Shown here one piece after another: positions 1-64,000 of a DNA stretch of 64,000 nucleotides. The notes under the pieces were generated by a model. That model had not been told where the DNA came from. It did no database searches and saw only the letters and a program-made list of their open reading frames with translations. Location of the stretch: positions 12,495-76,494 of the forward strand of contig JAJXZR010000029.1 of NCBI GenBank assembly GCA_021779915.1, read 5' to 3'. Origin of the DNA: a bacterium (GTDB taxonomy: Bacteria; Patescibacteriota; Minisyncoccia; CAIUEV01). Made by a program: the position numbers and the translations under genes. Within the stretch, counting starts at the first letter, position 1, and every line of letters begins with the position of its first letter.

Positions 1-12
1 CCACTTGCTGTT

Positions 13-546
13 TTGGCTGTTTTGATTGTCTTAGTGGCGTTTTTAGTGGCGGTTTATAACGGGCTTATTAAGCTTCGAAACAAGACGGAGGAAGCCTGGT
101 CGGATATTGATGTTCAACTCAAGAGAAGGTATGACCTGATCCCTAATCTGGTTGAAACAGTAAAGGGTTATGCTAAACACGAAAACAAGACTTTTGAAGA
201 TATAGCGAATCTCAGAAGCCAAGCTATGCAAGCAAATACTCCTGCTGAGAAAGCTAAAGCTGACAACATGCTTTCAGACACGCTAAAGAGTCTTTTTGCG
301 GTAGTGGAGAATTATCCTGAGTTGAAGGCTAATCAAAATTTTATGGATCTTCAAAGTCAACTTTCTTCGATTGAAGAAACAATTCAGCAGTCAAGAAGAT
401 ATTATAACGGCAATGTCAGAGACTTCAACATCAAGCTCGAAACATTCCCCAACAATTTGGTTGCTGGTTCGTTCGGATTCAAAAAATTTGATTTTTTTGA
501 AGTAGCTGACGCCAAAGAAAAAGAAAATGTGAAAGTGGAATTCTAA
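13..546 (+). CDS. LemA family protein
   Basis: N-terminal TM helix followed by a conserved LemA-like block (NGLIKLRN...WSDIDVQLKRRYDLIPNLVETVKGYAKHE); could start upstream of window. Confidence 0.65.
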   Translation: MAVLIVLVAFLVAVYNGLIKLRNKTEEAWSDIDVQLKRRYDLIPNLVETVKGYAKHENKTFEDIANLRSQAMQANTPAEKAKADNMLSDTLKSLFAVVENYPELKANQNFMDLQSQLSSIEETIQQSRRYYNGNVRDFNIKLETFPNNLVAGSFGFKKFDFFEVADAKEKENVKVEF

Positions 547-551
547 AATGT

Positions 552-663
552 AGTTCATCAAGTTTTTCAAGTTTATCAAGTTCATAAAGTAAGAAATTTT
601 ACGAATTTTGGTAGACTATAAACTTGATAAACTTGATGAGCTTTATAACTTGATAAACTAATC
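552..663 (+). promoter_or_regulatory. CTTGATAAAC / GTTTATCAAG palindromic repeat module ending in the start-codon-proximal motif
   Basis: catcaagtttttcaagtttatcaagttcataaag ... ctataaacttgataaacttgatgagctttataacttgataaactaat-cccc-ATG. Confidence 0.5.
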
Positions 664-666
664 CCC

Positions 667-1047
667 ATGCCCAAAGAAGACAAAAAAGAAGAAAAAGAAA
701 CTAAAAAGGAGGAAAAAATTGACGAAGCTCTGCAAAAAGACATTGAAGCCAACAAGGCTGTAACTTTTCTCAGCTATCTAGGAATTCTTGCACTCATCCC
801 CTTACTTGCTAACAAGGACAGTAAATTTGCCCAATTTCATGCTAAACAAGGCTTGATTCTTGCTCTTGCAGTTATTGTGGGAGTTTGGATCTCTGGATTA
901 ATTCCAGTTCTGGGTTGGATGATTTTGTCTCCTGCCATAAGTATTGGAGGAATTGTTCTTATGATTATGGGTCTTATTAATGTTGCTAACGGGGAAATGA
1001 AAGATCTTCCGATTATTGGCGATTTCTCAAAAAAAATAAAACTATAA
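667..1047 (+). CDS. DUF4870-like small integral membrane protein
   Basis: K/E-rich N-terminus then two TM segments with an FHAKQG motif typical of DUF4870. Confidence 0.45.
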   Translation: MPKEDKKEEKETKKEEKIDEALQKDIEANKAVTFLSYLGILALIPLLANKDSKFAQFHAKQGLILALAVIVGVWISGLIPVLGWMILSPAISIGGIVLMIMGLINVANGEMKDLPIIGDFSKKIKL

Positions 1048-1063
1048 TTTCAAAATTTAAAAA

Positions 1064-1462
1064 ATGGAAATTCCGTCGAACAAAACTCTTTATGTGATTG
1101 TTGGTGTTTTGGGTGTTGTTATAGTTGTCTTACTAATTGCTTTACTTATTTTAAAAAAACCTCAAGGAAGTAGTCTTTCTGAGGTGAATAAAATAAATAA
1201 TGTTACAGATCCTAATGCCGGGAAAACGTTAGAAGAACTTACCACAGCTCCTGATAACAGTTCCAATACAAATGATGCCCCTCAAACTAATGAAGAATTA
1301 CAAAAAATGATTTCTGCTCCTCCACCCAAAAATTCATCAGGAGAGAATAAAAATAAAGTGAAGACAGAAAACATTGGTACGGAACCTCTAAACATCCCAA
1401 AAGAAGAACAGTCAATGAGCAAAGAACTTCAAGACAGCCTGACAGCGCCGAGTCGGGAATAA
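1064..1462 (+). CDS. hypothetical membrane-anchored protein with a low-complexity Ser/Asn/Pro-rich tail
   Basis: single N-terminal TM helix; low complexity; no recognisable domain. Confidence 0.3.
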   Translation: MEIPSNKTLYVIVGVLGVVIVVLLIALLILKKPQGSSLSEVNKINNVTDPNAGKTLEELTTAPDNSSNTNDAPQTNEELQKMISAPPPKNSSGENKNKVKTENIGTEPLNIPKEEQSMSKELQDSLTAPSRE

Positions 1463-1567
1463 AATAACTTGCATCATCCCGATTTGTATTCAAAACCTAT
1501 TTTTATTTTCTTTCTCTCGACTAAACTATTTATTCAGGCTAATCTTCGCTTAAAGTAAAGAAATTAA

Positions 1568-2626
1568 ATGAAAATTCCTGATTCTAAAACTATTGTTTCC
1601 ATTGATTCGAACACTATTTTTCGCACACTTTTGATCATTCTTCTGCTGTTTTTTTTGTATTATATTTCGGATGTTCTCATTATTATTTTCTTGTCTTTTA
1701 TTATTGTTTCCGCTATTGCTCCAGTGGTGGACTATTTAGAAAAATTCCGTCTTCCTCGAAGCGTAGTTACGCTTGCGATCTACGTTCTGGTTATTGGTGG
1801 GACGTTTTATATCCTCTCGCTTTTAGTTCCGGCGGTGGGGGAACAGCTGGGACAATTGGGTAACAATATTCCTCGTTACAGCCAGAGTCTGCATAATCTA
1901 GAAGAGCGAATTTTGAATTTTATGGGGAGTAAAGGAATTGCCGAGTCTCAGAGTAGCCAATTGCTGGTTAACTTGAGTAACAAACTTAACGAGGGGTGGT
2001 GGAACCTGTTTTCTCAAGCCGGATCTTTCTTGAGTGGCATAGTCAGTTTTATTGCCATTCTCTCTCTTTCCTTTTATTCTAGTATTCAAAAAAAGAATGT
2101 AGGCGAATTTTTACAAGCTTTTATTCCGGTTTCACATCGAGAATACGTGCTGACTTTGATGGATAGAATCCAGCAAAAAATTGGTTACTGGCTACTCGGG
2201 CAGATAATTCTTAATATAATTATCGGAGTGATGGTTTATATTGGACTCAGTTTGTTGGGAGTGCCCTATGCTTTGGTCTTGGCACTGCTCGCGGCAATTT
2301 TTGAGGTAGTTCCTTATGTTGGACCAATTCTTTCTTCAGTGGCAGGAATTCTTGTGGCTCTCAGTCTCGGTCCTGTGCAAGCTTTAGCTGTCCTTGTAAT
2401 GTACATTTTTGTCCAACAGCTAGAGAATCATTTAATTGTTCCTATGGTAATGAAACAAGCCGTGGGGCTCAATCCAGTCGCTGTCATTATTGCCATGCTC
2501 ATTGGGATGAAAGTTGCCGGACCTCTGGGACTGATTCTAGCTATTCCAGTTACAGCGGTAATAAGCGTGTTTTTGTCAGATTTGATTAAAGTGGAGAACA
2601 AAAGTGGGGTTGGGAGTGGGAAATAG
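1568..2626 (+). CDS. AI-2E family transporter (PerM/YhhT-like, UPF0118)
   Basis: 352 aa polytopic membrane protein with the characteristic AI-2E family architecture and C-terminal Gly-rich helices. Confidence 0.65.
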   Translation: MKIPDSKTIVSIDSNTIFRTLLIILLLFFLYYISDVLIIIFLSFIIVSAIAPVVDYLEKFRLPRSVVTLAIYVLVIGGTFYILSLLVPAVGEQLGQLGNNIPRYSQSLHNLEERILNFMGSKGIAESQSSQLLVNLSNKLNEGWWNLFSQAGSFLSGIVSFIAILSLSFYSSIQKKNVGEFLQAFIPVSHREYVLTLMDRIQQKIGYWLLGQIILNIIIGVMVYIGLSLLGVPYALVLALLAAIFEVVPYVGPILSSVAGILVALSLGPVQALAVLVMYIFVQQLENHLIVPMVMKQAVGLNPVAVIIAMLIGMKVAGPLGLILAIPVTAVISVFLSDLIKVENKSGVGSGK

Positions 2627-2845
2627 ATGTCCTTTTTATAATAATTTTCAATTTCACAATTTTATAATTTTCAAACAAACACAACTATCTATATTATATT
2701 TTCTAGAAGAAGATAGTCCGTTTTTAAAATTGAAAAATTAAGGAATTGGAAATTAGAAATTGGAAATTAGGTATACAATTTAAATCTCTAAACTTGAAAT
2801 ACAAAAAAGCAAATTTTTCTATACTCAAATTAATCAACTATTTCT

Positions 2846-4000
2846 ATGCGTACTTCCTATTCTTCTCTCAACAATTTTAAAACCTGCCCTCTTAAATATA
2901 AATACAAGGAAATTGACAAAATCAAAGGGAAACAAACCGCAATCCTCGCTTTTGGGAATTTGATGCATAAAACGCTCCGGTTTATTTACACTCCCACTGC
3001 TCATGGTTTTCCTACTAAAGAAGAAGCGATAAATTTTTTCGGACAGAATTGGAAACAGGAAATTTTAATCAAGGAAGGTGAAGAAAAAGGGTATTTTGAA
3101 GACGGGATCAAAATTTTGAGCAACTATATTGATTCCAAAGACGATGCGGAGAGAAACCAAGTGATTGCGCTTGAACACCATTTCAACATTAAAATCGGAG
3201 AACACGACTTGGAAGGATTTATTGACCGAATAGACAGAACTAAAGAAGGTTTTGAGATTATTGATTACAAAACCAGCCAAAAAATTCCCCCTGAAAAAGA
3301 AATTGAGAATGACTTGCAACTCAGTATCTATCTGCGAGCGTTCATCAATGAATGGCCTTCCCTCTTCAAAGAAGTCAAAGAAACTGACAAAATCAAACTA
3401 ACTCTCTATTTTTTGAGACACGACATAAAACTCTCGGCTACTCGAACTAAAAAAGATTTAAAAGATATCGACGAGAAAATTACCGAGCTTATTAATGCAG
3501 TTGAGGAGGCAAAAAAAAATAATAAATTTGATCCGTTCCCTTCTAATCTTTGTGGTTGGTGTGATTATCAGGAAATATGTCCTGTTTGGTCGCACAAATT
3601 CAAACCCGTTTCAAAGGAGCTTGAGGAAAAAGAAATTCAAGAAATAAGTCAAAAGTTTATCAGTCTGCGAGCCAAGAAAAAAGAAATCGAAGGGGAAATC
3701 AGAGAAGTTCAAGAAAAAATTAACAAGTATTTTACCGATACCAAATTGGAGCAGTTTTTCACGGATTTTGGAAGCATTTTAAAGTCGCCTCGCAAAACTT
3801 ACTCTTACAATCCAATCAAGATAGCTGAAATAATAAGACAAATAGGCAAAGACCCGATTTCAGTTATGAAAGTGGACTCTCGGGCTTTAACCGGTCTGAA
3901 AGCAGGATTAGAAAGAGAACAAAAAAAGATGATTGAAGAGGCGAAAGAGTTGGAGAGAGAAGGGTTTGTATTGGTGGTGAAGGGGGATAAGAAAGTTTAA
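2846..4000 (+). CDS. PD-(D/E)XK nuclease superfamily protein (RecB/Cas4-like) with C-terminal Cys cluster and K/E-rich coiled-coil tail
   Basis: RecB/Cas4-like N-terminus (CPLKYKY...), D..E.K-type core (IDRID...IIDYKTS) and CGWCDYQEICPVW cysteine motif. Confidence 0.45.
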   Translation: MRTSYSSLNNFKTCPLKYKYKEIDKIKGKQTAILAFGNLMHKTLRFIYTPTAHGFPTKEEAINFFGQNWKQEILIKEGEEKGYFEDGIKILSNYIDSKDDAERNQVIALEHHFNIKIGEHDLEGFIDRIDRTKEGFEIIDYKTSQKIPPEKEIENDLQLSIYLRAFINEWPSLFKEVKETDKIKLTLYFLRHDIKLSATRTKKDLKDIDEKITELINAVEEAKKNNKFDPFPSNLCGWCDYQEICPVWSHKFKPVSKELEEKEIQEISQKFISLRAKKKEIEGEIREVQEKINKYFTDTKLEQFFTDFGSILKSPRKTYSYNPIKIAEIIRQIGKDPISVMKVDSRALTGLKAGLEREQKKMIEEAKELEREGFVLVVKGDKKV

Positions 4001-4098
4001 AATGGAAAAATCAAAATGGAAAATTGTGGAGTCACTTTGCGACAATCAAATGTCACCTTTGGCGACACCGCAATTTTACATTTTGATTTTTCCATTTT

Positions 4099-5220
4099 TC
4101 ATTCTCTGATGTGCAGATTCTGTCCGCATTTGAAACAACCTCCGTTTTCGTCGAAGCGGTCAATTTGGTAATTTCTTCTTTCAATATTGATGGCTTTGCA
4201 GTGGGGACAGATTGTGTTGGCGAGGTTTGTGATTGATGCGTAGACAAATTTCAATCCTTCTTTTTTGCCTATTTCATAGGCTTTTTTTATTTCTTCTTCG
4301 CTAGTTTTTTGCCAGCTTTGCATTTGCCAGGAAATTTCGGGAGAAAAGTCGAGGAGATGCCAAGGGGTGGTTCTAGAAAGCTTATTTTTAATGAAAGAGG
4401 CGATTCCTCGGAGCATATTTTCGTTGTTGGAAAACTTCGGAATTATTAAAGTGGTAACTTCTAAGTGAATATCAGATTCTTTTATTTTAATTAGATTGGC
4501 AAGAACTCGAGAGAGTTTTCCTTTTGGATGCGACTGATAAAATCTTTGATCAAAAGATTTTAAATCCACATTCATGGCATCAATGTAAGGAAAAATCTCT
4601 TCCCGGGCAGAATCGGAAAAAAATCCGTTGGTAATCCACACGTTCTTAATTTTAGCTTTTTTAGCCAGTTTCATTACATCCATTACAAACTCAATAGATA
4701 TCGTTGGTTCGTTGTAAGTGTAAGCGATTCCTATACAATTATTTTCCACTGCTTGATTCACTATTTCGGCGGGGGAAATGTCGGAAAAATTTTCCAGGAT
4801 AGAATTTAAAGATTCTGGTTTTGTATGGACTAGAGAGGAAGTTTGAGAAATTTGCCAGTTATGGCAGTTGGGACAACGGAAGTTGCATCCAAAACTTCCA
4901 AAAGAAAGGAGGTTTTCGCCCGGAAAAAAATGGTAAAGAGGTTTTTTTTCAACAGGATCGACGGCAAGGCTGGTAACTTTGCCATAAGTAAGAGAATAAA
5001 GAATCCCATTTATATTAGTTCTTGTTCCGCAAAATCCCATATTTTCTTTTTTTAGGTAAGGAAAAATAGAAAGATTCGGGCTTCCCTTTGCTGGTAAAAT
5101 AACACACTTATGCTCGCAAAGATCACACCTCACAGCTCCAGCGTTTAATTTTTCATATAGAATCGCTTCTTTAAAAATATTTTTCATATTTGTTTTGATA
5201 AAAATCTTAATTTCTTTCAA
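4099..5220 (-). CDS. radical SAM enzyme, AmmeMemoRadiSam-system type (PflA-like)
   Basis: CNFRCPNCHNW radical-SAM CxxxCxxC motif, N-terminal Cys/His cluster (CDLCEHKC), C-terminal CPHC...CFKC zinc ribbon. Confidence 0.55.
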   Translation of the reverse strand: MKEIKIFIKTNMKNIFKEAILYEKLNAGAVRCDLCEHKCVILPAKGSPNLSIFPYLKKENMGFCGTRTNINGILYSLTYGKVTSLAVDPVEKKPLYHFFPGENLLSFGSFGCNFRCPNCHNWQISQTSSLVHTKPESLNSILENFSDISPAEIVNQAVENNCIGIAYTYNEPTISIEFVMDVMKLAKKAKIKNVWITNGFFSDSAREEIFPYIDAMNVDLKSFDQRFYQSHPKGKLSRVLANLIKIKESDIHLEVTTLIIPKFSNNENMLRGIASFIKNKLSRTTPWHLLDFSPEISWQMQSWQKTSEEEIKKAYEIGKKEGLKFVYASITNLANTICPHCKAINIERRNYQIDRFDENGGCFKCGQNLHIRE

Positions 5221-6478
5221 TCTCCACTCCGATTCCCTTCAATCTTGTATCAATATCTGCATATCCCCTCTCGATCTGGTATATGTTGTCAATTACGGTT
5301 TCGCCTTCAGCGATTGATCCAGCAAGAACCAAAGCTATTCCTGCCCGAATATCGGGGCTGGCCAGTTTTTTACCGATCAAAGGAGTAGGTCCTTGAACCA
5401 CAATCCGATGCGGGTCGCACATAATTATTTTCGCTCCCATCTGGGAAAGATTGTCGGTAAAGAATAGTCGACCATCAAAAATCGGCTCATGGATGAGGCT
5501 TATTCCCTGGGCTTGGGTCATGAGAACCGTATAGGGCGGTTGATAGTCCGTTGCAAAACCAGGATATTCGTGAGTCATAATATTGTTACTCCCAAGCTCT
5601 TTATAAGGTAAACTAGTAACATAATTTTTGTTCTTCTCAATTTTTACTCCCGATTTTTGAAGCATATTGATAAGAGCCTCAATAAGGCTGGGATCACATT
5701 TTGAGATCTTTAATTTGGTTTTGTGGAGAGCTCCTAAAATCAAAAAGGTAGCCGCTTCTATCCGATCAGGAATGATTTTGGTTTCTCCTCCTCTCAATCT
5801 TTCTACTCCTCTAACTTGAATTTCTGATGTTCCGACTCCTTTTATTTTCGCTCCGCATTTGTTGAGAAAATTACATAAAGCAATAATTTCTGGCTCTAAA
5901 GCACAATTTTTTAAAATTGTTTTTCCCCGAGCCAAGACCGATGCGATAATAAGTGCCTCAGTTGCCGTAACACTTATTCTGGGAAAAAAGAATTCCCCTC
6001 CTTTCAATCGACCGCCTTTGGCCTTGAGATTGATCATCTCTTCGTCTCCCGAGACATCCGCCCCCAACTCTTTAAAGCCTTCCAGAAAGATATCAACGGG
6101 TCTCTTGCCAAGAACACAACCGCCTGGATGATAAAAGCTCACTTTGCCGAAACGTGAAAGTAAAGCGGCTGCCAAAACAATAGAGGTTCGAATAGTGCTT
6201 GATTTCTGAGGATCAAGTTTAGTAGTGGTAATATTTTTTGCATTAACGTAGACTGTTTCTTTTTCTCTTTTCACTTCTACTCCAATGGAAACAAGTAACT
6301 CTTCTTTTCTTCGGACATCCTCAATAAGGGGGATATTGGTTATTTTTACCGTTTTATCAGTCAAAACTGTAGCGGCCAAGACTTTCAGAGCATGGTTCTT
6401 CGCCCCCCTAACCGCAATTTCTCCTCCAACATCGGTTGATTTTTTAATAATAAAACGAGCGTTGTTTTCTTGTTGCAT
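5207..6478 (-). CDS. murA: UDP-N-acetylglucosamine 1-carboxyvinyltransferase
   Basis: 423 aa; N-terminal GAKN motif and full-length EPSP-synthase-fold similarity to MurA. Confidence 0.85.
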   Translation of the reverse strand: MQQENNARFIIKKSTDVGGEIAVRGAKNHALKVLAATVLTDKTVKITNIPLIEDVRRKEELLVSIGVEVKREKETVYVNAKNITTTKLDPQKSSTIRTSIVLAAALLSRFGKVSFYHPGGCVLGKRPVDIFLEGFKELGADVSGDEEMINLKAKGGRLKGGEFFFPRISVTATEALIIASVLARGKTILKNCALEPEIIALCNFLNKCGAKIKGVGTSEIQVRGVERLRGGETKIIPDRIEAATFLILGALHKTKLKISKCDPSLIEALINMLQKSGVKIEKNKNYVTSLPYKELGSNNIMTHEYPGFATDYQPPYTVLMTQAQGISLIHEPIFDGRLFFTDNLSQMGAKIIMCDPHRIVVQGPTPLIGKKLASPDIRAGIALVLAGSIAEGETVIDNIYQIERGYADIDTRLKGIGVEIERN

Positions 6479-6564
6479 AATATTAAGCTGTGAAGATTTA
6501 AAATGCTTTTTATAGAGTTTGGCACTGTTTTTAAACTAGCCAAATAAAAATAAAAATTTTCTCC

Positions 6565-7107
6565 TTACACTTGTTTCTCCTCTCCTTCCGTCGTCACCCT
6601 TCCTCCTTGCCACTGACCTCGATAAAGGTTTGTTTCACCTTTAACTTCTTGGAAAGTAATATGAACAATTCTTGATCCAAGGGCAATTTTAATATTTTTC
6701 CCTCCAAGGTTACAGAGAGCAAAAGTCAGTTTTCCTTGATAGCCAGGAGAAACGGCACCATTAAAAAGTGCAATTCCCGAGCGAAAAAGAGTGGTACGTG
6801 AAACGATGAAAGCAATGAGATCCTGAGGTAAATTAACTGATTCTACGGTAGTAATGAGATAATATTTTCCAGGGTTAAATTCAAAAAAAGTTTCCTCACT
6901 TCCTTCTTTAAACTCCGCTATTTTTTTTAAATCGGGAGTATCACGATTCTCAACCCCTAAAAACCCGCTTCCCTCTAATTCATAAATCTCACCCATTCGA
7001 AGGTCAAAACCCGCTCCCTCGGGATTACTAAGTTCTCTCTCACAAAGCCCTTCCACTAATTTTTTTTCTTTTACTAGTTGTAATAAGCTATCAACACCGA
7101 GAATCAT
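6565..7107 (-). CDS. dcd: dCTP deaminase (dUTPase fold)
   Basis: 180 aa dUTPase-like beta-barrel protein with Dcd-like motifs. Confidence 0.65.
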   Translation of the reverse strand: MILGVDSLLQLVKEKKLVEGLCERELSNPEGAGFDLRMGEIYELEGSGFLGVENRDTPDLKKIAEFKEGSEETFFEFNPGKYYLITTVESVNLPQDLIAFIVSRTTLFRSGIALFNGAVSPGYQGKLTFALCNLGGKNIKIALGSRIVHITFQEVKGETNLYRGQWQGGRVTTEGEEKQV

Positions 7108-7210
7108 GATTCTTATTTAAGATTTAGATTACTTAGTTATTAAATAATAGATTTATAGGGAGGCAAAGGATACCTAATTTTATACATTCCAAACAAGATG
7201 GGGCTATGGT

Positions 7211-7249
7211 CTATGCATAATCCCGGATCAAATCTGGGATTATGCATAG
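7211..7249. repeat. 17-bp-arm inverted repeat in the dcd/gatB divergent intergenic region
   Basis: ctatgcataatcccgga-tcaaa-tctgggattatgcatag. Confidence 0.5.
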
Positions 7250-7347
7250 AACCGTAATTTTCTTTGCAAATTGAAAAATATATCCTTTTTTGAACAATTA
7301 ATATATTTATTATAGCTTAAATAGGTCTAATCGAAGTAACTCCAAAA

Positions 7348-8838
7348 ATGGAAAAACAACCAAGTTGGAAAGTCATAATTGGAATGGAAGTACATGTTCA
7401 GCCAAAAACGGAAAGCAAGATGTTTTGCGAGTGCAAAAACGATCCTTTTTGCAAAGATCCGAATATTCACACTTGTCCGGTGTGTATGGCTCTGCCAGGA
7501 AGTTTGCCGGTGGCTAATGAAAAAGCGATTGAAGAAATTATCAAGCTGGGGGTCGCTCTCAATTCAAAAATAGCTTCTTATAGTTGTTTTGCCAGAAAAA
7601 GTTATTTTTATCCCGATCTCCCCAAGGGTTATCAAATCAGTCAATACGATAAGCCATTTTGTCAGGGAGGAGAACTTTCTGTAAACGGTAAAAAGATTAA
7701 AATCACCCGTATTCATCTGGAAGAAGATGCAGGAAAAAATTTCCATCCCAAAGGAACCGATTACACTCTGGTAGATCTAAACAGAGCCGGTGTGCCACTT
7801 ATTGAGCTGGTAACCGAACCGGATATCGAAAGTGCTGAAGAAGCCAAGCTTTTTTGTCAGGAATTGCAATTAGTTTTGCGCTACTTAAAAATTTCCGATG
7901 CTGATATGGAAAAAGGTCAGATGCGGTGCGAAGCCAACATTTCTTTAGTTCCGAAGGGAACTTTAGAGAAGGACAAGCTTTCTGGAACCAAAGTCGAAGT
8001 TAAAAATCTCAATTCTTTTAAAGCGGTGGAGAGAAGTATTGAATTTGAAATAAAAAGACAATCAAGAATTCTCGAAAGAGGAGAGAAAGTGGTAGCGGAA
8101 ACTCGCGGTTGGAGCGAAGGAAAACAAGGAACAGTGAGTCAAAGGAGCAAGGAGGAAGCCAGTGAATACCGCTACTTCCCCGAACCCGACCTGCCTCCTA
8201 TTCTTGTTGATCCGAAGGACGTTGAAAAACTGAGAGATAATTTACCCGAGCTTCCCCAAGAATTTAGAAAAAGGCTGAGAGACGAATATAAACTGGCTCC
8301 AAGCGCAATCGAGGCTTTTACTTGCGATAAAAACTTGGGAAACTATTTTGAAGAGGCTGGGAGTGAACTTCGCGCCTGGTGGGAAGATACTTCCAAAGAA
8401 AAGTTTTCTAAAGATATTTATCAACTACTCGCTAATTACTTGATAACGGAAATTAAAAAATATTTAAGTGTCAGCAAAACAGACATAAAAGATCTTCTGG
8501 TTACTCCTGAAAATCTAGCAGAGCTCATTGTTATGCTTTATGAAAACAAAATAAACTCTTCTGCCGCTCAAACCATTCTAGCAAAAATGCTTGAAAAGGG
8601 AAGCGACCCAGATCAGATTGCTAAAGAATTGGATCTTCTTCAAATATCCGACAATAGCGCACTCACAGAAATTGTAGAAAAGGTTTTAAGCAATAATCCT
8701 CAAGCTATTGAGGATCTAAAAAGCGGTAAGGAACAAATTTTACAATACCTCATCGGCCAAGTAATGAAAGAAACCAGAGGAAAAGCCAACCCAAAAGTTG
8801 TGGATGATATGATCAGAGAGAAGATATTTGGAAAATAG
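7348..8838 (+). CDS. gatB: Asp-tRNA(Asn)/Glu-tRNA(Gln) amidotransferase subunit B
   Basis: N-terminal VIGMEVHVQ motif and C-terminal GatB/YqeY domain; 496 aa. Confidence 0.9.
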   Translation: MEKQPSWKVIIGMEVHVQPKTESKMFCECKNDPFCKDPNIHTCPVCMALPGSLPVANEKAIEEIIKLGVALNSKIASYSCFARKSYFYPDLPKGYQISQYDKPFCQGGELSVNGKKIKITRIHLEEDAGKNFHPKGTDYTLVDLNRAGVPLIELVTEPDIESAEEAKLFCQELQLVLRYLKISDADMEKGQMRCEANISLVPKGTLEKDKLSGTKVEVKNLNSFKAVERSIEFEIKRQSRILERGEKVVAETRGWSEGKQGTVSQRSKEEASEYRYFPEPDLPPILVDPKDVEKLRDNLPELPQEFRKRLRDEYKLAPSAIEAFTCDKNLGNYFEEAGSELRAWWEDTSKEKFSKDIYQLLANYLITEIKKYLSVSKTDIKDLLVTPENLAELIVMLYENKINSSAAQTILAKMLEKGSDPDQIAKELDLLQISDNSALTEIVEKVLSNNPQAIEDLKSGKEQILQYLIGQVMKETRGKANPKVVDDMIREKIFGK

Positions 8839-8851
8839 AGGCTGTTTTTCT

Positions 8852-8924
8852 GGGCTCGTAGCTTAGTTGGTAGAGCGCCGCGTTTGCAACGCGGAGGTCA
8901 GGGGTTCGAATCCCCTCGAGTCCA
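8852..8924 (+). tRNA. tRNA-Ala (anticodon TGC)
   Basis: cloverleaf with G3:U70 in the acceptor stem, anticodon loop tTTGCAa, T-arm GGTTCGAATCC; no encoded CCA. Confidence 0.85.
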
Positions 8925-8953
8925 CTAGAGGAAGAGCGGTCGCCTGAGGCGAC

Positions 8954-8984
8954 AGGTCAGGGGTTCGAATCCCCTCGAGTCCAC
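8954..8984 (+). repeat. 31-bp perfect direct repeat of the 3' end (T-arm plus acceptor 3' strand) of tRNA-Ala; att-site-like remnant or tRNA pseudo-fragment
   Basis: AGGTCAGGGGTTCGAATCCCCTCGAGTCCAC occurs at 8895-8925 and again at 8954-8984; the second copy lacks a 5' acceptor strand and D-arm. Confidence 0.7.
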
Positions 8985-9087
8985 ACAGCCTCTAAACAAA
9001 CAAGGACAATTTTTAAAACTCTAAAGAACTTTAACAATTTGGAAGTCTGAAAAGGAAAAGTAGACTCTAAAATCTCAACAAGACATC

Positions 9088-9120
9088 GACACCAGCTTAA
9101 ATTAGGCTGGTGTTTATTTT
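9088..9120 (+). terminator. rho-independent terminator downstream of tRNA-Ala
   Basis: CACCAGC...GCTGGTG hairpin followed by a T-run. Confidence 0.5.
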
Positions 9121-9214
9121 TCTCTTGACAAGATTGTTATTATATCTAAACTAAACAGTTCTATTAAATTAGGAAAAGCACTTTAAAAATTAGAAAAATG
9201 GGAGGTAACGATTT

Positions 9215-9943
9215 ATGGGAGCTTTGAAACACGAACATGAAAGGGATCACTACAGGGTTGATAATCTCGTGATTTTCAAACCTCAGAGACAAAACTCGGA
9301 CGCTTGGTTGTTGGAAGTTGGAGATTTGGTTCTTCTAAAAACCAGCTTTAACCGTAAATTAGGAAAAATTGGGTTCGCTCCAAGCTTCCCTTCTTCTGAT
9401 GCTATTTTTGACAGTATGGAAAGTTCCATCAGAGTTTTCCGCCCCCTGAATAATAATTTTTCTTTGGGAGAGAAAGGAGAGGAATGGCTGGTCAGGGTTG
9501 AGACAGTGAAGGTGAACAAGTGGAAAAGAACAAGCGATGACAGAATTTTTGTTTATATTGGGGTGAAAGTTTCGGAGCGAGTAGAGGTTACAGTAAGACA
9601 TTATTATGTCTCAGAGAACCTTTACACGGAAACGATTCAGAGTGGCACTTCAATCATTTCAAGCAGGATTGTCAGGAATCCCAAGGTGGAGGAAAAGTAT
9701 TATCTCGATGGAACGCTAGTGTCCAAAGGGATGACAATTTTTTCTCCTGAAGGAGAACGGCTGGCTGTCAATCGTATTGAGTCCGAGAGCAAAGAAGGGT
9801 ACTTCCAAAGAAGAGTCGCAGAAATAAAGGACTCTCCTTTTGCAGGAAAGCTCGGACAACCGGCAGATGTCATCGGGAGGGAGTTAAAATCATTTCCTAA
9901 GTTCCCTAGCGAAGAAAAATTTGGGTTTAATTTGCATTACTAG
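9215..9943 (+). CDS. hypothetical protein
   Basis: 242 aa ORF with a strong GGAGG RBS; no recognisable motif; own terminator at 9961-10000. Confidence 0.4.
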   Translation: MGALKHEHERDHYRVDNLVIFKPQRQNSDAWLLEVGDLVLLKTSFNRKLGKIGFAPSFPSSDAIFDSMESSIRVFRPLNNNFSLGEKGEEWLVRVETVKVNKWKRTSDDRIFVYIGVKVSERVEVTVRHYYVSENLYTETIQSGTSIISSRIVRNPKVEEKYYLDGTLVSKGMTIFSPEGERLAVNRIESESKEGYFQRRVAEIKDSPFAGKLGQPADVIGRELKSFPKFPSEEKFGFNLHY

Positions 9944-9960
9944 TAAAAGTACAAAACAAT

Positions 9961-10000
9961 TGCCCGTTGGTTAAAAATCTAATCAACGGGCTTTTTTATT
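9961..10000 (+). terminator. rho-independent terminator
   Basis: GCCCGTTG...CAACGGGC hairpin plus TTTTTT. Confidence 0.55.
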
Positions 10001-10110
10001 TTAAAATAAATAAAAAGCCAGAAAAATTCGACCAGTACTTATTTATGAGTTAGAAATTTTTAAACTGGTTCCTTAAAAATTTGATTGCTTCAAATGAAAG
10101 GAGGAAGGAA

Positions 10111-10884
10111 ATGTTAGGATTTATGGTTCGAAAAAAGTGGAAGCGAGGTGCTTCTAAAGTAGGTAAAATAAGTGAAACGGTTGATTTTTCAAAAAGCGAA
10201 TTAGAAAAATGTTTTGATCAGCAGACGACAAAAGTTTTAAACCCCCAGACTTATCCTGAAGCGGAATTCAAAATCTCCGTTCTGGCGTCTTTATTGGAAC
10301 TGCTCAGAAAAAAGATTCCTGAAAAAATTCCCTGTGAAGAGAGTAACATTCCTATTCTGCTTGTTTTGGGAAACTTTTTACCACTTGACGAGCAGCTTAA
10401 GGGAATGCAATTTCGGGAGAAAGACAGAGAATGTTCTTTACACCCCTATTTGGATCACAAATATCTTCCCAGGTCTCCTCTTTCGTATACTAACACCGAC
10501 CTTCCTTATTTGCTTTTTGATGTTGAACCCGGGGAAAAAACCAAAGGGATTTCGGAAGAAAAATGCCGAAAAATTTTTTCAGTTGTGGAACGTTTAGGGC
10601 TAGATATTTACGAAGTTGTGGCCCTCATCACTCAATTTTCGAAATACTGCTTAAATTACTCCGGATCACTTGAAACATATGTGATTTCAAACCCGGGAAG
10701 TATGACGAGCAGAAAAAGCGATATCTTTGTGCACCAAGAACACGTTATTTTTCCTCCGATATGGGGTAGAAAAAGAGTGGATTGGTATCCAATAAAGATC
10801 TTGGCTGGAGAGAAGGAAAACGACGAGCTGATCGAAGAAAACCGGTGCTGGCCTTCGTGCAAAAAGAGATTGTTTATGAGTTAA
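10111..10884 (+). CDS. hypothetical protein
   Basis: ORF preceded by an AAGGAGGAAGG RBS; start chosen at the ATG at 10111 rather than the upstream ATG at 10081; no recognisable domain. Confidence 0.4.
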   Translation: MLGFMVRKKWKRGASKVGKISETVDFSKSELEKCFDQQTTKVLNPQTYPEAEFKISVLASLLELLRKKIPEKIPCEESNIPILLVLGNFLPLDEQLKGMQFREKDRECSLHPYLDHKYLPRSPLSYTNTDLPYLLFDVEPGEKTKGISEEKCRKIFSVVERLGLDIYEVVALITQFSKYCLNYSGSLETYVISNPGSMTSRKSDIFVHQEHVIFPPIWGRKRVDWYPIKILAGEKENDELIEENRCWPSCKKRLFMS

Positions 10885-11011
10885 TTTTGCAAAAAGCGTT
10901 TTTTCCTTGACAAAACTGATTAAACTTGGATAATAACGGGTTCGTTAATAATTTGGAAATATTAGGAAGAATTAGGTTTGGGGAGAGCAATTTAGCTCGA
11001 GGAGGGTTTTT

Positions 11012-11215
11012 ATGGTATCTTCAAATGAGGTTGAACAGGCAAAAATTAGAGTTCTGTTCGAGGAGGCGAAAAAATCTGAAAATGCAGCGATTGCAGTTTG
11101 CAACCGGTGTATCCGTCAGAAAGAGTTTGATGTCGCCGAAGAAATTCGGGACAATTTTGTTCCCGAGTATGATTTGGAAAAGAAGATACAAGAACTTGTG
11201 GGTAATTTGAATTAG
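11012..11215 (+). CDS. small hypothetical protein
   Basis: 67 aa ORF followed by a terminator at 11287-11327. Confidence 0.3.
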   Translation: MVSSNEVEQAKIRVLFEEAKKSENAAIAVCNRCIRQKEFDVAEEIRDNFVPEYDLEKKIQELVGNLN

Positions 11216-11286
11216 TGGGGTTGTGATGAAATAACGAACGAAGGAGGATTGGCTGAGCCTTCAAAGCAAAAGTAAGCCGACACAAA

Positions 11287-11327
11287 ACCCGCGATTAAAC
11301 AATCGTGGGTTTTATTTTTTTCTGTGT
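11287..11327 (+). terminator. rho-independent terminator
   Basis: CCCGCGATT...AATCGTGGG hairpin plus a T-run. Confidence 0.55.
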
Positions 11328-11355
11328 CATCCCTGACCCCGAGCCGGGATGACAG
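11324..11355. repeat. solo hairpin unit of the GTGTCATCC...GATGACA repeat family (H4)
   Basis: GTGTCATCCCTGACCCCGAGCCGGGATGACAG; palindromic; same termini as the long elements. Confidence 0.6.
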
Positions 11356-11479
11356 GTACACTACAATGAGTCTTTGTTTATAAAATTCAGCTTAAAAGCT
11401 GGACAAACTTGTATTTGTTTAATAGAAAGGGACGGAGAAAAAGAACTTTGAAGTTTCCATAAAAGGAGGAATATGGAAC

Positions 11480-11662
11480 ATGAAAAAAGGAAAAAACAAT
11501 CCTTCGTCCGTTGGATACATTTGTCCAAACTGTGGATTTAGGCCTAAAAAGCCCAAACATCTAGTCTGTCTCGAATGCAATCATGAATTGGAGAGAGTAA
11601 TAGATATTAATCCGGAAGAACTCTACAAATTAGCTTTAAGGAGGGAAAAAAATGGAAATTGA
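11480..11662 (+). CDS. small zinc-ribbon protein
   Basis: CPNCGF...CLEC four-cysteine motif; AAGGAGG RBS upstream. Confidence 0.35.
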   Translation: MKKGKNNPSSVGYICPNCGFRPKKPKHLVCLECNHELERVIDINPEELYKLALRREKNGN

Positions 11663-11855
11663 GGGAAAAAAAGTAAAAGTTCTGAAGATTTTTGGCCAAA
11701 TTGGTTGTGGATTGGTAGACGGAGGCGATTTTGTCAATGTTTATCCAAGAAACGTTGAGCGGGAAAAACTATTTGAAGCTCTAAAAGAAGCCGAAAAAGA
11801 AGGACTGGAAGTCATCCAAGACTGCTATGGCAAACAATTTGGAGTTCAATTCTAA
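11652..11855 (+). CDS. small hypothetical protein
   Basis: 67 aa ORF overlapping the previous stop; terminator at 11878-11912. Confidence 0.3.
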   Translation: MEIEGKKVKVLKIFGQIGCGLVDGGDFVNVYPRNVEREKLFEALKEAEKEGLEVIQDCYGKQFGVQF

Positions 11856-11877
11856 TTTTCTACCGTTAATTTAACAA

Positions 11878-11912
11878 AAGACAGGCGCAAAAACCTGTCT
11901 TTTTTCTTTGGA
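11878..11912 (+). terminator. rho-independent terminator
   Basis: AGACAGGCGCAAAAACCTGTCT hairpin plus TTTTTTC. Confidence 0.55.
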
Positions 11913-11993
11913 AAAAATTGTGCTATTAGTTAAGTGATATTGATAAATAAATGAGCTACTTTCGACTTTTTACTTTCAACTTGCAACTAAATC

Positions 11994-13775
11994 ATGTACA
12001 TCACCAACAAACAATTAAAAAACTTTTTGCTCGAATCGGAGATTATATCGCCTGATACTTTGGATCAGGTGGAAAAAGAACTTCCAACCCAAGATGATAA
12101 ATTGGGAGAATTGTTGGTTCAAAAGGGCTTGCTTGAAGAAGAACAGCTTCGTAAAACCTATGCCTATATTTCTGGAATTCCTTTTGTAAACTTGGAGAAT
12201 CAATTTGTTGCCAAGGAAATTCTCAATATTATTCCCGAACCAATTGCGCGCAAGCACAATATAGTCGCTTTTGAAAGGGACGGAAGCAAAATCAAAGTGG
12301 CGATGCTTGATCCTCGAGATCTTCAAACGATTGATTTTATCAGAAAAAAAACTCAAAGCAAGATTCTGCCGTGCCTTACTTCAGAAAAATCAATTTCCCA
12401 TATTCTAACCTTGTACCAAAAGTCTTTGAAAGCTGAATTTGGCGATATTATTGAAGAAAGCGTTAAAATTTCTTCCGTTATGAATGAAGCAAGAGGGGTC
12501 GGTACAACTTCTGATGGGGGAGAGAAAGAAGAAGAAACACTAAAGAAAACTGCTGAAGAATTACCCGTTATAAAGATTATAGACGTACTCCTCAAGCATG
12601 CCATTTTGCAACAGGCCAGCGATATCCACATTGAACCCATCGAAAAAGAGGTTATTGTAAGATACAGGATTGATGGCATTTTGCACGACGTAATGTTTCT
12701 TCCTAGGGAGATATTGTCCGCAGTTATCGCCAGAATAAAAGTACTTTCCGATTTGAAGCTCGATGAGCACAGACTCCCTCAAGACGGAAGATTTAAACTG
12801 GAGACTCAAGATTATAAATTTTCTTTCCGAGTTTCGATTCTTCCTATCATCGATGGAGAAAAGATTGTTATTCGTCTTCTCAATGAAACGAGTAAAGGAT
12901 TAACTTTAGAGCAATTGGGCTTTCGAGGGAAAGCACTCGAGGTGATCCAAAAGAACATTCATCGTCCGCACGGAATGCTCTTGGTTACCGGACCGACCGG
13001 ATCAGGCAAAACCACCACCCTCTATACCATGATGGATATTTTGAATACCAACCAAGTGAATATTAGCACTGTAGAAGACCCAATTGAATACCGAATGCAA
13101 AGAATCAATCAAACTCAGGTTAATTCAAAAGTGGGTCTTACGTTTGCAGTTGGGCTTAGGTCTCTTTTACGCCAAGACCCGGACATCATTATGGTTGGAG
13201 AAATCAGAGACGAAGAGACGATGCATATTGCGATTAATGCTGCTATGACTGGGCATTTAGTGCTTTCAACCTTGCATACCAATTCTGCCGCTGCTACAAT
13301 GCCACGGCTCATGGACATGGGAGCTGAGCCGTTTCTTTTAGCCTCCACTTTGAACGTTGCCATTGCCCAAAGATTGGTGCGAAAAATCTGTCCCAATTGC
13401 CAGGAGGATTATTTAATGGGACAAAACGATGTTGAACTTTTGAAGAAAAAAGTTGATGCGGATAAGATTTTTGAAATTTTAAAGCAAGAGAAGATTATTC
13501 CTGAAACAGCTAGGGGTTTTGAGGAAGTGGCTTTTGCCAGAGGCAAAGGTTGCGTAAGATGCAACAACACCGGATACAAGGGAAGACTGGGCATTTATGA
13601 GGTGATCGAGGTTGATGACGATCTTCGAGCACTTATTTCCGAAAGAAAAGATTCTGATACAATCAACGCCAAAGCAGTGGAAAATGGCACGATCACTATG
13701 CTTCAAGATGGATTTATCAAAGCAATCCAAAAAGTTACTACAATCGAGGAAATTTTAAGAGTTACACAAGAATAA
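11994..13775 (+). CDS. pilB: type IV pilus assembly / type II secretion ATPase (GspE/PilB family)
   Basis: T2SSE_N domain, Walker A GPTGSGKTTTLY, Walker B DPDIIMVGEIRD, His box GHLVLSTLHTN, tetracysteine CPNC...CVRC. Confidence 0.85.
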   Translation: MYITNKQLKNFLLESEIISPDTLDQVEKELPTQDDKLGELLVQKGLLEEEQLRKTYAYISGIPFVNLENQFVAKEILNIIPEPIARKHNIVAFERDGSKIKVAMLDPRDLQTIDFIRKKTQSKILPCLTSEKSISHILTLYQKSLKAEFGDIIEESVKISSVMNEARGVGTTSDGGEKEEETLKKTAEELPVIKIIDVLLKHAILQQASDIHIEPIEKEVIVRYRIDGILHDVMFLPREILSAVIARIKVLSDLKLDEHRLPQDGRFKLETQDYKFSFRVSILPIIDGEKIVIRLLNETSKGLTLEQLGFRGKALEVIQKNIHRPHGMLLVTGPTGSGKTTTLYTMMDILNTNQVNISTVEDPIEYRMQRINQTQVNSKVGLTFAVGLRSLLRQDPDIIMVGEIRDEETMHIAINAAMTGHLVLSTLHTNSAAATMPRLMDMGAEPFLLASTLNVAIAQRLVRKICPNCQEDYLMGQNDVELLKKKVDADKIFEILKQEKIIPETARGFEEVAFARGKGCVRCNNTGYKGRLGIYEVIEVDDDLRALISERKDSDTINAKAVENGTITMLQDGFIKAIQKVTTIEEILRVTQE

Positions 13776-13784
13776 AAAATGTTT

Positions 13785-14004
13785 GTGTCATTCCCAGCGT
13801 GTCGACCGAGAATCCAGGAGGGTAGAAAATTATTCTAATTGACCTAATTATACTAATTATTCTAAACAAAATCCAAAAACCAATTTCTAAAATTTATTTT
13901 TATTGTTTGGTACTTGGTGCTTTTTTAGTATAATTAGTATAATTAGGTCAATTAGAATAATTAATGAGATTAAACTGAATCTCGTATTAAGCCCGAGATT
14001 ACAC
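13785..14004. repeat. MITE-like palindromic element, hairpin-TIR family, long subtype (H1)
   Basis: left terminus GTGTCATTCCCAGCGTGTCGACCGAGAATCCAGG, degenerate right terminus, internal ctaattat/ttggtgctttttt inverted module shared with the copies at 36851, 55222 and 63194. Confidence 0.65.
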
Positions 14005-14067
14005 AGATATAGGATATTTCGATTAAATATTTCTATACTATACATTTAAGATTTCAAATTACTCCAG

Positions 14068-15171
14068 ATGCAAATTCAGTCTCTTAAGACGTGGTTATCC
14101 GGCCACCAGTGGCTTCTCTGGCTCACGGTGGGAATGGCTGTAGTTATCAGTCTCAATACTCTTTACAGCATCTTTTATGGGACACCTCAGATCAAGATAT
14201 TCTATCACCAAATCATTTATGTTTTATTAGGATTTGTAATGGCTTATCTTATTGGTAGATATGATTACCGAATTTTTCGGCGTCATATTTTGGTGTTTTT
14301 TTTGGGAGCTTTGCTACTTTTGATTTTGGTTCTCGTTAGAGGCTTGAAAATCAATGGTACAACGGGTTGGCTAGATTTTAAAGTTTTTAGTTTTCAACCG
14401 GTTGAAGTGGCAAAGGTCGTAGTAATTTTAGCTTTAGCAACCTTTTTCGCTAAATATCACAATGTTTTGTATTCTTGGAAAGTTTTAGCTTTTTCCTTTT
14501 TAATTCCGTTGCCTTTTGCCACACTTACTTTATTACAACCAGACTTGGGATCAACTCTAGCTTTGATGGGTATTTGGGGAGGATTCATTTTTGCTTCCTC
14601 AGCCAGAAAAACTCAAAAAATAACCCTTATCGCTGTTACAGTGTCGATCGCTCTCTTTGGTTGGTTCTTTCTACTTAAGGATTATCAAAGAGATCGGCTT
14701 AGTACTTTTGTTAATCCGGAAAGAGACGCCCTTGGAACGGGTTACAACACTCTTCAGGCGGTAACTGCTATTGGTTCAGGAGGAGTGAAAGGCAAAGGAC
14801 TGGGTTTTGGCTCTCAAAGTCAACTCCATTTTCTTCCAGAAGCTCACAGCGACTTTATTTTTGCCGTTTTTGCAGAGGAAACCGGTTGGATTGGAGTGAT
14901 TATTTTTTTGGTCGCTTCCTTGCTTTTTTATTTTTCCATAATTAATATAGCTAGATTTAGCAAAGATAATTTTGGATATTTTTTAGTAGTGGGGATTTTC
15001 TGGTTTTTTCTTATTCATTTTTTTGTTAACGTTGGGATGAATCTGGGATTATTACCGATAGTTGGCCTTCCTCTCCCCTTCATAAGCGCTGGAGGGACAA
15101 ACCTCTTTGTTTCTTTTATCCTCGTGGGACTAGTACAAAGTGTTGGCAGACTAAGCCTTAAGAACAATTAA
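14068..15171 (+). CDS. FtsW/RodA/SpoVE (SEDS) family peptidoglycan glycosyltransferase
   Basis: 367 aa, about 10 TM segments, SEDS-family conserved blocks. Confidence 0.8.
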   Translation: MQIQSLKTWLSGHQWLLWLTVGMAVVISLNTLYSIFYGTPQIKIFYHQIIYVLLGFVMAYLIGRYDYRIFRRHILVFFLGALLLLILVLVRGLKINGTTGWLDFKVFSFQPVEVAKVVVILALATFFAKYHNVLYSWKVLAFSFLIPLPFATLTLLQPDLGSTLALMGIWGGFIFASSARKTQKITLIAVTVSIALFGWFFLLKDYQRDRLSTFVNPERDALGTGYNTLQAVTAIGSGGVKGKGLGFGSQSQLHFLPEAHSDFIFAVFAEETGWIGVIIFLVASLLFYFSIINIARFSKDNFGYFLVVGIFWFFLIHFFVNVGMNLGLLPIVGLPLPFISAGGTNLFVSFILVGLVQSVGRLSLKNN

Positions 15172-15208
15172 AAATTTATTAAGAATCTCTGTAAGAATAT
15201 TTTTTTGT

Positions 15209-15444
15209 GTGTCATCCTTGCGAAAGCGAGGATCCAGAGAAGTAAGACTGAAAAATTCCAAGAAACAAGAAGCAAGCTCCAAACAAATTAAAAATCACAA
15301 ATTCCAAACGAAAAAAGTTTTGAGTTTCGAATTTCGAATTTGGAAGATTGTATCTTGTTTGCCTGCCTACCGGTAGGTGGGTAATTTGTTTCTTGTCTCT
15401 TGGAATTTTACTTTCATGGATCCTCGCTTTCGCAAGGATGACAC
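15209..15444. repeat. MITE-like palindromic element, hairpin-TIR family with internal ccaagaaacaa/cctaccggtagg arms (H2)
   Basis: termini GTGTCATCCTTGCGAAAGCGAGGATCCAG ... GGATCCTCGCTTTCGCAAGGATGACAC are a perfect inverted repeat. Confidence 0.75.
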
Positions 15445-15456
15445 GGTGGAGTATCT

Positions 15457-15488
15457 TCTTGATAAACTCTATAACTTGATAAACTAAT
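15457..15488 (+). promoter_or_regulatory. CTTGATAAAC direct-repeat motif abutting the yebC start codon
   Basis: CTTGATAAACTCTATAACTTGATAAACTAAT then 4 nt then ATG; the same about 22-nt sequence precedes the ATGs at 667 and (rc) 37768. Confidence 0.5.
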
Positions 15489-15492
15489 TTAT

Positions 15493-16218
15493 ATGTCCGG
15501 TCATAGCCATTGGTCTGGTATAAAACGCAAAAAAGCGCTGGTTGATTCTAAAAGAGCCCAAAAATTTACTAAGTTGGGTAGGGCTATTACGATTGCCTCT
15601 CGAGAAGGAGGAGAAAATCCCGATTTCAACCCGAATTTACGCTTGGCTATCGAGAAAGCCAAAGAGTTTAATATGCCCAAAGATAAAATTCTGAATTCTA
15701 TCAAGAAAGGATCTTCTAAAAACGCTGAAGACCAACTGGAAGAAGTAACTTACGAAGCCCTGGGGCCGGAAGGTATAATGCTTGTTATTGAAACAATTAC
15801 AGACAATAGAAACCGTACAGTCTCAGAGATCAGGCACATTCTAGACGAACATGGCGGAAAAATGGCCGATGGAGGGGTGGGATGGAATTTTAGAAGAAGA
15901 GGGTTAATAACCTTTCAGGTTTTAGAGGAGCAAAAAGAAGAATTTGAATTAAAAGCTATTGAATGCTCGGTGGAAGACCTTATGGAGGAAGAAAAGGGTG
16001 CTGTTTCAGTTATATGCAGTCTTGAAGATATTGAAAAAATCAAAGAGAAGCTATCTGATTTTCCCATTATTGAAAATATTGTTGCTTATCTTTCTAACAA
16101 TCCGGTTGCTATTTCTGACAAAGTTCGAAAAAAATATGATATATTGTTAGACGATTTAGAGAATCAATCGGATGTTCAGGAAATCTGGGATAATGTCGAG
16201 AAAATAACGGTTATTTGA
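15493..16218 (+). CDS. yebC: YebC/PmpR family DNA-binding regulatory protein
   Basis: 241 aa; matches the YebC family along its full length. Confidence 0.85.
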   Translation: MSGHSHWSGIKRKKALVDSKRAQKFTKLGRAITIASREGGENPDFNPNLRLAIEKAKEFNMPKDKILNSIKKGSSKNAEDQLEEVTYEALGPEGIMLVIETITDNRNRTVSEIRHILDEHGGKMADGGVGWNFRRRGLITFQVLEEQKEEFELKAIECSVEDLMEEEKGAVSVICSLEDIEKIKEKLSDFPIIENIVAYLSNNPVAISDKVRKKYDILLDDLENQSDVQEIWDNVEKITVI

Positions 16219-16404
16219 TGAATAGTAGCGAATATAGGGCATATTATTCTATTTTATCGGTAAGACCCTTTATTTGACATATTATTAAGGTATGGTATTC
16301 CTTCAAAGTAAGGTATAAAGCGAGAAAAAGATATTTTGGTTTACTTAAAGAAAAAGAAATAATAATTTTGATTTTACTTTTAAAAAGAAAGGGGGTGAAA
16401 TTAA

Positions 16405-16677
16405 ATGAATAAAGAAGAATTAGTAGCTGCAATCGCTAAGAAAGCCGGTCTTTCAAAGAAAGACTCCGAAGGAGCCTTGAAATCCGCTTTGGAAGCCATT
16501 AAGGACGCCCTCAAAAAAGGGGGGAAGGTAACCTTGACCGGATTCGGAACTTTTATGGTCGCTAAACGAGCCGCCCGCAAAGGGGTAAACCCACAAACGG
16601 GAGCGGAAATCAAAATCCCAGCTCGAACAGTACCTAAGTTCAAACCGGGCAAAGCCCTCAAAGACGCCGTAAAATAG
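16405..16677 (+). CDS. hup: DNA-binding protein HU
   Basis: 90 aa HU fold with a GFGTF arm motif. Confidence 0.9.
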
Positions 16678-16708
16678 TCTTGGATAGAAACGAAATTAAA
16701 TAAGCAAA

Positions 16709-16738
16709 AAAGAGACCAAAAGTCTCTTTTTTGCTTTG
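16709..16738 (+). terminator. rho-independent terminator after hup
   Basis: AGAGACCAAAAGTCTCT hairpin plus TTTTTTG. Confidence 0.6.
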
Positions 16739-16785
16739 TAATAGAAATGCCAGCTATTTACAACCTTAAAAAATAGGAGTTACGT

Positions 16786-16880
16786 TATTAGTTCATAAAG
16801 TTCATAAAAAACATTAGAGGAAAATATTCCTTTTAACTTTACAAACTTTATAAACTTTCTAACTTTAAGAACTAGTTTGT
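16786..16880. repeat. degenerate copy of the TTCATAAAG/AACTTTATAAAC repeat module upstream of the GT4 gene
   Basis: gttcataaagttcataaa...aactttataaactttctaactttaag immediately before the ATG at 16881. Confidence 0.4.
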
Positions 16881-18038
16881 ATGCGTATTGGAGTCGATAT
16901 TAGATCTCTTAGTGCTGGAGGGCATTCTGGGGTGGAGGAGTATATTTTTAATCTTCTGCCTAATCTTTTCCGTTTGGGAAGGGAGGACCAGTTTGTTCTG
17001 CTTTACAACAGCTATTCCCGTGCTCTTCCGGAAAAAGTGAAAAAATGGGAAAAGTTACCGAACGTTAGTATTAAGGGATTTAAAATTCCCAGTAAATTGC
17101 TCAACGGTCTGCTTTGGCAGTTTAATTTTCCTTATCTCGATAAATTAATAGGCGGGGTGGATGTTTTTTTCTCTCCCAATATTACTTTCACTGCTGTTTC
17201 TGTAGGAACCCCCCACGTCATAACCATTCACGACTTATCTTTTGAGCTTTTTCCTCATTTTTTCAATTATTACAGGAGGTTGTGGCATTTTCTGGTTAAT
17301 CCTCGCAGACAGGCGAAAAAAGCAACGAAAGTAATTACTGTATCTAAATCGACGATGTCCGATGTAAACGAGCTGTACAGGATAAAAAAGAGCAAAATCA
17401 GACCGATTTATCTTGGGCTGTCTTCAATTTTTCAAAATTACACAAAAAATGAAAAGAAAGAAGAAAAAATTAGAAAAAAATATAAAATTCCCGCTAAACC
17501 CTTTATCCTTTACCTTGGTACTTTAGAGCCCAGAAAAAATATCGCTTCTTTGCTTTTGGCATTCAATGAATGGAAAAAGTCCTCTAAAGAAAATTACACG
17601 TTGGTAATTGCCGGAACAAAGGGGTGGTCCTTTCAGGAGATATTTCAATTGTCAGAGGAATCTCCTTACAAAAAAGATATTGTCTTTACCGGTGAGCTTC
17701 AAGAAAAAGATCGCCCCGCTATTTATAAAATGGCAAGCCTGTTTGTTTTCCCTTCTTTTTTGGAAGGTTTCGGTTTCCCACCCCTCGAGGCTCTTTCTTC
17801 AGGTGTCCCGGTAATTTGTTCGGCTTCTACTTCGCTTCTGGAAATATTTGGTGATCATTCCATTCTTGTCAATCCGCATGATGCAGGAGAATTGGCTTGG
17901 ACAATCGGCAGAGTCTTAGGCGACCAAGCCATTCAAGCTTCTTTGATTAAGGAAGGAGAGAAATATGCTAAGAAATTTACTTGGGAAAAAACAGCCAGGG
18001 AAACTTTGGAGGTGCTGAGAGAGGCAGGGGGAGAATAA
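16881..18038 (+). CDS. glycosyltransferase family 4
   Basis: GT-B fold; C-terminal GT4 motif E(G/A)FG.P..EA (FLEGFGFPPLEALSSGVPVI). Confidence 0.75.
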   Translation: MRIGVDIRSLSAGGHSGVEEYIFNLLPNLFRLGREDQFVLLYNSYSRALPEKVKKWEKLPNVSIKGFKIPSKLLNGLLWQFNFPYLDKLIGGVDVFFSPNITFTAVSVGTPHVITIHDLSFELFPHFFNYYRRLWHFLVNPRRQAKKATKVITVSKSTMSDVNELYRIKKSKIRPIYLGLSSIFQNYTKNEKKEEKIRKKYKIPAKPFILYLGTLEPRKNIASLLLAFNEWKKSSKENYTLVIAGTKGWSFQEIFQLSEESPYKKDIVFTGELQEKDRPAIYKMASLFVFPSFLEGFGFPPLEALSSGVPVICSASTSLLEIFGDHSILVNPHDAGELAWTIGRVLGDQAIQASLIKEGEKYAKKFTWEKTARETLEVLREAGGE

Positions 18039-18152
18039 AATGACGAATGACGAATATCGAATATCGAATGACGAACCAATAATAGAAGATATTTTTTGCC
18101 ATTTTATATTTGGATTTGATTCGTCATTCGTCATTTGGAATTTGTCATTTTA
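18039..18152. repeat. TGACGAA-heptad palindromic element (T1) between convergent stop codons
   Basis: atgacgaatgacgaatatcgaatatcgaatgacgaa ... ttcgtcattcgtcatttggaatttgtcatt. Confidence 0.7.
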
Positions 18153-18154
18153 TC

Positions 18155-18826
18155 CTAGTTTCTCCTAATCACACACCCTTCTTCTCTTTCCTTCTTAAAT
18201 TTATTAACAATCTTAAAGCGAATTTGGTTTTCTCCAGGTTTTAGGAATACGGGAGAAGAAAAGACTCCATTTTTGTCAACCAAGATATCTTCTCCGTTAA
18301 TAAAAATGTGTCCTTCTGGCTGGATGGTACCTCGAAGCTCTATTGTTTCTTCATTTGTGTTGAAGGGACAAGTAGCCGGACTGCTCAAGGCAAAAGAGGG
18401 CTGGCTGTAGAGAGGTAAAATTATTTTTATTAAAAAATATATCAACGTCATACTTATCATTGTTCCCATTAGCAAAATAAAATTTCTATAGTTTACATAA
18501 CGAAAAATTTTTGAATAGGGGCTTATCGGATGAAAAGAAAAAGAATCTTTTTCGACTCTTTTCTTTCTTTTTTCATAAAGCAAGATGGCTTTTTTGGGAT
18601 CAATTTGAACAAAATTAGCATAGCTTCCAACAATACCTCTGGAGTAAATATTGGGAGGAAGTGAGAAAAAATCATTTTGTTCCAGAGCGATTATGTATTC
18701 TTTACTTATAGTAAGAGACTTAGCGACTGTTTCGATCGTTAACCCCAATGATTCCCTTCCATTTTTCAAATAATCCCCCAAATTTTCTTCGTTAATTTTT
18801 CTAACCTTAAAGGCTGAGTCTCTCAT
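18155..18826 (-). CDS. RodZ-like helix-turn-helix membrane protein (XRE-type HTH, single TM, C-terminal DUF4115-like domain)
   Basis: N-terminal HTH, central TM helix, C-terminal beta-rich domain. Confidence 0.5.
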   Translation of the reverse strand: MRDSAFKVRKINEENLGDYLKNGRESLGLTIETVAKSLTISKEYIIALEQNDFFSLPPNIYSRGIVGSYANFVQIDPKKAILLYEKRKKRVEKDSFSFHPISPYSKIFRYVNYRNFILLMGTMISMTLIYFLIKIILPLYSQPSFALSSPATCPFNTNEETIELRGTIQPEGHIFINGEDILVDKNGVFSSPVFLKPGENQIRFKIVNKFKKEREEGCVIRRN

Positions 18827-20276
18827 CGCTTAGATATTGTTTAGAAAATATTTGCTTGATTTCGGAAATTTTAATTCCCGAAGTAAGAAACAATAGGCCT
18901 ATATAAATTCCTGAGCTTATAAGTCCTTTTATAACAAGACCGGTCCAAAGAGAGAAAGATAAGCCATTAAGAAGGTATAATGCAATAATCATTCCTAATG
19001 ACGACACTAATAGTGATAGGACTGGGAGTGGCTTCCAGCCCTTGCCCCGCCCAATACCCCATTTTCTACTGACAAGGAAAACCACAAAAGTTACCAAGGC
19101 TTCAGAAATAGTTGATATCACAGCTGCTGCCATAAAAGAGTAATAAGGAATAAAAATTACATTAAGGACGATATTAAGAAAAGCCACTCCTGAAAGAATA
19201 AGCAACAGCAATCTTTGTTTATTAACAACGATCAGAATACTGTTGAAAAAATGAGCCAAAAAAATAGCTCCAAGCGCAGGGGCTAAGATTTTCATTACTA
19301 GTGTCGACTCCTCAAAGCCTTTTCCAGCAATTATTCTTACTACTTCTCCTGATAGGAAAAAAATTAGAATAGTAATGGGTAGAGTAACGACCCATAGAGT
19401 TTTTAAAATCTGACTGGCAATCCTAAGAAATTTCTTGGGATATTTGAAAATATTATAGGAAAAAACCGGCATAACAAGACCCATAAACATGAAGGGGAAA
19501 TAAATCAAACTCTCTATCACCTTGTAGGCAGCTCCATAAATTCCTACGTCATGGCTAGTTTTATAGTGAGAAAGCAATAATATATCGGCTTTGAAATATA
19601 AAAAATTGACAATGGCGGCGAGTCCAAGAGGAAGAGATTCTTTGAGAAAATATTTCCAATATTTTTTATCAATCGAGAAAGTGGGTCTGATATATTTTCC
19701 AGCTAAATTCCAAGAAGCAAGAAAAATAAAGAGGTAACTCGAGGCAGTGGCGGCAACAACTCCACCTACGCCCAAATTGTAACGAACTGCCAAAAAAGTC
19801 AAACCTACCTGAAGAATTCTACCAGTAAGCTCTCTCCAAGCCAAACGGTTCATTACCAGTCTCTTCTGAAAAATGCTGTTTAGAGTTTGGGAAAGAGAGG
19901 TAAAAACAAGAGCTATACACATAATCCAGATGCCTTGTTTGATTGATGGGGCATAGTTTAAGAAAAACACACAGACAGCGCCTATAAAAGCAACAACGGA
20001 AGAAACTGTCAATTGAAGTCCTAAAATATTTGCCACAATATTTTTTTCATCTGCATCGGGTCGAGAGATTTCTCGGGTAAGAATTTGGGTAATCCCAAAA
20101 TCAGAAAGCGCCGTGATAAGGAAATAAAAGGCGATAACCGTTGAATAATCGCCATATCCTCCCGTTCCCAAATAGCGGGTCATAAGGCCTACCGTTATGA
20201 GAGCTAAAGCCAAGCTCAAAACTCGAGTAGTGGCTGCAATTATTGAATTGTGGGCAATGCGAGAAGCAAGAGACAT
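18807..20276 (-). CDS. polysaccharide/lipid-linked oligosaccharide flippase (MOP superfamily, Wzx/MurJ-like)
   Basis: 489 aa with about 14 TM segments and a MOP-family N-terminus. Confidence 0.6.
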   Translation of the reverse strand: MSLASRIAHNSIIAATTRVLSLALALITVGLMTRYLGTGGYGDYSTVIAFYFLITALSDFGITQILTREISRPDADEKNIVANILGLQLTVSSVVAFIGAVCVFFLNYAPSIKQGIWIMCIALVFTSLSQTLNSIFQKRLVMNRLAWRELTGRILQVGLTFLAVRYNLGVGGVVAATASSYLFIFLASWNLAGKYIRPTFSIDKKYWKYFLKESLPLGLAAIVNFLYFKADILLLSHYKTSHDVGIYGAAYKVIESLIYFPFMFMGLVMPVFSYNIFKYPKKFLRIASQILKTLWVVTLPITILIFFLSGEVVRIIAGKGFEESTLVMKILAPALGAIFLAHFFNSILIVVNKQRLLLLILSGVAFLNIVLNVIFIPYYSFMAAAVISTISEALVTFVVFLVSRKWGIGRGKGWKPLPVLSLLVSSLGMIIALYLLNGLSFSLWTGLVIKGLISSGIYIGLLFLTSGIKISEIKQIFSKQYLSDERLSL

Positions 20277-20462
20277 AGGAGGGATGTAGAATTATTTAAT
20301 AATTTTCAATTTCACAATATTTTAATGTTATAGACTAAATTTTTCTTTTTACAATCACTTTTATTAGTGTAGAATTGTTTGAGAAATTAAAAAACTAAAT
20401 CTCTTGGAACTTGTTTGAAAATTGTGAATTAAAAATTTTAATTCGTATTTAACTTAAAAACA

Positions 20463-20750
20463 ATGAAAAATATATTTTCTGACCAAAAAGACAATATTGA
20501 GAATAATATTGATGACTACGAAAAGGATATTCCAAAAGATGGTTTAGCGCAAAAAAGAAAAATATTGGATGCAATTGAAGAAGCCCCCAAGCCCTTTTTG
20601 AATCTCGAGGAAAAAGATTTAGGAGAATTGAAAAAATCCCAGGTGGATTATAAAACTCTCGTTGCTAATAGAAACCAGGGGGAATTTAGCAACGGAAACA
20701 GTGTAAAAGTAGATAATTTTTCTGGTTTAAGGAATAAACCGAGGTACTGA
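20463..20750 (+). CDS. hypothetical protein
   Basis: 95 aa acidic ORF; the stop codon is followed directly by repeat H3. Confidence 0.3.
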   Translation: MKNIFSDQKDNIENNIDDYEKDIPKDGLAQKRKILDAIEEAPKPFLNLEEKDLGELKKSQVDYKTLVANRNQGEFSNGNSVKVDNFSGLRNKPRY

Positions 20751-20754
20751 GTGT

Positions 20755-21005
20755 GTGTCATTCTCGGCGTGTCGACCGGGAATCCAGGAGGATAGTATTG
20801 GTCTAACAAAATTCCAAATTCCAAGAAACAAATTACCCACCTACCGGTAGGCAGGCAAACAAGATACGATTTTCCAAATTAAAAATTAAAAACATTATTT
20901 TTTTATTTTAAATTTGTGATTTTGAATTTGTTTGGAACTTGTTTCTTGCTTCTTGGAATTTTATGGTCTTACTTACATAGATCCTCGCTTTCGCAAGGAT
21001 GACAC
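20755..21005. repeat. MITE-like palindromic element, hairpin-TIR family with internal arms (H3), inverted relative to H2
   Basis: GTGTCATTCTCGGCGTGTCGACCGGGAATCCAGG ... GGATCCTCGCTTTCGCAAGGATGACAC; internal ttacccacctaccggtaggcaggcaaacaag. Confidence 0.75.
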
Positions 21006-21044
21006 GGAGGCAGGAACTTAAAACTAACAAATTAATCTACCTCT

Positions 21045-22391
21045 TTGCAAAAATTCAAACAAATTCTATTTTTTCTAACTATCTTATCTCTTCCCATTGA
21101 GCTGGCTTTTGTTAAAATTGGTGGTAGGGATATTAAATTCTGGTTTATTTTTGCCGTTTTGGGGGGTGTTGTTGTTTTGGCGGATTGGTGGAAGAAGGGA
21201 ATAAAAGAAATAACCAGTTTGAAAAGTTTTTATCTGGGAATTGCTACGATATTTTTTTCTTGCATTGCCCTGGTCGATTCGCCTGTTAAATCTTTCTCGA
21301 TCCAGCAACTGGTAATTCTTATCTCGCTGATTACGCTGGCTATGTTTGTTGAAAAATATTCCAAGAGATGCAAAAAAAAAATTCCCTCAGGACTTGCCAT
21401 TGGCATGATCTTAAGCTCAATTCTGGCTATTTGGCAAAACATTGCTTTTAATCTAGGAAATCAAAGTCTTGAGATTATGGCGGCAAGACCCAATGCGCTT
21501 TTTCCGGAACCCGATTGGCTAGGGTTTTATTTGTCTTTAGGGCTGGTGTTCTTCGTTGTTTCAACAAGAAATAAACAGTTACCGGAATTTTTAAAAAACA
21601 AATTTTCTTTGAGCATTTTTTGGCTGTTAAATATTACGGCACTTATCATTACAGTCGCTAGAGCGAGTTGGTTGGCTTTTATTTTGGAAGCTGGCGTCAC
21701 ATCCTTGCTATTAGCCACTTCTCTTTACCTTAGAAAAAAAGATTTAAAAGAAGCTCTAACTGCCTTTTTAAAAAAAGGGGGGGCTTTTGTTGCTCTGATT
21801 TTAATTTCTATTGCCATTATCCAAATCTTCCAATTAACGCGCTTCAATCTTTTTGATCGAATGAGAAGTATTTTTTTTAAACAACATATTGTCACTATGG
21901 CTTATAATCCGATTACGAAAGAGAGCTTAAAAATAAATTTGGAAGAAAAAGAGACTTACATTCAAAAAGGATTTGAAATTAAAGATGCTTATGTGCCCGA
22001 TGAAAATGTTATAAGTCGAGAAGATAAGGCAGTAAGTGCGTGGGACATTATCAAGAAGCATCCGATCCTAGGAAACGGATTGGGAATTATTCTCATTGAA
22101 ACCAACTATCAACACAACGCCAATAATCTCTTTCTTGAATGGTGGGCAAGCGCCGGTATTGGAGGGTTGATGGCAATTACCGGAACCCTTGTTTATTTTA
22201 TTGTCAAAGGATTGACTTTTATTAAAAATGAGAAGCGAAAATCCATTCTGCTAATTGCCGGAACCTTGGGATTTATCGCACTCAATCTCTTTAACGCTTC
22301 GATACTCCTCGCTTTTGCATGGTTTTTTCTAGGATATCTTTTTTCGCTTACCCACGTGTCATCCCGGCCTCCGAGCCGGGATCCAGGATGA
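21045..22391 (+). CDS. O-antigen ligase/polymerase-like integral membrane protein
   Basis: polytopic protein with a Wzy_C-like loop (TVARASWLAF) and a periplasmic insert; the C-terminal 11 aa and the stop codon lie inside repeat H5. Confidence 0.4.
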   Translation: MQKFKQILFFLTILSLPIELAFVKIGGRDIKFWFIFAVLGGVVVLADWWKKGIKEITSLKSFYLGIATIFFSCIALVDSPVKSFSIQQLVILISLITLAMFVEKYSKRCKKKIPSGLAIGMILSSILAIWQNIAFNLGNQSLEIMAARPNALFPEPDWLGFYLSLGLVFFVVSTRNKQLPEFLKNKFSLSIFWLLNITALIITVARASWLAFILEAGVTSLLLATSLYLRKKDLKEALTAFLKKGGAFVALILISIAIIQIFQLTRFNLFDRMRSIFFKQHIVTMAYNPITKESLKINLEEKETYIQKGFEIKDAYVPDENVISREDKAVSAWDIIKKHPILGNGLGIILIETNYQHNANNLFLEWWASAGIGGLMAITGTLVYFIVKGLTFIKNEKRKSILLIAGTLGFIALNLFNASILLAFAWFFLGYLFSLTHVSSRPPSRDPG

Positions 22392-22394
22392 CAC
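22356..22394. repeat. solo hairpin unit of the GTGTCATCC family (H5) overlapping the 3' end of the upstream CDS
   Basis: GTGTCATCCCGGCCTCCGAGCCGGGATCCAGGATGACAC. Confidence 0.7.
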
Positions 22395-22511
22395 CTTCAA
22401 TAATGATTTTGGACCCTTAACTTATTTACAGGGATTTGCAAATTTTCTCTTTTTAATTTTTTCATTTACAATACATCTCCCAAATAAAAAAATAATTTTT
22501 AAACAAAAAAT

Positions 22512-22703
22512 ATGACGAGAAACAAAAACCAAAAGAACCAGGAGCTCGTTAGCGCTTGCCCCCATTGCGGTTCTGACAATGTTTACGCCATTACAAGAGT
22601 TACGGGGTATTTCTCCAAAACTTCCATGTGGAACAAAGGAAAAATCGCCGAACTTAAGGACAGAGAAAGAGCTCTTAACAAGAAGTATTTTTCAAATGCT
22701 TAA
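22512..22703 (+). CDS. mini zinc-ribbon protein resembling the C-terminal glycyl-radical region of anaerobic ribonucleotide reductase NrdD
   Basis: CPHCGS ... TRVTGYFSKTSMWNKGKIAELKDRE resembles the class III RNR C-terminus (CxxC, RVxGY, WNxGKxxExxxR). Confidence 0.4.
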   Translation: MTRNKNQKNQELVSACPHCGSDNVYAITRVTGYFSKTSMWNKGKIAELKDRERALNKKYFSNA

Positions 22704-22711
22704 ATTTCTCT

Positions 22712-23263
22712 ATGAGTTTTGATAAGGGAAAACTTTTCATTATTACCGGAGCAGACGGATCCGGAAAAACGAAGGTGATTGAAGATCTGGAAAAGATTAA
22801 GTCTTTTTATTTGGTAAATTACATTACCACTGCTTCTCAAAGCGAAAAAGGAGTAGTTCCGGTCAGTTGGGATAATTTTCAATCATTCGCAGAGAACGAC
22901 GGTTTTGTTCTTTCTTTCAAAAAAAGAAATGCGATGACAGGAGTCACTCATGAGGAGATTAAAAAGGCCGAAGCAAGCGGTCAACCGATCGTTTGGGAGA
23001 TTGATATCCAGTGGATTGAAGATATTAGAAACGAACATCCGGAAGCGACTACAATTCTCGTAAATGGACTGGACGCCGAAGGATTTTATCAGCACTATGA
23101 AAGCAAAGGGAGCGCCGTACCCACTCTTACGGCAATCAAAGCTCAAAGAGCTGAGCATCTGCACGAATGGGGCAGAGGACAAGTAGATTACATCGTAGAA
23201 AATAAATTTGGAGAAAGCGCCAAAGCAGCAGAAGAAGTGAAAAAGATAATGGAAGGAGGATAA
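22712..23263 (+). CDS. guanylate kinase-like P-loop nucleotide kinase
   Basis: GADGSGKT P-loop and a C-terminal VDYIVENKF...EEVKKIM segment like Gmk. Confidence 0.45.
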   Translation: MSFDKGKLFIITGADGSGKTKVIEDLEKIKSFYLVNYITTASQSEKGVVPVSWDNFQSFAENDGFVLSFKKRNAMTGVTHEEIKKAEASGQPIVWEIDIQWIEDIRNEHPEATTILVNGLDAEGFYQHYESKGSAVPTLTAIKAQRAEHLHEWGRGQVDYIVENKFGESAKAAEEVKKIMEGG

Positions 23264-23392
23264 AAAATGACGAATGACAAATGTCGAATGACGAATTAAT
23301 GGCAAAATCCAAATATCAAAAAATTTTGTCATTTGGTATTTGAAATTTATCGTTTTATTAGAAATTAGGTGAATTAGGTTAATTAGAAATTT
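23264..23392. repeat. TGACGAA-heptad element (T2) with an ATTAGAAATTAGGTGAATTAG right terminus
   Basis: aatgacgaatgacaaatgtcgaatgacgaatt ... ttttgtcatttgg ... ttagaaattaggtgaattaggttaattagaa. Confidence 0.6.
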
Positions 23393-23396
23393 TATA

Positions 23397-24254
23397 ATGT
23401 CTTCTCTCTCCTCCGATCTCTCAGACTCTCTCTCAAAAAACAATATCTTCCCCAATAAAAAATTAGGTCAGTGTTTTCTTGTTTCAAAAAAAGCTTTGGA
23501 GCAAATTATAAAAGCTTCCAAAATAAAAAAAGGTGAAAAAATACTGGAAATTGGTCCGGGAACAGGAATTTTGACTAGAGAATTATTAAATCGGGGAGCC
23601 AAGGTTGTTGCAGTTGAAAAAGACAAGCGCCTTTTTGAAATAATTAGGGATAACTTTCAAAAAGAAATTAAGGAGGCAAGGCTAACCCTTATAAAAGGAG
23701 ACTTTCTGAATTTAAATTTCCCTCGATTTTTAAAAGATTTGAATTTTAAAGAAAAAGAATACAAAGTTGTTTCCAATTTGCCCTACCAAATCACTTCTCC
23801 TGTTCTCAAAGTTTTATTAGAAGAAAATTTTCTTCCTAAAGACATCATTATTACCATTCAAAAAGAGGTTGCGATGAGAATTTGTGCTGGTAAAGGAGAG
23901 CTTGGTTCTTTGAGCGTAATGGTTCAATCCTGCTCAAAAGGATGTAACATAGTGAACAAATTTCCTCCATCATATTTTAAACCTCAGCCAGAGGTTGATT
24001 CTGCCTTGATCAAAATTGAAGGGCTGGACTATCCTAAGGGAATTGATATTAATTTTCTGAGAAATCTTCTCCGAATTGGGTTTTCTTCTAAAAGAAAAAA
24101 ATTAGCAAAGAATTTTAAAAATGTTTTTCCTAAAGAACAAATCGATATTATTTGGGAAGAGTTAAATATACCGGAGAATGTTAGAGCGGAGGATTTAGTA
24201 GTAGAGAAATGGGGGGAAATCGCAAGGAAGATCAAAACTTGGAGTACAAATTAA
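23397..24254 (+). CDS. rsmA: 16S rRNA (adenine1518-N6/adenine1519-N6)-dimethyltransferase
   Basis: GQ.FL motif, SAM-binding LEIGPGTG, 285 aa. Confidence 0.85.
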   Translation: MSSLSSDLSDSLSKNNIFPNKKLGQCFLVSKKALEQIIKASKIKKGEKILEIGPGTGILTRELLNRGAKVVAVEKDKRLFEIIRDNFQKEIKEARLTLIKGDFLNLNFPRFLKDLNFKEKEYKVVSNLPYQITSPVLKVLLEENFLPKDIIITIQKEVAMRICAGKGELGSLSVMVQSCSKGCNIVNKFPPSYFKPQPEVDSALIKIEGLDYPKGIDINFLRNLLRIGFSSKRKKLAKNFKNVFPKEQIDIIWEELNIPENVRAEDLVVEKWGEIARKIKTWSTN

Positions 24255-24344
24255 AAGATATATTTAATAAAGACTAATCCAGCTATTTTTGAGCGAGTAA
24301 TGGGAGTCGACCCCGTCTTTTAGCCTTGCTTGCCCACCGAAATG

Positions 24345-24416
24345 AGCGGTAGACCGGGATCGAACCGGCGATCTTCTGCTTGGGAAGCAGACGTTCTACC
24401 ACTGAACTACTACCGC
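24345..24416 (-). tRNA. tRNA-Gly (anticodon CCC)
   Basis: rc is GCGGTAGTAGTTCAGTGGTAGAAC...TCTGC-TTCCCAA-GCAGA...GGTTCGATCCCGGTCTACCGCT; anticodon loop tTCCCAa. Confidence 0.8.
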
Positions 24417-24507
24417 ATAATTTAGGCGTGGGAAGGTCATGCAATACCGATATACGATACCCGCATATTTTTAATGGTAGAAATTATTTTTAGAATAGTC
24501 CAGACAA

Positions 24508-24575
24508 TTAAGAGTTAAAAGTTAAAAATGCAAAGTTCAAAGGAACAATTAACTTTTAATTGTCAATTGTTCGTG
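24508..24575. repeat. copy of the GCAAARTTCAAAGGAACA palindromic module (F2) upstream of the fused pilB
   Basis: agagttaaaagttaaaaatgcaaagttcaaaggaacaattaacttttaattgtcaattg. Confidence 0.45.
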
Positions 24576-24623
24576 CTATAATTTTCTCATCTTTTAAATT
24601 GTCAATAAAAAAACAAATAATCA

Positions 24624-27600
24624 ATGTCTCTTTCGAAAAAAGTTAGTGGCGGAAAACAGCAAGATTTTGAGGAAATTGCCCTTCGTGATACAACCAGAAG
24701 ATTAAGCAGGGCTTCAGAAGAGGAACAGGCTGCCATTCGAGCGGCTGGGTCCGGTCTTCCTTACCTTGATCTCAATATTTTTCCCGTAGGGGCGGAAACT
24801 TTAAGCATTCTTCCCGAAGAAGTGGCTCGACTAGGAGAAATTACCGTTATCCAGAAAGCGGGACGAGAAATTAAGGTAGGAGTTTTTGACCCCAACAACA
24901 AAACCACTCAAGAAGTTTTGGAAAAGTTGGAAAAAGACGAAGGATATCGTATTAAACTTTACATCGTTTCCAGAACCAGTCTTAAAAGAACTTGGGATAG
25001 ATATAAGCACATTAATCTAGCTTCTTCCCTGGAAGATATGATGCTGACACTTTCTGGCAAGGATTTAGAAAAATTTGAGAACGACATTAAAGAGCTTGTT
25101 GACCTAAAGAAAAGAATCCGGGAACTTCCAACCACCGAAGTATTAAACGTCATTATCGCCGGTGCAATCAAGATGGATGCTAGCGATATCCACACCGAAC
25201 CTCAAAAAGATGATGTTCGCATCCGTTATCGTCTGGATGGAGTTTTGCATGACATTGTCCATATTCCTTACAATTACTACCCTTACGTCCTTTCTCGAGT
25301 GAAAATGCTTTCTGGACTCAAACTCAATATCAAAGACCGTTCACAAGACGGACGTTTTTCCATCAAAACTAACAAGTACGAGATTGACGTTCGTATTTCA
25401 ATCCTTCCGGGAAATTATGGAGAAAACATAGTAATGAGGCTTCTCAACCAAAACGAAACTGGATTCACTTTGGAAGATTTAGGTCTTCGCGGAAGAGCCG
25501 CTGAACAACTGGCTATTCAAATGGCCAAACCTAACGGAATGATTCTTAATACCGGACCTACCGGTTCTGGAAAAACCACCACTCTTTATGCTTGTATCCG
25601 CAAATTGAATTCTCCCGACACAAAAATAATCACTATTGAAGACCCGATAGAATATCGTTTGGCAGGTGTATCCCAAACTCAAGTTCACAAGGAAAGAGGA
25701 TATGATTTTGCTAATGGTCTTCGAGCGATTGTTAGACAAGACCCTGATGTAATTTTGGTTGGGGAAATCAGAGACGAAGAAACGGGAGATATTGCAGTCC
25801 ACGCCTCTTTAACGGGACATCTGGTGCTTTCCACCCTTCACACTAACAGCGCCGCCGGAGCTATTCCTCGTTTGATTGATTTGGGAATCCGGCCTTCTCT
25901 TATCACTCCTTCGATTAATTGTATTATTGCTCAAAGGCTAGTTCGAAAACTTTGTCCTTTTTGCCGGGAAGAATATGTTCCTGCTCAGGAGACTTTAGAA
26001 AGCATGAGTCGCTTCTTGTCGATTATTTCCCCTAAAGCGCGAGTAGAAGTTCCGAAAAATATCACCACTCTTTATCGGGCAACGGGCTGTCCAAAATGCC
26101 ACGGATTGGGATATAAAGGCAGAATCGGAATATTTGAAATTTTTGAAGTCACTCCTTCTATTGAGAAACTAGTTCTAGAAATGGCTCCTGCTTCCGATCT
26201 TTTGGCTGCTTCTATGGAAGAAGGGATGGTAACAATGCTTCAAGACGGAATCCTTAAGGCCGCCGAAGGAATGACTTCGATGGAAGAGGTTGAAAGAGTG
26301 ACGGGATCCGGCCAATACCTGCAAGAAATTTACGAAAAAATTATGGTGCAACTTCTTTCACTCCAGCTAAAAATCACCGCAAAGCAAGGCGAAGAAGTGG
26401 TTGGTTGCGGATATGAAGCAAAAAATATCGCTGACTACATTCAAAAAGCATCAAATAAAGATATTCTTAATTATATTGTGGCTGGAGGGCTTTCTTTCGA
26501 TGCGGGAGATATCCACATGGAACCGCAAGGAGATAGAATAAAAATCCGCTATCGGATTGACGGTATTTTGGAAGATATTACTGATATAAAGGCAAGCGAC
26601 TATTTGCCGGTTCTTTCTCAAATAAAACTACTGGCCGGACTCAAAACCGATTCCCACGCTGCCGTTCAAGACAGTCGTTTTGGGATCAGTCTCGAAACAC
26701 CGATCCGCGACATCCCTAATAAACAAATAGACGTGAGAGTTTCCATTATTACTGGAGGGTATGGAGAAACAGTGGTGATGAGACTTTTGCATAAATCAGC
26801 TCAAGCCCTGGAAGTAGAAAAAATCGGTTTCCGACCACAACTACTGGACAAACTATTACGCGAAATTGAAAAACCCAACGGAATGATTCTTAACACAGGA
26901 CCAACCGGTTCTGGAAAAACTACCACTTTGTACTCTCTTCTTAATCGATTGAATAAACCCGAAGTTAAAATCATCACTGTGGAAGACCCAATTGAGTATC
27001 GCTTGGCGGGAATATTGCAAACTCAGGTTTCAGTTGATGAAGGATACAATTTTGCCGACGCTCTGCGAGCGCTCCTTCGCCAAAATCCGGATATTATGAT
27101 GATTGGGGAAATTAGAGATGAAGAAACGGGAAAAATTTCTATCCAAGCCTCTTTGACAGGGCACTTGGTACTTTCCACTTTGCATACCAACAATGCCGTA
27201 GCTTCTATCCAACGTATGATCAATATGAACATCGACCCCACTGACATCGCCACCGCTACCAACGCCATGATGGCTCAAAGATTGGTCAGAAAGCTTTGTC
27301 CTGTTTGCAAAAAGAAAGTTCCTATTACTCCCGATAACAAAAAAAGATTGGAAGAAATTATTGCCGGAATTCACCCCTCGACTGGAATTTCAATTCCAAG
27401 CAACACAGTTGACTTTCTATATGAACCAGTTGGCTGTTCAGAGTGTAAAAACATAGGTTTCAAGGGAAGATTTCCCGTCGCAGAACTAATGCTAATGACT
27501 CCGACTCTCGAAGAAATGGTAGCCCACTTTGCCATCACTTCTGAAATTGAAAAACAAGCCATCCAAGAAGGAATGCTCACTATGACCCAAGACGCAGCCC

Positions 27601-27659
27601 TCCGCATCGCCGACGGAGAAACCAGTCTGGCCGAAGCAGCGAGATTGACAGAGCTATAA
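24624..27659 (+). CDS. tandem-fused double GspE/PilB-family ATPase (T2SSE_N domain plus two complete ATPase cores)
   Basis: two Walker A motifs GPTGSGKTTTLY at about aa 312 and 754, two Walker B DPDxIxxGEIRDEET boxes, two His boxes GHLVLSTLHTN, two tetracysteine motifs. Confidence 0.8.
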   Translation: MSLSKKVSGGKQQDFEEIALRDTTRRLSRASEEEQAAIRAAGSGLPYLDLNIFPVGAETLSILPEEVARLGEITVIQKAGREIKVGVFDPNNKTTQEVLEKLEKDEGYRIKLYIVSRTSLKRTWDRYKHINLASSLEDMMLTLSGKDLEKFENDIKELVDLKKRIRELPTTEVLNVIIAGAIKMDASDIHTEPQKDDVRIRYRLDGVLHDIVHIPYNYYPYVLSRVKMLSGLKLNIKDRSQDGRFSIKTNKYEIDVRISILPGNYGENIVMRLLNQNETGFTLEDLGLRGRAAEQLAIQMAKPNGMILNTGPTGSGKTTTLYACIRKLNSPDTKIITIEDPIEYRLAGVSQTQVHKERGYDFANGLRAIVRQDPDVILVGEIRDEETGDIAVHASLTGHLVLSTLHTNSAAGAIPRLIDLGIRPSLITPSINCIIAQRLVRKLCPFCREEYVPAQETLESMSRFLSIISPKARVEVPKNITTLYRATGCPKCHGLGYKGRIGIFEIFEVTPSIEKLVLEMAPASDLLAASMEEGMVTMLQDGILKAAEGMTSMEEVERVTGSGQYLQEIYEKIMVQLLSLQLKITAKQGEEVVGCGYEAKNIADYIQKASNKDILNYIVAGGLSFDAGDIHMEPQGDRIKIRYRIDGILEDITDIKASDYLPVLSQIKLLAGLKTDSHAAVQDSRFGISLETPIRDIPNKQIDVRVSIITGGYGETVVMRLLHKSAQALEVEKIGFRPQLLDKLLREIEKPNGMILNTGPTGSGKTTTLYSLLNRLNKPEVKIITVEDPIEYRLAGILQTQVSVDEGYNFADALRALLRQNPDIMMIGEIRDEETGKISIQASLTGHLVLSTLHTNNAVASIQRMINMNIDPTDIATATNAMMAQRLVRKLCPVCKKKVPITPDNKKRLEEIIAGIHPSTGISIPSNTVDFLYEPVGCSECKNIGFKGRFPVAELMLMTPTLEEMVAHFAITSEIEKQAIQEGMLTMTQDAALRIADGETSLAEAARLTEL

Positions 27660-27702
27660 AATAATGTTGCAATTAACAGAACTAAGTAAAATGTTAAACC
27701 CC

Positions 27703-27844
27703 GTGTCATCCCGGGCTTGACCCGGGATCCAGTTAGACTAACAGAATGTTATTTTAACGTGTATTTGTAAAAAACTAAACAAAAGAACGTTTTGTTAGAC
27801 TAACACTATTTTCCTGGATCCCGGCTCAGAGGCCGGGATGACAC
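27703..27844. repeat. MITE-like element, hairpin-TIR family, short subtype (H6)
   Basis: GTGTCATCCCGGGCTTGACCCGGGATCCAG ... CTGGATCCCGGCTCAGAGGCCGGGATGACAC; internal ttagactaaca modules. Confidence 0.75.
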
Positions 27845-27894
27845 ATAACCCCAAGGGTTTCTTTTCTTAAAATATAAAAACTAATAAATAAAAA

Positions 27895-30795
27895 ATGTTT
27901 AAAAACAAAAAAACTACAAAAAATCAAAAAATACTGATTATTTCTTTGGTTTTGTTTGTTTTGCTTGTTTCTGTTTTTCTCTGTCTTAATGTGGCAAAAA
28001 AAACCGCTTTAAGAAATGAAGTGACTAGTAAGTTGGAGCTTCAGCATCAAATATCAAAGAATTTAGCGGGAATAACTGAAACTTATAGTTATAATGCCTA
28101 TACAAGCGGAGTACCTATGCATACTGTCTATGAAGATGAGAATTATTTAGGCATTCCGACTGGTGTAAAATCAGATTTTTTGATTATCCCAGATGGCGCA
28201 CAATTGCTTCAGGATTTGGGATATTCAAAATCCGTTTTGGGAAACAATTATCGTACTATGAATGAGGGAAAAGACGTTATTTTTTCATCAAATGCATGGG
28301 ATTATGTCACAAACAAAGAGAGTGGTGAATACACGGGATATAGATTAAGAGATTCCGGGCTGTTTATTCCGTTTGAGGGACTGGATTCGCGGACAACTTG
28401 GGAAAAAACCGCACCCGAATTTTTGGGAGGAAAAACCGCTAGAGAGAAACTTGATGAATTGCAAGCAAGTAACTCTCCAGAGAAAGTCCAATCTCTAAAA
28501 AAAGAACTAACCCCTGGTAGCATTGGAGATGGAAATGGTAATGTTATTCTTGGCACACCTGGTGTTCCTGGTAGTGCTTCAGGAGATACAAATGGGATTA
28601 CAGAAGTAGTCGGTCCAGACAAGCAGACACACAAACTTGATGAGAATGGCAATCCAGTGGTTTTGAACCCGAATACCAATAAATGGGAACCAGACACCAC
28701 TCCCGATGCAACGATTTCTCCATCTAACCAAAAAGATTCAAACAACCAAAATCCGAATCCGGGAAATATGCAGGCAAGTTCTGATCTGAGTGACCAGCAG
28801 GTCGCTTCTGATGCTTATCCTGCCAACGGGTTTCCAACACCTGGTCCAGACAATTCTTTATTATCCACTGCTAAGAAACAAGAAGCGGAGCAGAGGTACC
28901 AAGAAGCTTTGGACAAATATAATAAAGGAGAACTCTCTGCCGACGATTTTTCCTTGGAAAAAGCGCTTTACAGAGGATCATTTATAGAGCCTAAAACTGA
29001 CGAATTAAAACAATTAGAAAAAAACACTTTGGATAGTGCTAATGCTGTTTACAATAATTTTGCTAATTTGTATCCAGAAAGAGCAAAAGAAATACTTGCG
29101 GAGGAAGAAGCGAAAAAAACATATTCGAAGGATGGTAATTCAGGTAATAATCCTCCTTCAGATAATTCTTCCCCGTCTCTCGGAAAATCTGTAGGGGAAT
29201 CTTGGATTAATCCTCCTGCACCCAAAGACATGGCAACTCTGGATGATGCCACAAACAGGTTACTGGGATCGGATGGCATAACAAAAGAAGCGGTAAAAAA
29301 TGCACTTGAACTGTCCAAAAATTACGATAGTTTAGATGATAAACAAAAGGCTTTAGTGGATTCGGTAAACGATTTTATTTCCTATGGTAAGAAAACCACG
29401 GAAAAAGAGCTCGAACAACCTCAATTAAATGTCCTTGAACCTTCTCTTACTGGCAATAAAGTTCGGGAAGAAATGAATGCTTGGAATAAACTGGATGAGG
29501 AACGAACAAAAGCTGGTTTTCCAGATACCACCTCAATTACTCCTTCGAATGACTTTGATAAAGAAGGAGGTACTCTTGAACCCTTTAATGGGGAAGCGAA
29601 ATGGAACGTTGACCCTTCTAAGTTGAATCCGCCAAGCCCTTCTGCCATGGAAGCTTATCAAACTTTGAATGATTTTTCCCAAAATGGTACAGACCCCAGA
29701 AGTTGGTCGGAATATCTTAATCCGCTTGGTCCATCTTTACAGGAAAAATTAAATGATTTACAAAAAACAGCTAGTCTTACTCCCGAGGTTAAGCAATTTG
29801 GTGGCATCGACTTAACTAAAGGGGACGTTTCAGAACCTGTAAAAAAATTGGACGACTATTTTAACAACATGCAAGATCCCCGCAGTTTGTCTGAAAGATT
29901 GAACCCTTTTGGCCCAACAATTGATGAAAAAATAAACTCCTTGGAAAATCAGATTTATGAGGATGAAAGCAAAAAGAAACAAATTTTAAACGGAGCGGAG
30001 TTTAATTACCAAGACGCTCTTTATAAATACGCGAATGGCGAAATTTCTGAGGAAGAAAAAAATAAGGCACTAGAAAAATTTCAGGAGGAAACAGATAAAT
30101 ATTTAAAAGAAACGGCTGTAATTTCTCAAACCACTTCACCAGAAACACTGCCACAAAGCAATTTTGATTTTAATTCTGACAACTCCAATAGTTCACCTGC
30201 CGACAAGGGAAGTGATCGATCAGAGGGACAAAATGTTCAAACCACCGGGGACAGAACGGGGAGTGGGACGACTACTTCAAATTTTTGGGATAGGAATGAA
30301 AATCAATATTCTGGAGAAAATAATTCTGCGGGGGCAAATGAGGTTAAGAATGATAACAGTAGTCAAACACAAACTGTATCCACAGAACCTTATAATTTTA
30401 AAGATAATTTTTCTGCCGGAAACGGGAGTCAGGAGGAACCTTTTGCTGGTTGGACAAACAAAAATATTGCTGAAGCCTTCTCCTATGATGAAAAAACGGG
30501 GGAATTAAAATTAAACGAAGACTGGAAAGAACAGACGGGGCTTCCCGGAGGAGAATATCTTATTATTCCGCCAAGCAAAGCAGAGATCATAAAAGGTCTT
30601 TTTGAAGAAAATAAAATAGATTCACGAACTAAAGATGCTCTTGATAAAAAAAATGAAGCGGGAACACTGAAAAAAGAAATGCCAGAGAATCAAGATGTAT
30701 ACGATCTAAAAAAACAAGAGACTACTGAAGGAAAACCCAACAGCGACAAGTACCGAGAAATGAAAGCAGAAGAGATTCTGAAAACAAGTCAGTAA
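27895..30795 (+). CDS. large membrane-anchored extracellular protein with low-complexity regions and internal repeats
   Basis: N-terminal TM anchor; repeated block DPRSWSEYLNPLGPSLQEKLNDLQK / DPRSLSERLNPFGPTIDEKINSLEN; S/N/G/D-rich segments. Confidence 0.5.
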   Translation: MFKNKKTTKNQKILIISLVLFVLLVSVFLCLNVAKKTALRNEVTSKLELQHQISKNLAGITETYSYNAYTSGVPMHTVYEDENYLGIPTGVKSDFLIIPDGAQLLQDLGYSKSVLGNNYRTMNEGKDVIFSSNAWDYVTNKESGEYTGYRLRDSGLFIPFEGLDSRTTWEKTAPEFLGGKTAREKLDELQASNSPEKVQSLKKELTPGSIGDGNGNVILGTPGVPGSASGDTNGITEVVGPDKQTHKLDENGNPVVLNPNTNKWEPDTTPDATISPSNQKDSNNQNPNPGNMQASSDLSDQQVASDAYPANGFPTPGPDNSLLSTAKKQEAEQRYQEALDKYNKGELSADDFSLEKALYRGSFIEPKTDELKQLEKNTLDSANAVYNNFANLYPERAKEILAEEEAKKTYSKDGNSGNNPPSDNSSPSLGKSVGESWINPPAPKDMATLDDATNRLLGSDGITKEAVKNALELSKNYDSLDDKQKALVDSVNDFISYGKKTTEKELEQPQLNVLEPSLTGNKVREEMNAWNKLDEERTKAGFPDTTSITPSNDFDKEGGTLEPFNGEAKWNVDPSKLNPPSPSAMEAYQTLNDFSQNGTDPRSWSEYLNPLGPSLQEKLNDLQKTASLTPEVKQFGGIDLTKGDVSEPVKKLDDYFNNMQDPRSLSERLNPFGPTIDEKINSLENQIYEDESKKKQILNGAEFNYQDALYKYANGEISEEEKNKALEKFQEETDKYLKETAVISQTTSPETLPQSNFDFNSDNSNSSPADKGSDRSEGQNVQTTGDRTGSGTTTSNFWDRNENQYSGENNSAGANEVKNDNSSQTQTVSTEPYNFKDNFSAGNGSQEEPFAGWTNKNIAEAFSYDEKTGELKLNEDWKEQTGLPGGEYLIIPPSKAEIIKGLFEENKIDSRTKDALDKKNEAGTLKKEMPENQDVYDLKKQETTEGKPNSDKYREMKAEEILKTSQ

Positions 30796-30796
30796 A

Positions 30797-30914
30797 ATAA
30801 ATGACGAAGTTCGAATGACGAATGACGAATTGTGGTGTTCACTATCCTCACAATCAATCGTCGCCTTCGGTGACACCTTAATTTGTCATTCGTCATTCGA
30901 ACTTCGTCATTTAT
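30797..30914. repeat. TGACGAA-heptad palindromic element (T3) between convergent stop codons
   Basis: aatgacgaagttcgaatgacgaatgacgaatt ... aatttgtcattcgtcattcgaacttcgtcattt; nearly perfect inverted halves. Confidence 0.75.
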
Positions 30915-31621
30915 TGAAACAGCCCTTCATTAAATATCAGATTTATAAGGGTGGCTCTGGCTGGGGCGACTCCCCAGACTTCATACGAACCACCTAATTG
31001 ATTCAAATTAACGTCTCCTCCAATAATATTAGCAAAAACTGCTGCTTCTATTTTGGGAGGAGTTCCCCAAGTGCAGTTTCCTTCTAGCATTCCCTTAACT
31101 GTGCCTTGGCAGTCTCCACCCTGCTGTTTGCCCAGTCCTTCAAAAAGAAAGGGGATTCCAAATTGCAGATTTTGTTTGGCAATTCCTCCAGCATTGTCAA
31201 GAGCCGCTACGGCTAGTCCTCCCGCAGGAGCGCTCGCAAGCGTCGCTGGAGTACCAAAACTTCCATAGGTGAGAAGTTCGTTACGATACTGATCGACCAA
31301 AGTACTCCAAGCATTTTGGTTGACATCTTCAATTTGTTTGAGAAGTGTTTGAACATCACTAACAAAATGACCTCCCATGGATTGCATGCCGGCATGCCCC
31401 TGAAAAACAAACTGCAGTTTTTCCGGTACTTGGTTCTGAGATACCCGAGACTGAGGGTCTTGATAAGAGTCGGGAGCACTGGCTTGTCCCGCTCCAACAT
31501 TAATATTTCCACTAGGACCAAAAAGCCCGCCACCAGGAGAAAGATTGGCAGCACTGGCTACATTAAAAATGGTGATGGGAAACAAAATTGTAAGAGCTGA
31601 AATAAGAAATGTTTTTTTCAT
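30911..31621 (-). CDS. secreted hypothetical protein (signal peptide, Gly-rich)
   Basis: N-terminal signal peptide MKKTFLISALTILFPITIFNVASA. Confidence 0.45.
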   Translation of the reverse strand: MKKTFLISALTILFPITIFNVASAANLSPGGGLFGPSGNINVGAGQASAPDSYQDPQSRVSQNQVPEKLQFVFQGHAGMQSMGGHFVSDVQTLLKQIEDVNQNAWSTLVDQYRNELLTYGSFGTPATLASAPAGGLAVAALDNAGGIAKQNLQFGIPFLFEGLGKQQGGDCQGTVKGMLEGNCTWGTPPKIEAAVFANIIGGDVNLNQLGGSYEVWGVAPARATLINLIFNEGLFQ

Positions 31622-31625
31622 CAGT

Positions 31626-32702
31626 TTATTGAATTGATTTTTTTACTTCTCCTGAAAAAGCGTCAAGCTCCGCATTGATTTTCTCAGCCCGACCGGCAGC
31701 AAGGAACGATCGGAAATAATCACCTTCCTGAATGTTATCAAAAACGATTCCCAGAGATTTAACAATATGGAGAACTTTTGTATGAAGGTTTTTTAAATCA
31801 GGATTTATTGGCATCAAGGTTAACTCGTTATAAGAACTGTCTATCTCTTTTTTCCAGATACTTGCTTTTTCCAAATCAATATCACTTTTTCTCATTTGGG
31901 AAAGGGAGTCGATTATTTTCTTAATTCCTCCTTCCAATGTATCGCCATCACTTATTAATCCGTTCTTTCTTAGCACACTCTTTACTTGTTCAAGATATTT
32001 TTTCGCATCTTTGTCTATTTTTTCATCCACTAAAATCTTGTTTTCATCAATACTGAAAGCAAAATCAAGACCCGTGCCCTTAAGAAGACTGGCAGTGAAA
32101 TCAGTGATTTCTGATTTCACTTTGTCTTGCACATCAGCAGGAACTGAATCATAAGAAACGGAATAAAGCTTATAGCTTGCTATGATATCGTCTACTTTGG
32201 AAGCTACTTTGTCGGTTAGACTACCGCTGGTTAAGGGGTCAGCATTTTGATTAAAATTGTCGATTACTAAGGTCGAATTAGCTTGGTTGTTATTCAAATT
32301 TCCGTTTTGATTATTATTTTGATTACTATTTTGGTTAGAATTATTGTTTGCATTATTATTTGCGTTATTATTGGTATTAGAAGCGGAATAGTGGTCGGAT
32401 GTTGCCGTTAATTTATCACTTGGCGCGGCAACGAGAGGGCTGTACCCGCCTTTCACTTCTTGACCATCCATAAATCCATCCCCGTCAGTATCAGGATTTT
32501 TGGGGTCAGTTCCCCATTTTTTTTCGTCCGCATCGGAAAGCCCGTCCTTATCTGAATCAACATTTGCATTGCTAGTATTGCTAACGGCACCAAAAAGGGT
32601 GGGGACAGGAACCTTCTCCTTGGATGAAGAAATCCTCCCTCCCAGTCCCCAGACTGCAAGGACTAAAAATAAAACTAATGCGATTATTCTGATTTTTTTC
32701 AT
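31626..32702 (-). CDS. secreted protein with thrombospondin-type-3-like calcium-binding Asp repeats and an Asn-rich linker
   Basis: signal peptide; DKDGLSDADE...DPKNPDTDGDGFMDGQE repeats; poly-N/NNQ tract. Confidence 0.5.
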   Translation of the reverse strand: MKKIRIIALVLFLVLAVWGLGGRISSSKEKVPVPTLFGAVSNTSNANVDSDKDGLSDADEKKWGTDPKNPDTDGDGFMDGQEVKGGYSPLVAAPSDKLTATSDHYSASNTNNNANNNANNNSNQNSNQNNNQNGNLNNNQANSTLVIDNFNQNADPLTSGSLTDKVASKVDDIIASYKLYSVSYDSVPADVQDKVKSEITDFTASLLKGTGLDFAFSIDENKILVDEKIDKDAKKYLEQVKSVLRKNGLISDGDTLEGGIKKIIDSLSQMRKSDIDLEKASIWKKEIDSSYNELTLMPINPDLKNLHTKVLHIVKSLGIVFDNIQEGDYFRSFLAAGRAEKINAELDAFSGEVKKSIQ

Positions 32703-32879
32703 TTATTTTGAAATAACCCAACAAAGAATTTTCCTATTTTTTAAATATAACACGATTTTTTTGGGAATAAAATCCAACTCAACACAACTCAACAAACTTG
32801 GCTTCGCACCTGGGCTAAGACTCATCAACTAGAGAGCCACTCATCAAAAATAATCATTGATATTCCATTTAAAATTAAA

Positions 32880-32906
32880 AAAACGCTCAGCTGAGCGTTT
32901 TTTTAA
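32880..32906. terminator. perfectly palindromic hairpin plus T-run downstream of tRNA-Tyr, potentially bidirectional
   Basis: AAAAACGCTCAGCTGAGCGTTTTTTT. Confidence 0.6.
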
Positions 32907-32916
32907 AATTTTTTTG

Positions 32917-32999
32917 TCCGAGGAGAGGGATTCGAACCCCCGTAGGGAAGACCCGACAGATTTACAGTCTGTTGCAATTGACCACTCTGCCACCCTCGG
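32917..32999 (-). tRNA. tRNA-Tyr (anticodon GTA), class II with long variable arm
   Basis: rc CCGAGGGTGGCAGAGTGGTCAATTGCA-ACAGA-CTGTAAA-TCTGT-CGGGTCTTCCCTACG-GGGGTTCGAATCCC...CTCGGA; anticodon loop ctGTAaa. Confidence 0.8.
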
Positions 33000-33019
33000 T
33001 AATTAACTTTTTAAATCCT

Positions 33020-33190
33020 ACACTAGTTCATCAAGTTTATCAAGTTACGCGAATTAGTTTAGAAGGTTTAGAAAGTTTTGAAAGTTTAGAAAGACAGAAT
33101 GGTGCTTTTTTATGAAAAATATTATAACCAAAAACTCTCTGACTTTCTAAACTTTCCTAACCTTCTAAACTTTCTAAACTAGCTTTCCTG
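33020..33190. repeat. composite palindromic repeat: CTTGATAAAC units upstream of tRNA-Tyr plus a GTTTAGAAAG palindrome
   Basis: rc of 33024-33049 reads taacttgataaacttgatgaactag; gtttagaaaggttt.../...aaactttctaaac inverted halves. Confidence 0.5.
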
Positions 33191-33268
33191 ATTTTCATTT
33201 TATCTTTTTTTTATAATTATTTTATCTCCACTCATTTATAAGGAAGGTATAATTATTAATTTTTCAAA

Positions 33269-33742
33269 ATGACTTTGAAAAAAAATATATCCTCCTTTTT
33301 AACTTTTTCTTTAATTTGGAAAATTATTTTTCCTCTTTTTTGTATTTCATCCGGGTTCTTGTCCGGATTTTTTTATAAACAGTATCTCGGAAAAGAAGAG
33401 TGCCTCAATCTTGCATTTTCCAACAATCAAGAAGCGATGAGTCAATCTCAAATAGAAGAAATCAGTCAACTTCTCAATCAAGGAAATGAGACGGGACCTC
33501 TGTCTCAAGAAAATTTAAACGCGAATCAAAATAATTCAAACGTGAATGCTAACCCACTCAAAGATACTCCTCAAGCCAATAATACTGGAACAGGCAAATT
33601 TGTTGGAAGCCAAAAAAGCGACAAATTTTATCCTATCGCCTGCCACTTCGCCAAAAGAATCAAGGAAGAAAACAAAGTCTGGTTTGCAAGTGTAGAAGAA
33701 GGCGAAAAAGCAGGAAGGAAGTTTGTGGAATGTAATAATTAA
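33269..33742 (+). CDS. secreted protein with a C-terminal Ada-type metal-binding-like domain
   Basis: signal/TM N-terminus; C-terminal F.V......YPIACHF......EN.VWFAS.EEGEKAGRKFVEC resembles the Ada_Zn_binding pattern. Confidence 0.3.
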   Translation: MTLKKNISSFLTFSLIWKIIFPLFCISSGFLSGFFYKQYLGKEECLNLAFSNNQEAMSQSQIEEISQLLNQGNETGPLSQENLNANQNNSNVNANPLKDTPQANNTGTGKFVGSQKSDKFYPIACHFAKRIKEENKVWFASVEEGEKAGRKFVECNN

Positions 33743-33780
33743 AAATTAAAAGTTAGAAATGCAAAAGAACAATTCAAATT
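33741..33780. repeat. short copy of the GCAAAAGAACA module (F3)
   Basis: aaaagttagaaatgcaaaagaacaattcaaatt. Confidence 0.3.
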
Positions 33781-33789
33781 ATTTCTTTC

Positions 33790-33961
33790 GTGTCACCCTA
33801 ACTCCACCTGTCATTCCCGCGAAGGCGGGAATCCAGGAAGATTTTATTAAATTAATAGAATGTTATTTTAGTTATTTTCTTAACTATAGAACCCAAACAA
33901 TCATTCTTTTAGTCTAATAAAGTATTAGTTTACTGGATTCCCGCCTTCGCGGGAATGACAC
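33790..33961. repeat. MITE-like element, hairpin-TIR family, short subtype (H7)
   Basis: GTGTCA...TGTCATTCCCGCGAAGGCGGGAATCCAGG ... CTGGATTCCCGCCTTCGCGGGAATGACAC; compensatory hairpin variant. Confidence 0.75.
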
Positions 33962-33997
33962 GGACGAATTTATAACTTTTAATTTTTAACTAAAGAG

Positions 33998-36547
33998 ATG
34001 TCCACAAAACCATTTCTACCAATCCTAATATTCCTTCTTTTTCCTATTTTCGCCTTCGCCAGCCCCTCTGAAGAAACCATCAGTTCGAATCTTTCCATTA
34101 TCCAAAACACCATCTGGAGCGGAACAAAAATCATTAATGGAGCGAAAATTACGGTTGAAAACACAGCTACCCTCACCCTTGAGCCAGGAACAACGGTTAT
34201 TGGTTTAAATGGCGCGTCTATTTATATTAAAGGAAGGTTTATCGCGATTGGAGAAGAAAACCATAAGATCAGATTTACCTCTGACAAAGATAGGCAACAA
34301 AATTTTACTTTAACCTATTCTCTCAGTTCCATAGCGGGAAGCGAGGTTGAGATGAGAAATTTTATCTTGGAGGACGGAGGAGGAAACCAAGATCTAGCCT
34401 CTCTTCCAGCCCTTACCCTTAAGGGAAAAGGAACCCTTTCCGATTGTATTATCAGAAGAAACAGAACCACGGGGGTTCGTTTTTGGGACAGTGTTGATAA
34501 TGAATCAATAGAAAATTGCGAAATTTACGAAAACGAGAATTTAGCCATTGAAAACAAAACCACTAATCTCTTGAAGGCCGAGAATAATTGGTGGGGATCG
34601 AAAGACGGCCCCAGTTATTTTGTCAGCGCTCCCCGTGCCTACATCTGGGGCAATATTGATTTTGATCCTTGGCAACAAAAAGGTCCTATTCCTATTATTC
34701 TGGTACCGGGATTTGGGGGAAGCTTCAGTTTTAAGCTATTTAGTAATTCGGCAAAAAACGACTGGTGGATGACGCCTCTAGGGACTGGTTCTTACCGCTA
34801 TTTTGCAAAAGCTCTAGCTTCCAAAAATTACACTTTGGGGCAAGATTATTTCTGGGCCTTTTACGATTGGAGAAAGCTTAATGAAGAAAGTGCCCAAAAC
34901 TATTTAAAAAAAACTATTGAGGAAGCCAAACAAAAAAGTGACCACAACGAAGTTAATCTTGTTGCTCACAGCATGGGAGGCCTTTTAGCCAGAAGCTATA
35001 TTCAAAGCGATAATTTTGAGGATGATGTTGATCGTTTGGTAACTGCCGGAACTCCTCACCTGGGGTCTAGTGAAACTTATTCTCTTTGGGAAGGAGGAGA
35101 GCTCCTCGGTGCTAAAAAAATATTACTTCCTTACCTCTGGTACCTGGAAATTCTAAATCGAAATTATTCCAACATTGACACGCTTCGAAATGAATTTCCT
35201 TCTCTTGCCGAAATGCTTCCCACTTATGATTATCTCTACCAAAAAGATTCAGGAGAAACTATTTCTTACGCTTCTCAAAAATATCAAAATTCGTTTTTAG
35301 AAAGCATAAATTCCGATCTTAAAAACCTCAAAAGAAAAGTTTGGCTGGGAGTTGTTGCAGGAACAGGAGAAAAGACTTTGGAAAAAATCCCTGTAAAAGC
35401 TTGCACAGAAAATTCCAATATTTTTGAAGATGGAGTTCCGGATCCTCTTAACTCAATTCCTGATTCACTTTTCGGTGACGGAACCGTTACTCAAAAAAGC
35501 GCTACTCTAAATAACCAATTAACTAACAATTCAATTACTATCCCCAGTTCCCATGGAGAACTTTTTCAAAAAGGTCAGAAAAATTTGTTTGACGAATTAA
35601 ATATTCGCCCTTCCACTTTTTCCCTTGCCGATATTTTAGATGACTTTTTATTCAGCTCCTCCGGGCCGATTGACATTTCAATTGAAAACGAAGCCGGAAA
35701 AATTTTGAACACAGACGCAAAAGAAATTAATGAAAGCGAGTACGACGAGGAAGAAATTGAAGGAAAAAAGCTAGTTTTTGCCAGTTTTCCAATCAATTAC
35801 TCGACCTCTTTGCAAAAGCAGAGTCTAAAAATTACTGTTTTGGGAAAGGACGAAGGAACAGCCAAGCTGGCTTTTTGGCATTTTTCTTCTAATGAAGATT
35901 TTGATAAAGTTGAAAAAGAAATCGGCACAGACGAAAATTCTAAAGTCATTTACACCGTTTCTCTGGAAAAAGGCTTGGATGGAAAACCAAAAATAAATAT
36001 TACTGATACTGATTCCTTAAGCTTTATTAAGACAAGAATACCTCTTCCTAACGACAATTATTTGAATTGGCAATATCTGCTTCCGGAAGCATACATCTGG
36101 AGCGGGGAAGACGACGAAAAAATCGAAAGTTCGAAGGTAAGCTATTCTCTTGATCAAAAGGACGTTAGTGGAAGCCTAGATCTTTCTTCTTTGCCACTTG
36201 GCCACCATGAGATAAAAGTCCGAGGAAGTTGGTTAAAAAAAGGTGTCTCTCAAAATGACGAAAAAGAAATTCCCTTCGTTATCAGCACTTCCTTAAAAAG
36301 TTTTTCTACTCTCCTAGACAGATTTTACAAAGAAGGAAAAATCAACAGCTGGAAAGACAGAAGCAATCTAACTAATTTATCTTCTTTAGCTTATCAAGAT
36401 TTATCGGAAGGAGATCTGAATGGGGCAAAAAACAAGATAAGAGAAATAAAAAACACTCTTTTAGAAAAAGAAGATTTGTTTAAGGACAAAAAAGACAAGG
36501 AAATAATGAATAATTCTATTGCTTATTTGGAAAATAATCCAAATTAA
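33998..36547 (+). CDS. secreted protein: N-terminal right-handed beta-helix (pectin-lyase-like) domain plus alpha/beta-hydrolase lipase/esterase domain
   Basis: signal peptide; NxxxGxxI beta-helix repeats; lipase nucleophile elbow VNLVAHSMGGLLARSY (GxSxG). Confidence 0.6.
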   Translation: MSTKPFLPILIFLLFPIFAFASPSEETISSNLSIIQNTIWSGTKIINGAKITVENTATLTLEPGTTVIGLNGASIYIKGRFIAIGEENHKIRFTSDKDRQQNFTLTYSLSSIAGSEVEMRNFILEDGGGNQDLASLPALTLKGKGTLSDCIIRRNRTTGVRFWDSVDNESIENCEIYENENLAIENKTTNLLKAENNWWGSKDGPSYFVSAPRAYIWGNIDFDPWQQKGPIPIILVPGFGGSFSFKLFSNSAKNDWWMTPLGTGSYRYFAKALASKNYTLGQDYFWAFYDWRKLNEESAQNYLKKTIEEAKQKSDHNEVNLVAHSMGGLLARSYIQSDNFEDDVDRLVTAGTPHLGSSETYSLWEGGELLGAKKILLPYLWYLEILNRNYSNIDTLRNEFPSLAEMLPTYDYLYQKDSGETISYASQKYQNSFLESINSDLKNLKRKVWLGVVAGTGEKTLEKIPVKACTENSNIFEDGVPDPLNSIPDSLFGDGTVTQKSATLNNQLTNNSITIPSSHGELFQKGQKNLFDELNIRPSTFSLADILDDFLFSSSGPIDISIENEAGKILNTDAKEINESEYDEEEIEGKKLVFASFPINYSTSLQKQSLKITVLGKDEGTAKLAFWHFSSNEDFDKVEKEIGTDENSKVIYTVSLEKGLDGKPKINITDTDSLSFIKTRIPLPNDNYLNWQYLLPEAYIWSGEDDEKIESSKVSYSLDQKDVSGSLDLSSLPLGHHEIKVRGSWLKKGVSQNDEKEIPFVISTSLKSFSTLLDRFYKEGKINSWKDRSNLTNLSSLAYQDLSEGDLNGAKNKIREIKNTLLEKEDLFKDKKDKEIMNNSIAYLENNPN

Positions 36548-36792
36548 GGTACTTTGTCCACACCTCCTTCGTTCCAGGGATGGCATCTAGAAATTCTTTT
36601 GACAGTCAACCAGGAGCCTTTTGCTAAACCATATTTTTTAAGCGCCTGAACGGAATATTCCGAACAAGTGGGATGAAAAATACAAACCCTAAACCCCATA
36701 CTTTTCCCCCAGAAACTTTGGTCAGGAGAAAGGGTTTTTTGATAGATGCGGATGAGGAAAATGAGGGGGAGGGTAGTAATTTTTTGGAACAT
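36544..36792 (-). CDS. yidD: membrane protein insertion efficiency factor YidD
   Basis: 82 aa; conserved CxxxPTCSxY and CHPW motifs. Confidence 0.8.
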   Translation of the reverse strand: MFQKITTLPLIFLIRIYQKTLSPDQSFWGKSMGFRVCIFHPTCSEYSVQALKKYGLAKGSWLTVKRISRCHPWNEGGVDKVP

Positions 36793-36850
36793 AGGGTTTT
36801 GAGTTTAAAATAGCAGAATTTACAAATTTCAATTTCTTATTATATTTTGT

Positions 36851-37095
36851 GTGTCATCCCGGGCTTGACCCGGGATCCAAGAGAATAGAAAATTGCTCTA
36901 ATTAACCTAATTATACCCACCGCCTAAGGCGGGATCCCGCTTTGCGGTGATAATTGACCTAAAAAAGCACCAAACAATAAAAAATAAATCTTGAAAATTG
37001 GTTCTTGGCATTTTATTTAGAACAATTAGATCAATTAGGGTAATTAGAATAATTGGCGAGTCTAACTAGATCCCGGGTCAAGCCCGGGATGACAC
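36851..37095. repeat. MITE-like element, hairpin-TIR family, long subtype (H8), inverted relative to H1
   Basis: GTGTCATCCCGGGCTTGACCCGGGATCCAAG ... CTAGATCCCGGGTCAAGCCCGGGATGACAC; internal aattagggtaattagaataatt module. Confidence 0.75.
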
Positions 37096-37108
37096 TTGGT
37101 TACAAATT

Positions 37109-37768
37109 TTACTTGTCCATTTGTTTCCTCCTCCATTTCTCAATCTTCTTCGGGTCCCCGCACAAAAGCACACTCGGTACCTTCCAGCCTTTATAAACTT
37201 CGGGTCTAGTATATTGCGGGTACTCCGTTTCATTAGTATTATAAGATTCCTCTTTCAAAGATTCTTCATTCCCTAGCACTCCAGGGATTAATCTGGTGAC
37301 GGAATCAAGAATGGTGGCCGCTCCCAGTTCTCCCCCGCTTAGAATATACTTTCCCATAGATATTTCTTCATCAGCTATATGATTTATCACCCTTTCGTCG
37401 ACCCCTTCATATCTGCCACAAACAAAAATTATTTGCTTATATTTTTTAGATAATTCAAGGGACTTCTTTTGGTTAAAAATCTTTCCTTTGGCGGCAAGTA
37501 AAATTATTCTAATTTCATTTCTTTTATATGGACTTTTTTTCAAAATTTCCTCAACACATTTTTCAACCGGCTCAACTTTCATGAGCATTCCCACCCCTCC
37601 TCCATACGGGACATCATCTGTCGTCCTATGTTTATCCTTGGCATAATCCCGAAGGTCATGCACAAAAATTTCAATTAGCTTCTTTGCTTTAGCCCTTTTA
37701 ATTTGGGCTTCAGCAAAATAGGAATCGAGAATGTGAGGGAATATGGTGATTATGTCAAATCGCAACAT
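37109..37768 (-). CDS. trmD: tRNA (guanine37-N1)-methyltransferase
   Basis: 219 aa SPOUT-fold protein with TrmD motifs (DIITIFP, YGGG.GM). Confidence 0.9.
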   Translation of the reverse strand: MLRFDIITIFPHILDSYFAEAQIKRAKAKKLIEIFVHDLRDYAKDKHRTTDDVPYGGGVGMLMKVEPVEKCVEEILKKSPYKRNEIRIILLAAKGKIFNQKKSLELSKKYKQIIFVCGRYEGVDERVINHIADEEISMGKYILSGGELGAATILDSVTRLIPGVLGNEESLKEESYNTNETEYPQYTRPEVYKGWKVPSVLLCGDPKKIEKWRRKQMDK

Positions 37769-37810
37769 TAGTTTATCAAGTTTATAAAGTTATAAAGTTT
37801 ATCAAGTATT
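37769..37810 (-). promoter_or_regulatory. CTTGATAAAC direct-repeat motif abutting the trmD start codon
   Basis: rc: CTTGATAAACTTTATAACTTTATAAACTTGATAAACTA-ATG. Confidence 0.5.
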
Positions 37811-37818
37811 CTAAAAGG

Positions 37819-37926
37819 AAAATATTTTGTTTCAAATTGGGAAACTGTGTTTTAAAAACTATGATTTTCTTATAGGAAATCCCCTAGTTTTTAAAACACA
37901 GTTTCCCAATTTGAAACAAAATATTT
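37819..37926. repeat. 42-bp perfect inverted repeat separated by about 35 bp in the divergent trmD / 37993 intergenic region
   Basis: aaaatattttgtttcaaattgggaaactgtgttttaaaaact ... agtttttaaaacacagtttcccaatttgaaacaaaatatttt. Confidence 0.7.
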
Positions 37927-37992
37927 TTTGAAGATTAAACTTTATCAACTAGTTAATTCATAGTATAAAATTATAAAGCTTTAAATTCAATT

Positions 37993-39174
37993 ATGCCAAG
38001 CGGATCGGAACCAGGTTTCCTCGAAATTCTGTGGCAGGTTATTATTTTTGGTTGGTGGATTTTTCTTCCAATTGGTCTTTATTCGATTTTTAGACCTCTT
38101 TGGGAAAAGTATGTTTCAGGAGTTTATGCCAGAGAAAGTTTAAATACAATTCTACTTAAAATTAAAATTCCGCAGGATCAATCTGCTAATCCAAAGGCAA
38201 TGGAAAGCGTTCTTATAGGACTAACTGGAACTGGCAGGACAATAACTCTTTATAACGCCATAACCACAGGGGCTTTTCAAGATTATTTCTCTCTCGAGAT
38301 TGCCAGCCGGGAGGGAGAAACTTCATTTTATATTGCTACGCCAAAAAGATCTGAGGATTTAGTGAAAAAACTTTTTTACAGTCAATTCCCCGACATTGAA
38401 ATTATGGAAGCTCCTGAAGATTACACCAAAGCCATTCCCGATACTATTCCCGATGAAAACTGGGGACTTTGGGGAGGAAAATATATTTTGGAAAAAAACC
38501 AGGCTCAACCAATCAATACTTATCCTTCTTTTGAAGACAAGTTCACCGGTGAAATGGTAGACCCGCTCTCTGGGCTCCTAGAGGCAATGGGAAGCCTTGG
38601 ACCTGGAGAGCATCTATGGTTTCAAATTCAAATCGGTCTCCCTCCTGCCGAATGGAGAAAAGAAGGCAAAAAAGAAATAGAGAAGATTTTAAAAAAATAC
38701 AATTTGATGCCTGCTTCTGAAAGTAGCGAAGAAGTAATGATGAGAGTACTTCCTCACCATGAACAAGAAACCATCAAAGCTATCAGCTACAAAATGTCAA
38801 AACCCGCCTTCAGCACTCAAATAATCTTTGCTTATATAGCGAGGCAAGAAGTTTTTAATCCTATCTTAGCGGCAAATATTGGTGGAGCCATGAAGCAATT
38901 TGAATCGGGAGATTTGAATGCTTTTATGCTCGACAAATATTACACTCTTTCCACTTACTTTTTACTCGCGAAAGGAAGAAAAGAATATCGAGCTAGAAGA
39001 TTAGTTGACATGCTTCGAGATAGGGATATGCAAGGGGTGTGTCCCGTCCTAAATGTTGAAGAATTGGCCACTTTATTCCATTTCCCAACTAAGATGATGA
39101 GAGTTCCAAGCCTTCCAAGGCTTGATAATAAACGAGCACCTGCTCCACCTAATTTGCCCTTGGAGGAAAAATAA
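37993..39174 (+). CDS. hypothetical membrane-anchored protein
   Basis: N-terminal TM hairpin followed by a 330 aa soluble domain; no recognisable motif. Confidence 0.4.
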   Translation: MPSGSEPGFLEILWQVIIFGWWIFLPIGLYSIFRPLWEKYVSGVYARESLNTILLKIKIPQDQSANPKAMESVLIGLTGTGRTITLYNAITTGAFQDYFSLEIASREGETSFYIATPKRSEDLVKKLFYSQFPDIEIMEAPEDYTKAIPDTIPDENWGLWGGKYILEKNQAQPINTYPSFEDKFTGEMVDPLSGLLEAMGSLGPGEHLWFQIQIGLPPAEWRKEGKKEIEKILKKYNLMPASESSEEVMMRVLPHHEQETIKAISYKMSKPAFSTQIIFAYIARQEVFNPILAANIGGAMKQFESGDLNAFMLDKYYTLSTYFLLAKGRKEYRARRLVDMLRDRDMQGVCPVLNVEELATLFHFPTKMMRVPSLPRLDNKRAPAPPNLPLEEK

Positions 39175-39226
39175 AGATACAGTAATTTTAGATGGTATAA
39201 TTAAATAAAAATAACAAAATAAAAAA

Positions 39227-42200
39227 ATGAAAAAAGACCAATTATTTCGACTTGCAAAGAAAAGTTCAGTGTCTTTTTTAGCTTTGTCGTTTTTGTTTCA
39301 GATGGGAAGTCTACAGAGTCTTATTCAAGCAGAGGTTTCCCATGCCGATTTTAGTCGGGGAGATATGTCAAAGTTATTTAAATCTACCCCTAGAAATAAC
39401 CAAGTTCAAACCAAAATTAACAAATCAAGTAATCAAAAATCAGATTTCGTTCCAGGAGAAGTTTTAGTTAAGTTTAAGGAAAATAAAATCAGTTTAAAAA
39501 GTTTTTTGGGAGGAAAAAATAATAAAAAATTGAATATCGAAAATTCCTTGGCAGGAAAAAGTATTAATAGCGTTGCAAATAAATATAATCTGGAAAAAAA
39601 AGATTATCTACCAAAAGATAATTCTTCTCTGATGAAAATTAAAGACTCCGATAGCATCGAACAGAAAATAGAAAAATTAAAAAAAGATCCAACAATTGAA
39701 TCGGCTCAACCTAATTATAAATATCATTTAAATTCCATTACTCCTGGTAACGATACTTATTATGTAGATCAGTGGGCACTTCATAACACTGGACAAACAG
39801 TTGATGGCGTAAAAGGAACGGCGGATGCTGACATTGACGCTCCAGAAGCTTGGGCCACTTCTGAAGGAAACAACAGCATAATTGCTGCAGTAATTGACAC
39901 AGGAGTAGCCTATGATCACCCAGATCTTTTGGCTAATATGTGGGATGGGTCAAGTTGTAAAGATGAAAATAATGCGACAATCCCGGGAGGATGTACCTAT
40001 GGTTATGATTATGACAGCAACGACACCAATCCAGCTCCAGATGGAGATTCTCTTACCACTGGCGCCTATTCTCACGGCACTCACGTAGCTGGAATTATCG
40101 CGGCGGCCGACAACACAAACGGGATTGTTGGGGTGGCACCTCACACCAAAATTATGGCAGTAAAAACTGCTTTGTTGACTACTTCCGAAATTGTTAAAGC
40201 CATTGCTTTTGCTGAAAACAATGGTGCAAAAATAATTAACGCCAGCTGGGGGGGCTCTGAAAACGACACTCTTATGAAAGAGGCTATTAGGGGGTTTAGT
40301 GGTCTATTCATCGCAGCCGCAGGAAACTCAGGAGATGATAATGATGGAGCTGATCCTTTGTATCCTTGTTCTTTTGATTTAGATAATATTGTTTGTGTAG
40401 CCGCTACTGATCAAAATGACAAACTAACAAGTTGGTCCAGCTATGGGGCGAATACCGTTGATGTTGGAGCACCTGGAGATAACATTATTAGTGATGTCGC
40501 AGAAAGAAAAACAGTAAATCAAGACTTTGAAACCACTACTGTTGGTCAAATTCCTACTGGTTTTTCTAAAACCGGTAATTGGCAAGTAAAAACTGCTCCG
40601 GCAGAATTGAATTGGGGAACCACTAAGGTTCTTTTTGCGGATAACTCCTTTCCTTACGCCGATAATGCCAATTCAACTTTTGCCAACACCACTGCCTATA
40701 ATTTGGATGGTTCCACTACAGCAGAACTCAGTTTTTGGACAGCCTGTGATACTGAATACGACAGTCGCAGTTCTGCTTGGACAGATTATTTGGCCTTGGA
40801 GTTAAGCAGTGACGGCACAAATTTTTCTGAAGTAGCCAGGTGGGATAAAGGATCTCTTTCTGGTGGGGGAATTGGCTATTCAACTGGATTTTATGATGAT
40901 TTTATTCCTTCGGGATATTTAACTTCTAATTTTAAATTACGTTTTAGATGGGTCACTAACGGAACGAATAACTATTACGGTGGTTGTCTTATTGATGATT
41001 TAAAGCTAGAAACTTACGGAAATAGTATTAACGACGAATATGATTATTGGTCCGGCACTTCTATGGCAACTCCTCAAGTTGTAGGACTTACTAGTTTGGT
41101 TTGGGAAACAAATGGTAGCTTGACAAATAGCCAAGTAAAAAATTTAATCTTAAAATCTGGTGATCCCCTCGCTGATCTTGACGGAACAACCGTTTCGGGA
41201 AAAAGAATTAATGCCTATAAAGCACTCACAACCAAACGGATTGACACTTTCGATTTTAATAGCCTAGATCCAACCGTTTCTGGGGATATTGATGAAACTA
41301 ACCACACAATAAGTCTTGTGGTTCCTTATGGAACAAACATTACTTCTCTTGTTCCCACAATCAGTTACACAGGAGGAACAATGAGTCCGGCAACGGGAGT
41401 AGCTCAAAATTTTACCAGTCCCAAAACTTATACTGTTACTGCTGCTGACGGTACAACTCAAAATTACACAGTTACCGTAACCGTCAGTACCGAACTAACA
41501 AAACAAATTACTGCTTTTGATTTTAATGATTTGGGTGTTTCTGGAATTATTAATGAAGGAAATAACACAATCTCTCTTACCGTACCTCACGATACTAATG
41601 TAACCTCTCTTTCCCCAACAATCACCTTCACGGGAGAGTCTTTAAGTCCTTTGAGTAATATTCCTCAGAATTTTACTAATCCCGTAACTTATACTATTAC
41701 CGACTCAGACGGTTTTACCAGAAATTATACCGTTACAGTGACAGTTTTAAGAAATTCTGAAAAACAAATTACTGCTTTTGATTTTAATGATTTTTCCTAC
41801 CCTGTTATTGGATCGATCGACGAAGAAAATAAAACTATTAATTTAACTGTTGCCAACGGCACTAATTTAACTTATCTTACTCCAACAATCAGTTATTCTG
41901 GTTCTTCCATTAGTCCTGGTTCGGAAGTCAGTCAAGACTTCACAAGTCCCATAACCTACACAATAACAGCAGAGGATGGATCGACAACTTCCTACACGGT
42001 AACAGTCGACAAATCAACCGATCCTTACATTTCTAATATTCAAAGAATTAACAAGAAAAAAACTAGAATTATTATTTCCGATTTAACTCTTTCAACTCAA
42101 AAAAAATTAAAACCGACCACTGCCTTTTTAAATGGCAATAGAGTAAGAATTTCTGGGGTCAAAAATTCCGGAAATAGAACTTTTTTAATAGCGAATTTGA

Positions 42201-42322
42201 GCTACTCAAAATGGCCACGAGGACCATATGAGTTTTCTTTTAGTTACAAAATTTCAACCGGTAAAAAATCTTATAGAGTAGAAACTTTTAATCCTTCAGA
42301 AAATGATTTCCAAATAAATTAA
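39227..42322 (+). CDS. secreted subtilisin-like serine protease (peptidase S8) with N-terminal inhibitor-I9-like region and three C-terminal about 80 aa Ig-like repeats
   Basis: signal peptide; catalytic triad contexts VIDTGV (D), HGTHVAGII (H), GTSMATPQV (S); threefold repeat FDFN..TISL.VP.GTN.TSL.PTI...G...SP......FT.P.TYT.T..DG.T.NYTVTV. Confidence 0.85.
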   Translation: MKKDQLFRLAKKSSVSFLALSFLFQMGSLQSLIQAEVSHADFSRGDMSKLFKSTPRNNQVQTKINKSSNQKSDFVPGEVLVKFKENKISLKSFLGGKNNKKLNIENSLAGKSINSVANKYNLEKKDYLPKDNSSLMKIKDSDSIEQKIEKLKKDPTIESAQPNYKYHLNSITPGNDTYYVDQWALHNTGQTVDGVKGTADADIDAPEAWATSEGNNSIIAAVIDTGVAYDHPDLLANMWDGSSCKDENNATIPGGCTYGYDYDSNDTNPAPDGDSLTTGAYSHGTHVAGIIAAADNTNGIVGVAPHTKIMAVKTALLTTSEIVKAIAFAENNGAKIINASWGGSENDTLMKEAIRGFSGLFIAAAGNSGDDNDGADPLYPCSFDLDNIVCVAATDQNDKLTSWSSYGANTVDVGAPGDNIISDVAERKTVNQDFETTTVGQIPTGFSKTGNWQVKTAPAELNWGTTKVLFADNSFPYADNANSTFANTTAYNLDGSTTAELSFWTACDTEYDSRSSAWTDYLALELSSDGTNFSEVARWDKGSLSGGGIGYSTGFYDDFIPSGYLTSNFKLRFRWVTNGTNNYYGGCLIDDLKLETYGNSINDEYDYWSGTSMATPQVVGLTSLVWETNGSLTNSQVKNLILKSGDPLADLDGTTVSGKRINAYKALTTKRIDTFDFNSLDPTVSGDIDETNHTISLVVPYGTNITSLVPTISYTGGTMSPATGVAQNFTSPKTYTVTAADGTTQNYTVTVTVSTELTKQITAFDFNDLGVSGIINEGNNTISLTVPHDTNVTSLSPTITFTGESLSPLSNIPQNFTNPVTYTITDSDGFTRNYTVTVTVLRNSEKQITAFDFNDFSYPVIGSIDEENKTINLTVANGTNLTYLTPTISYSGSSISPGSEVSQDFTSPITYTITAEDGSTTSYTVTVDKSTDPYISNIQRINKKKTRIIISDLTLSTQKKLKPTTAFLNGNRVRISGVKNSGNRTFLIANLSYSKWPRGPYEFSFSYKISTGKKSYRVETFNPSENDFQIN

Positions 42323-43240
42323 ATGAATAAAACCAACTTATTATCCAAGGCTGTAGCCATTGTAGGGCCAACTGCTGCTGGAAAAACCAGACTGGGAGTT
42401 TTTATTGCCAAAAAATTTGATGGGGAAGTTGTTTCTGCAGACTCTCGCCAGATTTATAGACATTTAGACCTTTCAACTGGAAAAGACAAAGGTGATTATG
42501 TTTTGAAGAATAAAAAAATTCCTTATCACTTAATCGATATTCTTGAGCCAAATGAAGAGTTTAGTTCTGCCGAATTTCAAAAGAAGGCTTTTATTTCAAT
42601 TGATAACATTTTAAAAAAAAGAAAACTTCCGCTTCTGGTCGGCGGAAGCCCTTTCTACATCTACTCCGTTACAGAAGGTTGGCAATTTCCCAAAATTAAA
42701 AAAGATGAAAAATTAAGAAAAAAGCTTGAAAAAATGGACTTGGAAGATTTGAAAAGATTACTAGAAAAAATTGATCCTCAAGCTTTTTCTAAAATTGACC
42801 AAAAAAATCCAAGAAGATTACAAAGAGCCATTGAAACATGTATTCTTTCCGGAAAAAGTTTTGAGGAAGCCAAACCAAAATCTAATCCAAAGTATGATTT
42901 TTTGTTTCTCGGCATCACTTTTCCCTTTCCGGAGCTCAAAAAAAGAATTGAAAAACGACTTAAAGAAAGAATCAAGGAGGGGATGGTTGAAGAAATTTCA
43001 GAAATTTTAAAAAGCCAAAAAGCTTCCCGCGACGATCTTCTTAAGATGGGTCTGGAGCCAAGATTCATCACTTATTATCTTGATCAAAAAATAAACAAAA
43101 AAGAGCTAGAAGAGCTCCTGGTCAGAAATATTCTAAGTTTTGCCAGAAGACAAATGAATTGGTTTCGAAAAGACGAGAATATTAAATGGATAGAGAATGA
43201 TAGAGAAGCAGAAAAGATTACTGGGAAATTTCTAAGCTAA
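42323..43240 (+). CDS. miaA: tRNA dimethylallyltransferase
   Basis: P-loop GPTAAGKT and DSRQIYR motif. Confidence 0.85.
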   Translation: MNKTNLLSKAVAIVGPTAAGKTRLGVFIAKKFDGEVVSADSRQIYRHLDLSTGKDKGDYVLKNKKIPYHLIDILEPNEEFSSAEFQKKAFISIDNILKKRKLPLLVGGSPFYIYSVTEGWQFPKIKKDEKLRKKLEKMDLEDLKRLLEKIDPQAFSKIDQKNPRRLQRAIETCILSGKSFEEAKPKSNPKYDFLFLGITFPFPELKKRIEKRLKERIKEGMVEEISEILKSQKASRDDLLKMGLEPRFITYYLDQKINKKELEELLVRNILSFARRQMNWFRKDENIKWIENDREAEKITGKFLS

Positions 43241-43415
43241 TTTTTTAAGTAGGGAAAACTAGCTCCAAATTTTCAATTCGTAATTTTCAATTTTTGAAAA
43301 ATTTATTTTTGTGCTTCCGGTCCAATCGGGAAGTTATCAGGATAGACGGTCAGTTTCTCTGTCCCATCCTGTTTCTTGGTAACATTTATTTGTTACTCTA
43401 GACAAGTTCCAAAAA

Positions 43416-44729
43416 TTATTTCGGATTTATAACGTCTTTCCCAACGTATCCTCGCAGGACTTCAGGCACGACCACGCTTCCGTCTTTTTGTTGAAAATTT
43501 TCCAAAATTGCGATCAGGGTTCTAGGACTGGCTAGAGCAGTATTATTGAGCATATATACATATTTTTTGTCTTTTCCGTCAGTGTATTTCACGTCCAATC
43601 TCCTTGCCTGCCAATCAAGAAAATTGGAGGCTGACCCGGTTTCACCAAAGCGATTCATGCCAGGAAGCCAAGCCTCAATATCAAAAGCTCTATATTTTCC
43701 AGGGCTCATATCACCCGTGCAAATCTGAACAATCCGATAGGGAAGTTTAAAATCTTCATGGATTTCTTTAGAAATTTGAAGCATCTCTTCTTGAATTTTT
43801 TTAGAGGCTTCAACGTCATCATCAGCAATCACTACTTGCTCCACCTTCATAAACTCATGGACTCGATAAATACCTTTGGTGTCCTTTCCATAACTTCCAA
43901 TTTCACTTCGGTAACATTGACTGAATCCGCACATTTTTAATGGAAGGTCTTCTTTTTTTAAAACTTCTCCGGAATAATAGGCAAGGAGAGATGGTTCAGC
44001 TGTTCCCACCAAAAATTTATTTTCTTTACTTTGTTCCCCTAACTGATTTTTCTCGAAATTAGCAATTTGATAAATTTCATCAATTTCAGGATTAAACTCG
44101 GCATCTTTAAAATATCCGCTACCAAAAAGAGCAAACTCTTTCACCAAAGTCGGTGGAATCATCGGCGAATAACCTTTGGAGATCATTTTGTTAAGTGCGT
44201 ACATCATCATCCCAAAAACCAGCATAACTCCTTCATTCTTGAGGTAATACCCTCTGTATCCTCCGACTTTTACACCCCTTTCGAAATCAATAATGTCTAA
44301 ATTTTTTGCAAGTTCTATGTGATCTTTAGGAACAAAACTAAATTGGGGAATCTCTCCAAAACGAGAAACTTCAGGATTGTCGTCTCCATTTTTTCCTACC
44401 GGAGTATCAGGAGAAGGAATATTAGGGACTCTCGCCATGAGATTTTTTAATCTCCCTTTGACCTCTCGGTAATCAGTTTCTAATCTTGCAATTTCGTTGC
44501 GAATCATCCGCCCCTTGGTAGATATTTCTTTTTGTTCAACATCCGTAAGATTCATCCCCATCGAACTTAGTTGGTTTTTCTCCGCCCTCCTCATCTCTAT
44601 TTCCTGTGCCATAGCAACTCTGTCTTTATCGACCGAAAGAAGATAATCAAGATCAAGCTCAATTCCCTTATTTTTTATCGCCTCTTTTAGTTTGTCACTA
44701 TTTTCGCGAATGAATTTAATATCGAGCAT
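43416..44729 (-). CDS. serS: serine--tRNA ligase
   Basis: N-terminal coiled-coil arm and class II catalytic core; start placed at the ATG giving MLDIKFIREN, not the upstream GTG. Confidence 0.85.
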   Translation of the reverse strand: MLDIKFIRENSDKLKEAIKNKGIELDLDYLLSVDKDRVAMAQEIEMRRAEKNQLSSMGMNLTDVEQKEISTKGRMIRNEIARLETDYREVKGRLKNLMARVPNIPSPDTPVGKNGDDNPEVSRFGEIPQFSFVPKDHIELAKNLDIIDFERGVKVGGYRGYYLKNEGVMLVFGMMMYALNKMISKGYSPMIPPTLVKEFALFGSGYFKDAEFNPEIDEIYQIANFEKNQLGEQSKENKFLVGTAEPSLLAYYSGEVLKKEDLPLKMCGFSQCYRSEIGSYGKDTKGIYRVHEFMKVEQVVIADDDVEASKKIQEEMLQISKEIHEDFKLPYRIVQICTGDMSPGKYRAFDIEAWLPGMNRFGETGSASNFLDWQARRLDVKYTDGKDKKYVYMLNNTALASPRTLIAILENFQQKDGSVVVPEVLRGYVGKDVINPK

Positions 44730-44759
44730 TGGGAGGATTAAAAGTAAGATTCTACCCAC

Positions 44760-44899
44760 GTGTCATCCCGGGCTTGACCCGGGATCCAGGAGAGTGGTAT
44801 TAGTCTAATAAAATGTTAGTTTGTTCAATCTCTTACAATGCACATTAAAATAACATTCTGTTAGTCTAACTGGATCCCGGGTCAAGCCCGGGATGACAC
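44760..44899. repeat. MITE-like element, hairpin-TIR family, short subtype (H9)
   Basis: GTGTCATCCCGGGCTTGACCCGGGATCCAGG ... CTGGATCCCGGGTCAAGCCCGGGATGACAC; nearly perfect. Confidence 0.8.
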
Positions 44900-45050
44900 C
44901 TCTGGTAAAATTCAATAAAATAACAAAATATTTTCAAATTAGGAATATTTTTTGAATTAGTTTATAAATTATTTATTGCACAACAAAATAATAAATCCAA
45001 GCCCTAACAACTTTATATCTTTCGACTTTATACTTTTTAACTAATTTGTT

Positions 45051-45755
45051 ATGTTTGATACTCGTGGACTTGAAAAATTTTCCTTAGTTGAATGGCCTGG
45101 GAAAATGTCGGCCATCATTTTCACCGGCGGATGCAATTTTCGCTGTCCTTTTTGTCATAATCCGGAATTAGTAACTGAGCTTCAAAAGACACCGATTTAC
45201 CCCTGGGAAGAAATTGAAAAATTTCTTAACAAAAAAGTGGGGTGGATTGATGCGATTATTATCACTGGGGGGGAGCCTACTCTACAAGAGAGTTTACCTG
45301 AAATTCTCCAAAAAATTAAAAAAATGGGATACTTAACCGGAATCGCAACTAACGGAACCAATCCTGAAATGCTGGAAGAACTGATAAGAAAAAACTTGCT
45401 GGACAAGATAGCTATGGACATCAAAAGCTCCGAGGAAAAATATTATTTAGCAACAGGCACGAATGAAGTTGGCTTGGAAAAAATTAAAAAGAGTATCAAT
45501 TTGATAATCAACAGTGGAATCGAATATGATTTTAAAGTGACTTTAGCTCCAGGAATAGTCGAAACTAGCGATATTGAAGGAATCGGGAAATTCATTAAGG
45601 GAGCAAAAAAAGTCACTCTTCAACAATTCCGCCCCCTTAAAACACTTGACAAAACCTTCGAACACAAAGTACCCTATTCACTAGATACTATTAAAGAAAT
45701 GAAAGAAATTTTGGGTAGTTACGTTGAAAGTGTTAGTTTGGAAGGAATAGAATAA
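45051..45755 (+). CDS. nrdG: anaerobic ribonucleoside-triphosphate reductase activating protein-like radical SAM enzyme
   Basis: WPGKMS...GGCNFRCPFCHNPE matches the NrdG-type signature (WPG, GCN.RC..CHN). Confidence 0.6.
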   Translation: MFDTRGLEKFSLVEWPGKMSAIIFTGGCNFRCPFCHNPELVTELQKTPIYPWEEIEKFLNKKVGWIDAIIITGGEPTLQESLPEILQKIKKMGYLTGIATNGTNPEMLEELIRKNLLDKIAMDIKSSEEKYYLATGTNEVGLEKIKKSINLIINSGIEYDFKVTLAPGIVETSDIEGIGKFIKGAKKVTLQQFRPLKTLDKTFEHKVPYSLDTIKEMKEILGSYVESVSLEGIE

Positions 45756-45836
45756 AAATTTCAATTTCTAATTTTCAATTTTCAAACAATTTTCAATTTA
45801 TTAATTACTCAATTACATAAATAATACCCGTCTAGT

Positions 45837-45928
45837 GTGTCATCCTTGCGAAAGCGAGGATCCAGGAGAATGATATTAGACTAATAGAGTATTAATTTCC
45901 TGGATTCCCGCTTTCGCAGGAATGACAC
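45837..45928. repeat. MITE-like element, hairpin-TIR family, minimal subtype (H10)
   Basis: GTGTCATCCTTGCGAAAGCGAGGATCCAGG ... CTGGATTCCCGCTTTCGCAGGAATGACAC. Confidence 0.75.
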
Positions 45929-46016
45929 GTGTTTCTTTGTTTGAAAATTAATGAATTGTAAAATTGAAAATTGTTTGAAAATTGAAAATTAGAAATTGAA
46001 AATTTTTTAATACACT

Positions 46017-47108
46017 ATGTCTAAAGATTACTACGGTGTTCTGGGTCTTTCCAAGAACGCTACGCCAGAAGAAATTAAAAAAGCTTACCATAAGCTTGCA
46101 CACAAGTATCATCCCGATAAAAAAGGCGGTGACTCTGAGAAATTCAAAGAGATTAACGAGGCTTACAGCGTTCTTTCCGACTCGAAGAAAAAAGCCACTT
46201 ATGATCAGTTCGGATCTTATCAGGAAGGAGCTAGTGGTCCTTCTGGTTTTGGCGGGGCTGATTTTTCCGGATTTGGAAATTTTTCCGGATTTGATTTCTC
46301 TCAAGGGATTGATTTGGGAGATCTTTTTGGTGATATTTTTGAAGGGTTTGGAGTTAGAAGAGGAGGCACTTCTTCAAGAAGAGAGAGAGGGTCTGACATT
46401 CAAATCGATCTAGAAATTTCTTTTTTTGAAATGGCTCAAGGGGTTAGAAAGAACGTATCCGTCTACAAGAACGAACGTTGTCAAGCTTGCAAGGGGAAAG
46501 GGGCGGAAAAAGATGAAGATGTGGAAAAGTGTTCCTATTGCAATGGAACGGGAAAAATGGAGAGGAGGATTAACACTGGATTTGGATCTTTTGCCCAGGT
46601 TACACCTTGTTCCAATTGCCAAGGAAAAGGTTTTCAAATAAAGAAAAAATGTTCCAATTGCCAGGGGATTGGCGTTGCCAAAAGAAAAACAGAGTTAAAT
46701 ATTACCATACCCGCTGGCGTAGAAGAAGGTAGTGTTTTGAAACTTGAAAACATGGGGGCAGAATCTAGAGATGGAATAAGCGGAGATCTTTTTGTCAAAA
46801 TTCATGTTATGCCTCATTCTTCATTTAAAAGAGTCGGAAATGATGTCTTTTTCGAAAAAGAAGTTTCTCTTACTGATGCCCTATTGGGAAAAACAATTTC
46901 TGTTCCTACTCTTGAAGGCGAGGACAAGCTGGAAATTCCTGAAAACACAGTGAACGGGGAGCTTTTCCGCATGAAAGGAAGAGGCATAAAAGCAGGGATA
47001 TCCCGAACGGATGGCGACGAAATTGTACAAGTTAAAATAAAAATGCCAAAAAGGCTTTCAAGTAGGGCTAAGAGACTACTGGAGGAATTGAGGGAAGAAG
47101 GGATGTGA
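46017..47108 (+). CDS. dnaJ: molecular chaperone DnaJ
   Basis: J domain with HPD (YHPDKK), G/F-rich linker, four CxxCxGxG zinc-finger repeats. Confidence 0.9.
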
Positions 47109-47157
47109 TGATTTGAATTTCTAATTCACCTAATTTTTAATTTACCTAATAAAATAA

Positions 47158-47390
47158 CCAAATTCCAAGAAACAAATTACAAACAAGAAACAATTTTCCA
47201 AATTAAAACATCCCACGTGTCATCCCCGGCGTGTTGACCGGGGATCTAGGAAAATTATATTTTACTAGTCTAATATAATTCTCCTGGATCCTCGCTTTCA
47301 CAAGGATGAAACGCTAAAAGGGTATTGTTTTGTATTTCGAATTTGTTTGTAATTTGTTTCTTGCTTCTTGGAATTTTTATTAGAACTTAT
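47158..47390. repeat. composite element (H11): hairpin-TIR core (47217-47322) flanked on the outside by ccaagaaacaa inverted arms
   Basis: arm ...aattccaagaaacaaattacaaacaag... | GTGTCATCCCCGGCGTGTTGACCGGGGATCTAGG ... CTGGATCCTCGCTTTCACAAGGATGAAAC | ...cttgcttcttggaatt arm. Confidence 0.7.
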
Positions 47391-47417
47391 GTAAATTAGA
47401 AATTAAACTAAAACCTC

Positions 47418-49673
47418 ATGAAGCTCGTCATCGTTGAATCTCCTACTAAAGCCCGAACTATTGGTCGTTTCCTAGACAAAGAATATCATGTTCTTTCTTC
47501 TTACGGTCATATTCGCGATCTTCCCACAGGAAAATTGGGAGTAGACGTCGAAAAAAATTTTTCTCCAGACTATGTTATTCCTCCAAAAGCGAAAAAGAAT
47601 CTTTCCCTTCTTAAAACAGAAAGTAAAAAAGCGACAAAAATCATTCTCGCTACTGACGAAGACCGGGAAGGAGAGGCGATTGCCTACCATTTAAAGCATG
47701 TTCTCGGAGGTATCAACAAAAAAGTTCCTTTTGAAAGAATTACATTTCATGAAATAACTCCTCTTGCTATCAAAGAAGCCTTGAAACATCCCCGAGAAAT
47801 CGATGTTCGGCTTTTCGAGGCTCAACAAACCAGAAGGATTTTGGATCGTCTAGTTGGTTATGAACTTTCTCCTTTTCTCTGGAAGAAAATCCGCAAAGGC
47901 CTTTCTGCTGGGAGAGTTCAGTCAGTCGCGGTCAGATTAATTGTTGAAAGAGAAAGAGAAAGAGAAAAATTCAAATCGGAAGAATTTTGGAAAATAAAAA
48001 TTCTTTGGAAAAAACAAGGCGAAAAAGAGCAAAAAGAAACTTTGGAAATCATAAAAGAAAGTGAATTAAATAAGCTTCTAAAAATTAAGGAAGAAAAGGA
48101 AAAAATTAACGGTTCAATCGCCACCCTTGTTGAAAAAAATGGAAAAAAGCTAAACAAGCTTTCCATAAAAGAAGAAAAAGAAAGTCAAAAGATACTGGAT
48201 ACCCTTTGTTCTTCAAAAATGGAAGTCACAGGTATAGAAAAAAAGAGAGTTTTTCGACAACCATCTCCGCCATTTCGAACCAGTACATTACAACAAGAAG
48301 CTGGAAGAAGGCTGGGCTTTTCCGCTAAAAGAACTATGATGACTGCCCAACAGCTTTATGAAGGAATCAGCGTTGACAGAAAACAAGTTGGTCTTATTAC
48401 TTATATGAGAACAGATTCGCTAACTATTTCTGCTTCTGCTCTTAATACTATAAAAGAGGTTATTAATAAGAATTTTGGTCCAAACTATTCATTACAATCC
48501 CCTCGTTATTTTAAAAACAAAGCCAAAGGAGCTCAAGAAGCCCATGAAGCGATCAGACCTTCTTTTCCAGAAAAAACTCCTGATGAATTGAAAGATTTTT
48601 TAAGTTCCGACCAGTATAAATTGTACCGTTTAATTTGGGAAAAAACGATTGGAAGCCAAATGGCGCCGGCAGAGTTGAATACTGTTAAAATAAAATTTAG
48701 AATTTCCGAGTATGGTTTTTTGTCAGAAGGAAGCCAGATTGTTTTTGATGGATTCATGAAAGTCCTTGGGAAGGGTATTTTAAAAGAAGAGTTGCTTCCG
48801 GAAGTTTCAAAAGGAGAAAAAGTAGACAAGAGGAAGTTATTTGCTGAACAGAATTTTACCAAACCGCCCGCCCGCTACACCGAAGCGAGCCTTATCAAAG
48901 CACTAGAAGAAAATGGTATTGGCCGACCTTCCACCTATGCTCCAACTATCAGTACTATTCAAGACCGAGGCTATGTTTCCAAGGACGACAGCCAATCCTT
49001 GTTTCCTAACGAAATCGGTTGTATCGTCAACGACTCCCTAGTAGAACATTTTCCCAATATTGTTGAAATCAAGTTCACTGCAAGTGTTGAAGAAGATTTA
49101 GATAAAATCGCTAGTGGCAAAGAGAAATGGGTACCAGTTGTTAGTAATTTTTATAAGCCCTTCAAGAAAAATCTGCTTATAAAAGACAAGGAGGTTTCTA
49201 AATTTCAAAAACTGATTGACAAGAAGTGTCCGGAATGCGGAAAGCAACTAGTGGAAAAATTTGGTCGATTTGGAAAATTTTATGCTTGCTCCGGTTATCC
49301 CGAGTGTAAACATTCAGAAGGAACCGACGAAGAAAAACAACTAGAGAAAGAGGTAAGCGCCGAAAAATGTCCGGAATGCGGACACCCCCTCACTGTGAAA
49401 AGAAGCAAATGGGGAATGTTCAAAGGGTGTAGCAACTACCCTAATTGCAAGTTCATCAAAAAGTTTGAAAAAACTATCGGTATCAAATGCCCCGAATGTA
49501 AAACGGGGGATCTAGTGGAAAAACGGGGAAAAAGAGGACCCTTCTACGCCTGCAACCAATATCCGAAATGCAAATACATCGCCAAGGGAAGACCAGGGAA
49601 AAACAAGTGTGAGAAATGCGGGCAAATTATGATGAGAACGAAAGAAGGAGAACACTGTTTGAATTGTGGATAA
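47418..49673 (+). CDS. topA: DNA topoisomerase I with C-terminal tandem zinc ribbons
   Basis: TOPRIM N-terminus (LVIVESPTKA), active-site Tyr region, five C-terminal CxxC...CxxC ribbons. Confidence 0.9.
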   Translation: MKLVIVESPTKARTIGRFLDKEYHVLSSYGHIRDLPTGKLGVDVEKNFSPDYVIPPKAKKNLSLLKTESKKATKIILATDEDREGEAIAYHLKHVLGGINKKVPFERITFHEITPLAIKEALKHPREIDVRLFEAQQTRRILDRLVGYELSPFLWKKIRKGLSAGRVQSVAVRLIVEREREREKFKSEEFWKIKILWKKQGEKEQKETLEIIKESELNKLLKIKEEKEKINGSIATLVEKNGKKLNKLSIKEEKESQKILDTLCSSKMEVTGIEKKRVFRQPSPPFRTSTLQQEAGRRLGFSAKRTMMTAQQLYEGISVDRKQVGLITYMRTDSLTISASALNTIKEVINKNFGPNYSLQSPRYFKNKAKGAQEAHEAIRPSFPEKTPDELKDFLSSDQYKLYRLIWEKTIGSQMAPAELNTVKIKFRISEYGFLSEGSQIVFDGFMKVLGKGILKEELLPEVSKGEKVDKRKLFAEQNFTKPPARYTEASLIKALEENGIGRPSTYAPTISTIQDRGYVSKDDSQSLFPNEIGCIVNDSLVEHFPNIVEIKFTASVEEDLDKIASGKEKWVPVVSNFYKPFKKNLLIKDKEVSKFQKLIDKKCPECGKQLVEKFGRFGKFYACSGYPECKHSEGTDEEKQLEKEVSAEKCPECGHPLTVKRSKWGMFKGCSNYPNCKFIKKFEKTIGIKCPECKTGDLVEKRGKRGPFYACNQYPKCKYIAKGRPGKNKCEKCGQIMMRTKEGEHCLNCG

Positions 49674-49702
49674 GGAATATAATTTTCAATTTGACTTATT
49701 TT

Positions 49703-49826
49703 TCTCCCCTTCAGATGAAGGGGAGTACCCCGTAGGGGGAGGGGTTTGATGCCGAAGGCCGAATTTTGATCGCTTCGCGTTCAAACCCTCCGCCCTTACG
49801 GGCACCTCCCTTCATCTGAAGGGAGG
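49703..49826. repeat. 124-bp GC-rich nested palindrome after the topA stop (G1)
   Basis: tctccccttcagatgaaggggag-taccccgtagggggaggggtttga ... tcaaaccctccgcccttacgggca-cctcccttcatctgaagggagg. Confidence 0.7.
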
Positions 49827-49872
49827 AAAAAGTCACCTTTTAGGTGAATTAGAAATTTTAATTATCTTTCCT

Positions 49873-51030
49873 ATGAAAATCGCCATCTTCTCCGACACCT
49901 TTCCCCCTGAAATCAATGGGGTGGCTAATTTTGTTAAATTTTCTGCCCAGAGTTTGGCTAAAAAAGGACATGAAGTCCAAGTTTTTACCGTATCAAAATT
50001 CAGTGAAAAAAAACTGAATAAAAATTATCCCAAAAATCTTTTCGTAAACACTCTTCCTTCTTTGCCAGCACTTGTTTATCCCGACATCCGCTTCACCGTG
50101 CCAGCTGTATTAACCCTTTCAAAACTAAAAAAATTCAATCCCGACATAATACACTCCCACACTCCTTTTGCTTTGGGATGGGAAGCCGTGATGGATGCAA
50201 AAATCTTAAAAAAACCACTGGTCGGAACCCATCACACTTTCTATGACCAATACCTAAAACATTTAAAAGTCGATTTTGAATCAACGCGAAAATTCACTTG
50301 GAAATATACAGTCAGTTTCTATAATTTTTGCAATCTGGTTACAACCCCCAGCCAATCCCTTGCCAAAGAAATGGCGAAAAACGGGCTTTTGAAACCAGCT
50401 TTTGTATTACCTAATTTTGTAGACACAAAACTTTTTTCTCCTCCAAGCTCCAAAGAAAAAGTCGAATTTAAAAAATTTTTCAAAGTTTCTGGGACAACGA
50501 TTGTCTATATGGGAAGACTTAGCTATGAAAAAAGCGTTGATCGAGCAATAAAGTCTTTTGCTCTTGCGCAAAAAGTAATACCTGATATTTCCTTGCTAAT
50601 TATAGGTGATGGACCAAAAAAAAATAGCCTTGAAGATTTAGTAAATCAACTAGAAATACAAAATAAGGTTGTCTTTACTGGTTTTCAAAGGGGAGAATCA
50701 TTAGTTAATGCTCTTAGAGCGGGAGACATTTATTTTACTGCCAGCGAAACCGAGACTTTCTGTATTTCAGCCTTGGAAGCCATGGCGGTCGGTCTCCCCG
50801 TAGTTGCAGTTGACAAGGGAGGACTGGGAGAAATAGTTCAAGATAAAAAGAACGGGCTTTTGGCTTCTGAGAACGGAATCAACCAAATGGCGCAAAATCT
50901 GTTAACTTTCCTCCGAAATCAAAAAATGCTTACCGAATATGGTGAAAGATCCCGGGAGTACTCTTTGGAATATTCCAAAGAAAAAGTGACTAAAAAACTG
51001 GAAGAGATCTATGAAAAAGCAATTTTGTGA
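49873..51030 (+). CDS. glycosyltransferase family 4
   Basis: GT-B fold; motif SETETFCISALEAMAVGLPVVA. Confidence 0.7.
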   Translation: MKIAIFSDTFPPEINGVANFVKFSAQSLAKKGHEVQVFTVSKFSEKKLNKNYPKNLFVNTLPSLPALVYPDIRFTVPAVLTLSKLKKFNPDIIHSHTPFALGWEAVMDAKILKKPLVGTHHTFYDQYLKHLKVDFESTRKFTWKYTVSFYNFCNLVTTPSQSLAKEMAKNGLLKPAFVLPNFVDTKLFSPPSSKEKVEFKKFFKVSGTTIVYMGRLSYEKSVDRAIKSFALAQKVIPDISLLIIGDGPKKNSLEDLVNQLEIQNKVVFTGFQRGESLVNALRAGDIYFTASETETFCISALEAMAVGLPVVAVDKGGLGEIVQDKKNGLLASENGINQMAQNLLTFLRNQKMLTEYGERSREYSLEYSKEKVTKKLEEIYEKAIL

Positions 51031-51065
51031 ACGTGATTTTCAATAATTCTTTAAAATAAAAAATA

Positions 51066-52073
51066 ATGAAAATCTGCCTCTATTTAGACCTTAAAAGAAA
51101 TTTTAACGGCGTTCTCTACAAAAACATAGGCAGTGGAATAATTTCCGCTTACAAAAATCAAGAGAGACTTTTAAAAAGCCTAAAAATAGACTTTTCGGAT
51201 AATATCAAAGATTCTTGGGATATATTGCAAATTAATTTACCTGGTCCTTTGTCTATTTTACAAATGAAAAAGGCTCGAAAAAATAATAAAAAAATAATTG
51301 CCTGGTCTCATATGACAGCCGAAGACTTTACTGGGGTTTTCCGTATTGGAGGTCTTTCTTATCCCATAACAAAAAAATATTTAGCCTACGTATACAACCT
51401 TGCAGACCTAGTATTCTCTCCTAGCGAATATACCAAAGGTCTCCTTGTTTCCTATGGCATCCCTGAAGAAAAAATTGTTGTGATGAGTAACGGTGTTGAT
51501 TTAAAAATATTTCGCAAAGATAAGATAAAAAGAAAAATCGGTAGGGAAAAACATGGGGCGAAAGGAATAACCATCGGTACAGCTAGCTTGGTAGTGCCAA
51601 GAAAAGGCGTGGACACTTTTTTGTCGCTTGTTAAACAATTTCCAGATAACCAATTTCTCTGGTTTGGAAAAATATACAATTCTTTTCTAGCTAAAGCTCT
51701 TCCGAAAGATCTGCCAAAAAATATTGATTTTAAAGGCTATGTCCAAGATGTAAACGAAGCTCTCAATGCCCTAGATATTTTTCTTTTCCCTTCCTACGAG
51801 GAAAACCAAGGAATGGCAATTATTGAAGCTGCTGCTGTTGGCCTTCCTTTGCTCATTAGAGACCTCCCGGTTTATAAGGGCTGGCTTATCCACCAAGAGA
51901 ACTGTCTAAAGGCTAAAAACGATAAAGAATTCAAAAAATACCTTAATTTATTAATCAAAGACAAAAATCTAAGAGAAAGGCTTGGCAAAAATGCTTTAAA
52001 AATGGCTCAAGATGAAGATATTCTTGAAATTGCCAAAAAAACTAAAAGAATATACGAAAACCTTCTTCAATAG
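51066..52073 (+). CDS. glycosyltransferase family 4
   Basis: GT-B fold; motif EENQGMAIIEAAAVGLPLL. Confidence 0.65.
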   Translation: MKICLYLDLKRNFNGVLYKNIGSGIISAYKNQERLLKSLKIDFSDNIKDSWDILQINLPGPLSILQMKKARKNNKKIIAWSHMTAEDFTGVFRIGGLSYPITKKYLAYVYNLADLVFSPSEYTKGLLVSYGIPEEKIVVMSNGVDLKIFRKDKIKRKIGREKHGAKGITIGTASLVVPRKGVDTFLSLVKQFPDNQFLWFGKIYNSFLAKALPKDLPKNIDFKGYVQDVNEALNALDIFLFPSYEENQGMAIIEAAAVGLPLLIRDLPVYKGWLIHQENCLKAKNDKEFKKYLNLLIKDKNLRERLGKNALKMAQDEDILEIAKKTKRIYENLLQ

Positions 52074-52083
52074 AACAGATTTA

Positions 52084-52638
52084 CTATTTCTTTTTTCTTT
52101 GTTTTCTTCTTTTGAAGAGAAAGTAGGCTATTGGAATAAAAATAAGCATGAACAAAGCAATTGTTGTGTCCAAAAAAACATTGCTGTATCTTTTCCATAC
52201 TTCGCCAAAATAATAACCTACTGCAACCAGAAACGCCGATTTGATAGCGGTAGCAAAAAAATCAAGAATTAAAAACTTCCACCAAGGATACTGGGCAATA
52301 CCTGCGGTAATCAGAATAGGAAGCCCAACAAAGTGAGAAAGTTTCCCAAACACAATTACTTTTTTTCTGTTACTTTGAAAAAATATTTTGGCCTTTTCAA
52401 TTTCTTTTAGGGTAAAGCCAAAAAATTTGGCCAGTTTTGGCAATAGTTTTATGCCTCCAAAATACCCCAATGAATAATAAAGAAAATCCGCACTTAAGTC
52501 CCCAAAAACATGAGTTAGATAGCCAAGATAAATATTCATATAACCCAAACGAGAAAGAAATCCCACCGAAACCCCGGCAGTAGGACCCTCAGTAAAAGAG
52601 GCTAAAAAAATACCCAGATATTTTAGGAATTCAAACAT
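52084..52638 (-). CDS. DedA/TVP38 (SNARE-associated) family membrane protein
   Basis: 184 aa, 4-5 TM segments, DedA-like N-terminal block. Confidence 0.65.
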   Translation of the reverse strand: MFEFLKYLGIFLASFTEGPTAGVSVGFLSRLGYMNIYLGYLTHVFGDLSADFLYYSLGYFGGIKLLPKLAKFFGFTLKEIEKAKIFFQSNRKKVIVFGKLSHFVGLPILITAGIAQYPWWKFLILDFFATAIKSAFLVAVGYYFGEVWKRYSNVFLDTTIALFMLIFIPIAYFLFKRRKQRKKK

Positions 52639-53132
52639 AAAAATTTTTGAAAAATGGTCTAATCTATTTTACTAAAAAAAAATAATTTCACTAGCCCCAA
52701 AGTTATATTTTAGACGGCACAATGATTTACACTGGAATTGTTTTTTAATGGCTCAATTCGGCTACCTCTTTTTCAAATGCAGAAAGAAAAAAAGAGACTG
52801 GTTATTCAGTCCCTTTTGATAAAAACAAGAAATTAACAATTCTCCAATTTTTTTGTTCGAAATAAGCTGTCCCTCATTTCATCAATTAAAACTGCCGAGT
52901 ACATGAGGAAAATGGCAATGCCCAAGATTGTTGCGGCAAAAAGAGTAGCTATTTCTTCTTTCCATTCAAAAATAAAGTTTTCTACCTTTCTTATTTTTAT
53001 TTCAGAAGGTGAAAGCTCCCTCATTTTTTTAAAGGTCTTTTGTCTGTTATTTTTTATTCGCATCTTGTTTTCTCCTTTTTGACATAGAAAAATTTGCTAA
53101 TTTCTTTTATATATTATTACATTTGAAATTAG

Positions 53133-53525
53133 TTGGACGCAAGAAAAAAATTGGAGGATAAAATGGCAACGGCACTCGTTGACCAGAGAGGAAAAAGTTT
53201 TATTGGCCTTCTTTCCGCGGCAAAAAGAAGATTTCCCAAACAAGTTTATCTTTCTTCTGATGATATTAAAATTCTAAAGAGGAAAGTTTTTGAGGGAAGA
53301 TCAGCTTCATCCCTTGATGCAATTGAGGTGAAGTTAGGCAGAATACTTTATTTACGTCGGTGCCCCTATTGCAAAGAACCGATGATACAAATTAAAGTAT
53401 ATTCTCGCGAAGGGGGAAAGTATTCAAACTTCAAAAAACCACCGAAGAGGCTTGCAGACGAATACATTTGTACCAGTTGCAAAAGCCATTTTAGAGCCAT
53501 TAGAATTTTTCCAGATTTTTTCTGA
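53133..53525 (+). CDS. hypothetical zinc-ribbon protein
   Basis: CPYC...CTSC motif; terminator follows. Confidence 0.35.
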   Translation: MDARKKLEDKMATALVDQRGKSFIGLLSAAKRRFPKQVYLSSDDIKILKRKVFEGRSASSLDAIEVKLGRILYLRRCPYCKEPMIQIKVYSREGGKYSNFKKPPKRLADEYICTSCKSHFRAIRIFPDFF

Positions 53526-53547
53526 AAAGAAAATTTTCCTCCGATTT

Positions 53548-53590
53548 TTTGTATAACCCATCAAACATTGATTTTGATGGGTTTTTTATT
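53548..53590 (+). terminator. rho-independent terminator
   Basis: CCCATCAAACATTGATTTTGATGGG hairpin plus TTTTTTATTTTTT. Confidence 0.6.
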
Positions 53591-53592
53591 TT

Positions 53593-54783
53593 TTAATCGT
53601 TTTTTCCTAAAAATTTTACCCCTTCCTCAAATTTTCCCAACAGCATGTCAGCAGCAACTTCTTCAATTTCTTTTTCTCCCAAATCTCTTCCTCCCAAACC
53701 ATAAACATAGCTTTGAACCTTTCTGCCAGATTCCTCGAAACGGAAAAGGGTTGTCATAATTTCAGTACACAAAGGAGGAACACTACCAAAACTAAATGCT
53801 CGATCAAGAACGGCAATATTGGCTACGTTTCCGAGAGCTCTAAACATCTCTTCATAGGGAAAGGGACGAAAAAGTCGAACTTTGATCACTCCAACTTTAT
53901 GTCCTTTTTTGTGCAAGCTCTCGGCCACTGCCTTGGCCGTTCCTGCACTTCCTCCAAGCAAAATTATCACTCCTTCCGTATCTTTTTCAACTTGAAAAAC
54001 TTCGATTTTAGGATATTCCCGATTAGTTATTTTTGAAAGTTTTTGAGCCATTTCATCGTAGACCGATTCAACTTCTGCCATAGCTTCGGATTGGTCTATT
54101 TTAACTTCAAAAAAATGGTCTGGAAGAACAAGTGCTCCGAAAGTAATTTTTTTATCATTTTTAAGAAGGGAATAAGGATAATCATACTTTCCAATAAATT
54201 CCTCTACCTCATCATCGGGAAGAAGCTCTATCTTTTCCATCAAGTGAGAAGTTGAAAAGCCATCTTGAATTACCATCGCCGGCAATAATACTTTTTTGTT
54301 TTCTGCTATTTTAACGGCTAATAGATTGTGGTCATAGGCTTCTTGCGCTGTTTCGGAGAAAATTTGAATCCAACCAGCCTCCCTGACTCCCATAACATCC
54401 GAGTGGTCACAATGAATATTAATCGGGGAAGAAAGGGCTCGACTGGCAACGTTCATTACAATAGGAAGCCTCATCCCAGACGCCACTCCCAACATTTCAT
54501 ACATAAGTGCCAATCCCGCAGAGGAGCTTGCGGTCATTGCTCTAACTCCCGAGCTTGCCGCACCAATCGTCGCACTCATAACTGAATGCTCTGATTCGCA
54601 AGTGATTACCTCGCTGTCAACCTTGCCGTCAGCAACATATTTTATAAAATTCTCAATAATAGGGGTCTGGGGAGTAATAGGATAAACCGGAACTACTCCT
54701 GGATTGATCTGTCTCATTGCCTCGGCTGTCGCTTCGCCTCCAGTAAGAGCTAAATTTTTAGTTTTATTTTGATAAGACAACAC
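53593..54783 (-). CDS. porA: pyruvate/2-oxoacid:ferredoxin oxidoreductase alpha subunit (GTG start)
   Basis: N-terminal LTGGEATAEAMRQINPGVVPVYPITPQTP typical of the POR/KOR alpha subunit; 396 aa. Confidence 0.8.
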   Translation of the reverse strand: MLSYQNKTKNLALTGGEATAEAMRQINPGVVPVYPITPQTPIIENFIKYVADGKVDSEVITCESEHSVMSATIGAASSGVRAMTASSSAGLALMYEMLGVASGMRLPIVMNVASRALSSPINIHCDHSDVMGVREAGWIQIFSETAQEAYDHNLLAVKIAENKKVLLPAMVIQDGFSTSHLMEKIELLPDDEVEEFIGKYDYPYSLLKNDKKITFGALVLPDHFFEVKIDQSEAMAEVESVYDEMAQKLSKITNREYPKIEVFQVEKDTEGVIILLGGSAGTAKAVAESLHKKGHKVGVIKVRLFRPFPYEEMFRALGNVANIAVLDRAFSFGSVPPLCTEIMTTLFRFEESGRKVQSYVYGLGGRDLGEKEIEEVAADMLLGKFEEGVKFLGKND

Positions 54784-54789
54784 GAAAAA

Positions 54790-54902
54790 AATTAAAAGTT
54801 AAAAGTTAAAAATTCAAAAGAACAGTTTAAAATTCAAAATTTCCTTAAATAATTTTTAATTTTGAACTGTTCCTTTGAATTTTGCATTTTTAACTTTGAA
54901 TT
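54790..54902. repeat. palindromic module (F1) occupying the porD-porA intercistronic gap
   Basis: aaaagttaaaagttaaaaattcaaaagaacagttt ... aactgttcctttgaattttgcatttttaactttgaattg. Confidence 0.65.
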
Positions 54903-55156
54903 GTTACGCTTATCGCCTTCACCGGACACTCATTGACACAAACCAAACATCCCTTACAATAATCCGCATCCACTTCCACATCTTTTCCATTCTCCTTTAT
55001 ATTAATACAATCCTCCGGACAAAATAAAACACAAGTGTGACATTTAATGCACTTTTTTTGATCAATAAAAGCCCTCTTGGTTGCCCAGGAACCAGTTTTA
55101 TTTTTTTTACTATTACCACCGTCGGTAATGATTGCACCGAGAGAAACTTTATCCAC
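54890..55156 (-). CDS. porD: POR delta subunit, 2x[4Fe-4S] ferredoxin
   Basis: CIKCHTCVLFCP and CKGCLVCVNECP cluster motifs; 88 aa. Confidence 0.8.
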   Translation of the reverse strand: MDKVSLGAIITDGGNSKKNKTGSWATKRAFIDQKKCIKCHTCVLFCPEDCINIKENGKDVEVDADYCKGCLVCVNECPVKAISVTIQS

Positions 55157-55221
55157 GAGAAAAAGTTTAAAGTTAAAAATTCTATACTAAAAAAATTATT
55201 ACACTTGAAATATTTAACCCC

Positions 55222-55433
55222 GTGTCCTCCCGGGCTTGACCCGGGATCCAGTTAAACTCACTAAATTATTCTAATTGCTCTAATTAGCCTAATTATTCTA
55301 AACAAAATACCAAGAACCAATTAAAAAATTTTTGTTTATTGGTACTTAGTGCTTTTTAGAATAATTAGTATAATTAGGTTAACTAGAGTAATTCTCTACC
55401 CGCCTGGATCCCGGGTCAAACCCGGGATGACAC
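55222..55433. repeat. MITE-like element, hairpin-TIR family, long subtype (H12)
   Basis: GTGTCCTCCCGGGCTTGACCCGGGATCCAG ... CTGGATCCCGGGTCAAACCCGGGATGACAC; internal ctaattagcctaattattctaaacaaaata module. Confidence 0.8.
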
Positions 55434-55441
55434 CTTTCCTT

Positions 55442-56755
55442 TTAATTAAAAAGGCTCACGCCTCTTAGGACAACTAACACTAACGTTACTATCGAAATTC
55501 CAATCGCAAAAATTGCAAAAGCTTTTTTTCCTTGACCGTTTTCTTTGAATTCTTGAAGATAGTCTAATTCCTTTTGTTTCCTAAGAAATGTCAGCGAAGC
55601 AAAAATAAACAGCATCCAGACCAAGAAATAAAGCAAGGTACTTTCCGAATAGTATAGCAATTGTCCCGTCATAACCCCAAACAAGGATCCAATGATTGCC
55701 AGCGTAAGAGTCCTTTCCGTTTTGCCGGAGAGAAAAGCGACTATTCCAAAGATTAAAATAAAAAATTCAAGTGCCAAATAAAACAATATTTTATCGAGCA
55801 GTATGGGGTGATTTAATAAAACCGAATAATACGGCATAATAGAAACTTTTTCCGTATGCAGTATGAGAGGAGAAGTAGCTTGAGAAAAGGAAAAAAGAAA
55901 AACAAAGAAAAGATATTTTCCTTTCCCCTTTGTAATATTTCGAAGAAAAGAACCGTTTTTAGGAAGAGGTATTCCCAACTGTCTTTGGTCGGCTCTTTCC
56001 ACTTCTCCCCGATGTTTGAATAAAAAATCAAAAAAAACAATAATCCCGGTTCCAGAAGCCCACACCCACCAGCTGAGGGGATAATCCAAAACCGATGAGA
56101 TAAAAAGGAGAGCCAACGCACTGAAAAGATTCAACCAATCCATCACTTTTTCTTTGACTTTAACCGTCCACCAAAGAGCTAGGGAGGTTACCCCACAAAC
56201 TGCCACCACCAAAGAAGGGGTTCTTGCGAAATTAGCCGTTATGAACTCACTTTTCCCAAAATAAGCCAATATAACAAGAAAAATCGAAGAAGCCGACAAA
56301 GAGAAAAGAAACATCTCCAAATTTTGTCGCCAAGAGTCTTTAGAAAAAAACTGCGTACCCAAAAGGTAAAAAATAAAAAAAGTCACGTATTCACTCACTC
56401 CGGAAGTAAAACTCCCTTGATAACCTTCCCAGGATATTTGATGGTTGTTTGAATACAAAAACAACACCCCAAGAAGAAATGAAAGGAAAATTACCACCCA
56501 ATTAAACCTGTTTCTTTTCCACTCCAGCGCTCCTCTCTTGATAATCCCCATTAAACTGACGATCAGCATTAATCCTACAATCAGAATTAAAAAAGATTGT
56601 TTAAGAAGTTCTAGAGGTTTGGAGTAAAGAAAAAACAGCCAAGGAAAGGCGATTGTTAGAATAATCATTCCACTCTTCAAAATATTTTCTTCTATTTTTC
56701 CTTTTTCCAAATAACTTTTATTTCCCGCCAAATTAGAGTTTTGTATTTGAAACAT
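55442..56755 (-). CDS. polytopic integral membrane protein (O-antigen polymerase/ligase-like)
   Basis: 437 aa, at least 10 TM helices; no strong motif. Confidence 0.35.
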   Translation of the reverse strand: MFQIQNSNLAGNKSYLEKGKIEENILKSGMIILTIAFPWLFFLYSKPLELLKQSFLILIVGLMLIVSLMGIIKRGALEWKRNRFNWVVIFLSFLLGVLFLYSNNHQISWEGYQGSFTSGVSEYVTFFIFYLLGTQFFSKDSWRQNLEMFLFSLSASSIFLVILAYFGKSEFITANFARTPSLVVAVCGVTSLALWWTVKVKEKVMDWLNLFSALALLFISSVLDYPLSWWVWASGTGIIVFFDFLFKHRGEVERADQRQLGIPLPKNGSFLRNITKGKGKYLFFVFLFSFSQATSPLILHTEKVSIMPYYSVLLNHPILLDKILFYLALEFFILIFGIVAFLSGKTERTLTLAIIGSLFGVMTGQLLYYSESTLLYFLVWMLFIFASLTFLRKQKELDYLQEFKENGQGKKAFAIFAIGISIVTLVLVVLRGVSLFN

Positions 56756-56904
56756 TTTACAAAAATTATTGATTGCTTATATTATCCTATATTCTATTAT
56801 TATTGCAACTTCATTATGCTTATGGTAGAGTGATAGCGTAGATTAGAAATTTGATTAGTCATAGAACATTAAAATAATTACGATAAAATTCCAATAGCCA
56901 AGAT

Positions 56905-57128
56905 ACAATTTCCAAACAAGATACAATTTTCCAAATTTGAAAAACCAAACAACTTCACGTGTCATCCCGGCCCCTGAGCCGGGATCCAGAAAAATAATAT
57001 TTTAAGAGTCTAATATTATTCTCCTGGATCCCGGGTCAAGCCCGGGATGACACACTAAAAGGGTACTATTTGGAGTTTGTGATGCTTGAATTTGTTTGGA
57101 ATTTGTTTCTTGTTTCTTGGAATTTTTT
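56905..57128. repeat. composite element (H13): hairpin-TIR core (56959-57053) flanked by outer ccaaacaag / cttgtttcttgg arms
   Basis: GTGTCATCCCGGCCCCTGAGCCGGGATCCAG ... CTGGATCCCGGGTCAAGCCCGGGATGACAC. Confidence 0.75.
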
Positions 57129-57199
57129 AAATTTAGTTTTAGGAATTTTATTAAAGATTAGACTAAATTAGAACTTAAAAATTTATTTTAACTACCATC

Positions 57200-58081
57200 A
57201 TGGTTTCTCAAAAAATAAAAAAGGCCATTATTGCCGTGGCAGGAAGTGGGACTCGATTGCTTCCAGCCACCAAGGCTATGCCCAAAGAAATGCTTCCAAT
57301 TGTAGACAAGCCGATTATTCAATTAGTGGTGGAAGAATTGATTGAAGCAGGAATTGAAGATATTATTCTTGTTACCAAGTGGGACAAAAAACCATTGGAA
57401 GACCATTTTGATAGAAGCTGGGCTCTAGAGAATGAACTGGAAAAAAACAACAAGCTAGAAAAACTGGAAGAAATCAAAAGAATTTCCGAACTGGCTAATT
57501 TTATTTATGTCAGGCAGAAAGGTCCTTATGGAAACGGTACCCCGGTTCTTTCGGCCGGAAGCTTGGTAGATGACGAACCTTTTGTTTTTGTTTGGGGAGA
57601 CGATCTAGTTAAAGCTAAGCAATCTTTTACTAAATCAATGGTAGAAGATTACGAAAAAAACGGACATCTCATGATAGGAGTTCAAAAAGTGCCAGAAACC
57701 GAAGTCAGTCGTTATGGAATCGTAAAACTTCGAGAAGGAACTAATGAAATCGAGGACATTATTGAAAAACCCAAGCAAGAAGAAGCTCCGTCTTGCCTTG
57801 CCGATTTTGGCAGAATGATCCTTGATCAAGAAATAATCAACATCTTGAAAAACACAGCTCTTGGAAAAGACAATGAGCTTTGGATTGTCGACGCTATCAG
57901 AACTTACGTGAAAAACGGGGGAATTTTCCTGGCTAAAGAAGTGGAAAATGGGGAATGGATGACAACTGGGGACGCTCTCAATTACCTAAAAGCCACTCTA
58001 GCTTACGCTTTTGACAGAGAGGATTTAGCTAGGGAGATTGAGGCGTATATTGGGAAGATCAAGGGGGGATCTGGGGTTTAG
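57200..58081 (+). CDS. galU: UTP--glucose-1-phosphate uridylyltransferase
   Basis: KAIIAVAGSGTRLLPATKAMPKEMLP N-terminal signature. Confidence 0.85.
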   Translation: MVSQKIKKAIIAVAGSGTRLLPATKAMPKEMLPIVDKPIIQLVVEELIEAGIEDIILVTKWDKKPLEDHFDRSWALENELEKNNKLEKLEEIKRISELANFIYVRQKGPYGNGTPVLSAGSLVDDEPFVFVWGDDLVKAKQSFTKSMVEDYEKNGHLMIGVQKVPETEVSRYGIVKLREGTNEIEDIIEKPKQEEAPSCLADFGRMILDQEIINILKNTALGKDNELWIVDAIRTYVKNGGIFLAKEVENGEWMTTGDALNYLKATLAYAFDREDLAREIEAYIGKIKGGSGV

Positions 58082-58148
58082 TTAAGTTTTTTGCAATAAT
58101 TAAATCTACCATCCTGTTAACATAAAATATTTTTAATTCATCTACTAA

Positions 58149-58266
58149 AATGACTAATGACTAATATCGAATGACGAATCAATGACAAAGTCCTAATATC
58201 AAAAAATTTTGTTATTTGGATTTCGGATTTGGTTTGTTATTTGTCATTCGGAATTCGTCATTTGAT
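58149..58266. repeat. TGACGAA/TGACTAA-heptad palindromic element (T4) after the galU stop
   Basis: aatgactaatgactaatatcgaatgacgaatcaatgacaaag ... ttgtcattcggaattcgtcatttg. Confidence 0.65.
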
Positions 58267-58336
58267 TAGTTAGATTAGGCTTTTTTGCAGTTTCTCTTGA
58301 ATAATCAGTTTAATTATTACTCTTCATCAACATCTA

Positions 58337-59812
58337 ATGTCTTCAAACCAAACCCTCAAACAACTTCTTGCGGATCGAAAGAAAAAACTCGATTTAATTA
58401 AAGAAGCGGGGGTTAATCCCTATCCGAGCAAAGCAAAACGTACTTGCACAAATGCTGAGGCTTTGAAAAATTTCAACAAATTAAAAAAAAGAAAGATTAC
58501 TTTGGTCGGGAGAATAATGGGAAAGAGAGGCCATGGAGGAATAAATTTTGCCGATCTGGAAGATGAAAGTGGTAAAATCCAAATTGCCCTCAGAAAAGAT
58601 GAGATCGGAGAGAAAAATTTCAATATCTTTTTGAATTTAATTGAAAGGGGAGATTTTATTGAAGTTGAAGGAACTCTTTTCCTAACCCGTGCCGGAGAAA
58701 AAACGTTAGGAGTTTCTCGATGGAAACTTCTTTCCAAAGCCTTAAAGCCTCTTCCGGAAAAATGGAAGGGATTACAAAGCGAAGAATTACGCTACCGAAA
58801 GCGCTATCTTGATCTTCTTACCAACCAAGAAACAAGAGAAAGATTTAGAAAAAGAAGCCATTTCATCGAACTTTTACGTAATTTTCTTCTTGGCAAAGGA
58901 TTTCTGGAAGTGGAAACTCCCATTTTACAACAAATGGCTGGGGGAGCGATTGCTAAGCCTTTTAAAACTAGACACAATGCTCTTGGACAGGATTATTTTT
59001 TACGCATTGCTCCCGAGTTATATCTCAAAAGATTGATCGTTGGCGGATTCGAGAAAGTTTTTGAATTTGCCAGAAATTTTCGCAACGAAGGAATCAGTAC
59101 CCAGCATAATCCCGATTTTACCATGCTAGAATTTTATCTTGCCTACAGTGACTACGAGAAACTGATGAGCTTGACCGAAGAGATGTTTAAAAAAATCATC
59201 CCCAAAATCAACGGATCTTTTGTCATAAATTTTCAAGGAAAAAAGTTTGATTTTAAACCTCCTTATAAAAAGGTATTGTTTAGTGATTTAGTAAAGAAAG
59301 AATTAAAGCTGGATATGGATAAGTTGAAAAGAAAAGATTTGTTAGAGATAATCAAGAAGAACTCAATTGAACTAAAAAATATCAGCTCGGAGTCAGATGC
59401 GAAACTCCTAGATGAAATATACAAAAAAATAATTCGTCCAAAACTTTCCGGTCCGTTATTTCTGATGGATTATCCCAAAGAAATGATTCCTCTTGCCAAA
59501 ACTAAAGAAGAAAATCCCAAACGAATTGCTACCTTTCAACTGATTGTTAATGGTTGGGAAATAATTAAAGCCTACAACGAGCTTAATGATCCTGGGGAAC
59601 AAGCCGATCGTTTTTTAGAGCAAGCTAAAGCAAAAGAAAAAGGCGACGAAGAAGCTCACGGTTTTGATGAAGATTACGTTGAGGCTCTTTCCTACGGCAT
59701 GCCCCCAACAGCTGGCTGGGGAATGGGGATAGACCGATTTTTGGCTATTTTATTGGATCAGAAGAATTTAAGGGACGTGATTTTGTTTCCCTTGAGGAGG
59801 AAGAAGGATTAA
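58337..59812 (+). CDS. lysS: lysine--tRNA ligase (class II)
   Basis: OB-fold anticodon-binding domain plus class II core (motif 2 FRNEG, motif 3 GMGIDR). Confidence 0.9.
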   Translation: MSSNQTLKQLLADRKKKLDLIKEAGVNPYPSKAKRTCTNAEALKNFNKLKKRKITLVGRIMGKRGHGGINFADLEDESGKIQIALRKDEIGEKNFNIFLNLIERGDFIEVEGTLFLTRAGEKTLGVSRWKLLSKALKPLPEKWKGLQSEELRYRKRYLDLLTNQETRERFRKRSHFIELLRNFLLGKGFLEVETPILQQMAGGAIAKPFKTRHNALGQDYFLRIAPELYLKRLIVGGFEKVFEFARNFRNEGISTQHNPDFTMLEFYLAYSDYEKLMSLTEEMFKKIIPKINGSFVINFQGKKFDFKPPYKKVLFSDLVKKELKLDMDKLKRKDLLEIIKKNSIELKNISSESDAKLLDEIYKKIIRPKLSGPLFLMDYPKEMIPLAKTKEENPKRIATFQLIVNGWEIIKAYNELNDPGEQADRFLEQAKAKEKGDEEAHGFDEDYVEALSYGMPPTAGWGMGIDRFLAILLDQKNLRDVILFPLRRKKD

Positions 59813-59817
59813 AGAAG

Positions 59818-59996
59818 TTCTAATTCACCTAATTCCTAATTCACCTAATAAAATGTCAAAGGTCAAATGACGAATGACGAATTAATTCCGAATATCAAAT
59901 GACAAAAAAAGTATTTTGAAATTTGGATTTTGTCATTGATTTGTCATTTGACATTAGTCATTTGTCATTTTATTAGAAATTAGGTGAATTAGAACT
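59818..59996. repeat. TGACGAA-heptad element with TTCTAATTCACCTAAT / ATTAGGTGAATTAGAA terminal inverted repeats (T5) after the lysS stop
   Basis: ttctaattcacctaattcctaattcacctaat-aaaatgtcaaaggtcaaatgacgaatgacgaatt ... ttgtcatttgacattagtcatttgtcatttt-attagaaattaggtgaattagaa. Confidence 0.75.
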
Positions 59997-60087
59997 TAGA
60001 AATTTATCCCCCCTCTCTTGCCTTTCCCAAAAAAACCTCTCTATAATGGTAAGTTAGGCGTTTAAAAATTATTTCTAAATATTTTTT

Positions 60088-63000
60088 ATGTTTAAGTCCG
60101 TTGACCCTAAAATACCTCCCTCGGAAAGAGAAAAGAAAACCATCAAGTTTTGGAAGAAAAATATGGCTTTTGAAAAGTCCATTGAGAACAGACGGGAAGC
60201 TCCAATTTACAGCTTTTTCGACGGTCCTCCTTTTATTACTGGTGTACCTCATTATGGGACGCTTCTCTCTTCTATTGCTAAAGATGTGGTTCCTAGATAT
60301 TGGACAATGAGAGGTTATCGGGTTGACAGGCGTTGGGGTTGGGATTGTCATGGACTTCCGGCCGAACACATGGTGGAAAAAAAGCTAGGACTCAAGACAA
60401 AAAAAGAGATTGAGGAAGGAGTCGGAATCGAGAGATTTGTCTGTGAATGCCTCCGATCAACCAGCAAAGTCGCCTCTTCTTGGGAAGATACCATTGACCG
60501 CATCGGTCGTTGGATAGACTATAAAAATGCCTATCGTACCATGGACTCTGATTACATGGAATCGGTTTGGTGGGCTTTCAAAGAACTTCACAGCAAAGGA
60601 CTTATCTATAAAGACACCCGTATTTCTCTTTACTGTCCGCGTTGCGCCACTCCACTGGCTAATTTTGAAATTGCTATGGACAACAGTTATCAAGATGTGG
60701 TAGACGCCTCCGCCTTCGTTCGATTTCCTCTTACTCAAGAATCTAAGGAAAAATTGAGTCTTTCTGCAAAGGATCCGGTCTATTTCGTTGCTTGGACAAC
60801 TACTCCCTGGACTTTGCTTTCTAATTCCGGATTGGCAGTCAGTCCAAAGATGGATTATTTGGTAATCAAACCTAAAAAAGAAAAAGGCCTTTTAATTTTA
60901 GCCAAATCAAGATGGGAATATGTCAAAGAACTTGCAAAAATTGAGGGAGAGATAGTATCCGAAATAAAGGGAAGTGGTCTCGAGAATCTCACTTATGAAA
61001 GAATTCTCCCTGAAGAAACAGTTTACGAAAAATCAGAGAACGACAACGGTTTTCGAGTGGTTTTGGGGGATTTCGTTGAAGAAGACAACGGTAGTGGAAT
61101 TGTTCACATGTCTCCGGCTTTTGGGGAAGAGGACTACAAAAAAGGAAAGGAAGAAAATCTACCTATTCTCTTAAATGTTGACTCCGAAGGGAAGTTCATT
61201 GAAGGACAGTTTGAAGGAAAAAATGTTTGGGATGCCAACCCAAAAATTGTAGAACTCCTCAAAAAGAAAGAACTTCTCTTAGTGGAAGAAAAAATCACCC
61301 ACAGTTACCCATTCTGCCATCGATGTCACACAAAACTGATTTACAAAGTCCAACCGGCTTGGTTTATCAAAGTCAGTAGCCTTAAAGACCAATTAATTTC
61401 AGAAAATGAAAAAATCAATTGGCATCCAGAACATTTGAAACATGGAAGATTCTTGAAGGGAATTGAATCGGCTCCTGATTGGAATATTTCCCGAGACCGC
61501 TTTTTTGGTACCGCTATCCCTATTTGGGAATGTGAAAGTTGCAACAAACAAATTGCGGTCGGTTCCTACGACGAACTTTATCAGCTTTCGGGACAAAGAC
61601 TTGATGATTACCACCGACCTTACGTCGACAAAATCACTTTCAAATGCCCAGATTGCGAAAATACTTGTAGAAGAATTCCTCAAGTGCTTGATTGTTGGGT
61701 TGAATCAGCATCCATGCCTTTTGCGGAAAGACACTATCCTTTTAAAAACCAAGAAGATTTCAACCAAAAATTCCCTTGCGATTTTGTTTCCGAATACATT
61801 GGCCAAACTCGAGCCTGGTTTTTTGTAATGCACACAATGGCCGTCGCTCTTTTTGGAAAACCAGCCTTTAAAAATGTCGTTACCACTGGAGTCATCGCCG
61901 GTTCTGACGGGAAAAAAATGTCCAAGTCTTTGGGTAATTTTCCCGACCCAGAAGAAGTCCTCAATAAATATTCCGCGGACGCCTTACGCTTTTATCTTAT
62001 GAGTTCCCCTATTATGGAAGCTGAAAATATGAATTTTTCGGAAGAGAAAGTGGGAGAAATTCAAAAAGGTCTGCTTCGCGCCTGGCTTAATTCCTACTAT
62101 TTTTTCATCACTTACGCCCGCCTCGACAAATGGAAGCCCGATATGGAAATTCCTTTCCGTTGGAGCGACCCCCAATCTTTCAGAGAGGCTTGGCAAAAAC
62201 CAACAATCACTATCGACGCTTGGATTCTTTCCGAACTTCACACACTCCTCCGAGATATGCGAGAGTTTATGGATAATTACAAAATAGCAAGGGCTGCAAG
62301 ACTCCTTCCTCCGTTCCTGGACAAACTTTCCAATTGGTATATTCGAAGAAGTAGAAAACGTTTTTGGAAAAGCGAAAATGATGAAAACAAAAACGACGCT
62401 TATCAGGCTCTCTACGAAGTTCTTACCAAGCTTGGCCAGTCCGCCGCTCCTTTTTTGCCTTTTCTAACCGAAGAAATTTATCAAAATATTAATGTGTTTG
62501 AAGGAAAAGACTTAGAACTAGACGAAGGCAAAGAAATGAACAAAACCCTCAACAAAGAATCAATCCACCTAACCGACTTTCCTGAAGTAAATCCTATGCT
62601 CATCGATGAAGAGTTAAATCTTTCCATGGAAAGAGTGAGACAAATCGTAACCATTGGTCTTTCTCTTCGTGCAAAGAAAGGGATTAAAGTCCGCCAACCT
62701 CTTCAAACTCTTTTTGTGAAAGAGTTAGGGAACATTACCGAAGAACTTTGGGAATTGGTAAAGGAAGAATTAAATATTAAGGAGATAAAAGAAAAAACTA
62801 ATTTAGATGAGCTTATCTTGGAAAATAAACTTCCTCAAGATCTAATCGGGATAACCGAGAAAGAAGAAACTATTGCTATCGATTTAAAACTAAACGAAGA
62901 CCTTCTTCTCGAAGGAGAAATGAGGGAAGTGGTAAGACAAATTCAAGAAGGAAGAAAAAAGGCTGGATTCAATATTGAAGATCATATCATCCTCGGCTAC

Positions 63001-63156
63001 ATCGGAAAAGAAGAAATATTCAATCGCTTTGGCTATGTGATCAGCAAAGAAACACTGGCCGATGAAATATTTAACAAAGAACTTCCTGAGAAAGAATATT
63101 TTTTTGAGATTAAATTAGGAACAGAAAAAGTCAGTATTTCGCTTAAGAAAAAATAG
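60088..63156 (+). CDS. ileS: isoleucine--tRNA ligase, type 2 (eukaryote-like)
   Basis: GPPFITGVPHYG (type-2 IleS HYGH-region variant), KMSKS, WNISRDRFFGTAIPIW, Zn-binding CxxC pairs; 1022 aa. Confidence 0.8.
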   Translation: MFKSVDPKIPPSEREKKTIKFWKKNMAFEKSIENRREAPIYSFFDGPPFITGVPHYGTLLSSIAKDVVPRYWTMRGYRVDRRWGWDCHGLPAEHMVEKKLGLKTKKEIEEGVGIERFVCECLRSTSKVASSWEDTIDRIGRWIDYKNAYRTMDSDYMESVWWAFKELHSKGLIYKDTRISLYCPRCATPLANFEIAMDNSYQDVVDASAFVRFPLTQESKEKLSLSAKDPVYFVAWTTTPWTLLSNSGLAVSPKMDYLVIKPKKEKGLLILAKSRWEYVKELAKIEGEIVSEIKGSGLENLTYERILPEETVYEKSENDNGFRVVLGDFVEEDNGSGIVHMSPAFGEEDYKKGKEENLPILLNVDSEGKFIEGQFEGKNVWDANPKIVELLKKKELLLVEEKITHSYPFCHRCHTKLIYKVQPAWFIKVSSLKDQLISENEKINWHPEHLKHGRFLKGIESAPDWNISRDRFFGTAIPIWECESCNKQIAVGSYDELYQLSGQRLDDYHRPYVDKITFKCPDCENTCRRIPQVLDCWVESASMPFAERHYPFKNQEDFNQKFPCDFVSEYIGQTRAWFFVMHTMAVALFGKPAFKNVVTTGVIAGSDGKKMSKSLGNFPDPEEVLNKYSADALRFYLMSSPIMEAENMNFSEEKVGEIQKGLLRAWLNSYYFFITYARLDKWKPDMEIPFRWSDPQSFREAWQKPTITIDAWILSELHTLLRDMREFMDNYKIARAARLLPPFLDKLSNWYIRRSRKRFWKSENDENKNDAYQALYEVLTKLGQSAAPFLPFLTEEIYQNINVFEGKDLELDEGKEMNKTLNKESIHLTDFPEVNPMLIDEELNLSMERVRQIVTIGLSLRAKKGIKVRQPLQTLFVKELGNITEELWELVKEELNIKEIKEKTNLDELILENKLPQDLIGITEKEETIAIDLKLNEDLLLEGEMREVVRQIQEGRKKAGFNIEDHIILGYIGKEEIFNRFGYVISKETLADEIFNKELPEKEYFFEIKLGTEKVSISLKKK

Positions 63157-63193
63157 AAAGAAAGACCTGTATATACACAATCTTAATTTTAAC

Positions 63194-63419
63194 GTGTCAT
63201 TCCCGGCGTGTCGACCGGAAATCCAGGTTAGACTCACTAATTATTCTAATTTCTCTAATTGACCTAATTATTCTAAACAAAATCCCCAAAAACCAATTTC
63301 CAAATTTTATTTTTTATTGTTTGGTATTTGGTGCTTTTTTAGGTTAATTAGTATAATTAGGTCAATTAGAGCAATTTTACGTTCTCCCAGATCCCCGGTC
63401 GACACGCCGAGGATGACAC
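63194..63419. repeat. MITE-like element, hairpin-TIR family, long subtype (H14)
   Basis: GTGTCATTCCCGGCGTGTCGACCGGAAATCCAGG ... CCAGATCCCCGGTCGACACGCCGAGGATGACAC; internal ctaattgacctaattattctaaacaaaatcc module as in H1 and H12. Confidence 0.8.
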
Positions 63420-63460
63420 ATAAGAGTTAAATGAATTACAATAAAGACTAAATACAACTC

Positions 63461-64000
63461 ATGAACTTAAATTTTTTTCTCCCCAAACAACCTGAATTTT
63501 TTGTTTACTTTGATGAGTACGGCGACTGTTTGAATGAAATGGCCAATTTGTTTAAAAAGTTTACTCACAATTTTAACAATTTTGAGGAATATTTTGAAGA
63601 AGCTAGAGTAATTGAACATGAAGGAGACAAGATCTGCCGTAAAATTATCGACAAACTCAATCGCACCATCATCACTCCTTTTGATCGCGAAGACATCCAT
63701 TTAATTGCCAGGAAGACTGACCGATTGATTGACTTGACTGAGAACGTCATTAGAAACATCTATTTCTATAAACCCAAAGAAAAAATTGAGGCTGTTACAG
63801 AATTTTCCGACCTTATTTGTAGAGCCACCATGAATACAACCAAACTCTTGAAACTCCTCAAAAAAATGAAATACACCTCTGAGGTTAAAAAACTAGTTAT
63901 GGAAAATCACAAACTGGAAGATCGAGGCGATCTTGTCTTCAAAAAATCTATCGTGAAACTCTTTGAAGACGAAAAAGACCCGGCCAACATCATCAAATGG
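63461..64000 (+). CDS. DUF47 family protein (PhoU-like phosphate-transport regulator-related); 3' end beyond the window
   Basis: ATG at 63461; translation MNLNFFLPKQPEFFVYFDEY...EEAR...EHEGDKICRKI matches the DUF47 N-terminal pattern; ORF still open at 64000. Confidence 0.45.
   Translation, partial: MNLNFFLPKQPEFFVYFDEYGDCLNEMANLFKKFTHNFNNFEEYFEEARVIEHEGDKICRKIIDKLNRTIITPFDREDIHLIARKTDRLIDLTENVIRNIYFYKPKEKIEAVTEFSDLICRATMNTTKLLKLLKKMKYTSEVKKLVMENHKLEDRGDLVFKKSIVKLFEDEKDPANIIKW

Follow-up and report, generated by a model that had tools for sequence, protein, structure and literature searches.

Reciprocally nested non-coding palindromes in the intergenic spacers of a putative CPR genome

How could two unrelated palindromic modules come to enclose each other in both possible orders? 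This question is raised by the 64-kb stretch of bacterial DNA analysed here (the window), all ~53 genes of which are housekeeping. Named homologues of its TopA found by homology search belong to Moranbacteria/Patescibacteria, and nearly every spacer contains a long hairpin. Taken jointly with the readings of modules A and B given below, it is rather probable that the window represents a CPR/Patescibacteria genome, whose intergenic spacers were colonised by several non-coding palindromic families nesting mutually. All elements are given without strand assignment.

Composites of modules A and B

Module A is composed of two inverted Ssn-related hairpins around a short core, each hairpin consisting of GTGTC, AT[C/T]C, a variable stem-loop, GG[A/G]AT and CCAG. 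Module B is unrelated to A and represents an AT-rich palindrome with arms built of 7-nt periodic units. The initial annotation claimed that the same two modules are combined in both nesting orders, and all four composites are indeed present where it placed them, two as A(B)A and two as B(A)B, so that each family is seen both as an outer shell and as the centred cargo of the other. The first A(B)A copy (15209..15444) has SRM-type hairpin ends (15209-15237 and 15416-15444, both of type h1, CCTTGCGAAAGCGAGG) and an inner B (15252-15409), one arm of which carries an extra small hairpin CCTACCGGTAGG at 15366-15377. The second copy (20755..21005) lies in the opposite genomic orientation, with ends of types h2 (20755-20787) and h1 (20977-21005) and module B at 20808-20962, where CCTACCGGTAGG occupies positions 20840-20851; here the end and B are set apart by about 20 nt that resemble subterminal sequence of A (GGAGGATAGTATTGGTCTAAC). 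In two other composites B arms are outside (47160..47377 and 56885..57126) and a complete A is central, having 96 bp in the first copy (47217-47312, ends h2 and h1) and 95 bp in the second (56959-57053, ends h3 and h4). The flanks of A, CAC before it and NCTAAAAGGGTA after it, are common to both B(A)B copies, and the first of them is itself enclosed by a third palindromic layer of G-type arms (47109-47417).

According to the coordinates, midpoints of inner and outer elements are offset by 4, 5, 4 and 0.5 bp in the four composites, exact junctions within B being blurred and the B centre varying among copies. Thus, the dyad-centred position ascribed to the inner elements in the initial annotation stands (offsets of 0.5-5 bp), while insertion as the underlying mechanism is what we infer. 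Each composite is predicted to fold into one long DNA hairpin (z = -12.7 for 15209, -5.1 for 20755, -9.1 for 47160 and -9.8 for 56885). With no more than one mismatch allowed, GGATGACAC has 31 matches vs 6.05 expected and CCAAGAAACAA has 24 vs 4.12, and none of 100 shuffles gave as many in either case. Similarity of the arms might have reflected low-complexity A/T content, but right arms of B are 89-93% identical across 44 nt and are, therefore, true homologues beyond shared A/T richness.

The proposed alignment of the composites gave 86.1% identity for two A(B)A copies (231 aligned columns) and 85.8% for two B(A)B copies (232 columns), junctions included, but it also turned the copies into a single family per order. 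Homology ends at the ends of the outer element, and each composite is found at two unrelated loci. Since each order is one family of two ~86% identical copies, nesting must have occurred at least once in either order; judging from these alignments, the four composites are not four independent events, and the A/B nesting is documented by one independent event for each order. After nesting, each composite has evidently reached its second locus by being copied whole and, since composites at unrelated loci are bounded by the ends of the outer family, both kinds of ends have been competent for copying.

Hairpin ends of module A and their relation to Ssn

The published NTS is CGTCATTCCCGCGMAVGCGGGAATCYRG, and a degenerate SRM pattern has been published as well; cleavage depends critically on GTC upstream of the palindrome, and binding on C directly after it (PMC11893778). 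This pattern, HGTCWYN(0-2)YYVSBRHN(0-5)WNVSBRGN(0-2)RNCYNB, with GTC 5' and C 3' of the palindrome, is exactly matched by 10 hairpins of the window vs 0.16 expected from shuffles, and GTGTC followed by a variable hairpin and C can be parsed in 24 of 27 A ends. The ends are inverted repeats, complementary at up to 30 of 30 positions. Their hairpins belong to five types (h1-h5), which are mixed between left and right ends and differ even between ~86% identical composites (h2/h1 at 47217 vs h3/h4 at 56959; h1/h1 at 15209 vs h2/h1 at 20755). The dRS3 motif ATTCCC-N8-GGGAAT is matched only by h5 hairpins (33812-33831 and 33938-33957), the four other types having ATCC/ATTC...GGAT/GAAT stems, whose conserved four-base ends are 11-15 nt apart.

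All 14 A elements of the window are single hairpins or single inverted pairs, and there are no alternating dRS3-RS arrays. The minimal A (45837..45928, 92 bp) has an SRM hairpin on each side of a core in which TTAGACTAA occurs once, and is located inside F-type 7-nt periodic arms (45754-46006). Three elements carry cargo E: 44760..44899 (140 bp) with perfect 30-nt ends, 27703..27844 (142 bp) with ends h4 and h3, and 33790..33961, whose hairpins TGTCATTCCCGCGAAGGCGGGAATCCAG equal the Neisseria NTS consensus bar one mismatch (NTS match at 33809-33836) and contain the canonical dRS3, its left terminus being partly duplicated. Cargo C with arms of tandem 9-mers TTAnnCTAA is present at 13785..14004, and other A(C)A copies are found at 36851-37095, 55222-55433 and 63194-63419. 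There are also shortened forms, namely a 39-bp element (22356..22394), in which one complete end directly adjoins GGATGACAC and which provides the final codons and the stop of a Wzy-like ORF, and a 32-bp single hairpin (11324-11355). No direct repeat common to the flanks of 13 A elements was found that could be a target-site duplication, TTAGNCTAA copies flanking the cargo being palindromic, so that a duplication and an inverted repeat are indistinguishable there. The window contains no related DDE insertion sequence.

The exact 30-nt A end was found in at least 120 metagenome contigs with a GC content of 0.28-0.69, and paired copies of A-type ends occur in Neisseria, Azospirillum, Legionella and others. 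In L211, L118, L189 and L119 two inverted SRMs flank a GIY-YIG ORF of ~100 aa (Pfam PF01541, E 1e-15 to 1e-17); in L211 this SRM-ssn-SRM locus occupies positions 1131-1491, and the 30-nt end of these loci is identical to that of A. The Tyr-Tyr-Glu spacing of metagenome ORFs (11 + 47 residues) is the same as that of Y6/Y17/E64 in SsnA, and homologues with ~70% identity are present in Patescibacteria, Moranbacteria and other phyla. Since GIY-YIG genes of ~100 aa are bounded in metagenomes by this identical 30-nt end, A may be a non-coding derivative of such loci; together with the whole explanation offered below, it is quite probable that module A descends, as a non-autonomous and MITE-like form, from the SRM-ssn-SRM unit, in whose autonomous version the same ends would enclose the gene of a single-strand DNA nuclease.

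Elements of the window resemble the NTS/SRM-Ssn system (Nat Commun 2025, PMC11893778) in their oriented hairpin motif with conserved GTC before and C after the palindrome, in high copy number and in the presence of GIY-YIG genes between identical ends elsewhere. The differences are the CPR host, the inverted pairs that bound 30-190 bp of non-coding cargo and are nested with other palindromes, and the lack of any ssn gene across the ~79 kb covered for this species (the window and same-species flanks). In addition, the published activity of Ssn is cleavage of ssDNA restricting transformation, while transposition was never shown and an insertion-sequence-like origin was only a matter of speculation (PMC11893778).

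Other modules and gain of the elements

B-type arms are also seen as palindromes standing alone in Saccharibacteria, Berkelbacteria, Paceibacterota, Moraniibacteriota, Acidobacteriota and Omnitrophica, where homology reaches well beyond the search pattern. No A hairpin was found at stand-alone B loci of other phyla, and families A and B evidently exist independently of each other. Module D, a palindrome with AATGACG 7-nt periodicity, is present alone at 18039..18154, in further copies at 23264-23396, 30796-30910 and 58135-58270, and within G arms at 59813-60000. D sits between convergent genes. Besides A(B)A and B(A)B, the window contains A(C)A, A(E)A, F(A)F and G(D)G, while A(D)A and F(A(E)A)F were registered in other CPR-like contigs with these modules. 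Nesting is general: the cargo of A is B, C, D or E, while A or D is found inside B, F and G.

In syntenic relatives (L243 and L244) the sites of both A(B)A, one A(C)A and two D correspond to spacers 9-101 bp long (absent at one site); the A(C)A site 13785-14004 corresponds to an empty spacer of 27-63 bp. The same comparison revealed conservation of the YebC-HU promoter and the HU terminator. The A element at 44760-44899 is missing from the SerRS-rSAM spacer of a sister species (139 bp vs 291 bp here), and the 64-kb window has 24 SRM-like hairpins vs 0 in 57.6 kb of the relatives. Since the relatives have short empty spacers and no SRMs, the elements are gains of this lineage. The supposed recent mobility is thus supported between species, where the relatives' sites are empty, but not within the species: in eight contigs of the same species, which are 99.77-100% identical and come from no fewer than seven separate assemblies, all elements are present without change, and neither empty-site or polymorphic alleles nor those lacking the inner element were found among them.

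Possible origins of the nesting

As part of the same rather probable explanation, nesting would arise from integration into transiently single-stranded DNA. In a long palindrome the loop at the dyad centre would be the sole persistently unpaired target, and every family could, therefore, enter every other at its centre. A would be moved in trans by an Ssn-type nuclease, the gene of which either lies elsewhere in the genome or has since been lost, and swapping of hairpin types among homologous copies may be due to gene conversion between SRMs. One may further suggest, tentatively and with a good deal of doubt, that mobile palindromes integrate specifically at the unpaired tips of hairpins or cruciforms and colonise each other as "Russian-doll" palindromes, A being a transposon-like unit driven by the GIY-YIG single-strand nuclease Ssn, B being a family not described before that CPR has in common with Acidobacteriota and Omnitrophica, and the arm units being footprints of repeated central insertion and excision. 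To our knowledge, GIY-YIG nucleases are not a class known to mobilise DNA in this way.

A recombination mosaic of the type proposed for Neisseria NIMEs (dRS3-RS-dRS3) is a possible but doubtful alternative, in which SRMs serve as sites of recombination or gene conversion, AT-rich palindromes are the exchanged "RS"-like filler, and both orders result from cassette shuffling. It is in line with the mixing of hairpin types between ends and between otherwise 86%-identical composites, with four different cargos (B, C, D and E) in the A shell, and with the proposal that dRS3 sites of Neisseria are recombinase targets (PMC1797815). In NIMEs, too, AT-richer repeats of many families are flanked by GC-rich hairpins of 20 bp, whose outer bases are conserved and whose centre varies, and h5 hairpins are canonical dRS3. 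However, NIMEs form long alternating arrays near surface-protein genes, while here isolated inverted pairs occupy housekeeping spacers, and their cargo, too, forms a long palindrome. The reverse order, with AT-rich arms outside the hairpin pair, is absent from the NIME description, and since B(A)B has no SRM outside B, exchange between SRMs cannot put B arms around A. B also occurs without any SRM in other phyla, and strict centring is not predicted by this model.

It is improbable that the elements are immobile hairpins with host functions (bidirectional terminators, RNA-stability or nucleoid-binding sites), which grew in place by slippage and inverted duplication, nesting being layered growth of one palindrome. 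Long hairpins in nearly all spacers, tandem 7- and 9-mers in the arms suggesting slippage, AAAA at the start and TTTT at the end of B and D, and the convergent-gene location of D are what such functions might give. Against them, modules recur at unrelated loci with sharp boundaries, elements at 44760, 56885 and 37819 sit between divergent genes, and the same spacers of relatives lack the elements but keep the real promoter and terminator; identical ends across GC contents of 0.28-0.69 also speak against host function. Intrinsic terminators (a short GC-rich stem with a T-run) were predicted at 13 sites of the window vs 17.1 expected, and at none in the composites. True terminators, e.g. that following HU, are separate from the elements and conserved.

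Single-strand transposition by HUH enzymes (TnpA of IS200/IS605 or REP-associated RAYT), to which the nesting was initially attributed, is disfavoured and highly improbable. Hairpin-forming ends, non-coding intergenic elements, nesting at hairpins and no target-site duplication would fit REPIN- or PATE-like elements, and resemblance to REP/BIME-RAYT is noted in the Ssn paper (PMC11893778). REP/BIME, REPIN-RAYT and IS200/IS605 PATEs are likewise short GC-rich extragenic hairpins, often in inverted pairs, tied to a small single-domain nuclease gene with the same flanking repeats and vastly outnumbering it as non-autonomous copies. But no Pfam match to HUH/Y1/RAYT was found among genes of the window or flanks (~79 kb), the motif fits SRM/NTS rather than REP, and the metagenome ORF within identical ends encodes a GIY-YIG rather than an HUH/Y1 enzyme. 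In IS200/IS605 the subterminal hairpins of the left and right ends differ, act on one strand and are not accompanied by terminal inverted repeats, while A ends are true inverted repeats, which places their hairpins on opposite strands. Circular permutation of one composite into the other via a shared circular intermediate, also suggested initially for the same two modules in both composites, is refuted and rejected by the junction sequences, since it would retain the A-core/B-end junction of A(B)A and set A ends back to back, while B(A)B has an intact A in normal orientation with new B-centre/A-end junctions, and the two orders have none in common.

The elements are also close to bacterial MITEs with nested insertions (e.g. 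Correia/CREE, Nezha, RPE), which are likewise small, non-coding and intergenic, with terminal inverted repeats, single-hairpin folding and lineage-specific expansion. Unlike them, the elements described here have neither a target-site duplication nor a parent DDE insertion sequence, and they are nested reciprocally and strictly at the centre, not just now and then. Intergenic tandem 7-nt units are also seen in the STRR heptamer repeats of cyanobacteria, but here such units form two arms of a long inverted repeat, and the families are common to several phyla.

In a reduced CPR genome non-coding SRM-bounded units behave like MITEs, with a lineage-specific burst, sharp ends and cargo moved to new loci, and one 30-nt end is common to organisms of 28% to 69% GC. 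B is apparently a second, cross-phylum family of periodic AT-rich palindromes, so far undescribed. On the practical side, the elements break assemblies of CPR genomes and produce spurious ORFs. Reciprocal centred nesting gives a testable hint that hairpin loops may serve as a target of integration.

Nested composites of palindromic modules

Element A with hairpin ends and palindrome B with arms AAAATTCCAAG ... CTTGGAATTTT form four composites, and all of them are present where the initial annotation placed them, in both nesting orders. In two cases B lies inside A, designated A(B)A (A at 15209-15444 with B at 15252-15409, and A at 20755-21005 with B at 20808-20962), and in two others the order is reversed, B(A)B (B at 47160-47377 with a complete 96-bp A at 47217-47312, and B at 56885-57126 with a complete 95-bp A at 56959-57053). 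Each end of A consists of GTGTC, AT[C/T]C, a variable GC stem-loop, GG[A/G]AT and CCAG, the opposite end being its mirror image. Both motifs are strongly over-represented in the window, with 31 matches of GGATGACAC against 6.05 expected and 24 matches of CCAAGAAACAA against 4.12 expected. The suspicion that arms of B may share nothing except A/T-richness is ruled out by their homology (89-93% identity over 44 nt). On folding, each composite forms one DNA hairpin (z from -5.1 to -12.7), and the inner elements lie in the middle of the outer ones, with centres 0.5-5 bp apart. That is, nesting is reciprocal and centred.

The MAFFT alignment of the four composites misplaced left arms, and pairwise global alignments were used instead. 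The A(B)A pair was found to be 86.1% and the B(A)B pair 85.8% identical end to end, inner/outer junctions included, and homology ceases at the ends of the outer element. Thus, one nesting event per order is documented in the window, and, judging by these alignments, each composite was copied after nesting, as a unit, to a second, unrelated spacer. Since A ends carried A(B)A to its second site and B ends carried B(A)B, both kinds of ends have served as the boundary of a copied unit. Unusual flanks CAC-A-NCTAAAAGGGTA are common to both B(A)B copies, and 19 extra nucleotides (CCACCTACCGGTAGGCAGG) are present in one arm of B when it is inside A, B around A being without them. The A(B)A junction connects the A core to the B end and the B(A)B junction connects the B centre to the A end; as no junction is common to both orders, an origin by circular permutation, and with it the shared circular intermediate considered previously, is excluded.

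Most larger spacers of the window contain a long imperfect palindrome of stacked modules. Cargo inside A is palindrome C at four sites, E at three and B at two, A itself has a shell of B in two cases and of F in one (45754-46006), and D is solitary at four sites and once located within the arms of G. A third palindromic layer surrounds one B(A)B. In CPR-like metagenome contigs with the same modules D was found within A (L171, L228, L174 and L162) and A(E)A within F (L191 and L138). With several module pairs nested in the window and in other contigs, the both-orders pattern is general to these elements rather than a peculiarity of A and B. Self-identity at lag 7 reached 0.46-0.58 for B and 0.63-0.76 for D, and at lag 9 it was 0.61-0.63 for C, over a background of 0.27-0.29 (sd 0.08). 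The arms of B, D and F are tandem 7-mers, those of C (13826-13962, 55262-55393 and 63236-63376) are tandem 9-mers TTAnnCTAA, and a single copy of the same 9-mer occupies the centre of the minimal 92-96-bp A. TIGR-Tas arrays were rejected as a candidate, because the 7-9-nt units here make up arms of inverted repeats and there is no Tas-like gene in the window. Target-site duplication is uninformative for cargo in A, since the flanking copies of TTAGNCTAA are palindromic and their informative central base marks three cases as "direct" and two as "inverted".

Other hairpins were registered as well. At 37819-37927, between a TrmD-like gene and a divergently oriented gene for 393 aa, there is a perfect palindrome whose 43-nt arms are 100% complementary and whose loop has 23 nt; it fits none of the families found elsewhere in the window. 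A GC-rich palindrome at 49674-49872, with 59-nt arms (49699-49757 and 49773-49831), fills the spacer between TopA and glycosyltransferase genes, which is only 17 bp long in the sister species; the independent contig L003 terminates within it. Downstream of the tRNA gene at 8852-8924 its 30-nt 3' part is repeated exactly (8896-8925 and 8955-8984) with a small hairpin GTCGCCTGAGGCGAC between the copies. The region 8852-8984 looks either like a scar left by integration at the 3' end of the tRNA or like a small hairpin element that was inserted there.

Identity of the two families

Neisseria Transformation Sequence (NTS), described in 2025 as CGTCATTCCCGCGMAVGCGGGAATCYRG with dRS3 included, and the generalised Ssn-related motif (SRM) defined alongside it are sites of single-stranded DNA recognition and cleavage by the GIY-YIG nuclease SsnA, where cleavage depends critically on GTC preceding the palindrome, and binding on the C that follows it (PMC11893778). 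The ends of A are SRMs. The segment 33809-33836 of the window differs from NTS by a single mismatch, the published SRM pattern is matched by ten hairpins (0.16 expected), and 24 of 27 A ends parse as GTGTC followed by a hairpin and C. The same ends, likewise in pairs, were found at 36 places in Neisseria gonorrhoeae and also in Azospirillum, Legionella and others, and the exact 30-nt end with hairpin type h4 was found in at least 120 metagenome contigs with GC content from 28% to 69%. In four of such contigs an ORF of GIY-YIG type (96-131 aa) is located exactly between two inverted SRMs (for instance, L211 1131-1491), with the Tyr-Tyr-Glu catalytic spacing of SsnA. This protein family is very large, with ~70% identity across Patescibacteria, Moranbacteria, Omnitrophota, Deltaproteobacteria and others; a PDB search gave no sequence match. 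Neither the window nor ~15 kb of flanking sequence from the same species yielded an ssn homologue, and no A end was present in the viral contigs searched. Based on the SRM match of A ends and on the GIY-YIG genes between such ends elsewhere, A is best read as a non-coding, MITE-like counterpart of the SRM-ssn-SRM unit. Among described elements, the dRS3-RS-dRS3 unit of Neisseria NIMEs is closest to it (PMC1797815). Incomplete copies of the SRM terminus were also seen as tandem repeats immediately outside SRM pairs, on either side in mirror image in L221 (30-290) and forming in L119 (1586-1810) five repeats 45-46 nt apart, each starting with a (G/T)(G/A)TGACAC variant of GGGATGACAC; the window has one partial duplication of this kind (33790-33810).

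For B, a genome collection was scanned with an 18-base arm pattern, which was too loose and gave at least 110 matches, mostly by chance; the window's own genome was not among the matches listed. About 25 among them have B-homologous arms continuing 25-40 nt past the search pattern. These are stand-alone palindromes of 75-190 bp, with no A hairpin at any of them, belonging to Saccharibacteria, Berkelbacteria, Paceibacterota, Moraniibacteriota, Omnitrophica, Acidobacteriota (57% GC genomes) and a MAG labelled "Thermoplasmata". Since such loci exist without the A hairpin across phyla, B is independent of A, the two being separate families, and on these sequences B qualifies as a cross-phylum element family of its own. 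AT-rich B-type palindromes with near-identical arms are present in L025, L077 and L093 (Acidobacteriota, GC 0.57), L081 (Omnitrophica), L026 etc. ("Thermoplasmata" MAG); that GC-rich genomes from unrelated phyla share them suggests horizontal transfer of a so far undescribed element. The archaeal label of the L026-type MAG may reflect mis-binning. No ORF was found inside any B examined, an Rfam search returned three tRNAs only and no family for B, BLAST against plasmids gave no match to the element, the arm was absent from the viral contigs searched, and a literature search with arm sequences returned primers only.

Gain in the lineage and stability within the species

The host belongs to CPR/Patescibacteria, and its TopA homologues bear the names Moranbacteria and Patescibacteria. 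The window (37% GC) carries compact housekeeping genes, with no transposase in it and nothing specific in the promoter/terminator scan. A PD-(D/E)XK nuclease fused to a Mu Gam-like "TOTE conflict system" domain is encoded at 2846-4000, and the genes at 11994-13775 and 24624-27659 are paralogues, one of them coding for a 1011-aa protein with two PilB/T2SSE ATPase modules and the other for a single-module protein, from which the coding direct repeats D1 and D12 originate.

Among non-self homologues, identity was highest at 79% for TopA and at 61% for YebC. In the sister species (L004, TopA 79%) the SerRS-rSAM spacer has no A element, and the DnaJ-TopA spacer contains a different palindrome in place of G(B(A)B)G. 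In syntenic relatives L243 and L244 (YebC 60-61%) the A(C)A site, both A(B)A sites and two D sites are represented by 9-101-bp spacers, one D site in L244 having no spacer at all. The YebC-HU spacer and the HU terminator served in this comparison as an internal control for conserved non-coding DNA, and the promoter (TTGACA) with the 5' leader (16219-16404) and the terminator hairpin (16678-16760) were indeed conserved. The 64-kb window has 24 SRM-like hairpins, and 57.6 kb of these relatives have none. Thus, the elements were gained by insertion in this lineage, and their absence beside a conserved promoter and terminator means that they are not conserved regulatory DNA. In the Wzy-like ORF (21045-22391) the last codons and stop are supplied by a 39-bp mini-A (22356-22394); L243 and L244 are without it and the gene ends differently there.

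Within the species the picture is uniform. Eight contigs (L001-L003 and L238-L242) from at least seven separate assemblies are 99.77-100% identical, and base-by-base comparison revealed no indel in any element. Empty-site alleles, sought as a sign of mobility, were therefore absent from this set, so that of the mobility claim lineage-specific gain stands and ongoing movement receives no evidence. Databases gave no intermediate genome with B without A at the same site. Contig breaks frequently fall within elements; an assembly artefact was rejected, as independent ENA, NCBI and Logan assemblies agree exactly on the sequence. A few kb past the window end there is variation between strains, with a DDE transposase of the IS1595 family and a Fic/RhuM gene in L239 (15066-16778) at the place of other ORFs in L238 and L240.

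Proposed integration into single-stranded DNA and its alternatives

One can assume that the elements integrate into transiently single-stranded DNA, where a folded long palindrome would leave its loop alone unpaired, allowing any family to enter the centre of any other. A would then rely in trans on an Ssn-type nuclease, and exchange of hairpin types between homologous copies would represent gene conversion between SRMs. Established activity of Ssn comprises only ssDNA cutting and limiting of transformation (PMC11893778); any part it plays in transposition is hypothetical. Foremost among the rivals is recombination at SRMs in the manner of NIMEs, which accounts for hairpin swapping and for cargo diversity, but leaves unexplained both B arms outside A and B without SRMs. 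Transposition of HUH/IS200-IS605 type, to which the initial annotation ascribed the nested insertions, fails even though the insertions themselves hold: no HUH gene turned up in the window or its ~15 kb of flanks from the same species, and the enzyme class, end architecture and motif are all wrong. Purely host-functional hairpins fail too, given the absence of the elements from relatives and their recurrence with sharp ends, though a secondary effect on transcription may take place.

Nesting of repeats as such already has precedents. In this CPR genome, however, NIME- or MITE-like units with SRM/NTS boundaries interlock with periodic AT-rich palindromes (B) of a family that is apparently undescribed. 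The link to Ssn, the cross-phylum occurrence of B and the centred reciprocal nesting make the question of mechanism now testable.

Follow-up and report, generated by a model that had tools for sequence, protein, structure and literature searches.

The stretch of DNA analysed here (the window, 64 kb in full) comes from a Moranbacteria-like CPR bacterium whose genome has 37% GC and is rich in simple repeats. Its spacers are packed with nested palindromic repeats, about 25 of 40 folding at z <= -5, and the window is dominated by tandem arrays of period 7 (43 arrays) and period 9 (34 arrays). Five loci, T1 to T5, share one architecture: four to five tandem AATGACG-type heptads are followed by a core and then by an inverted CGTCATT array, giving a non-coding hairpin element of 115-190 bp that is present in five copies in 64 kb and falls within the size (below about 300 bp) and multi-copy range of MITEs. 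Extra copies lie beyond the window (contigs L125 and L017). The heptad arrays that a preliminary description had placed at these five positions were all recovered as period-7 calls by TRF, and GAATGACGAATGAC, with up to two mismatches allowed, has 18 matches in the window, every one within the five loci, where 0.35 are expected and the largest shuffle gave 2. The other repeat family of the window comprises 17 units of TGTC, an 8-bp stem, a loop of 4-6 nt and CCAG; the earlier separation of the heptad elements from a hairpin-TIR family is a fair one, the latter being TGTC-tagged REPs of the CGTC type. Rfam at gathering score finds only three tRNAs in the window and no match to the elements, a search for the cyanobacterial signature HIP1 found none, and the window holds no RAYT (Y1 transposase) and no transposase or recombinase among its roughly 48 ORFs.

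T1 (18039-18154) fills the whole gap between a glycosyltransferase gene (plus strand, ending at 18038) and a convergent HTH_25 gene (minus strand, ending at 18155), its left arm of AATGACG-type heptads (18039-18075) and right arm of CGTCATT/TGTCATT heptads (18119-18152; TRF array 18119-18150) enclosing a core at 18076-18118. T2 (23264-23396) occupies the spacer from a Gmk-like gene (ending at 23263) to rsmA/ksgA (starting at 23397), with a left arm at 23266-23296 (its one TRF array), a core, a decayed right arm at about 23325-23358 and, at 23359-23392, a right-hand 9-mer shell, ATTAGGTGAATTAGG, without a left partner. T3 (30796-30915) likewise fills the gap between convergent genes, here a 966-aa gene (plus strand, ending at 30795) and a 236-aa gene (minus strand); arms at 30796-30838 and 30873-30915 (TRF arrays 30800-30830 and 30881-30911) surround a different core that contains a small GC hairpin, GTCGCCTTCGGTGAC. 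T4 (58131-58283) lies in the 255-nt spacer between an NTP-transferase gene (ending at 58081) and lysS (starting at 58337), where remnants of a degenerate outer 9-mer shell (58131-58146 and about 58267-58283) flank a heptad palindrome at 58149-58266 (TRF array 58149-58179). T5 (59818-60003), between the lysS stop (59812) and a promoter-like TTGCCT-17-TATAAT of ileS, is nested: an outer 9-mer shell of CTAATTCAC units (59818-59849 and 59972-60003) encloses inner heptad arms at 59851-59907 and 59914-59976 (TRF arrays 59866-59882 and 59939-59970).

The two inverted halves ascribed to each element are real, the arms of T3 (43 nt) being 93% complementary and those of T1 (38 nt) 76%. Outer inverted repeats had been reported for both T2 and T5; TTCTAATTCACCTAAT does lie on both sides of T5, but T2 has it on the right side only, and a degenerate copy flanks T4. 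This outer repeat recurs elsewhere as claimed, but is not limited to 47110 and 49840 (21 window copies where 1.8 are expected). All five elements show the ends (T)AAAATGAC...GTCATTTT(A), with A-runs and T-runs but no sharp boundary, the arms being variable numbers of heptads. In T1, T2 and T5 these ends would allow a flanking TA duplication, but this is indistinguishable from an extension of the palindrome, and TA is itself palindromic.

The elements sit at gene ends. All five had been described as lying next to a plus-strand stop codon, and this stands for T1, T2, T3 and T5 (ORFs ending at 18038, 23263, 30795 and 59812) but not for T4, whose upstream gene ends 67 nt away and where the adjoining TAA (58146-58148) is not the end of any ORF of at least 20 aa. 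That description missed a second stop at two elements: T1 and T3 also border the end of the minus-strand gene that converges on them (18155 and 30911). In T3 the stop codon of this 236-aa gene (30911-30913) is inside the right arm and so within the palindrome. Window elements start with A-runs that regenerate TAA and carry TGA in all three frames, and every window copy sits in a spacer containing a gene 3' end. Many ORFs that flank elements of this kind have their stop within the first heptads.

Comparison with relatives indicates how these copies arose. T1, T2, T4 and T5 have a common core beyond the heptads and were therefore derived from each other by copying, not built up separately at each site. 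The core of T3 is unrelated to that of the other four, so T3 could instead stem from arms wrapped around a pre-existing hairpin. The compared relatives keep the gene order around the T1, T2 and T4 sites, and at all three the element is polymorphic for presence. The T1 site spans 116 nt in the window against 9 nt between the same gene pair in relative L227, and the T2 site 133 nt against 13 nt (relative L226 has there an 84-nt gap with a different heptad palindrome). The T4 spacer of 255 nt compares with 15, 31, -4 and -1 nt in the DNA of four relatives, and with 8 nt in a fifth judged from called genes only. The copies at these sites are therefore insertions, lineage-specific and dispensable, and the proposal of a MITE-like family gains from them, from the shared core and from the unrelated MAG contig L017, which matches the window only in this element (75-78% over 114-121 nt) and in REPs. 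The empty sites are too diverged to align for a target-site duplication or terminus. T5 has an ortholog in relative L125 (77% LysRS identity) that is identical at 150 of 165 aligned nt (91%), in a comparison where lysS has 49-54% identity at third codon positions and synonymous sites are saturated. Several relatives have some heptad palindrome in the lysS-ileS spacer. Arm length varies in 7-nt steps within one population: the same-population contig L123 lacks exactly 21 nt, or three heptads, of the T5 right arm.

AATGACG-heptad palindromes also occur at hundreds of loci in other phyla, mostly Planctomycetes and Verrucomicrobia, and no description of them was found in the searchable literature. 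A 26-base gapped heptad palindrome is present at no fewer than 120 reference-genome loci, against a calculated chance expectation of about 0.01, with PVC bacteria making up 82% of the reference-genome matches listed; its mirror-image form was found at 91 metagenome loci. Unselected array pairs run 13:1 at forward-pattern loci and 1:6 at mirror-pattern loci, so each genome keeps one arrangement. The unit, with its core ACGAAT/ATTCGT, is used in both hairpin polarities and also in solitary direct arrays. Across phyla, unit cores are spaced 7 nt apart 980 times and 14 nt 168 times, 13 nt twice and 15 nt 15 times, a strict phase that is kept through degenerate units. Among IMG/VR sequences with three perfect units, AATGACG has 33 loci, AATCACG 13, AATTACG 64 and AATAACG 19, whereas two composition-matched permutations have 1 and 5; AAT-N-ACG arrays thus outnumber such permutations. 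Chance low-complexity sequence or an assembly artefact could be suspected in an AT-rich genome full of simple repeats, but this reading is refuted by the match counts, in the window and in the reference genomes, and by identical sequence in independent assemblies (L001, L002 and L123); with an ortholog in another species besides, its probability is close to nil.

Could the arrays instead be protein-binding sites? One protomer per heptad of a putative sequence-specific nucleic-acid-binding protein would bind cooperatively, the palindromic layout being a by-product or serving to bring two arrays together. By analogy, proteins with a cold-shock domain and those of the ribbon-helix-helix or response-regulator type would be candidates: heptamers are bound by CspB, TGNCGAA is the Spo0A box, and direct as well as inverted arrays of the heptad WATCACW are targets of the omega repressor. 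The phase held through degenerate units, a unit far commoner than its permutations in IMG/VR, and its use in both polarities and in direct arrays all speak for binding. However, neither the window nor the 120 cross-phylum loci listed show a candidate gene next to the elements or a recurrent DNA-binding protein of the kind the preliminary description suggested seeking, nor do those 120 loci have a recurrent transposase nearby. The window copies are strongly degenerate (AATATCG, AAGTTCG, AAAGGTC) yet still paired, close relatives carry quite different heptads at the same spacers, and hundreds of gene-end sites would be atypical for a regulator; a binding array appears a rather improbable account.

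The preliminary description also proposed terminators or mRNA 3'-end structures, and folding bears out the structure: all five elements form long RNA hairpins, at -35.8 kcal/mol for T1 (z -5.4), -25 for T2 (z -2.6), -67.5 for T3 (z -13), -36.7 for T4 (z -4.3) and -70.2 for the whole of T5 (z -11). If the elements were host-encoded terminators or protective 3' hairpins, bidirectional between convergent genes, RNA structure would be what is selected and the repeats incidental. The positional part of the proposal holds, in that a genuine stop codon immediately precedes four of five elements, two exactly fill the interval between convergent stops, and divergent spacers are depleted across phyla (12/97, p=0.0017; mirror form 5/49, p=0.0085). 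Such a function would also suit the flanking A-runs and T-runs, the conservation of T5 well above neutral level, and the lysS-ileS spacer, for which three of five genomes give good folding (z -10.9, -9.9 and -5.1). However, the T1, T2 and T4 sites of relatives are 9-31 nt without a hairpin, T2 occupying a place where one of them has just 13 nt between two cistrons, and the five elements are not canonical terminators. Their stems are AT-rich, unlike the GC-rich stem before a U-tract that defines such a terminator, a simple terminator scan of the window elements flags only the small inner GC hairpin of T3, and cross-phylum copies lack a U-tract (a T-run of at least three in 12 of 127); Rfam gave only sub-threshold miRNA-hairpin noise on 12 cross-phylum loci. 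Plus-strand RNA of T2, T4 and T5 is enriched in G-U pairs and 9-13 kcal/mol stabler than antisense, but the asymmetry is also present in T1 and T3, and therefore looks like strand mutation bias, and copies in other phyla do not show it (n=26, p=0.39). Nor would a structure-only function explain one heptad sequence common to distant phyla, or the L123 allele without three heptads of one arm. Intrinsic terminators resemble the elements in forming hairpins right after stops, symmetric between convergent genes and, in the window copies, with A- and T-runs; they differ in that heptad stems are 30-70 pairs long, AT-rich, repetitive and missing from the same sites in relatives. A terminator or 3'-hairpin function as the general explanation is therefore judged unlikely.

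The five loci are probably copies of a non-autonomous palindromic 'heptad-satellite' repeat that stands between STRR arrays, REP/REPIN and MITEs. Such repeats would spread by copying into new spacers, change size by slippage and be tolerated at gene 3' ends, and the 3'-end bias may exist mainly because insertions there are tolerated. Spread would need a trans-acting activity not encoded nearby. The symmetry of the arms may be maintained through template switching of the hairpin-templated (quasipalindrome) kind, through selection that keeps the arms paired, or through a combination of the two. In certain spacers, above all lysS-ileS, the hairpin in the RNA was probably taken over as a 3'-end barrier or insulator, which would account for the conservation of T5. 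Against pure selfishness, that conservation and the lysS-ileS palindromes of several relatives fit a host function better. Against mobility, no target-site duplication or defined terminus was established, and about 1.4 Mb of fetched loci contain no autonomous parent or gene-sized insert bounded by arrays.

The cross-phylum conservation of the heptad is not explained by the mobile repeat alone, and a heptad common to arrays in many phyla would point to a sequence-specific partner or process. It is conceivable, if doubtful, that a putative conserved trans-acting factor has AATGACG/CGTCATT arrays in strict 7-nt register as its cis-sites in Planctomycetes, Verrucomicrobia, scattered other lineages and this CPR bacterium. 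Such a factor could be identical with whatever acts on CGTC-tagged REPs; the heptad forms the head of those REPs, (C/T)GTCATTC. If true, one recognition code would unite the arrays into a class of mobile DNA or gene-end cis-elements that spans phyla, and they would not be many independent simple repeats.

Several known repeat classes approach these elements. The short tandemly repeated repetitive (STRR) heptamers of heterocystous cyanobacteria, reportedly described by Mazel et al. in 1990, are likewise tandem 7-nt units of intergenic DNA; their copy number varies, and some of their arrays are inverted and form hairpins. STRR2 (TTGGTCA) differs from TTCGTCA at a single position, and a Scytonema plasmid carries TTGGTCATTCGTCATTCGTCATTCGTCATT. 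PMC4692102 cites the STRRs as three tandem heptanucleotide repeats of Calothrix PCC 7601. The window elements do not have an STRR1-3 unit, being one base off STRR2. Unlike STRRs they form separate palindromes that have nested shells and a core in common, occur in a CPR bacterium and PVC phyla rather than cyanobacteria, and include insertions that are polymorphic among relatives as well as a copy conserved in an ortholog. The REP/BIME/REPIN elements, including the CGTC-tagged REP superfamily (Di Nocera et al. 2013, PMC3733652; Bertels and Rainey 2011, PMC3116915), are similarly extragenic palindromes, mostly between unidirectional and convergent genes, whose dimers fold into larger hairpins and nest inside longer palindromes. 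No transposase is known for the CGTC REPs either, and REP tag plus first three stem bases give the heptad (C/T)GTCATT; locus L205 has a REP dimer with that head duplicated. However, a REP consists of just one stem-loop, 20-40 bp in size, plus a tetranucleotide tag that stays unpaired and a short CCA tail, whereas the arms of the heptad elements are simple-sequence arrays without such a unit; TCCC follows the last unit in only 6% of cross-phylum copies. Bacterial MITEs such as Correia/CREE of Neisseria, Nezha of cyanobacteria, RUP and ERIC (reviewed in PMC10969869) have in common with them a length of 100-200 bp, inverted ends, RNA hairpins, multiple copies and presence/absence between relatives, and they too may provide stop codons and lie where genes end. 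The heptad elements differ in having variable-number heptad arrays as ends, with no fixed-length terminal inverted repeat, no demonstrable target-site duplication and, in the window and fetched loci, no cognate autonomous IS with the same ends. Also comparable are the intergenic heptamer arrays of TAACTGA in Beggiatoaceae, cyanobacteria and Bacteroidetes (PMC4679880) and of GGGAATC/GGGGAYT in Xanthomonas and Nostoc (PMC4692102), in which one particular heptamer is amplified in tandem in spacers of phylogenetically distant bacteria, near-variants are much rarer and inverted pairs occasionally lie between convergent genes. These arrays are mostly direct and often just upstream of starts or G-quadruplex-forming, whereas the AATGACG pairs are inverted, lie at 3' ends and are built from another unit.

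The five heptad-repeat hairpin elements of the window (T1 to T5; 18039-18154, 23264-23396, 30796-30915, 58131-58283 and 59818-60003) are best supported as a non-autonomous palindromic heptad-satellite, built from an arm of 7-base AATGACG units, a core and an inverted arm. They lie where the preliminary description placed them, and Tandem Repeats Finder confirms the period-7 arrays, with the AATGACG consensus at 18039-18075, 23266-23296, 30800-30830, 58149-58179 and 59866-59882 and the inverse, ATTCGTC or ATTTGTC, at 18119-18150, 30881-30911 and 59939-59970. A two-unit heptad probe with at most two mismatches has 18 matches in the window, all 18 inside these elements; shuffles expect 0.35. The two inverted halves are also borne out, with arms of 43 nt at 93% complementarity in T3 and of 38 nt at 76% in T1, and RNA folding, proposed earlier as a check, yields long hairpins in all five: -35.8 kcal/mol (z-score -5.4) for T1, -25 kcal/mol (-2.6) for T2, -67.5 kcal/mol (-13) for T3, -36.7 kcal/mol (-4.3) for T4 and -70.2 kcal/mol (-11) for the whole of T5. 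The copies end in (T)AAAATGAC...GTCATTTT(A), and beyond the heptads a core is common to T1, T2, T4 and T5 (...AATCAATGACAAAGTCC.AATATCAAAAAATTTTG..ATTTGGATTT...); that of T3 is unlike it and holds a small GC hairpin. The outer repeat TTCTAATTCACCTAAT, said to enclose T2 and T5, has 21 occurrences in the window where 1.8 would be expected, and flanks T5 on both sides but T2 only on the right, with a degenerate copy at T4.

Placement directly after a stop codon, claimed for all five, is borne out for T1, T2, T3 and T5, where the preceding ORFs stop at 18038, 23263, 30795 and 59812. T4 is the exception: the gene before it ends at 58081, and a TAA at 58146 terminates no ORF of at least 20 codons. 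T1 and T3 each take up an entire gap between convergent genes, and the T3 palindrome contains the stop of the minus-strand gene (30911), features that had gone unremarked. The T5 hairpin sits in the lysS-ileS spacer, between the lysS stop codon and a good promoter-like TTGCCT-17-TATAAT. The flanking genes are housekeeping ones (glycosyltransferase, RodZ-like HTH protein, rsmA, lysS, ileS, topA, dnaJ, gatB and others), and no transposase or recombinase is found among the window genes. The neighbours of T3 encode proteins of 966 and 236 aa, neither with a confident Pfam family. Elsewhere in the window are two PilB/T2SSE-type ATPase genes (11994-13775 and 24624-27659; the second, of 1011 aa, with two T2SSE domains) and an ORF (2846-4000) that joins a PD-(D/E)XK nuclease domain to a Mu Gam/Sipho_Gp157-like domain of TOTE conflict systems; in a CPR genome, this may be a defence gene.

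The STRR-like look of the elements led to a first guess of cyanobacterial origin, which is ruled out: HIP1 has no occurrence in the window, and the best named relatives of its LysRS, at 68% identity, are Candidatus Moranbacteria / Moraniibacteriota, which identifies the host as a CPR (Patescibacteria) bacterium. In relatives retrieved via LysRS and RsmA, with conserved gene order, the spacers at three of the element sites are short. The convergent glycosyltransferase/HTH spacer that holds T1 measures 116 nt in the window and 9 nt in a relative (L227), the Gmk-like to rsmA spacer of T2 measures 133 nt and 13 nt in the same pair, and the NTP-transferase to lysS spacer of T4, 255 nt in the window, is 15, 31, -4 and -1 nt in four relatives. 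These empty sites mark the three copies T1, T2 and T4 as both dispensable and lineage-specific. T5 is another case: a relative with 77% LysRS identity (L125) keeps the same nested element in the same place. There, 150 of the 165 bases aligned with the window match it, far above the 49-54% identity at lysS third codon positions, which points to constraint or concerted evolution. A T5 allele from the same population (L123, 4031-4111) is missing precisely three heptads (21 nt) from the right arm (window 59939-59970), so that its arms are of unequal length; this difference is slippage.

In more distant relatives the lysS-ileS spacer holds other heptad palindromes, with units TGAAAAT, ATTAGTT and ATTTAAG/CTTAAAT, and the spacer folds strongly in three of five genomes and weakly in two. 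In GCA_043807525.1 the spacer equivalent to that of T2 is likewise filled by the ATTTAAG family. In a Moraniibacteriota relative (L133 11490-11588; L226 3915-4010 and 6762-6870, GCA_043807525.1), the spacers equivalent to T5 and T2 carry a heptad-palindrome family of that relative's own, AGATTTA / TAAATCG, with CGTAATT units among its members. Families thus turn over between genera and certain spacers stay occupied. The window element itself recurs at 75-78% identity over 114-121 nt in an unclassified MAG contig of 43% GC (L017; purB, purD, parAB), which also carries the REP of the window at 94-97% identity and otherwise has no nucleotide similarity to it.

The elements stand among many other palindromes. 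Some 15% of the window falls in spacers, which are mostly nested palindromes; about 25 of the 40 spacers of at least 60 nt fold at z <= -5, and array periods of 7 (43) and 9 (34) are far above every other. What had been called the hairpin-TIR family is a CGTC-superfamily REP in a TGTC variant, with 17 units, mostly as inverted dimers (15209-15444, 33809-33960, 44760-44899, 45837-45928, 47217-47312, 55222-55436, 63196-63420 and others). Each unit has a TGTC tag, an 8-bp stem beginning with AT (ATCCCGGG, ATTCCCGC, ATCCTTGC, ATCCCGGC), a loop of 4-6 nt and a CCAG tail, and fits the CGTC-type REP definition of Di Nocera et al. 2013 (PMC3733652), who list the superfamily for five phyla, CPR not among them, and had already noted REP dimers within longer palindromes. 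A second palindrome class consists of tandem 9-mers (CTAATTCAC/AATTATTCT, AGTTTATCA, AGTTTAGAA) at 552-659, 13828-13963, 33056-33180, 36896-37054, 37770-37807, 55264-55393 and 63237-63376. The 9-mers lie around a heptad element (T5), inside REP dimers (55157-55445, 63157-63470) or around them (47109-47417), and the nesting of REP dimers, 9-mer shells and heptad arms follows no fixed order. The longest inverted repeat of the window (45754-46006; 61-nt arms, 89% complementary, spacer fold z = -21.9) has TTGAAAA/AATTTC-type heptads around a REP dimer. A fully complementary 43-nt inverted repeat with a 23-nt loop (37819-37927) occupies the spacer that separates trmD from the next gene, its divergent neighbour, and downstream of topA a GC-rich palindrome with 59-nt arms (49699-49831; TTTTTCTCCCCTTCAGATGAAGGGGAG...) differs from the AT-rich families and bears a 9-mer shell on one side, the right.

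The same heptad palindrome is found far outside CPR. A 26-base gapped pattern, AATGACGAATGAC-N45-75-GTCATTCGTCATT, matches at least 120 loci in one-genome-per-species reference contigs, against about 0.01 chance matches by calculation. By record titles, the 120 loci listed divide into Verrucomicrobiota (56), Planctomycetota (42), Bacteroidales (7), Acidobacteriota (4), Chloroflexota (4), one 'Nealsonbacteria' bin (2), Bacillota (1) and unclassified (4); these are MAGs throughout, mostly of 55-72% GC. The two 'Candidatus Nealsonbacteria' bin.20 contigs (L009 and L011, JABMRB01), with 60-63% GC and PVC-like palindromes, are unusual for a CPR bin and may be mis-binned. Among the matches listed the elements are true palindromes, odd inter-unit spacers included, with loops unrelated between loci, and lineage-specific subfamilies exist, such as the core ACGCAAGCG...CGCTTGCGT of several Verrucomicrobiaceae contigs. 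The 7-nt register is strict: unit cores lie 7 nt apart in 980 cases and 14 nt apart in 168, against 2 cases of 13 nt and 15 of 15 nt. Divergent spacers are avoided, with 27 convergent, 58 tandem and 12 divergent contexts (n=97 classified among the matches listed, on crude gene calls; p=0.0017); in tandem contexts the elements lie nearer the stop side, and many ORFs end within the first heptads. In soil metagenome contigs and a Gemmataceae MAG, heptad palindromes also stand directly after or between tRNA genes (L137 ~1000-1090, L140 ~860-940, L027 563-757).

The mirror form, (CGTCATT)n...(AATGACG)n, occurs at 91 metagenome loci, mostly stand-alone, and avoids divergent spacers too. Both arrangements exist, which rules out a universal arm polarity; one arrangement is kept per genome, as unselected array pairs run 13:1 where the forward pattern had retrieved the locus and 1:6 where the mirror pattern had. 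The mirror form also removes a candidate general reason for the unit, that AATGACG places a TGA in all three frames from either entry side, because these 91 loci are stop-free on entry and have the same 3'-end bias. Three perfect units are found at 33 IMG/VR loci for AATGACG, 13 for AATCACG, 64 for AATTACG and 19 for AATAACG, and at 1 and 5 for the permutations AAGTACG and ATGAACG, the composition match being strict for the G and C variants only (AATGACG, AATCACG). These counts make ACGAAT/ATTCGT the constant part, with the fourth base free. The viral-contig arrays are mostly solitary and direct, a layout shared by one Scytonema plasmid, the one match in a plasmid BLAST with an element and the low-complexity filter on.

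Could the elements simply be host terminators? Hairpins just past stop codons invite that reading, which does not fit: sites are empty in relatives, T2 is intra-operon, cross-phylum copies have no U-tract, the heptad sequence is common to distant loci, and a terminator scan matches none of the heptad stems. Selection at the RNA level had seemed visible in an asymmetry of G-U over A-C in the window copies. The asymmetry also appears in window copies of convergent context and is absent in 26 cross-phylum tandem-context copies (p=0.39), which makes strand mutation bias the more probable cause. A binding-site array for a putative protein fits the strict 7-nt register and the unit specificity, and heptad operators are known as such arrays. 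Against it, close relatives use other heptads and no protein candidate emerged among the window genes or the neighbours of the listed loci. Around those 120 loci there is no recurrent special neighbour gene; all-against-all clustering of their 2,883 ORFs returned nothing beyond ABC ATPases, MoxR/DUF58 and response regulators, and no autonomous element bounded by arrays was found in the fetched loci.

Observed directly are the anatomy, the core common to four copies, the empty sites, the 21-nt allele, the bias in position and the conservation of T5; how the elements are copied and kept symmetric, and any RNA role, are inferred from these. As a palindromic heptad-satellite, the elements would be copied to new spacers by an activity encoded elsewhere than nearby. 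Array length changes in steps of seven by replication slippage, and symmetry would be kept by the known mutational process of hairpin-templated (quasipalindrome) template switching, possibly with selection for pairing. Copies would survive where insertion is harmless, chiefly just past stop codons. With the ends described, an element inserted at the TA within a TAA stop codon would recreate that stop, which would explain the zero-distance placement, although a TA duplication is not provable. Between lysS and ileS, the conserved T5 hairpin may have been taken over as a transcript-end barrier.

Individually the window elements are unremarkable, ordinary repeat biology. The large share of nested palindromes in the spacers is unexpected in a lineage regarded as streamlined and corrects the annotation picture of a CPR genome, as does the presence of CGTC-type REPs in Patescibacteria. 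The cross-phylum AAT-N-ACG palindromes are the part that deserves follow-up, one 7-base unit forming gene-end hairpins in hundreds of loci in Planctomycetes, Verrucomicrobia, Bacteroidales, Acidobacteria, Chloroflexi and CPR. To our knowledge, the over-representation of heptamer repeats in bacteria, noted since 2007, is still without explanation; a unit so widespread and easily searched offers a concrete handle on it, for example in finding a binding or mobilising factor.

Among known systems, the elements are a variant of kinds already described. No Rfam family matches them, in the window or at twelve cross-phylum loci, and neither literal 14-mers nor stand-alone heptamers were found in the searchable, incomplete literature. 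The earlier label of a MITE-like family suits their size, copy number, inverted ends and insertion polymorphism, but they show no sharply defined termini and no demonstrable target duplication, and no cognate IS was found in the window or near the listed loci. They are not canonical intrinsic terminators and, lacking a tagged stem-loop unit, not REPs either. In CGTC REPs, the tag and the first three stem bases together make the heptad, and in one CGTC-REP dimer (L205 1650-1830; CGTCATTCCCGCGCAAGCGGGAATCCA...) the head heptad is duplicated outward (GGTCATT CGTCATT CCCGC), which suggests that heptad arrays could arise from REP heads; with this one clear case and no general continuation into the REP stem, amplified REP heads are a lead only. 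The closest kinds are the cyanobacterial STRR heptamers, REP/REPIN elements including the CGTC superfamily, MITEs, and the TAACTGA and GGGAATC heptamer arrays (PMC4679880, PMC4692102).

Follow-up and report, generated by a model that had tools for sequence, protein, structure and literature searches.

A tandem double-core PilB/GspE-type ATPase encoded by a single gene in a Moranbacteria-like patescibacterium

The window, a stretch of 64,000 nucleotides, encodes a secretion ATPase in which two complete PilB/GspE-type cores are joined in one chain of 1011 residues. Positions 24624–27659 of the forward strand form a single uninterrupted open reading frame with no stop codon inside it. Full-length orthologues form at least 117 clusters, drawn from independent NCBI, ENA, JGI, and Logan assemblies, and show 55–83% identity and lengths of approximately 1005–1014 residues. 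The double-core gene is thus real, a single gene that a Moranbacteria-like patescibacterium has inherited vertically. Three double-core chains probably make the usual six-unit motor ring. The best explanation of all the observations, to which we assign a probability of about 0.55, is a genuine double-core gene whose product forms, from three chains, an alternating six-core ring on a trimeric PilC-type platform. The novelty of the ATPase is not in its fold or chemistry; double-core sequences are already public under generic names, and the new part is the recognition and analysis of the architecture.

Domain organization of the double-core ATPase

The protein is arranged as N1D, a first N2D-CTD core, a 49-residue linker, and a second N2D-CTD core (Table 1). 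The single N-terminal domain and two full cores described in the earlier note are borne out by Pfam, in which MshEN (PF05157) matches once and precedes core 1 only, and T2SSE (PF00437) matches two stretches, the whole protein scoring 746 bits (cut-off 24.9). Two cores per chain depart from the one core per polypeptide of the PilB/GspE family. BLASTP aligns residues 136–560 with residues 577–1009 at 45.4% identity (E 4e-139), a likeness far above chance that falls within the 40–50% previously estimated by eye. Identity between the two cores is 41% in the N2Ds and 54% in the CTDs. The conventional paralogue listed in Table 1 has the single core that had been ascribed to it, and an alignment proposed in the earlier note gave it 42% identity with core 1 and 41% with core 2.

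The linker between N1D and the first N2D is homologous to the inter-core linker, and the half-versus-half alignment begins at residue 136 against 577. In the AlphaFold2 (AF2) model, the N1D-N2D linker forms helices with low pLDDT at residues 131–139, and the inter-core linker consists of a low-confidence hinge at residues 561–580 followed by structured helices. The junction, placed near position 26330 by the earlier note, lies within the inter-core linker, a short distance after the end of core 1. The N2D of core 2 contains an insert of about seven residues relative to that of core 1, near residues 690–697 (nucleotides ~26691–26714), where the register of the DNA repeat moves from 1323 to 1344 nucleotides. 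The element TGCTATAAT is located approximately 40 nucleotides 5' of the start codon, within a 207-nucleotide spacer that follows a divergent tRNA-Gly; a consensus promoter scan gave only weak two-hexamer matches near it, and its sequence does no more than suggest a promoter element of the double-core gene.

Table 1. Features of the double-core gene and the single-core paralogue, in window coordinates
Feature	Position	Strand	Basis
Whole gene, tandem double-core PilB/GspE-type ATPase, 112.2 kDa	24624..27659, stop codon included	+	ORF, Pfam, motifs
Putative extended -10-like promoter element TGCTATAAT	24574..24582	+	read from sequence
N1D (MshEN / T2SSE_N), residues 44-128, sole copy in protein	24753..25007	+	Pfam PF05157, E 2.6e-7
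N1D-N2D linker helices, residues 129-169	25008..25130	+	BLASTP half-versus-half alignment; AF2
Core 1 N2D, residues 170-285, arginines R244, R257, R272	25131..25478	+	sequence comparison
Core 1 CTD, residues 286-561	25479..26306	+	motifs, family conservation
Inter-core linker, residues 562-610, 49 aa	26307..26453	+	linker lengths in family, AF2
Core 2 N2D, residues 611-733, invariant R685, R705, R720	26454..26822	+	sequence comparison
Core 2 CTD, residues 734-1009	26823..27650	+	motifs, family conservation
Conventional single-core pilB paralogue, 593 aa, same genome, outside the fused gene	11994..13775	+	ORF, Pfam, NCBIfam

Each CTD contains the Walker A motif GPTGSGKT (residues 311–318 and 759–766), an Asp box at residues 338 and 786 (E343 and E791), and a His box GHLVLSTLH at residues 398 and 846 (H399/H406 and H847/H854). 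The CxxC pairs at 444/489 and 892/938 provide the zinc cysteines C444/C447/C489/C492 in core 1 and C892/C895/C938/C941 in core 2. These motifs had been correctly assigned to both cores, as had the Walker B motif of core 1, DPD...GEIRD with D373 and E381. The same DPD had been claimed for core 2, but the actual reading there is NPDIMMIGEIRDEET, an NPD...GEIRD with N821 and E829, the asparagine of which does not vary across the family.

Among the type IV filament ATPases, both cores fall within the extension-type, zinc-binding PilB/GspE branch. The NCBIfam models for GspE (TIGR02533, 893 bits against a cut-off of 630) and PilB (TIGR02538, 866 bits against 676) sum their scores over the two stretches, so that one core alone is near or below the equivalog cut-offs. 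The PilT model TIGR01420, summed over both cores, reaches 349 bits. An identity as a PilT/PilU retraction ATPase was rejected, since its model scores far lower and the zinc cysteines and N1D are present; the tetracysteine zinc motif is not known from retraction ATPases of the PilT type. The top PDB sequence matches are Geobacter and Myxococcus PilB, GspE, and Thermus PilF. The AF2 model of the whole chain, with a pLDDT of 82, could be matched by Foldseek to PilB and PilF (PDB: 5TSG, 5OIU, 5TSH), one core per match, with TM-scores normalised to the target of 0.91–0.93 and deviations of 2.1–2.9 Å. The zinc motif is conserved and essential, according to a review of PilB (PMC11656802).

Conservation of the cores and their proposed arrangement in the motor

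The catalytic residues were mapped from the mechanism of Geobacter PilB (PMC5424180). The Walker A lysine, Asp-box glutamate, Walker B glutamate, both histidines, the threonine, and three arginines are present in both cores of all 117 proteins, as are the eight cysteines of the two zinc motifs, and the pore glutamate is kept in 115–116 of the 117. Because of this conservation, both cores look catalytically active, with every residue for ATP binding and hydrolysis. The two cores also differ in a consistent manner. Where core 1 has D373, core 2 has N821, a fixed difference (117/117), and the equivalent of R257 of the Geobacter metallireducens protein is histidine, arginine, or glutamine in core 1 and always arginine in core 2 (117/117). 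R257/R272 and R705/R720 of the double-core protein are invariant, and the third N2D arginine is relaxed in core 1 but not in core 2. Core 2 is the faster-evolving of the two, its orthologues being more diverged.

We propose that three chains lying in one plane would form a ring of six cores and ~336 kDa, a trimer of covalent heterodimers in which core 1 and core 2 would alternate. Neighbouring chains of PilB pack with the N2D of one against the CTD of the next (PMC5424180), and all such 'packing unit' contacts of the normal PilB hexamer would be satisfied in the alternating ring. The ring would dock on a trimeric platform of the PilC type, whose gene would lie elsewhere in the genome. A trimeric platform with six alternating cytoplasmic domains, each binding one ATPase N2D, has been modelled (PMC10790770), and the trimeric-platform model is also given in a review (PMC11656802). 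The alternating Cyto1 and Cyto2 domains of the platform would each touch one kind of N2D, resulting in a 3:3 complex instead of a 6:3 complex, and ATP turnover at two slightly different types of site would power assembly of the filament, whether a type IV pilus or a competence-like one. The fusion would lock the 1:1 stoichiometry and the alternating order, which would leave the two cores free to specialise: core 1 with the only membrane-anchoring N1D, and core 2, evolving faster, with the D-to-N change and the N2D insert. The 'trimer of heterodimers with specialised subunits' that had been suggested for this protein is plausible, as it fits the fixed differences between the cores and the published trimeric-platform model.

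PDB titles record C3 'ocococ' states of the ring for this family of ATPases. The core multiples two and three, of double-core and triple-core proteins, both divide six, which was counted for the single ring. The PilB hexamers solved to date are C2-symmetric, according to the review (PMC11656802), a symmetry that an (AB)3 ring can only approximate, and this counts against the single ring. A more detailed reading, which we put forward tentatively, is that an (AB)3 ring binds 1:1 to a PilC trimer, with each N2D dedicated to one PilC repeat and a fixed alternating order of firing, and that the triple-core protein would correspondingly form an (ABC)2 ring.

Multiple P-loop modules in one polypeptide permit functional asymmetry, as in KaiC, p97/NSF, ClpB, EccC, and engineered single-chain ClpX. 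In the first four of these, which belong to other ATPase clades, the modules are stacked in separate rings; many tandem P-loop ATPases of other families form two stacked rings rather than one alternating ring, and covalently linked in-plane ATPase rings are known mainly as engineered constructs. The stacking of tandem P-loop ATPases in other families was counted against the single-ring explanation. By analogy with KaiC, p97/NSF, ClpB, and EccC, six double-core chains could form coaxial hexamers of core 1 and core 2, of which the membrane-proximal ring would engage the platform and the distal ring would regulate or boost it. The 49-residue linker with its flexible hinge is long enough for such stacking. 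The AF2 models of the whole chain as a monomer (pTM 0.47) and of a CTD1-linker-N2D2 construct predicted from a 15-sequence alignment (pTM 0.50), made to look for a neighbour-like packing of the cores, have no committed relative placement of the cores, which counts against the single ring, and these low values leave the geometry open. We nevertheless consider stacking unlikely, because a distal ring would be out of reach of PilC and PilM, yet the pore-loop glutamate and N2D arginines of core 2 are strictly kept. The N2D is the modelled contact with the platform, and both N2Ds are maintained. Furthermore, there is no stacked PilB, PilT, or GspE ring among the best-scoring solved structures.

The fixed differences between the sites could also reflect a division of labour, in which the cores split extension and retraction, or priming and elongation, and replace the PilB/PilT pair, comparable to CpaF in Tad pili. 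One ATPase drives both directions in Tad pili, as stated in the review (PMC11656802), and no PilT-like gene was found in the 64-kb window. Such a bifunctional motor is improbable, since both cores are of the PilB/GspE type with tetracysteine motifs (893 and 866 bits, compared with 349 for the PilT model) and CPR genomes generally encode PilT (PMC6744442). A somewhat smaller probability still is given to one core being a pseudo-ATPase that serves as a scaffold or regulator without catalysis of its own, much like the non-catalytic subunits of F1/V1-ATPases. The faster evolution of core 2 and the invariant D-to-N change beside its Walker B motif could be explained in this way. Degeneration of a single core does occur in the double-core architecture, as the first core of P0136, a separate and independently derived double-core protein, has lost the Walker A lysine. 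In the 117 proteins of the window family, however, neither core shows any change in the Walker A lysine, the Asp-box and Walker B glutamates, the two histidines, or the arginine fingers.

Authenticity and distribution of the double-core family

The inter-core linker is 49 residues long in 97 of 133 double-core proteins and 44–52 residues long in nearly all of them. An identical protein, P0001, is encoded on four contigs, including one from GCA_021833695.1. The DNA of the two halves has patches of only 72–86% identity, in a register of 1344 or 1323 nucleotides, and no long exact repeat able to mislead an assembler was found between them. An artefact, whether a sequencing, frameshift, or assembly error joining two neighbouring pilB-like genes or a collapsed duplication, is effectively ruled out by the uninterrupted architecture of at least 117 clusters, which come from numerous assemblies made with different assemblers, the identical protein on four contigs, the conserved linker length and catalytic residues, and the only 45% identity of halves without a long DNA repeat, in agreement with the earlier note, which had argued against assembly duplication and named a frameshifted gene pair as the possibility to exclude.

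The search for other fused PilB proteins suggested in the earlier note yielded, in addition to the full-length clusters, at least seven GTDB species genomes with the double-core gene, identified by alignments spanning the junction; many single-core genes are also among the matches listed. One candidate, L043, matched across the junction at 28% and was rejected as an ordinary single-core gene adjoining pilC. The double-core layout is rare in the PilB/GspE ATPase family, occurring at full length in approximately 13 of 15,688 strong representatives at 50% identity, and has at least three further independent origins near the best matches. One triple-core protein, the highest multiple seen, is a descendant of the double-core layout. 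When 207 cores were placed in a neighbour-joining tree (100 bootstraps) to distinguish internal duplication from the fusion of two older paralogues, cores of the same position clustered, with deep nodes supported at less than 35%. No description of a two-core PilB/GspE architecture was found in the pilus literature searched, the scope of which excluded most subscription journals, nor by term searches within the 2024 PilB review (PMC11656802) and a Saccharibacteria pilus paper (PMC11623550).

Genomic context and comparison with known filament motors

There are no pilC, pilM, or pilin genes beside the double-core gene in the ten neighbourhoods inspected, those of the window and nine others. In the 64-kb window, prepilin-motif and six-frame HMM scans, together with Pfam searches of the neighbouring genes, detected neither prepilin motifs nor pilus partner genes, and no pil partner was found among the small open reading frames upstream of the single-core pilB. 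DHH-like and LTD genes recur as neighbours of the double-core gene and are absent from the window according to tblastn. One related metagenome-assembled genome contains, on another contig, a canonical pilB-pilC-pilin-pilM-pilN operon with its own single-core PilB. The lack of adjacent pil genes and this canonical operon were counted against the single-ring explanation.

Each core shares the N2D and CTD fold of the type IVa PilB proteins (Geobacter metallireducens, PDB: 5TSG, 5TSH, 6OLJ; Myxococcus, PDB: 3JC8; Thermus PilF, PDB: 5OIU, 6F8L), with their Walker A motif, Asp box, atypical Walker B motif, His box, arginine fingers, pore glutamate, and zinc site, and the chain begins with the same MshEN-type N1D. 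Whereas the solved proteins are single-core homohexamers, the double-core protein has two cores and one N1D per chain, N821 in place of the conserved aspartate in core 2, and a gene located outside a pil operon. Thermus PilF multiplies its N-terminal domains, but its ATPase core stays single. The type II secretion ATPases GspE, EpsE, and PulE (PDB: 1P9R, 4KSS, 4PHT) have the same fold and an equally high score (TIGR02533), but here the core is duplicated. Patescibacteria have no outer-membrane secretin (PMC6744442), and a classical role in type II secretion is therefore unlikely.

Nanosynbacter lyticus TM7x, a member of the Saccharibacteria, has more than one extension ATPase for type IV pili, PilB1 and PilB2 (PMC11623550). 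The window similarly contains a separate single-core pilB beside the double-core gene. However, PilB1 and PilB2 are each single-core within their own pil locus, whereas the double-core ATPase is covalently joined and encoded by an orphan gene. PilC and GspF contain two T2SSF repeats and are proposed to form a trimer with a pseudo-six-fold ring of alternating domains, and in Tad systems the two halves, TadB and TadC, are encoded by separate genes and described as a 'trimer of hetero-dimers' (PMC10790770). The platform proteins belong to a different family, and the model of their trimer comes for the most part from AlphaFold predictions and crosslinking. By the same duplication logic, the fused ATPase would be their cytoplasmic counterpart.

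How PilB/GspE rings couple to their platforms is debated with respect to ring symmetry, the firing order of the sites, and the equivalence of neighbouring subunits, and current views of the motor draw on crystal structures with C2 symmetry and on trimeric platforms modelled with AlphaFold. A natural covalent dimer dictates which subunits adjoin. It indicates that evolution tolerates, and then exploits, non-equivalent alternate positions, as the 3:6 platform-to-motor arrangement predicts. A mutation in one core would alter every second position of the ring, which otherwise requires engineered linked constructs. If the more detailed reading is true, an (ABC)2 ring of triple-core chains would hard-wire the three-state, C2-symmetric cycle of the PilB crystals, and the double-core and triple-core proteins would be natural experiments on the motor of type IV filaments, its true symmetry, and the order of its subunits. 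Type IV pili have a central role in the episymbiotic life of Patescibacteria, and the double-core family represents a second motor, itself an orphan, in Moranbacteria-like lineages.

Two ATPase cores in one chain

The fused gene has one reading frame of 1011 codons, open throughout, as had been claimed. Its product can be divided into an N-terminal MshEN domain (N1D) and two T2SSE stretches, both full-length in Pfam, which bears out the earlier description of one N-domain followed by two complete cores. NCBIfam equivalog models score 893 bits for GspE and 866 bits for PilB, each in two stretches. The Walker A, Asp box, GEIRDEET, His box, and CxxC motifs listed in the earlier note are present in both halves, but the DPD also claimed for both is NPD in core 2, ahead of the Walker B strand. 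The halves (residues 136–560 and 577–1009) are 45% identical (E 4e-139), in agreement with the 40–50% estimated by eye, and the conventional 593-residue pilB of the same genome, found where it had been reported, is 41–42% identical to either of them. The duplicated unit consists of linker helices, N2D, and CTD, whereas N1D is absent from the second copy. Identity between cores 1 and 2 is 41% for the N2Ds and 54% for the CTDs. At the DNA level the halves have in common only patches of 72–86% identity, offset by 1344 nt in the CTD and by 1323 nt in the N2D, a difference due to a seven-codon insert in the second N2D, and the half-to-half DNA comparison revealed no long exact repeat.

The whole chain was predicted by AlphaFold2 from a 66-sequence alignment with a mean pLDDT of 82 and a pTM of 0.47; the domains are confident but their placement relative to one another is not. 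A second model, of CTD1, linker, and N2D2, has a pLDDT of 71 and a pTM of 0.50, again with no confident placement. In the whole-chain model, confidence drops at two hinges, residues 131–139 and 561–580, and residues 581–611 form helices resembling those ahead of the first N2D. Foldseek superposes each core on PilB/PilF structures with TMt of 0.91–0.93 at 2.1–2.9 Å.

Coordinates of the fused ATPase, its motifs, and associated genes (window coordinates unless a contig neighbourhood, L0xx, is named; fractions are family members retaining the residues)
Feature	Location	Strand	Remark
Fused ATPase gene	24624–27659	+	
MshEN (N1D)	residues 44–128		single copy; Pfam
Walker A GPTGSGKT	residues 311 (core 1), 759 (core 2)		
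Asp box	residues 338 (core 1), 786 (core 2)		
GEIRDEET			both halves
His box GHLVLSTLH	residues 398 (core 1), 846 (core 2)		
CxxC pairs			two per half
Walker A Lys	K317 (core 1), K765 (core 2)		117/117
Mg-binding Asp-box Glu	E343 (core 1), E791 (core 2)		117/117
Walker B Glu	E381 (core 1), E829 (core 2)		117/117
Thr preceding His box	T397 (core 1), T845 (core 2)		117/117
His-box His	H399, H406 (core 1); H847, H854 (core 2)		117/117
Arginines	R257, R272, R441 (core 1); R705, R720, R889 (core 2)		117/117
Downstream 966-aa ORF	27895–30795	+	directly downstream of fused gene
Single-core pilB	11994–13775	+	
384-aa nuclease/Gam-like gene	2846–4000	+	
P0011, three-core protein	L002 10001–14383		Walker A at residues 314, 761, 1211
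DHH-family phosphoesterase-like genes	L002 8782–9909, L004 8761–9879, L089 8126–9301, L090 5414–6556		~375 aa
LTD-domain proteins	L002 5864–8131, L003 14632–16215, L004 16947–19355, L006 15665–16882, L012 2623–5241, L089 13358–15424, L090 16641–19016		
Fused gene of GW2011_GWE2_39_37	L012 8507–11536		
pil operon of GW2011_GWE2_39_37	L060 6435–14172		

Conservation and origin of multi-core proteins

Among the best 120 matches in 5.8 billion clustered proteins, the identical protein is found on four contigs, and 117 are full-length relatives of ~1005–1031 residues with 55–83% identity, plus some at 45–49%. They originate from NCBI, ENA, JGI, and Logan assemblies, GCA_021833695.1 matches the window, and the relatives with a taxon name belong to Moranbacteria/Moraniibacteriota, Parcubacteria, or Patescibacteria; the earlier note had proposed a search for other fused PilB proteins in Patescibacteria. 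Some records with clear family members (neighbourhood L010 on CAZMSR010000020.1, and protein P0058) bear the labels 'uncultured Gammaproteobacteria' or 'Candidatus Bathyarchaeia archaeon', which are probably binning or taxonomy-assignment errors, not occurrences outside Patescibacteria. The inter-core linker has 49 residues in 97 of 133 double-core proteins and 44–52 in almost all, and junction-spanning alignment shows an uninterrupted double-core frame in at least seven GTDB species genomes. The conservation of architecture and linker length in independent assemblies excludes for practical purposes an assembly duplication, already rejected in the earlier note, or a frameshifted gene pair.

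HMMER, run exhaustively over 1.84 billion representatives clustered at 50% identity, returned 15,688 relatives at E ≤ 1e-30, only ~13 of which (P0121–P0132, P0134) matched over the full length at ~980–1018 residues; the next matches are ordinary single-core proteins of 540–620 residues, always most similar to core 1. The database label of the double-core proteins is only 'GspE/PulE family protein'. The searched literature yielded no description of PilB in fused or tandem form, and term searches within a PilB review of 2024 and a paper on Saccharibacteria pili were likewise negative.

In a neighbour-joining analysis of 207 cores, the deep nodes of which are without support, the nearest neighbours within the main family pair core 1 with core 1 and core 2 with core 2. 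This grouping indicates one old event followed by vertical descent, whether a core was duplicated internally or two paralogues were fused. Orthologues are 0.65–0.68 identical to the window protein in core 1 and about 0.55–0.59 in core 2, which evolves faster. The cores of P0130 (995 aa) and P0129 (994 aa), both from the representative search, are 74% and 55% identical, respectively, and are each other's closest relatives, which means that tandem core duplication occurred more than once. In P0136 (1047 aa, from a GC-rich organism), a PilC/GspF-type T2SSF fragment (residues 118–203) precedes two T2SSE cores, and the first Walker A reads GPTGSGTTT, with the lysine lost; this single representative may be a fusion of platform domain, pseudo-ATPase, and ATPase. 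The double-core architecture arose independently in P0130, P0129, and P0136. Family member P0011 (1460 aa, on a 77-kb contig of JGI 3300022698) contains three cores. The N2D of its middle core is 70–75% identical to that of core 3 and its C terminus 55–70% identical to that of core 1, making it a chimera of a core 2 N2D and a core 1 C-terminal part, as fits unequal crossing-over in a double-core gene.

Genomic surroundings of the fused gene

Usual PilB/GspE genes are linked to pil genes, whereas the fused gene stands alone in the window, with ksgA and a divergent tRNA-Gly upstream and a putative extended -10-like element, TGCTATAAT, ~40 nt ahead of its start codon. The 64-kb window contains no prepilin-motif ORF, pilC, pilM, or third T2SSE gene, and nine other fused-gene neighbourhoods contain no pil genes. 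The protein of the 966-residue downstream ORF is hydrophobic near its N terminus and contains long stretches of low complexity that are acidic and rich in Asn and Ser. Neither Pfam nor NCBIfam matches it significantly (a single Pfam match falls below threshold), and its pairing with the fused gene recurs in GCA_021833695.1.

Elsewhere, the recurrent neighbours are a DHH-family gene directly upstream, ruvB downstream, and an LTD-PKD-LTD protein; neither these nor ruvC occur in the window. The DHH-family genes lie on the strand of the fused ATPase, 90–120 nt upstream, in several lineages, and are 35–69% identical to one another. In L012 and L088, their position is taken by a conserved 327-residue protein without a family match, and tblastn found neither gene in the window. 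The LTD-domain proteins (about 400–870 aa) are encoded no more than about 7 kb from the fused ATPase; five are LTD-PKD-LTD, L003 and L006 have shorter proteins with LTD domains only, and that of L012 adds an OB-fold match. The gene ruvB is located just downstream in four loci, with ruvC nearby in L003, L004/L005, and L088. This neighbourhood may reflect synteny within the lineage or a connection with DNA handling.

In Parcubacteria MAG GW2011_GWE2_39_37, a canonical operon of single-core pilB, pilC, a pilin with an N-methylation motif, pilM, and pilN lies on a different contig from the fused gene. Thus, the fused ATPase is an additional, orphan motor distinct from the PilB of the operon. The single-core pilB of the window is also an orphan, between uncharacterized small ORFs and ftsW/rodA. 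An MshE-type c-di-GMP-binding motif matches its N terminus below threshold (NF053729, 31.6 bits, cut-off 38), and the fused protein has no such match. The 384-residue protein in the window combines a PD-(D/E)XK nuclease with a Mu Gam/Sipho_Gp157-like domain of 'TOTE conflict systems', and may be phage-derived or defence-related in an otherwise housekeeping region.

Proposed assembly of the linked-subunit motor

The fused protein represents neither a new fold nor a new chemistry, but it has two cores per chain where usual PilB/GspE proteins have one. Since secretins are absent from Patescibacteria (PMC6744442), the protein more likely serves a type IV pilus or competence-like filament than type II secretion.

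In PilB rings, each chain packs its N2D against the CTD of its neighbour (PMC5424180). The platform protein PulF/PilC has been modelled as a trimer with six alternating cytoplasmic domains, Cyto1 and Cyto2, each binding one ATPase N2D (PMC10790770), a model repeated in a review (PMC11656802); this alternation would make alternate ATPase positions inherently non-equivalent. Three N2D-CTD-N2D-CTD chains in one plane would satisfy all N2D-CTD neighbour contacts and, with the two cores covalently joined, each type of N2D would be tied to a single platform repeat in a 3:3 complex. We infer that such a planar ring on a trimeric platform is the most likely mechanism, with a probability of roughly 0.55. 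This mechanism is in keeping with the N2Ds being where the two cores differ most, with the C3 'ocococ' ring states that exist in the PilB/GspE ATPase family, and with the only other core multiple seen, three, which is also a divisor of six; two P0011 chains would also make six cores. A stacked double ring, with the two cores of a chain at different levels, is unlikely.

We consider it improbable that the protein is a bifunctional motor for both extension and retraction: the zinc motif separates the PilB/GspE branch from PilT, and each core passes all sequence and fold tests for the former, zinc motif included. Slightly less probable still is a pseudo-enzyme role for one core. The residues assigned roles in Geobacter PilB by McCallum et al. 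(PMC5424180) were mapped onto both cores through PDB alignments and counted in 117 family members. In addition to the residues in the table, all eight zinc cysteines are kept in 117/117 and the pore-loop glutamates E386/E834 in 115–116. There is a fixed asymmetry of D373 in core 1 and N821 in core 2 (each 117/117), and the equivalent of Gm R257 is His (66), Arg (43), or Gln (7) in core 1 and always Arg in core 2. With catalytic residues fully kept and asymmetries fixed, both cores look catalytically competent, with sites that are not identical. The fused protein is a natural linked-subunit motor, and it bears directly on the debated symmetry of type IV filament machines and on their stoichiometry.
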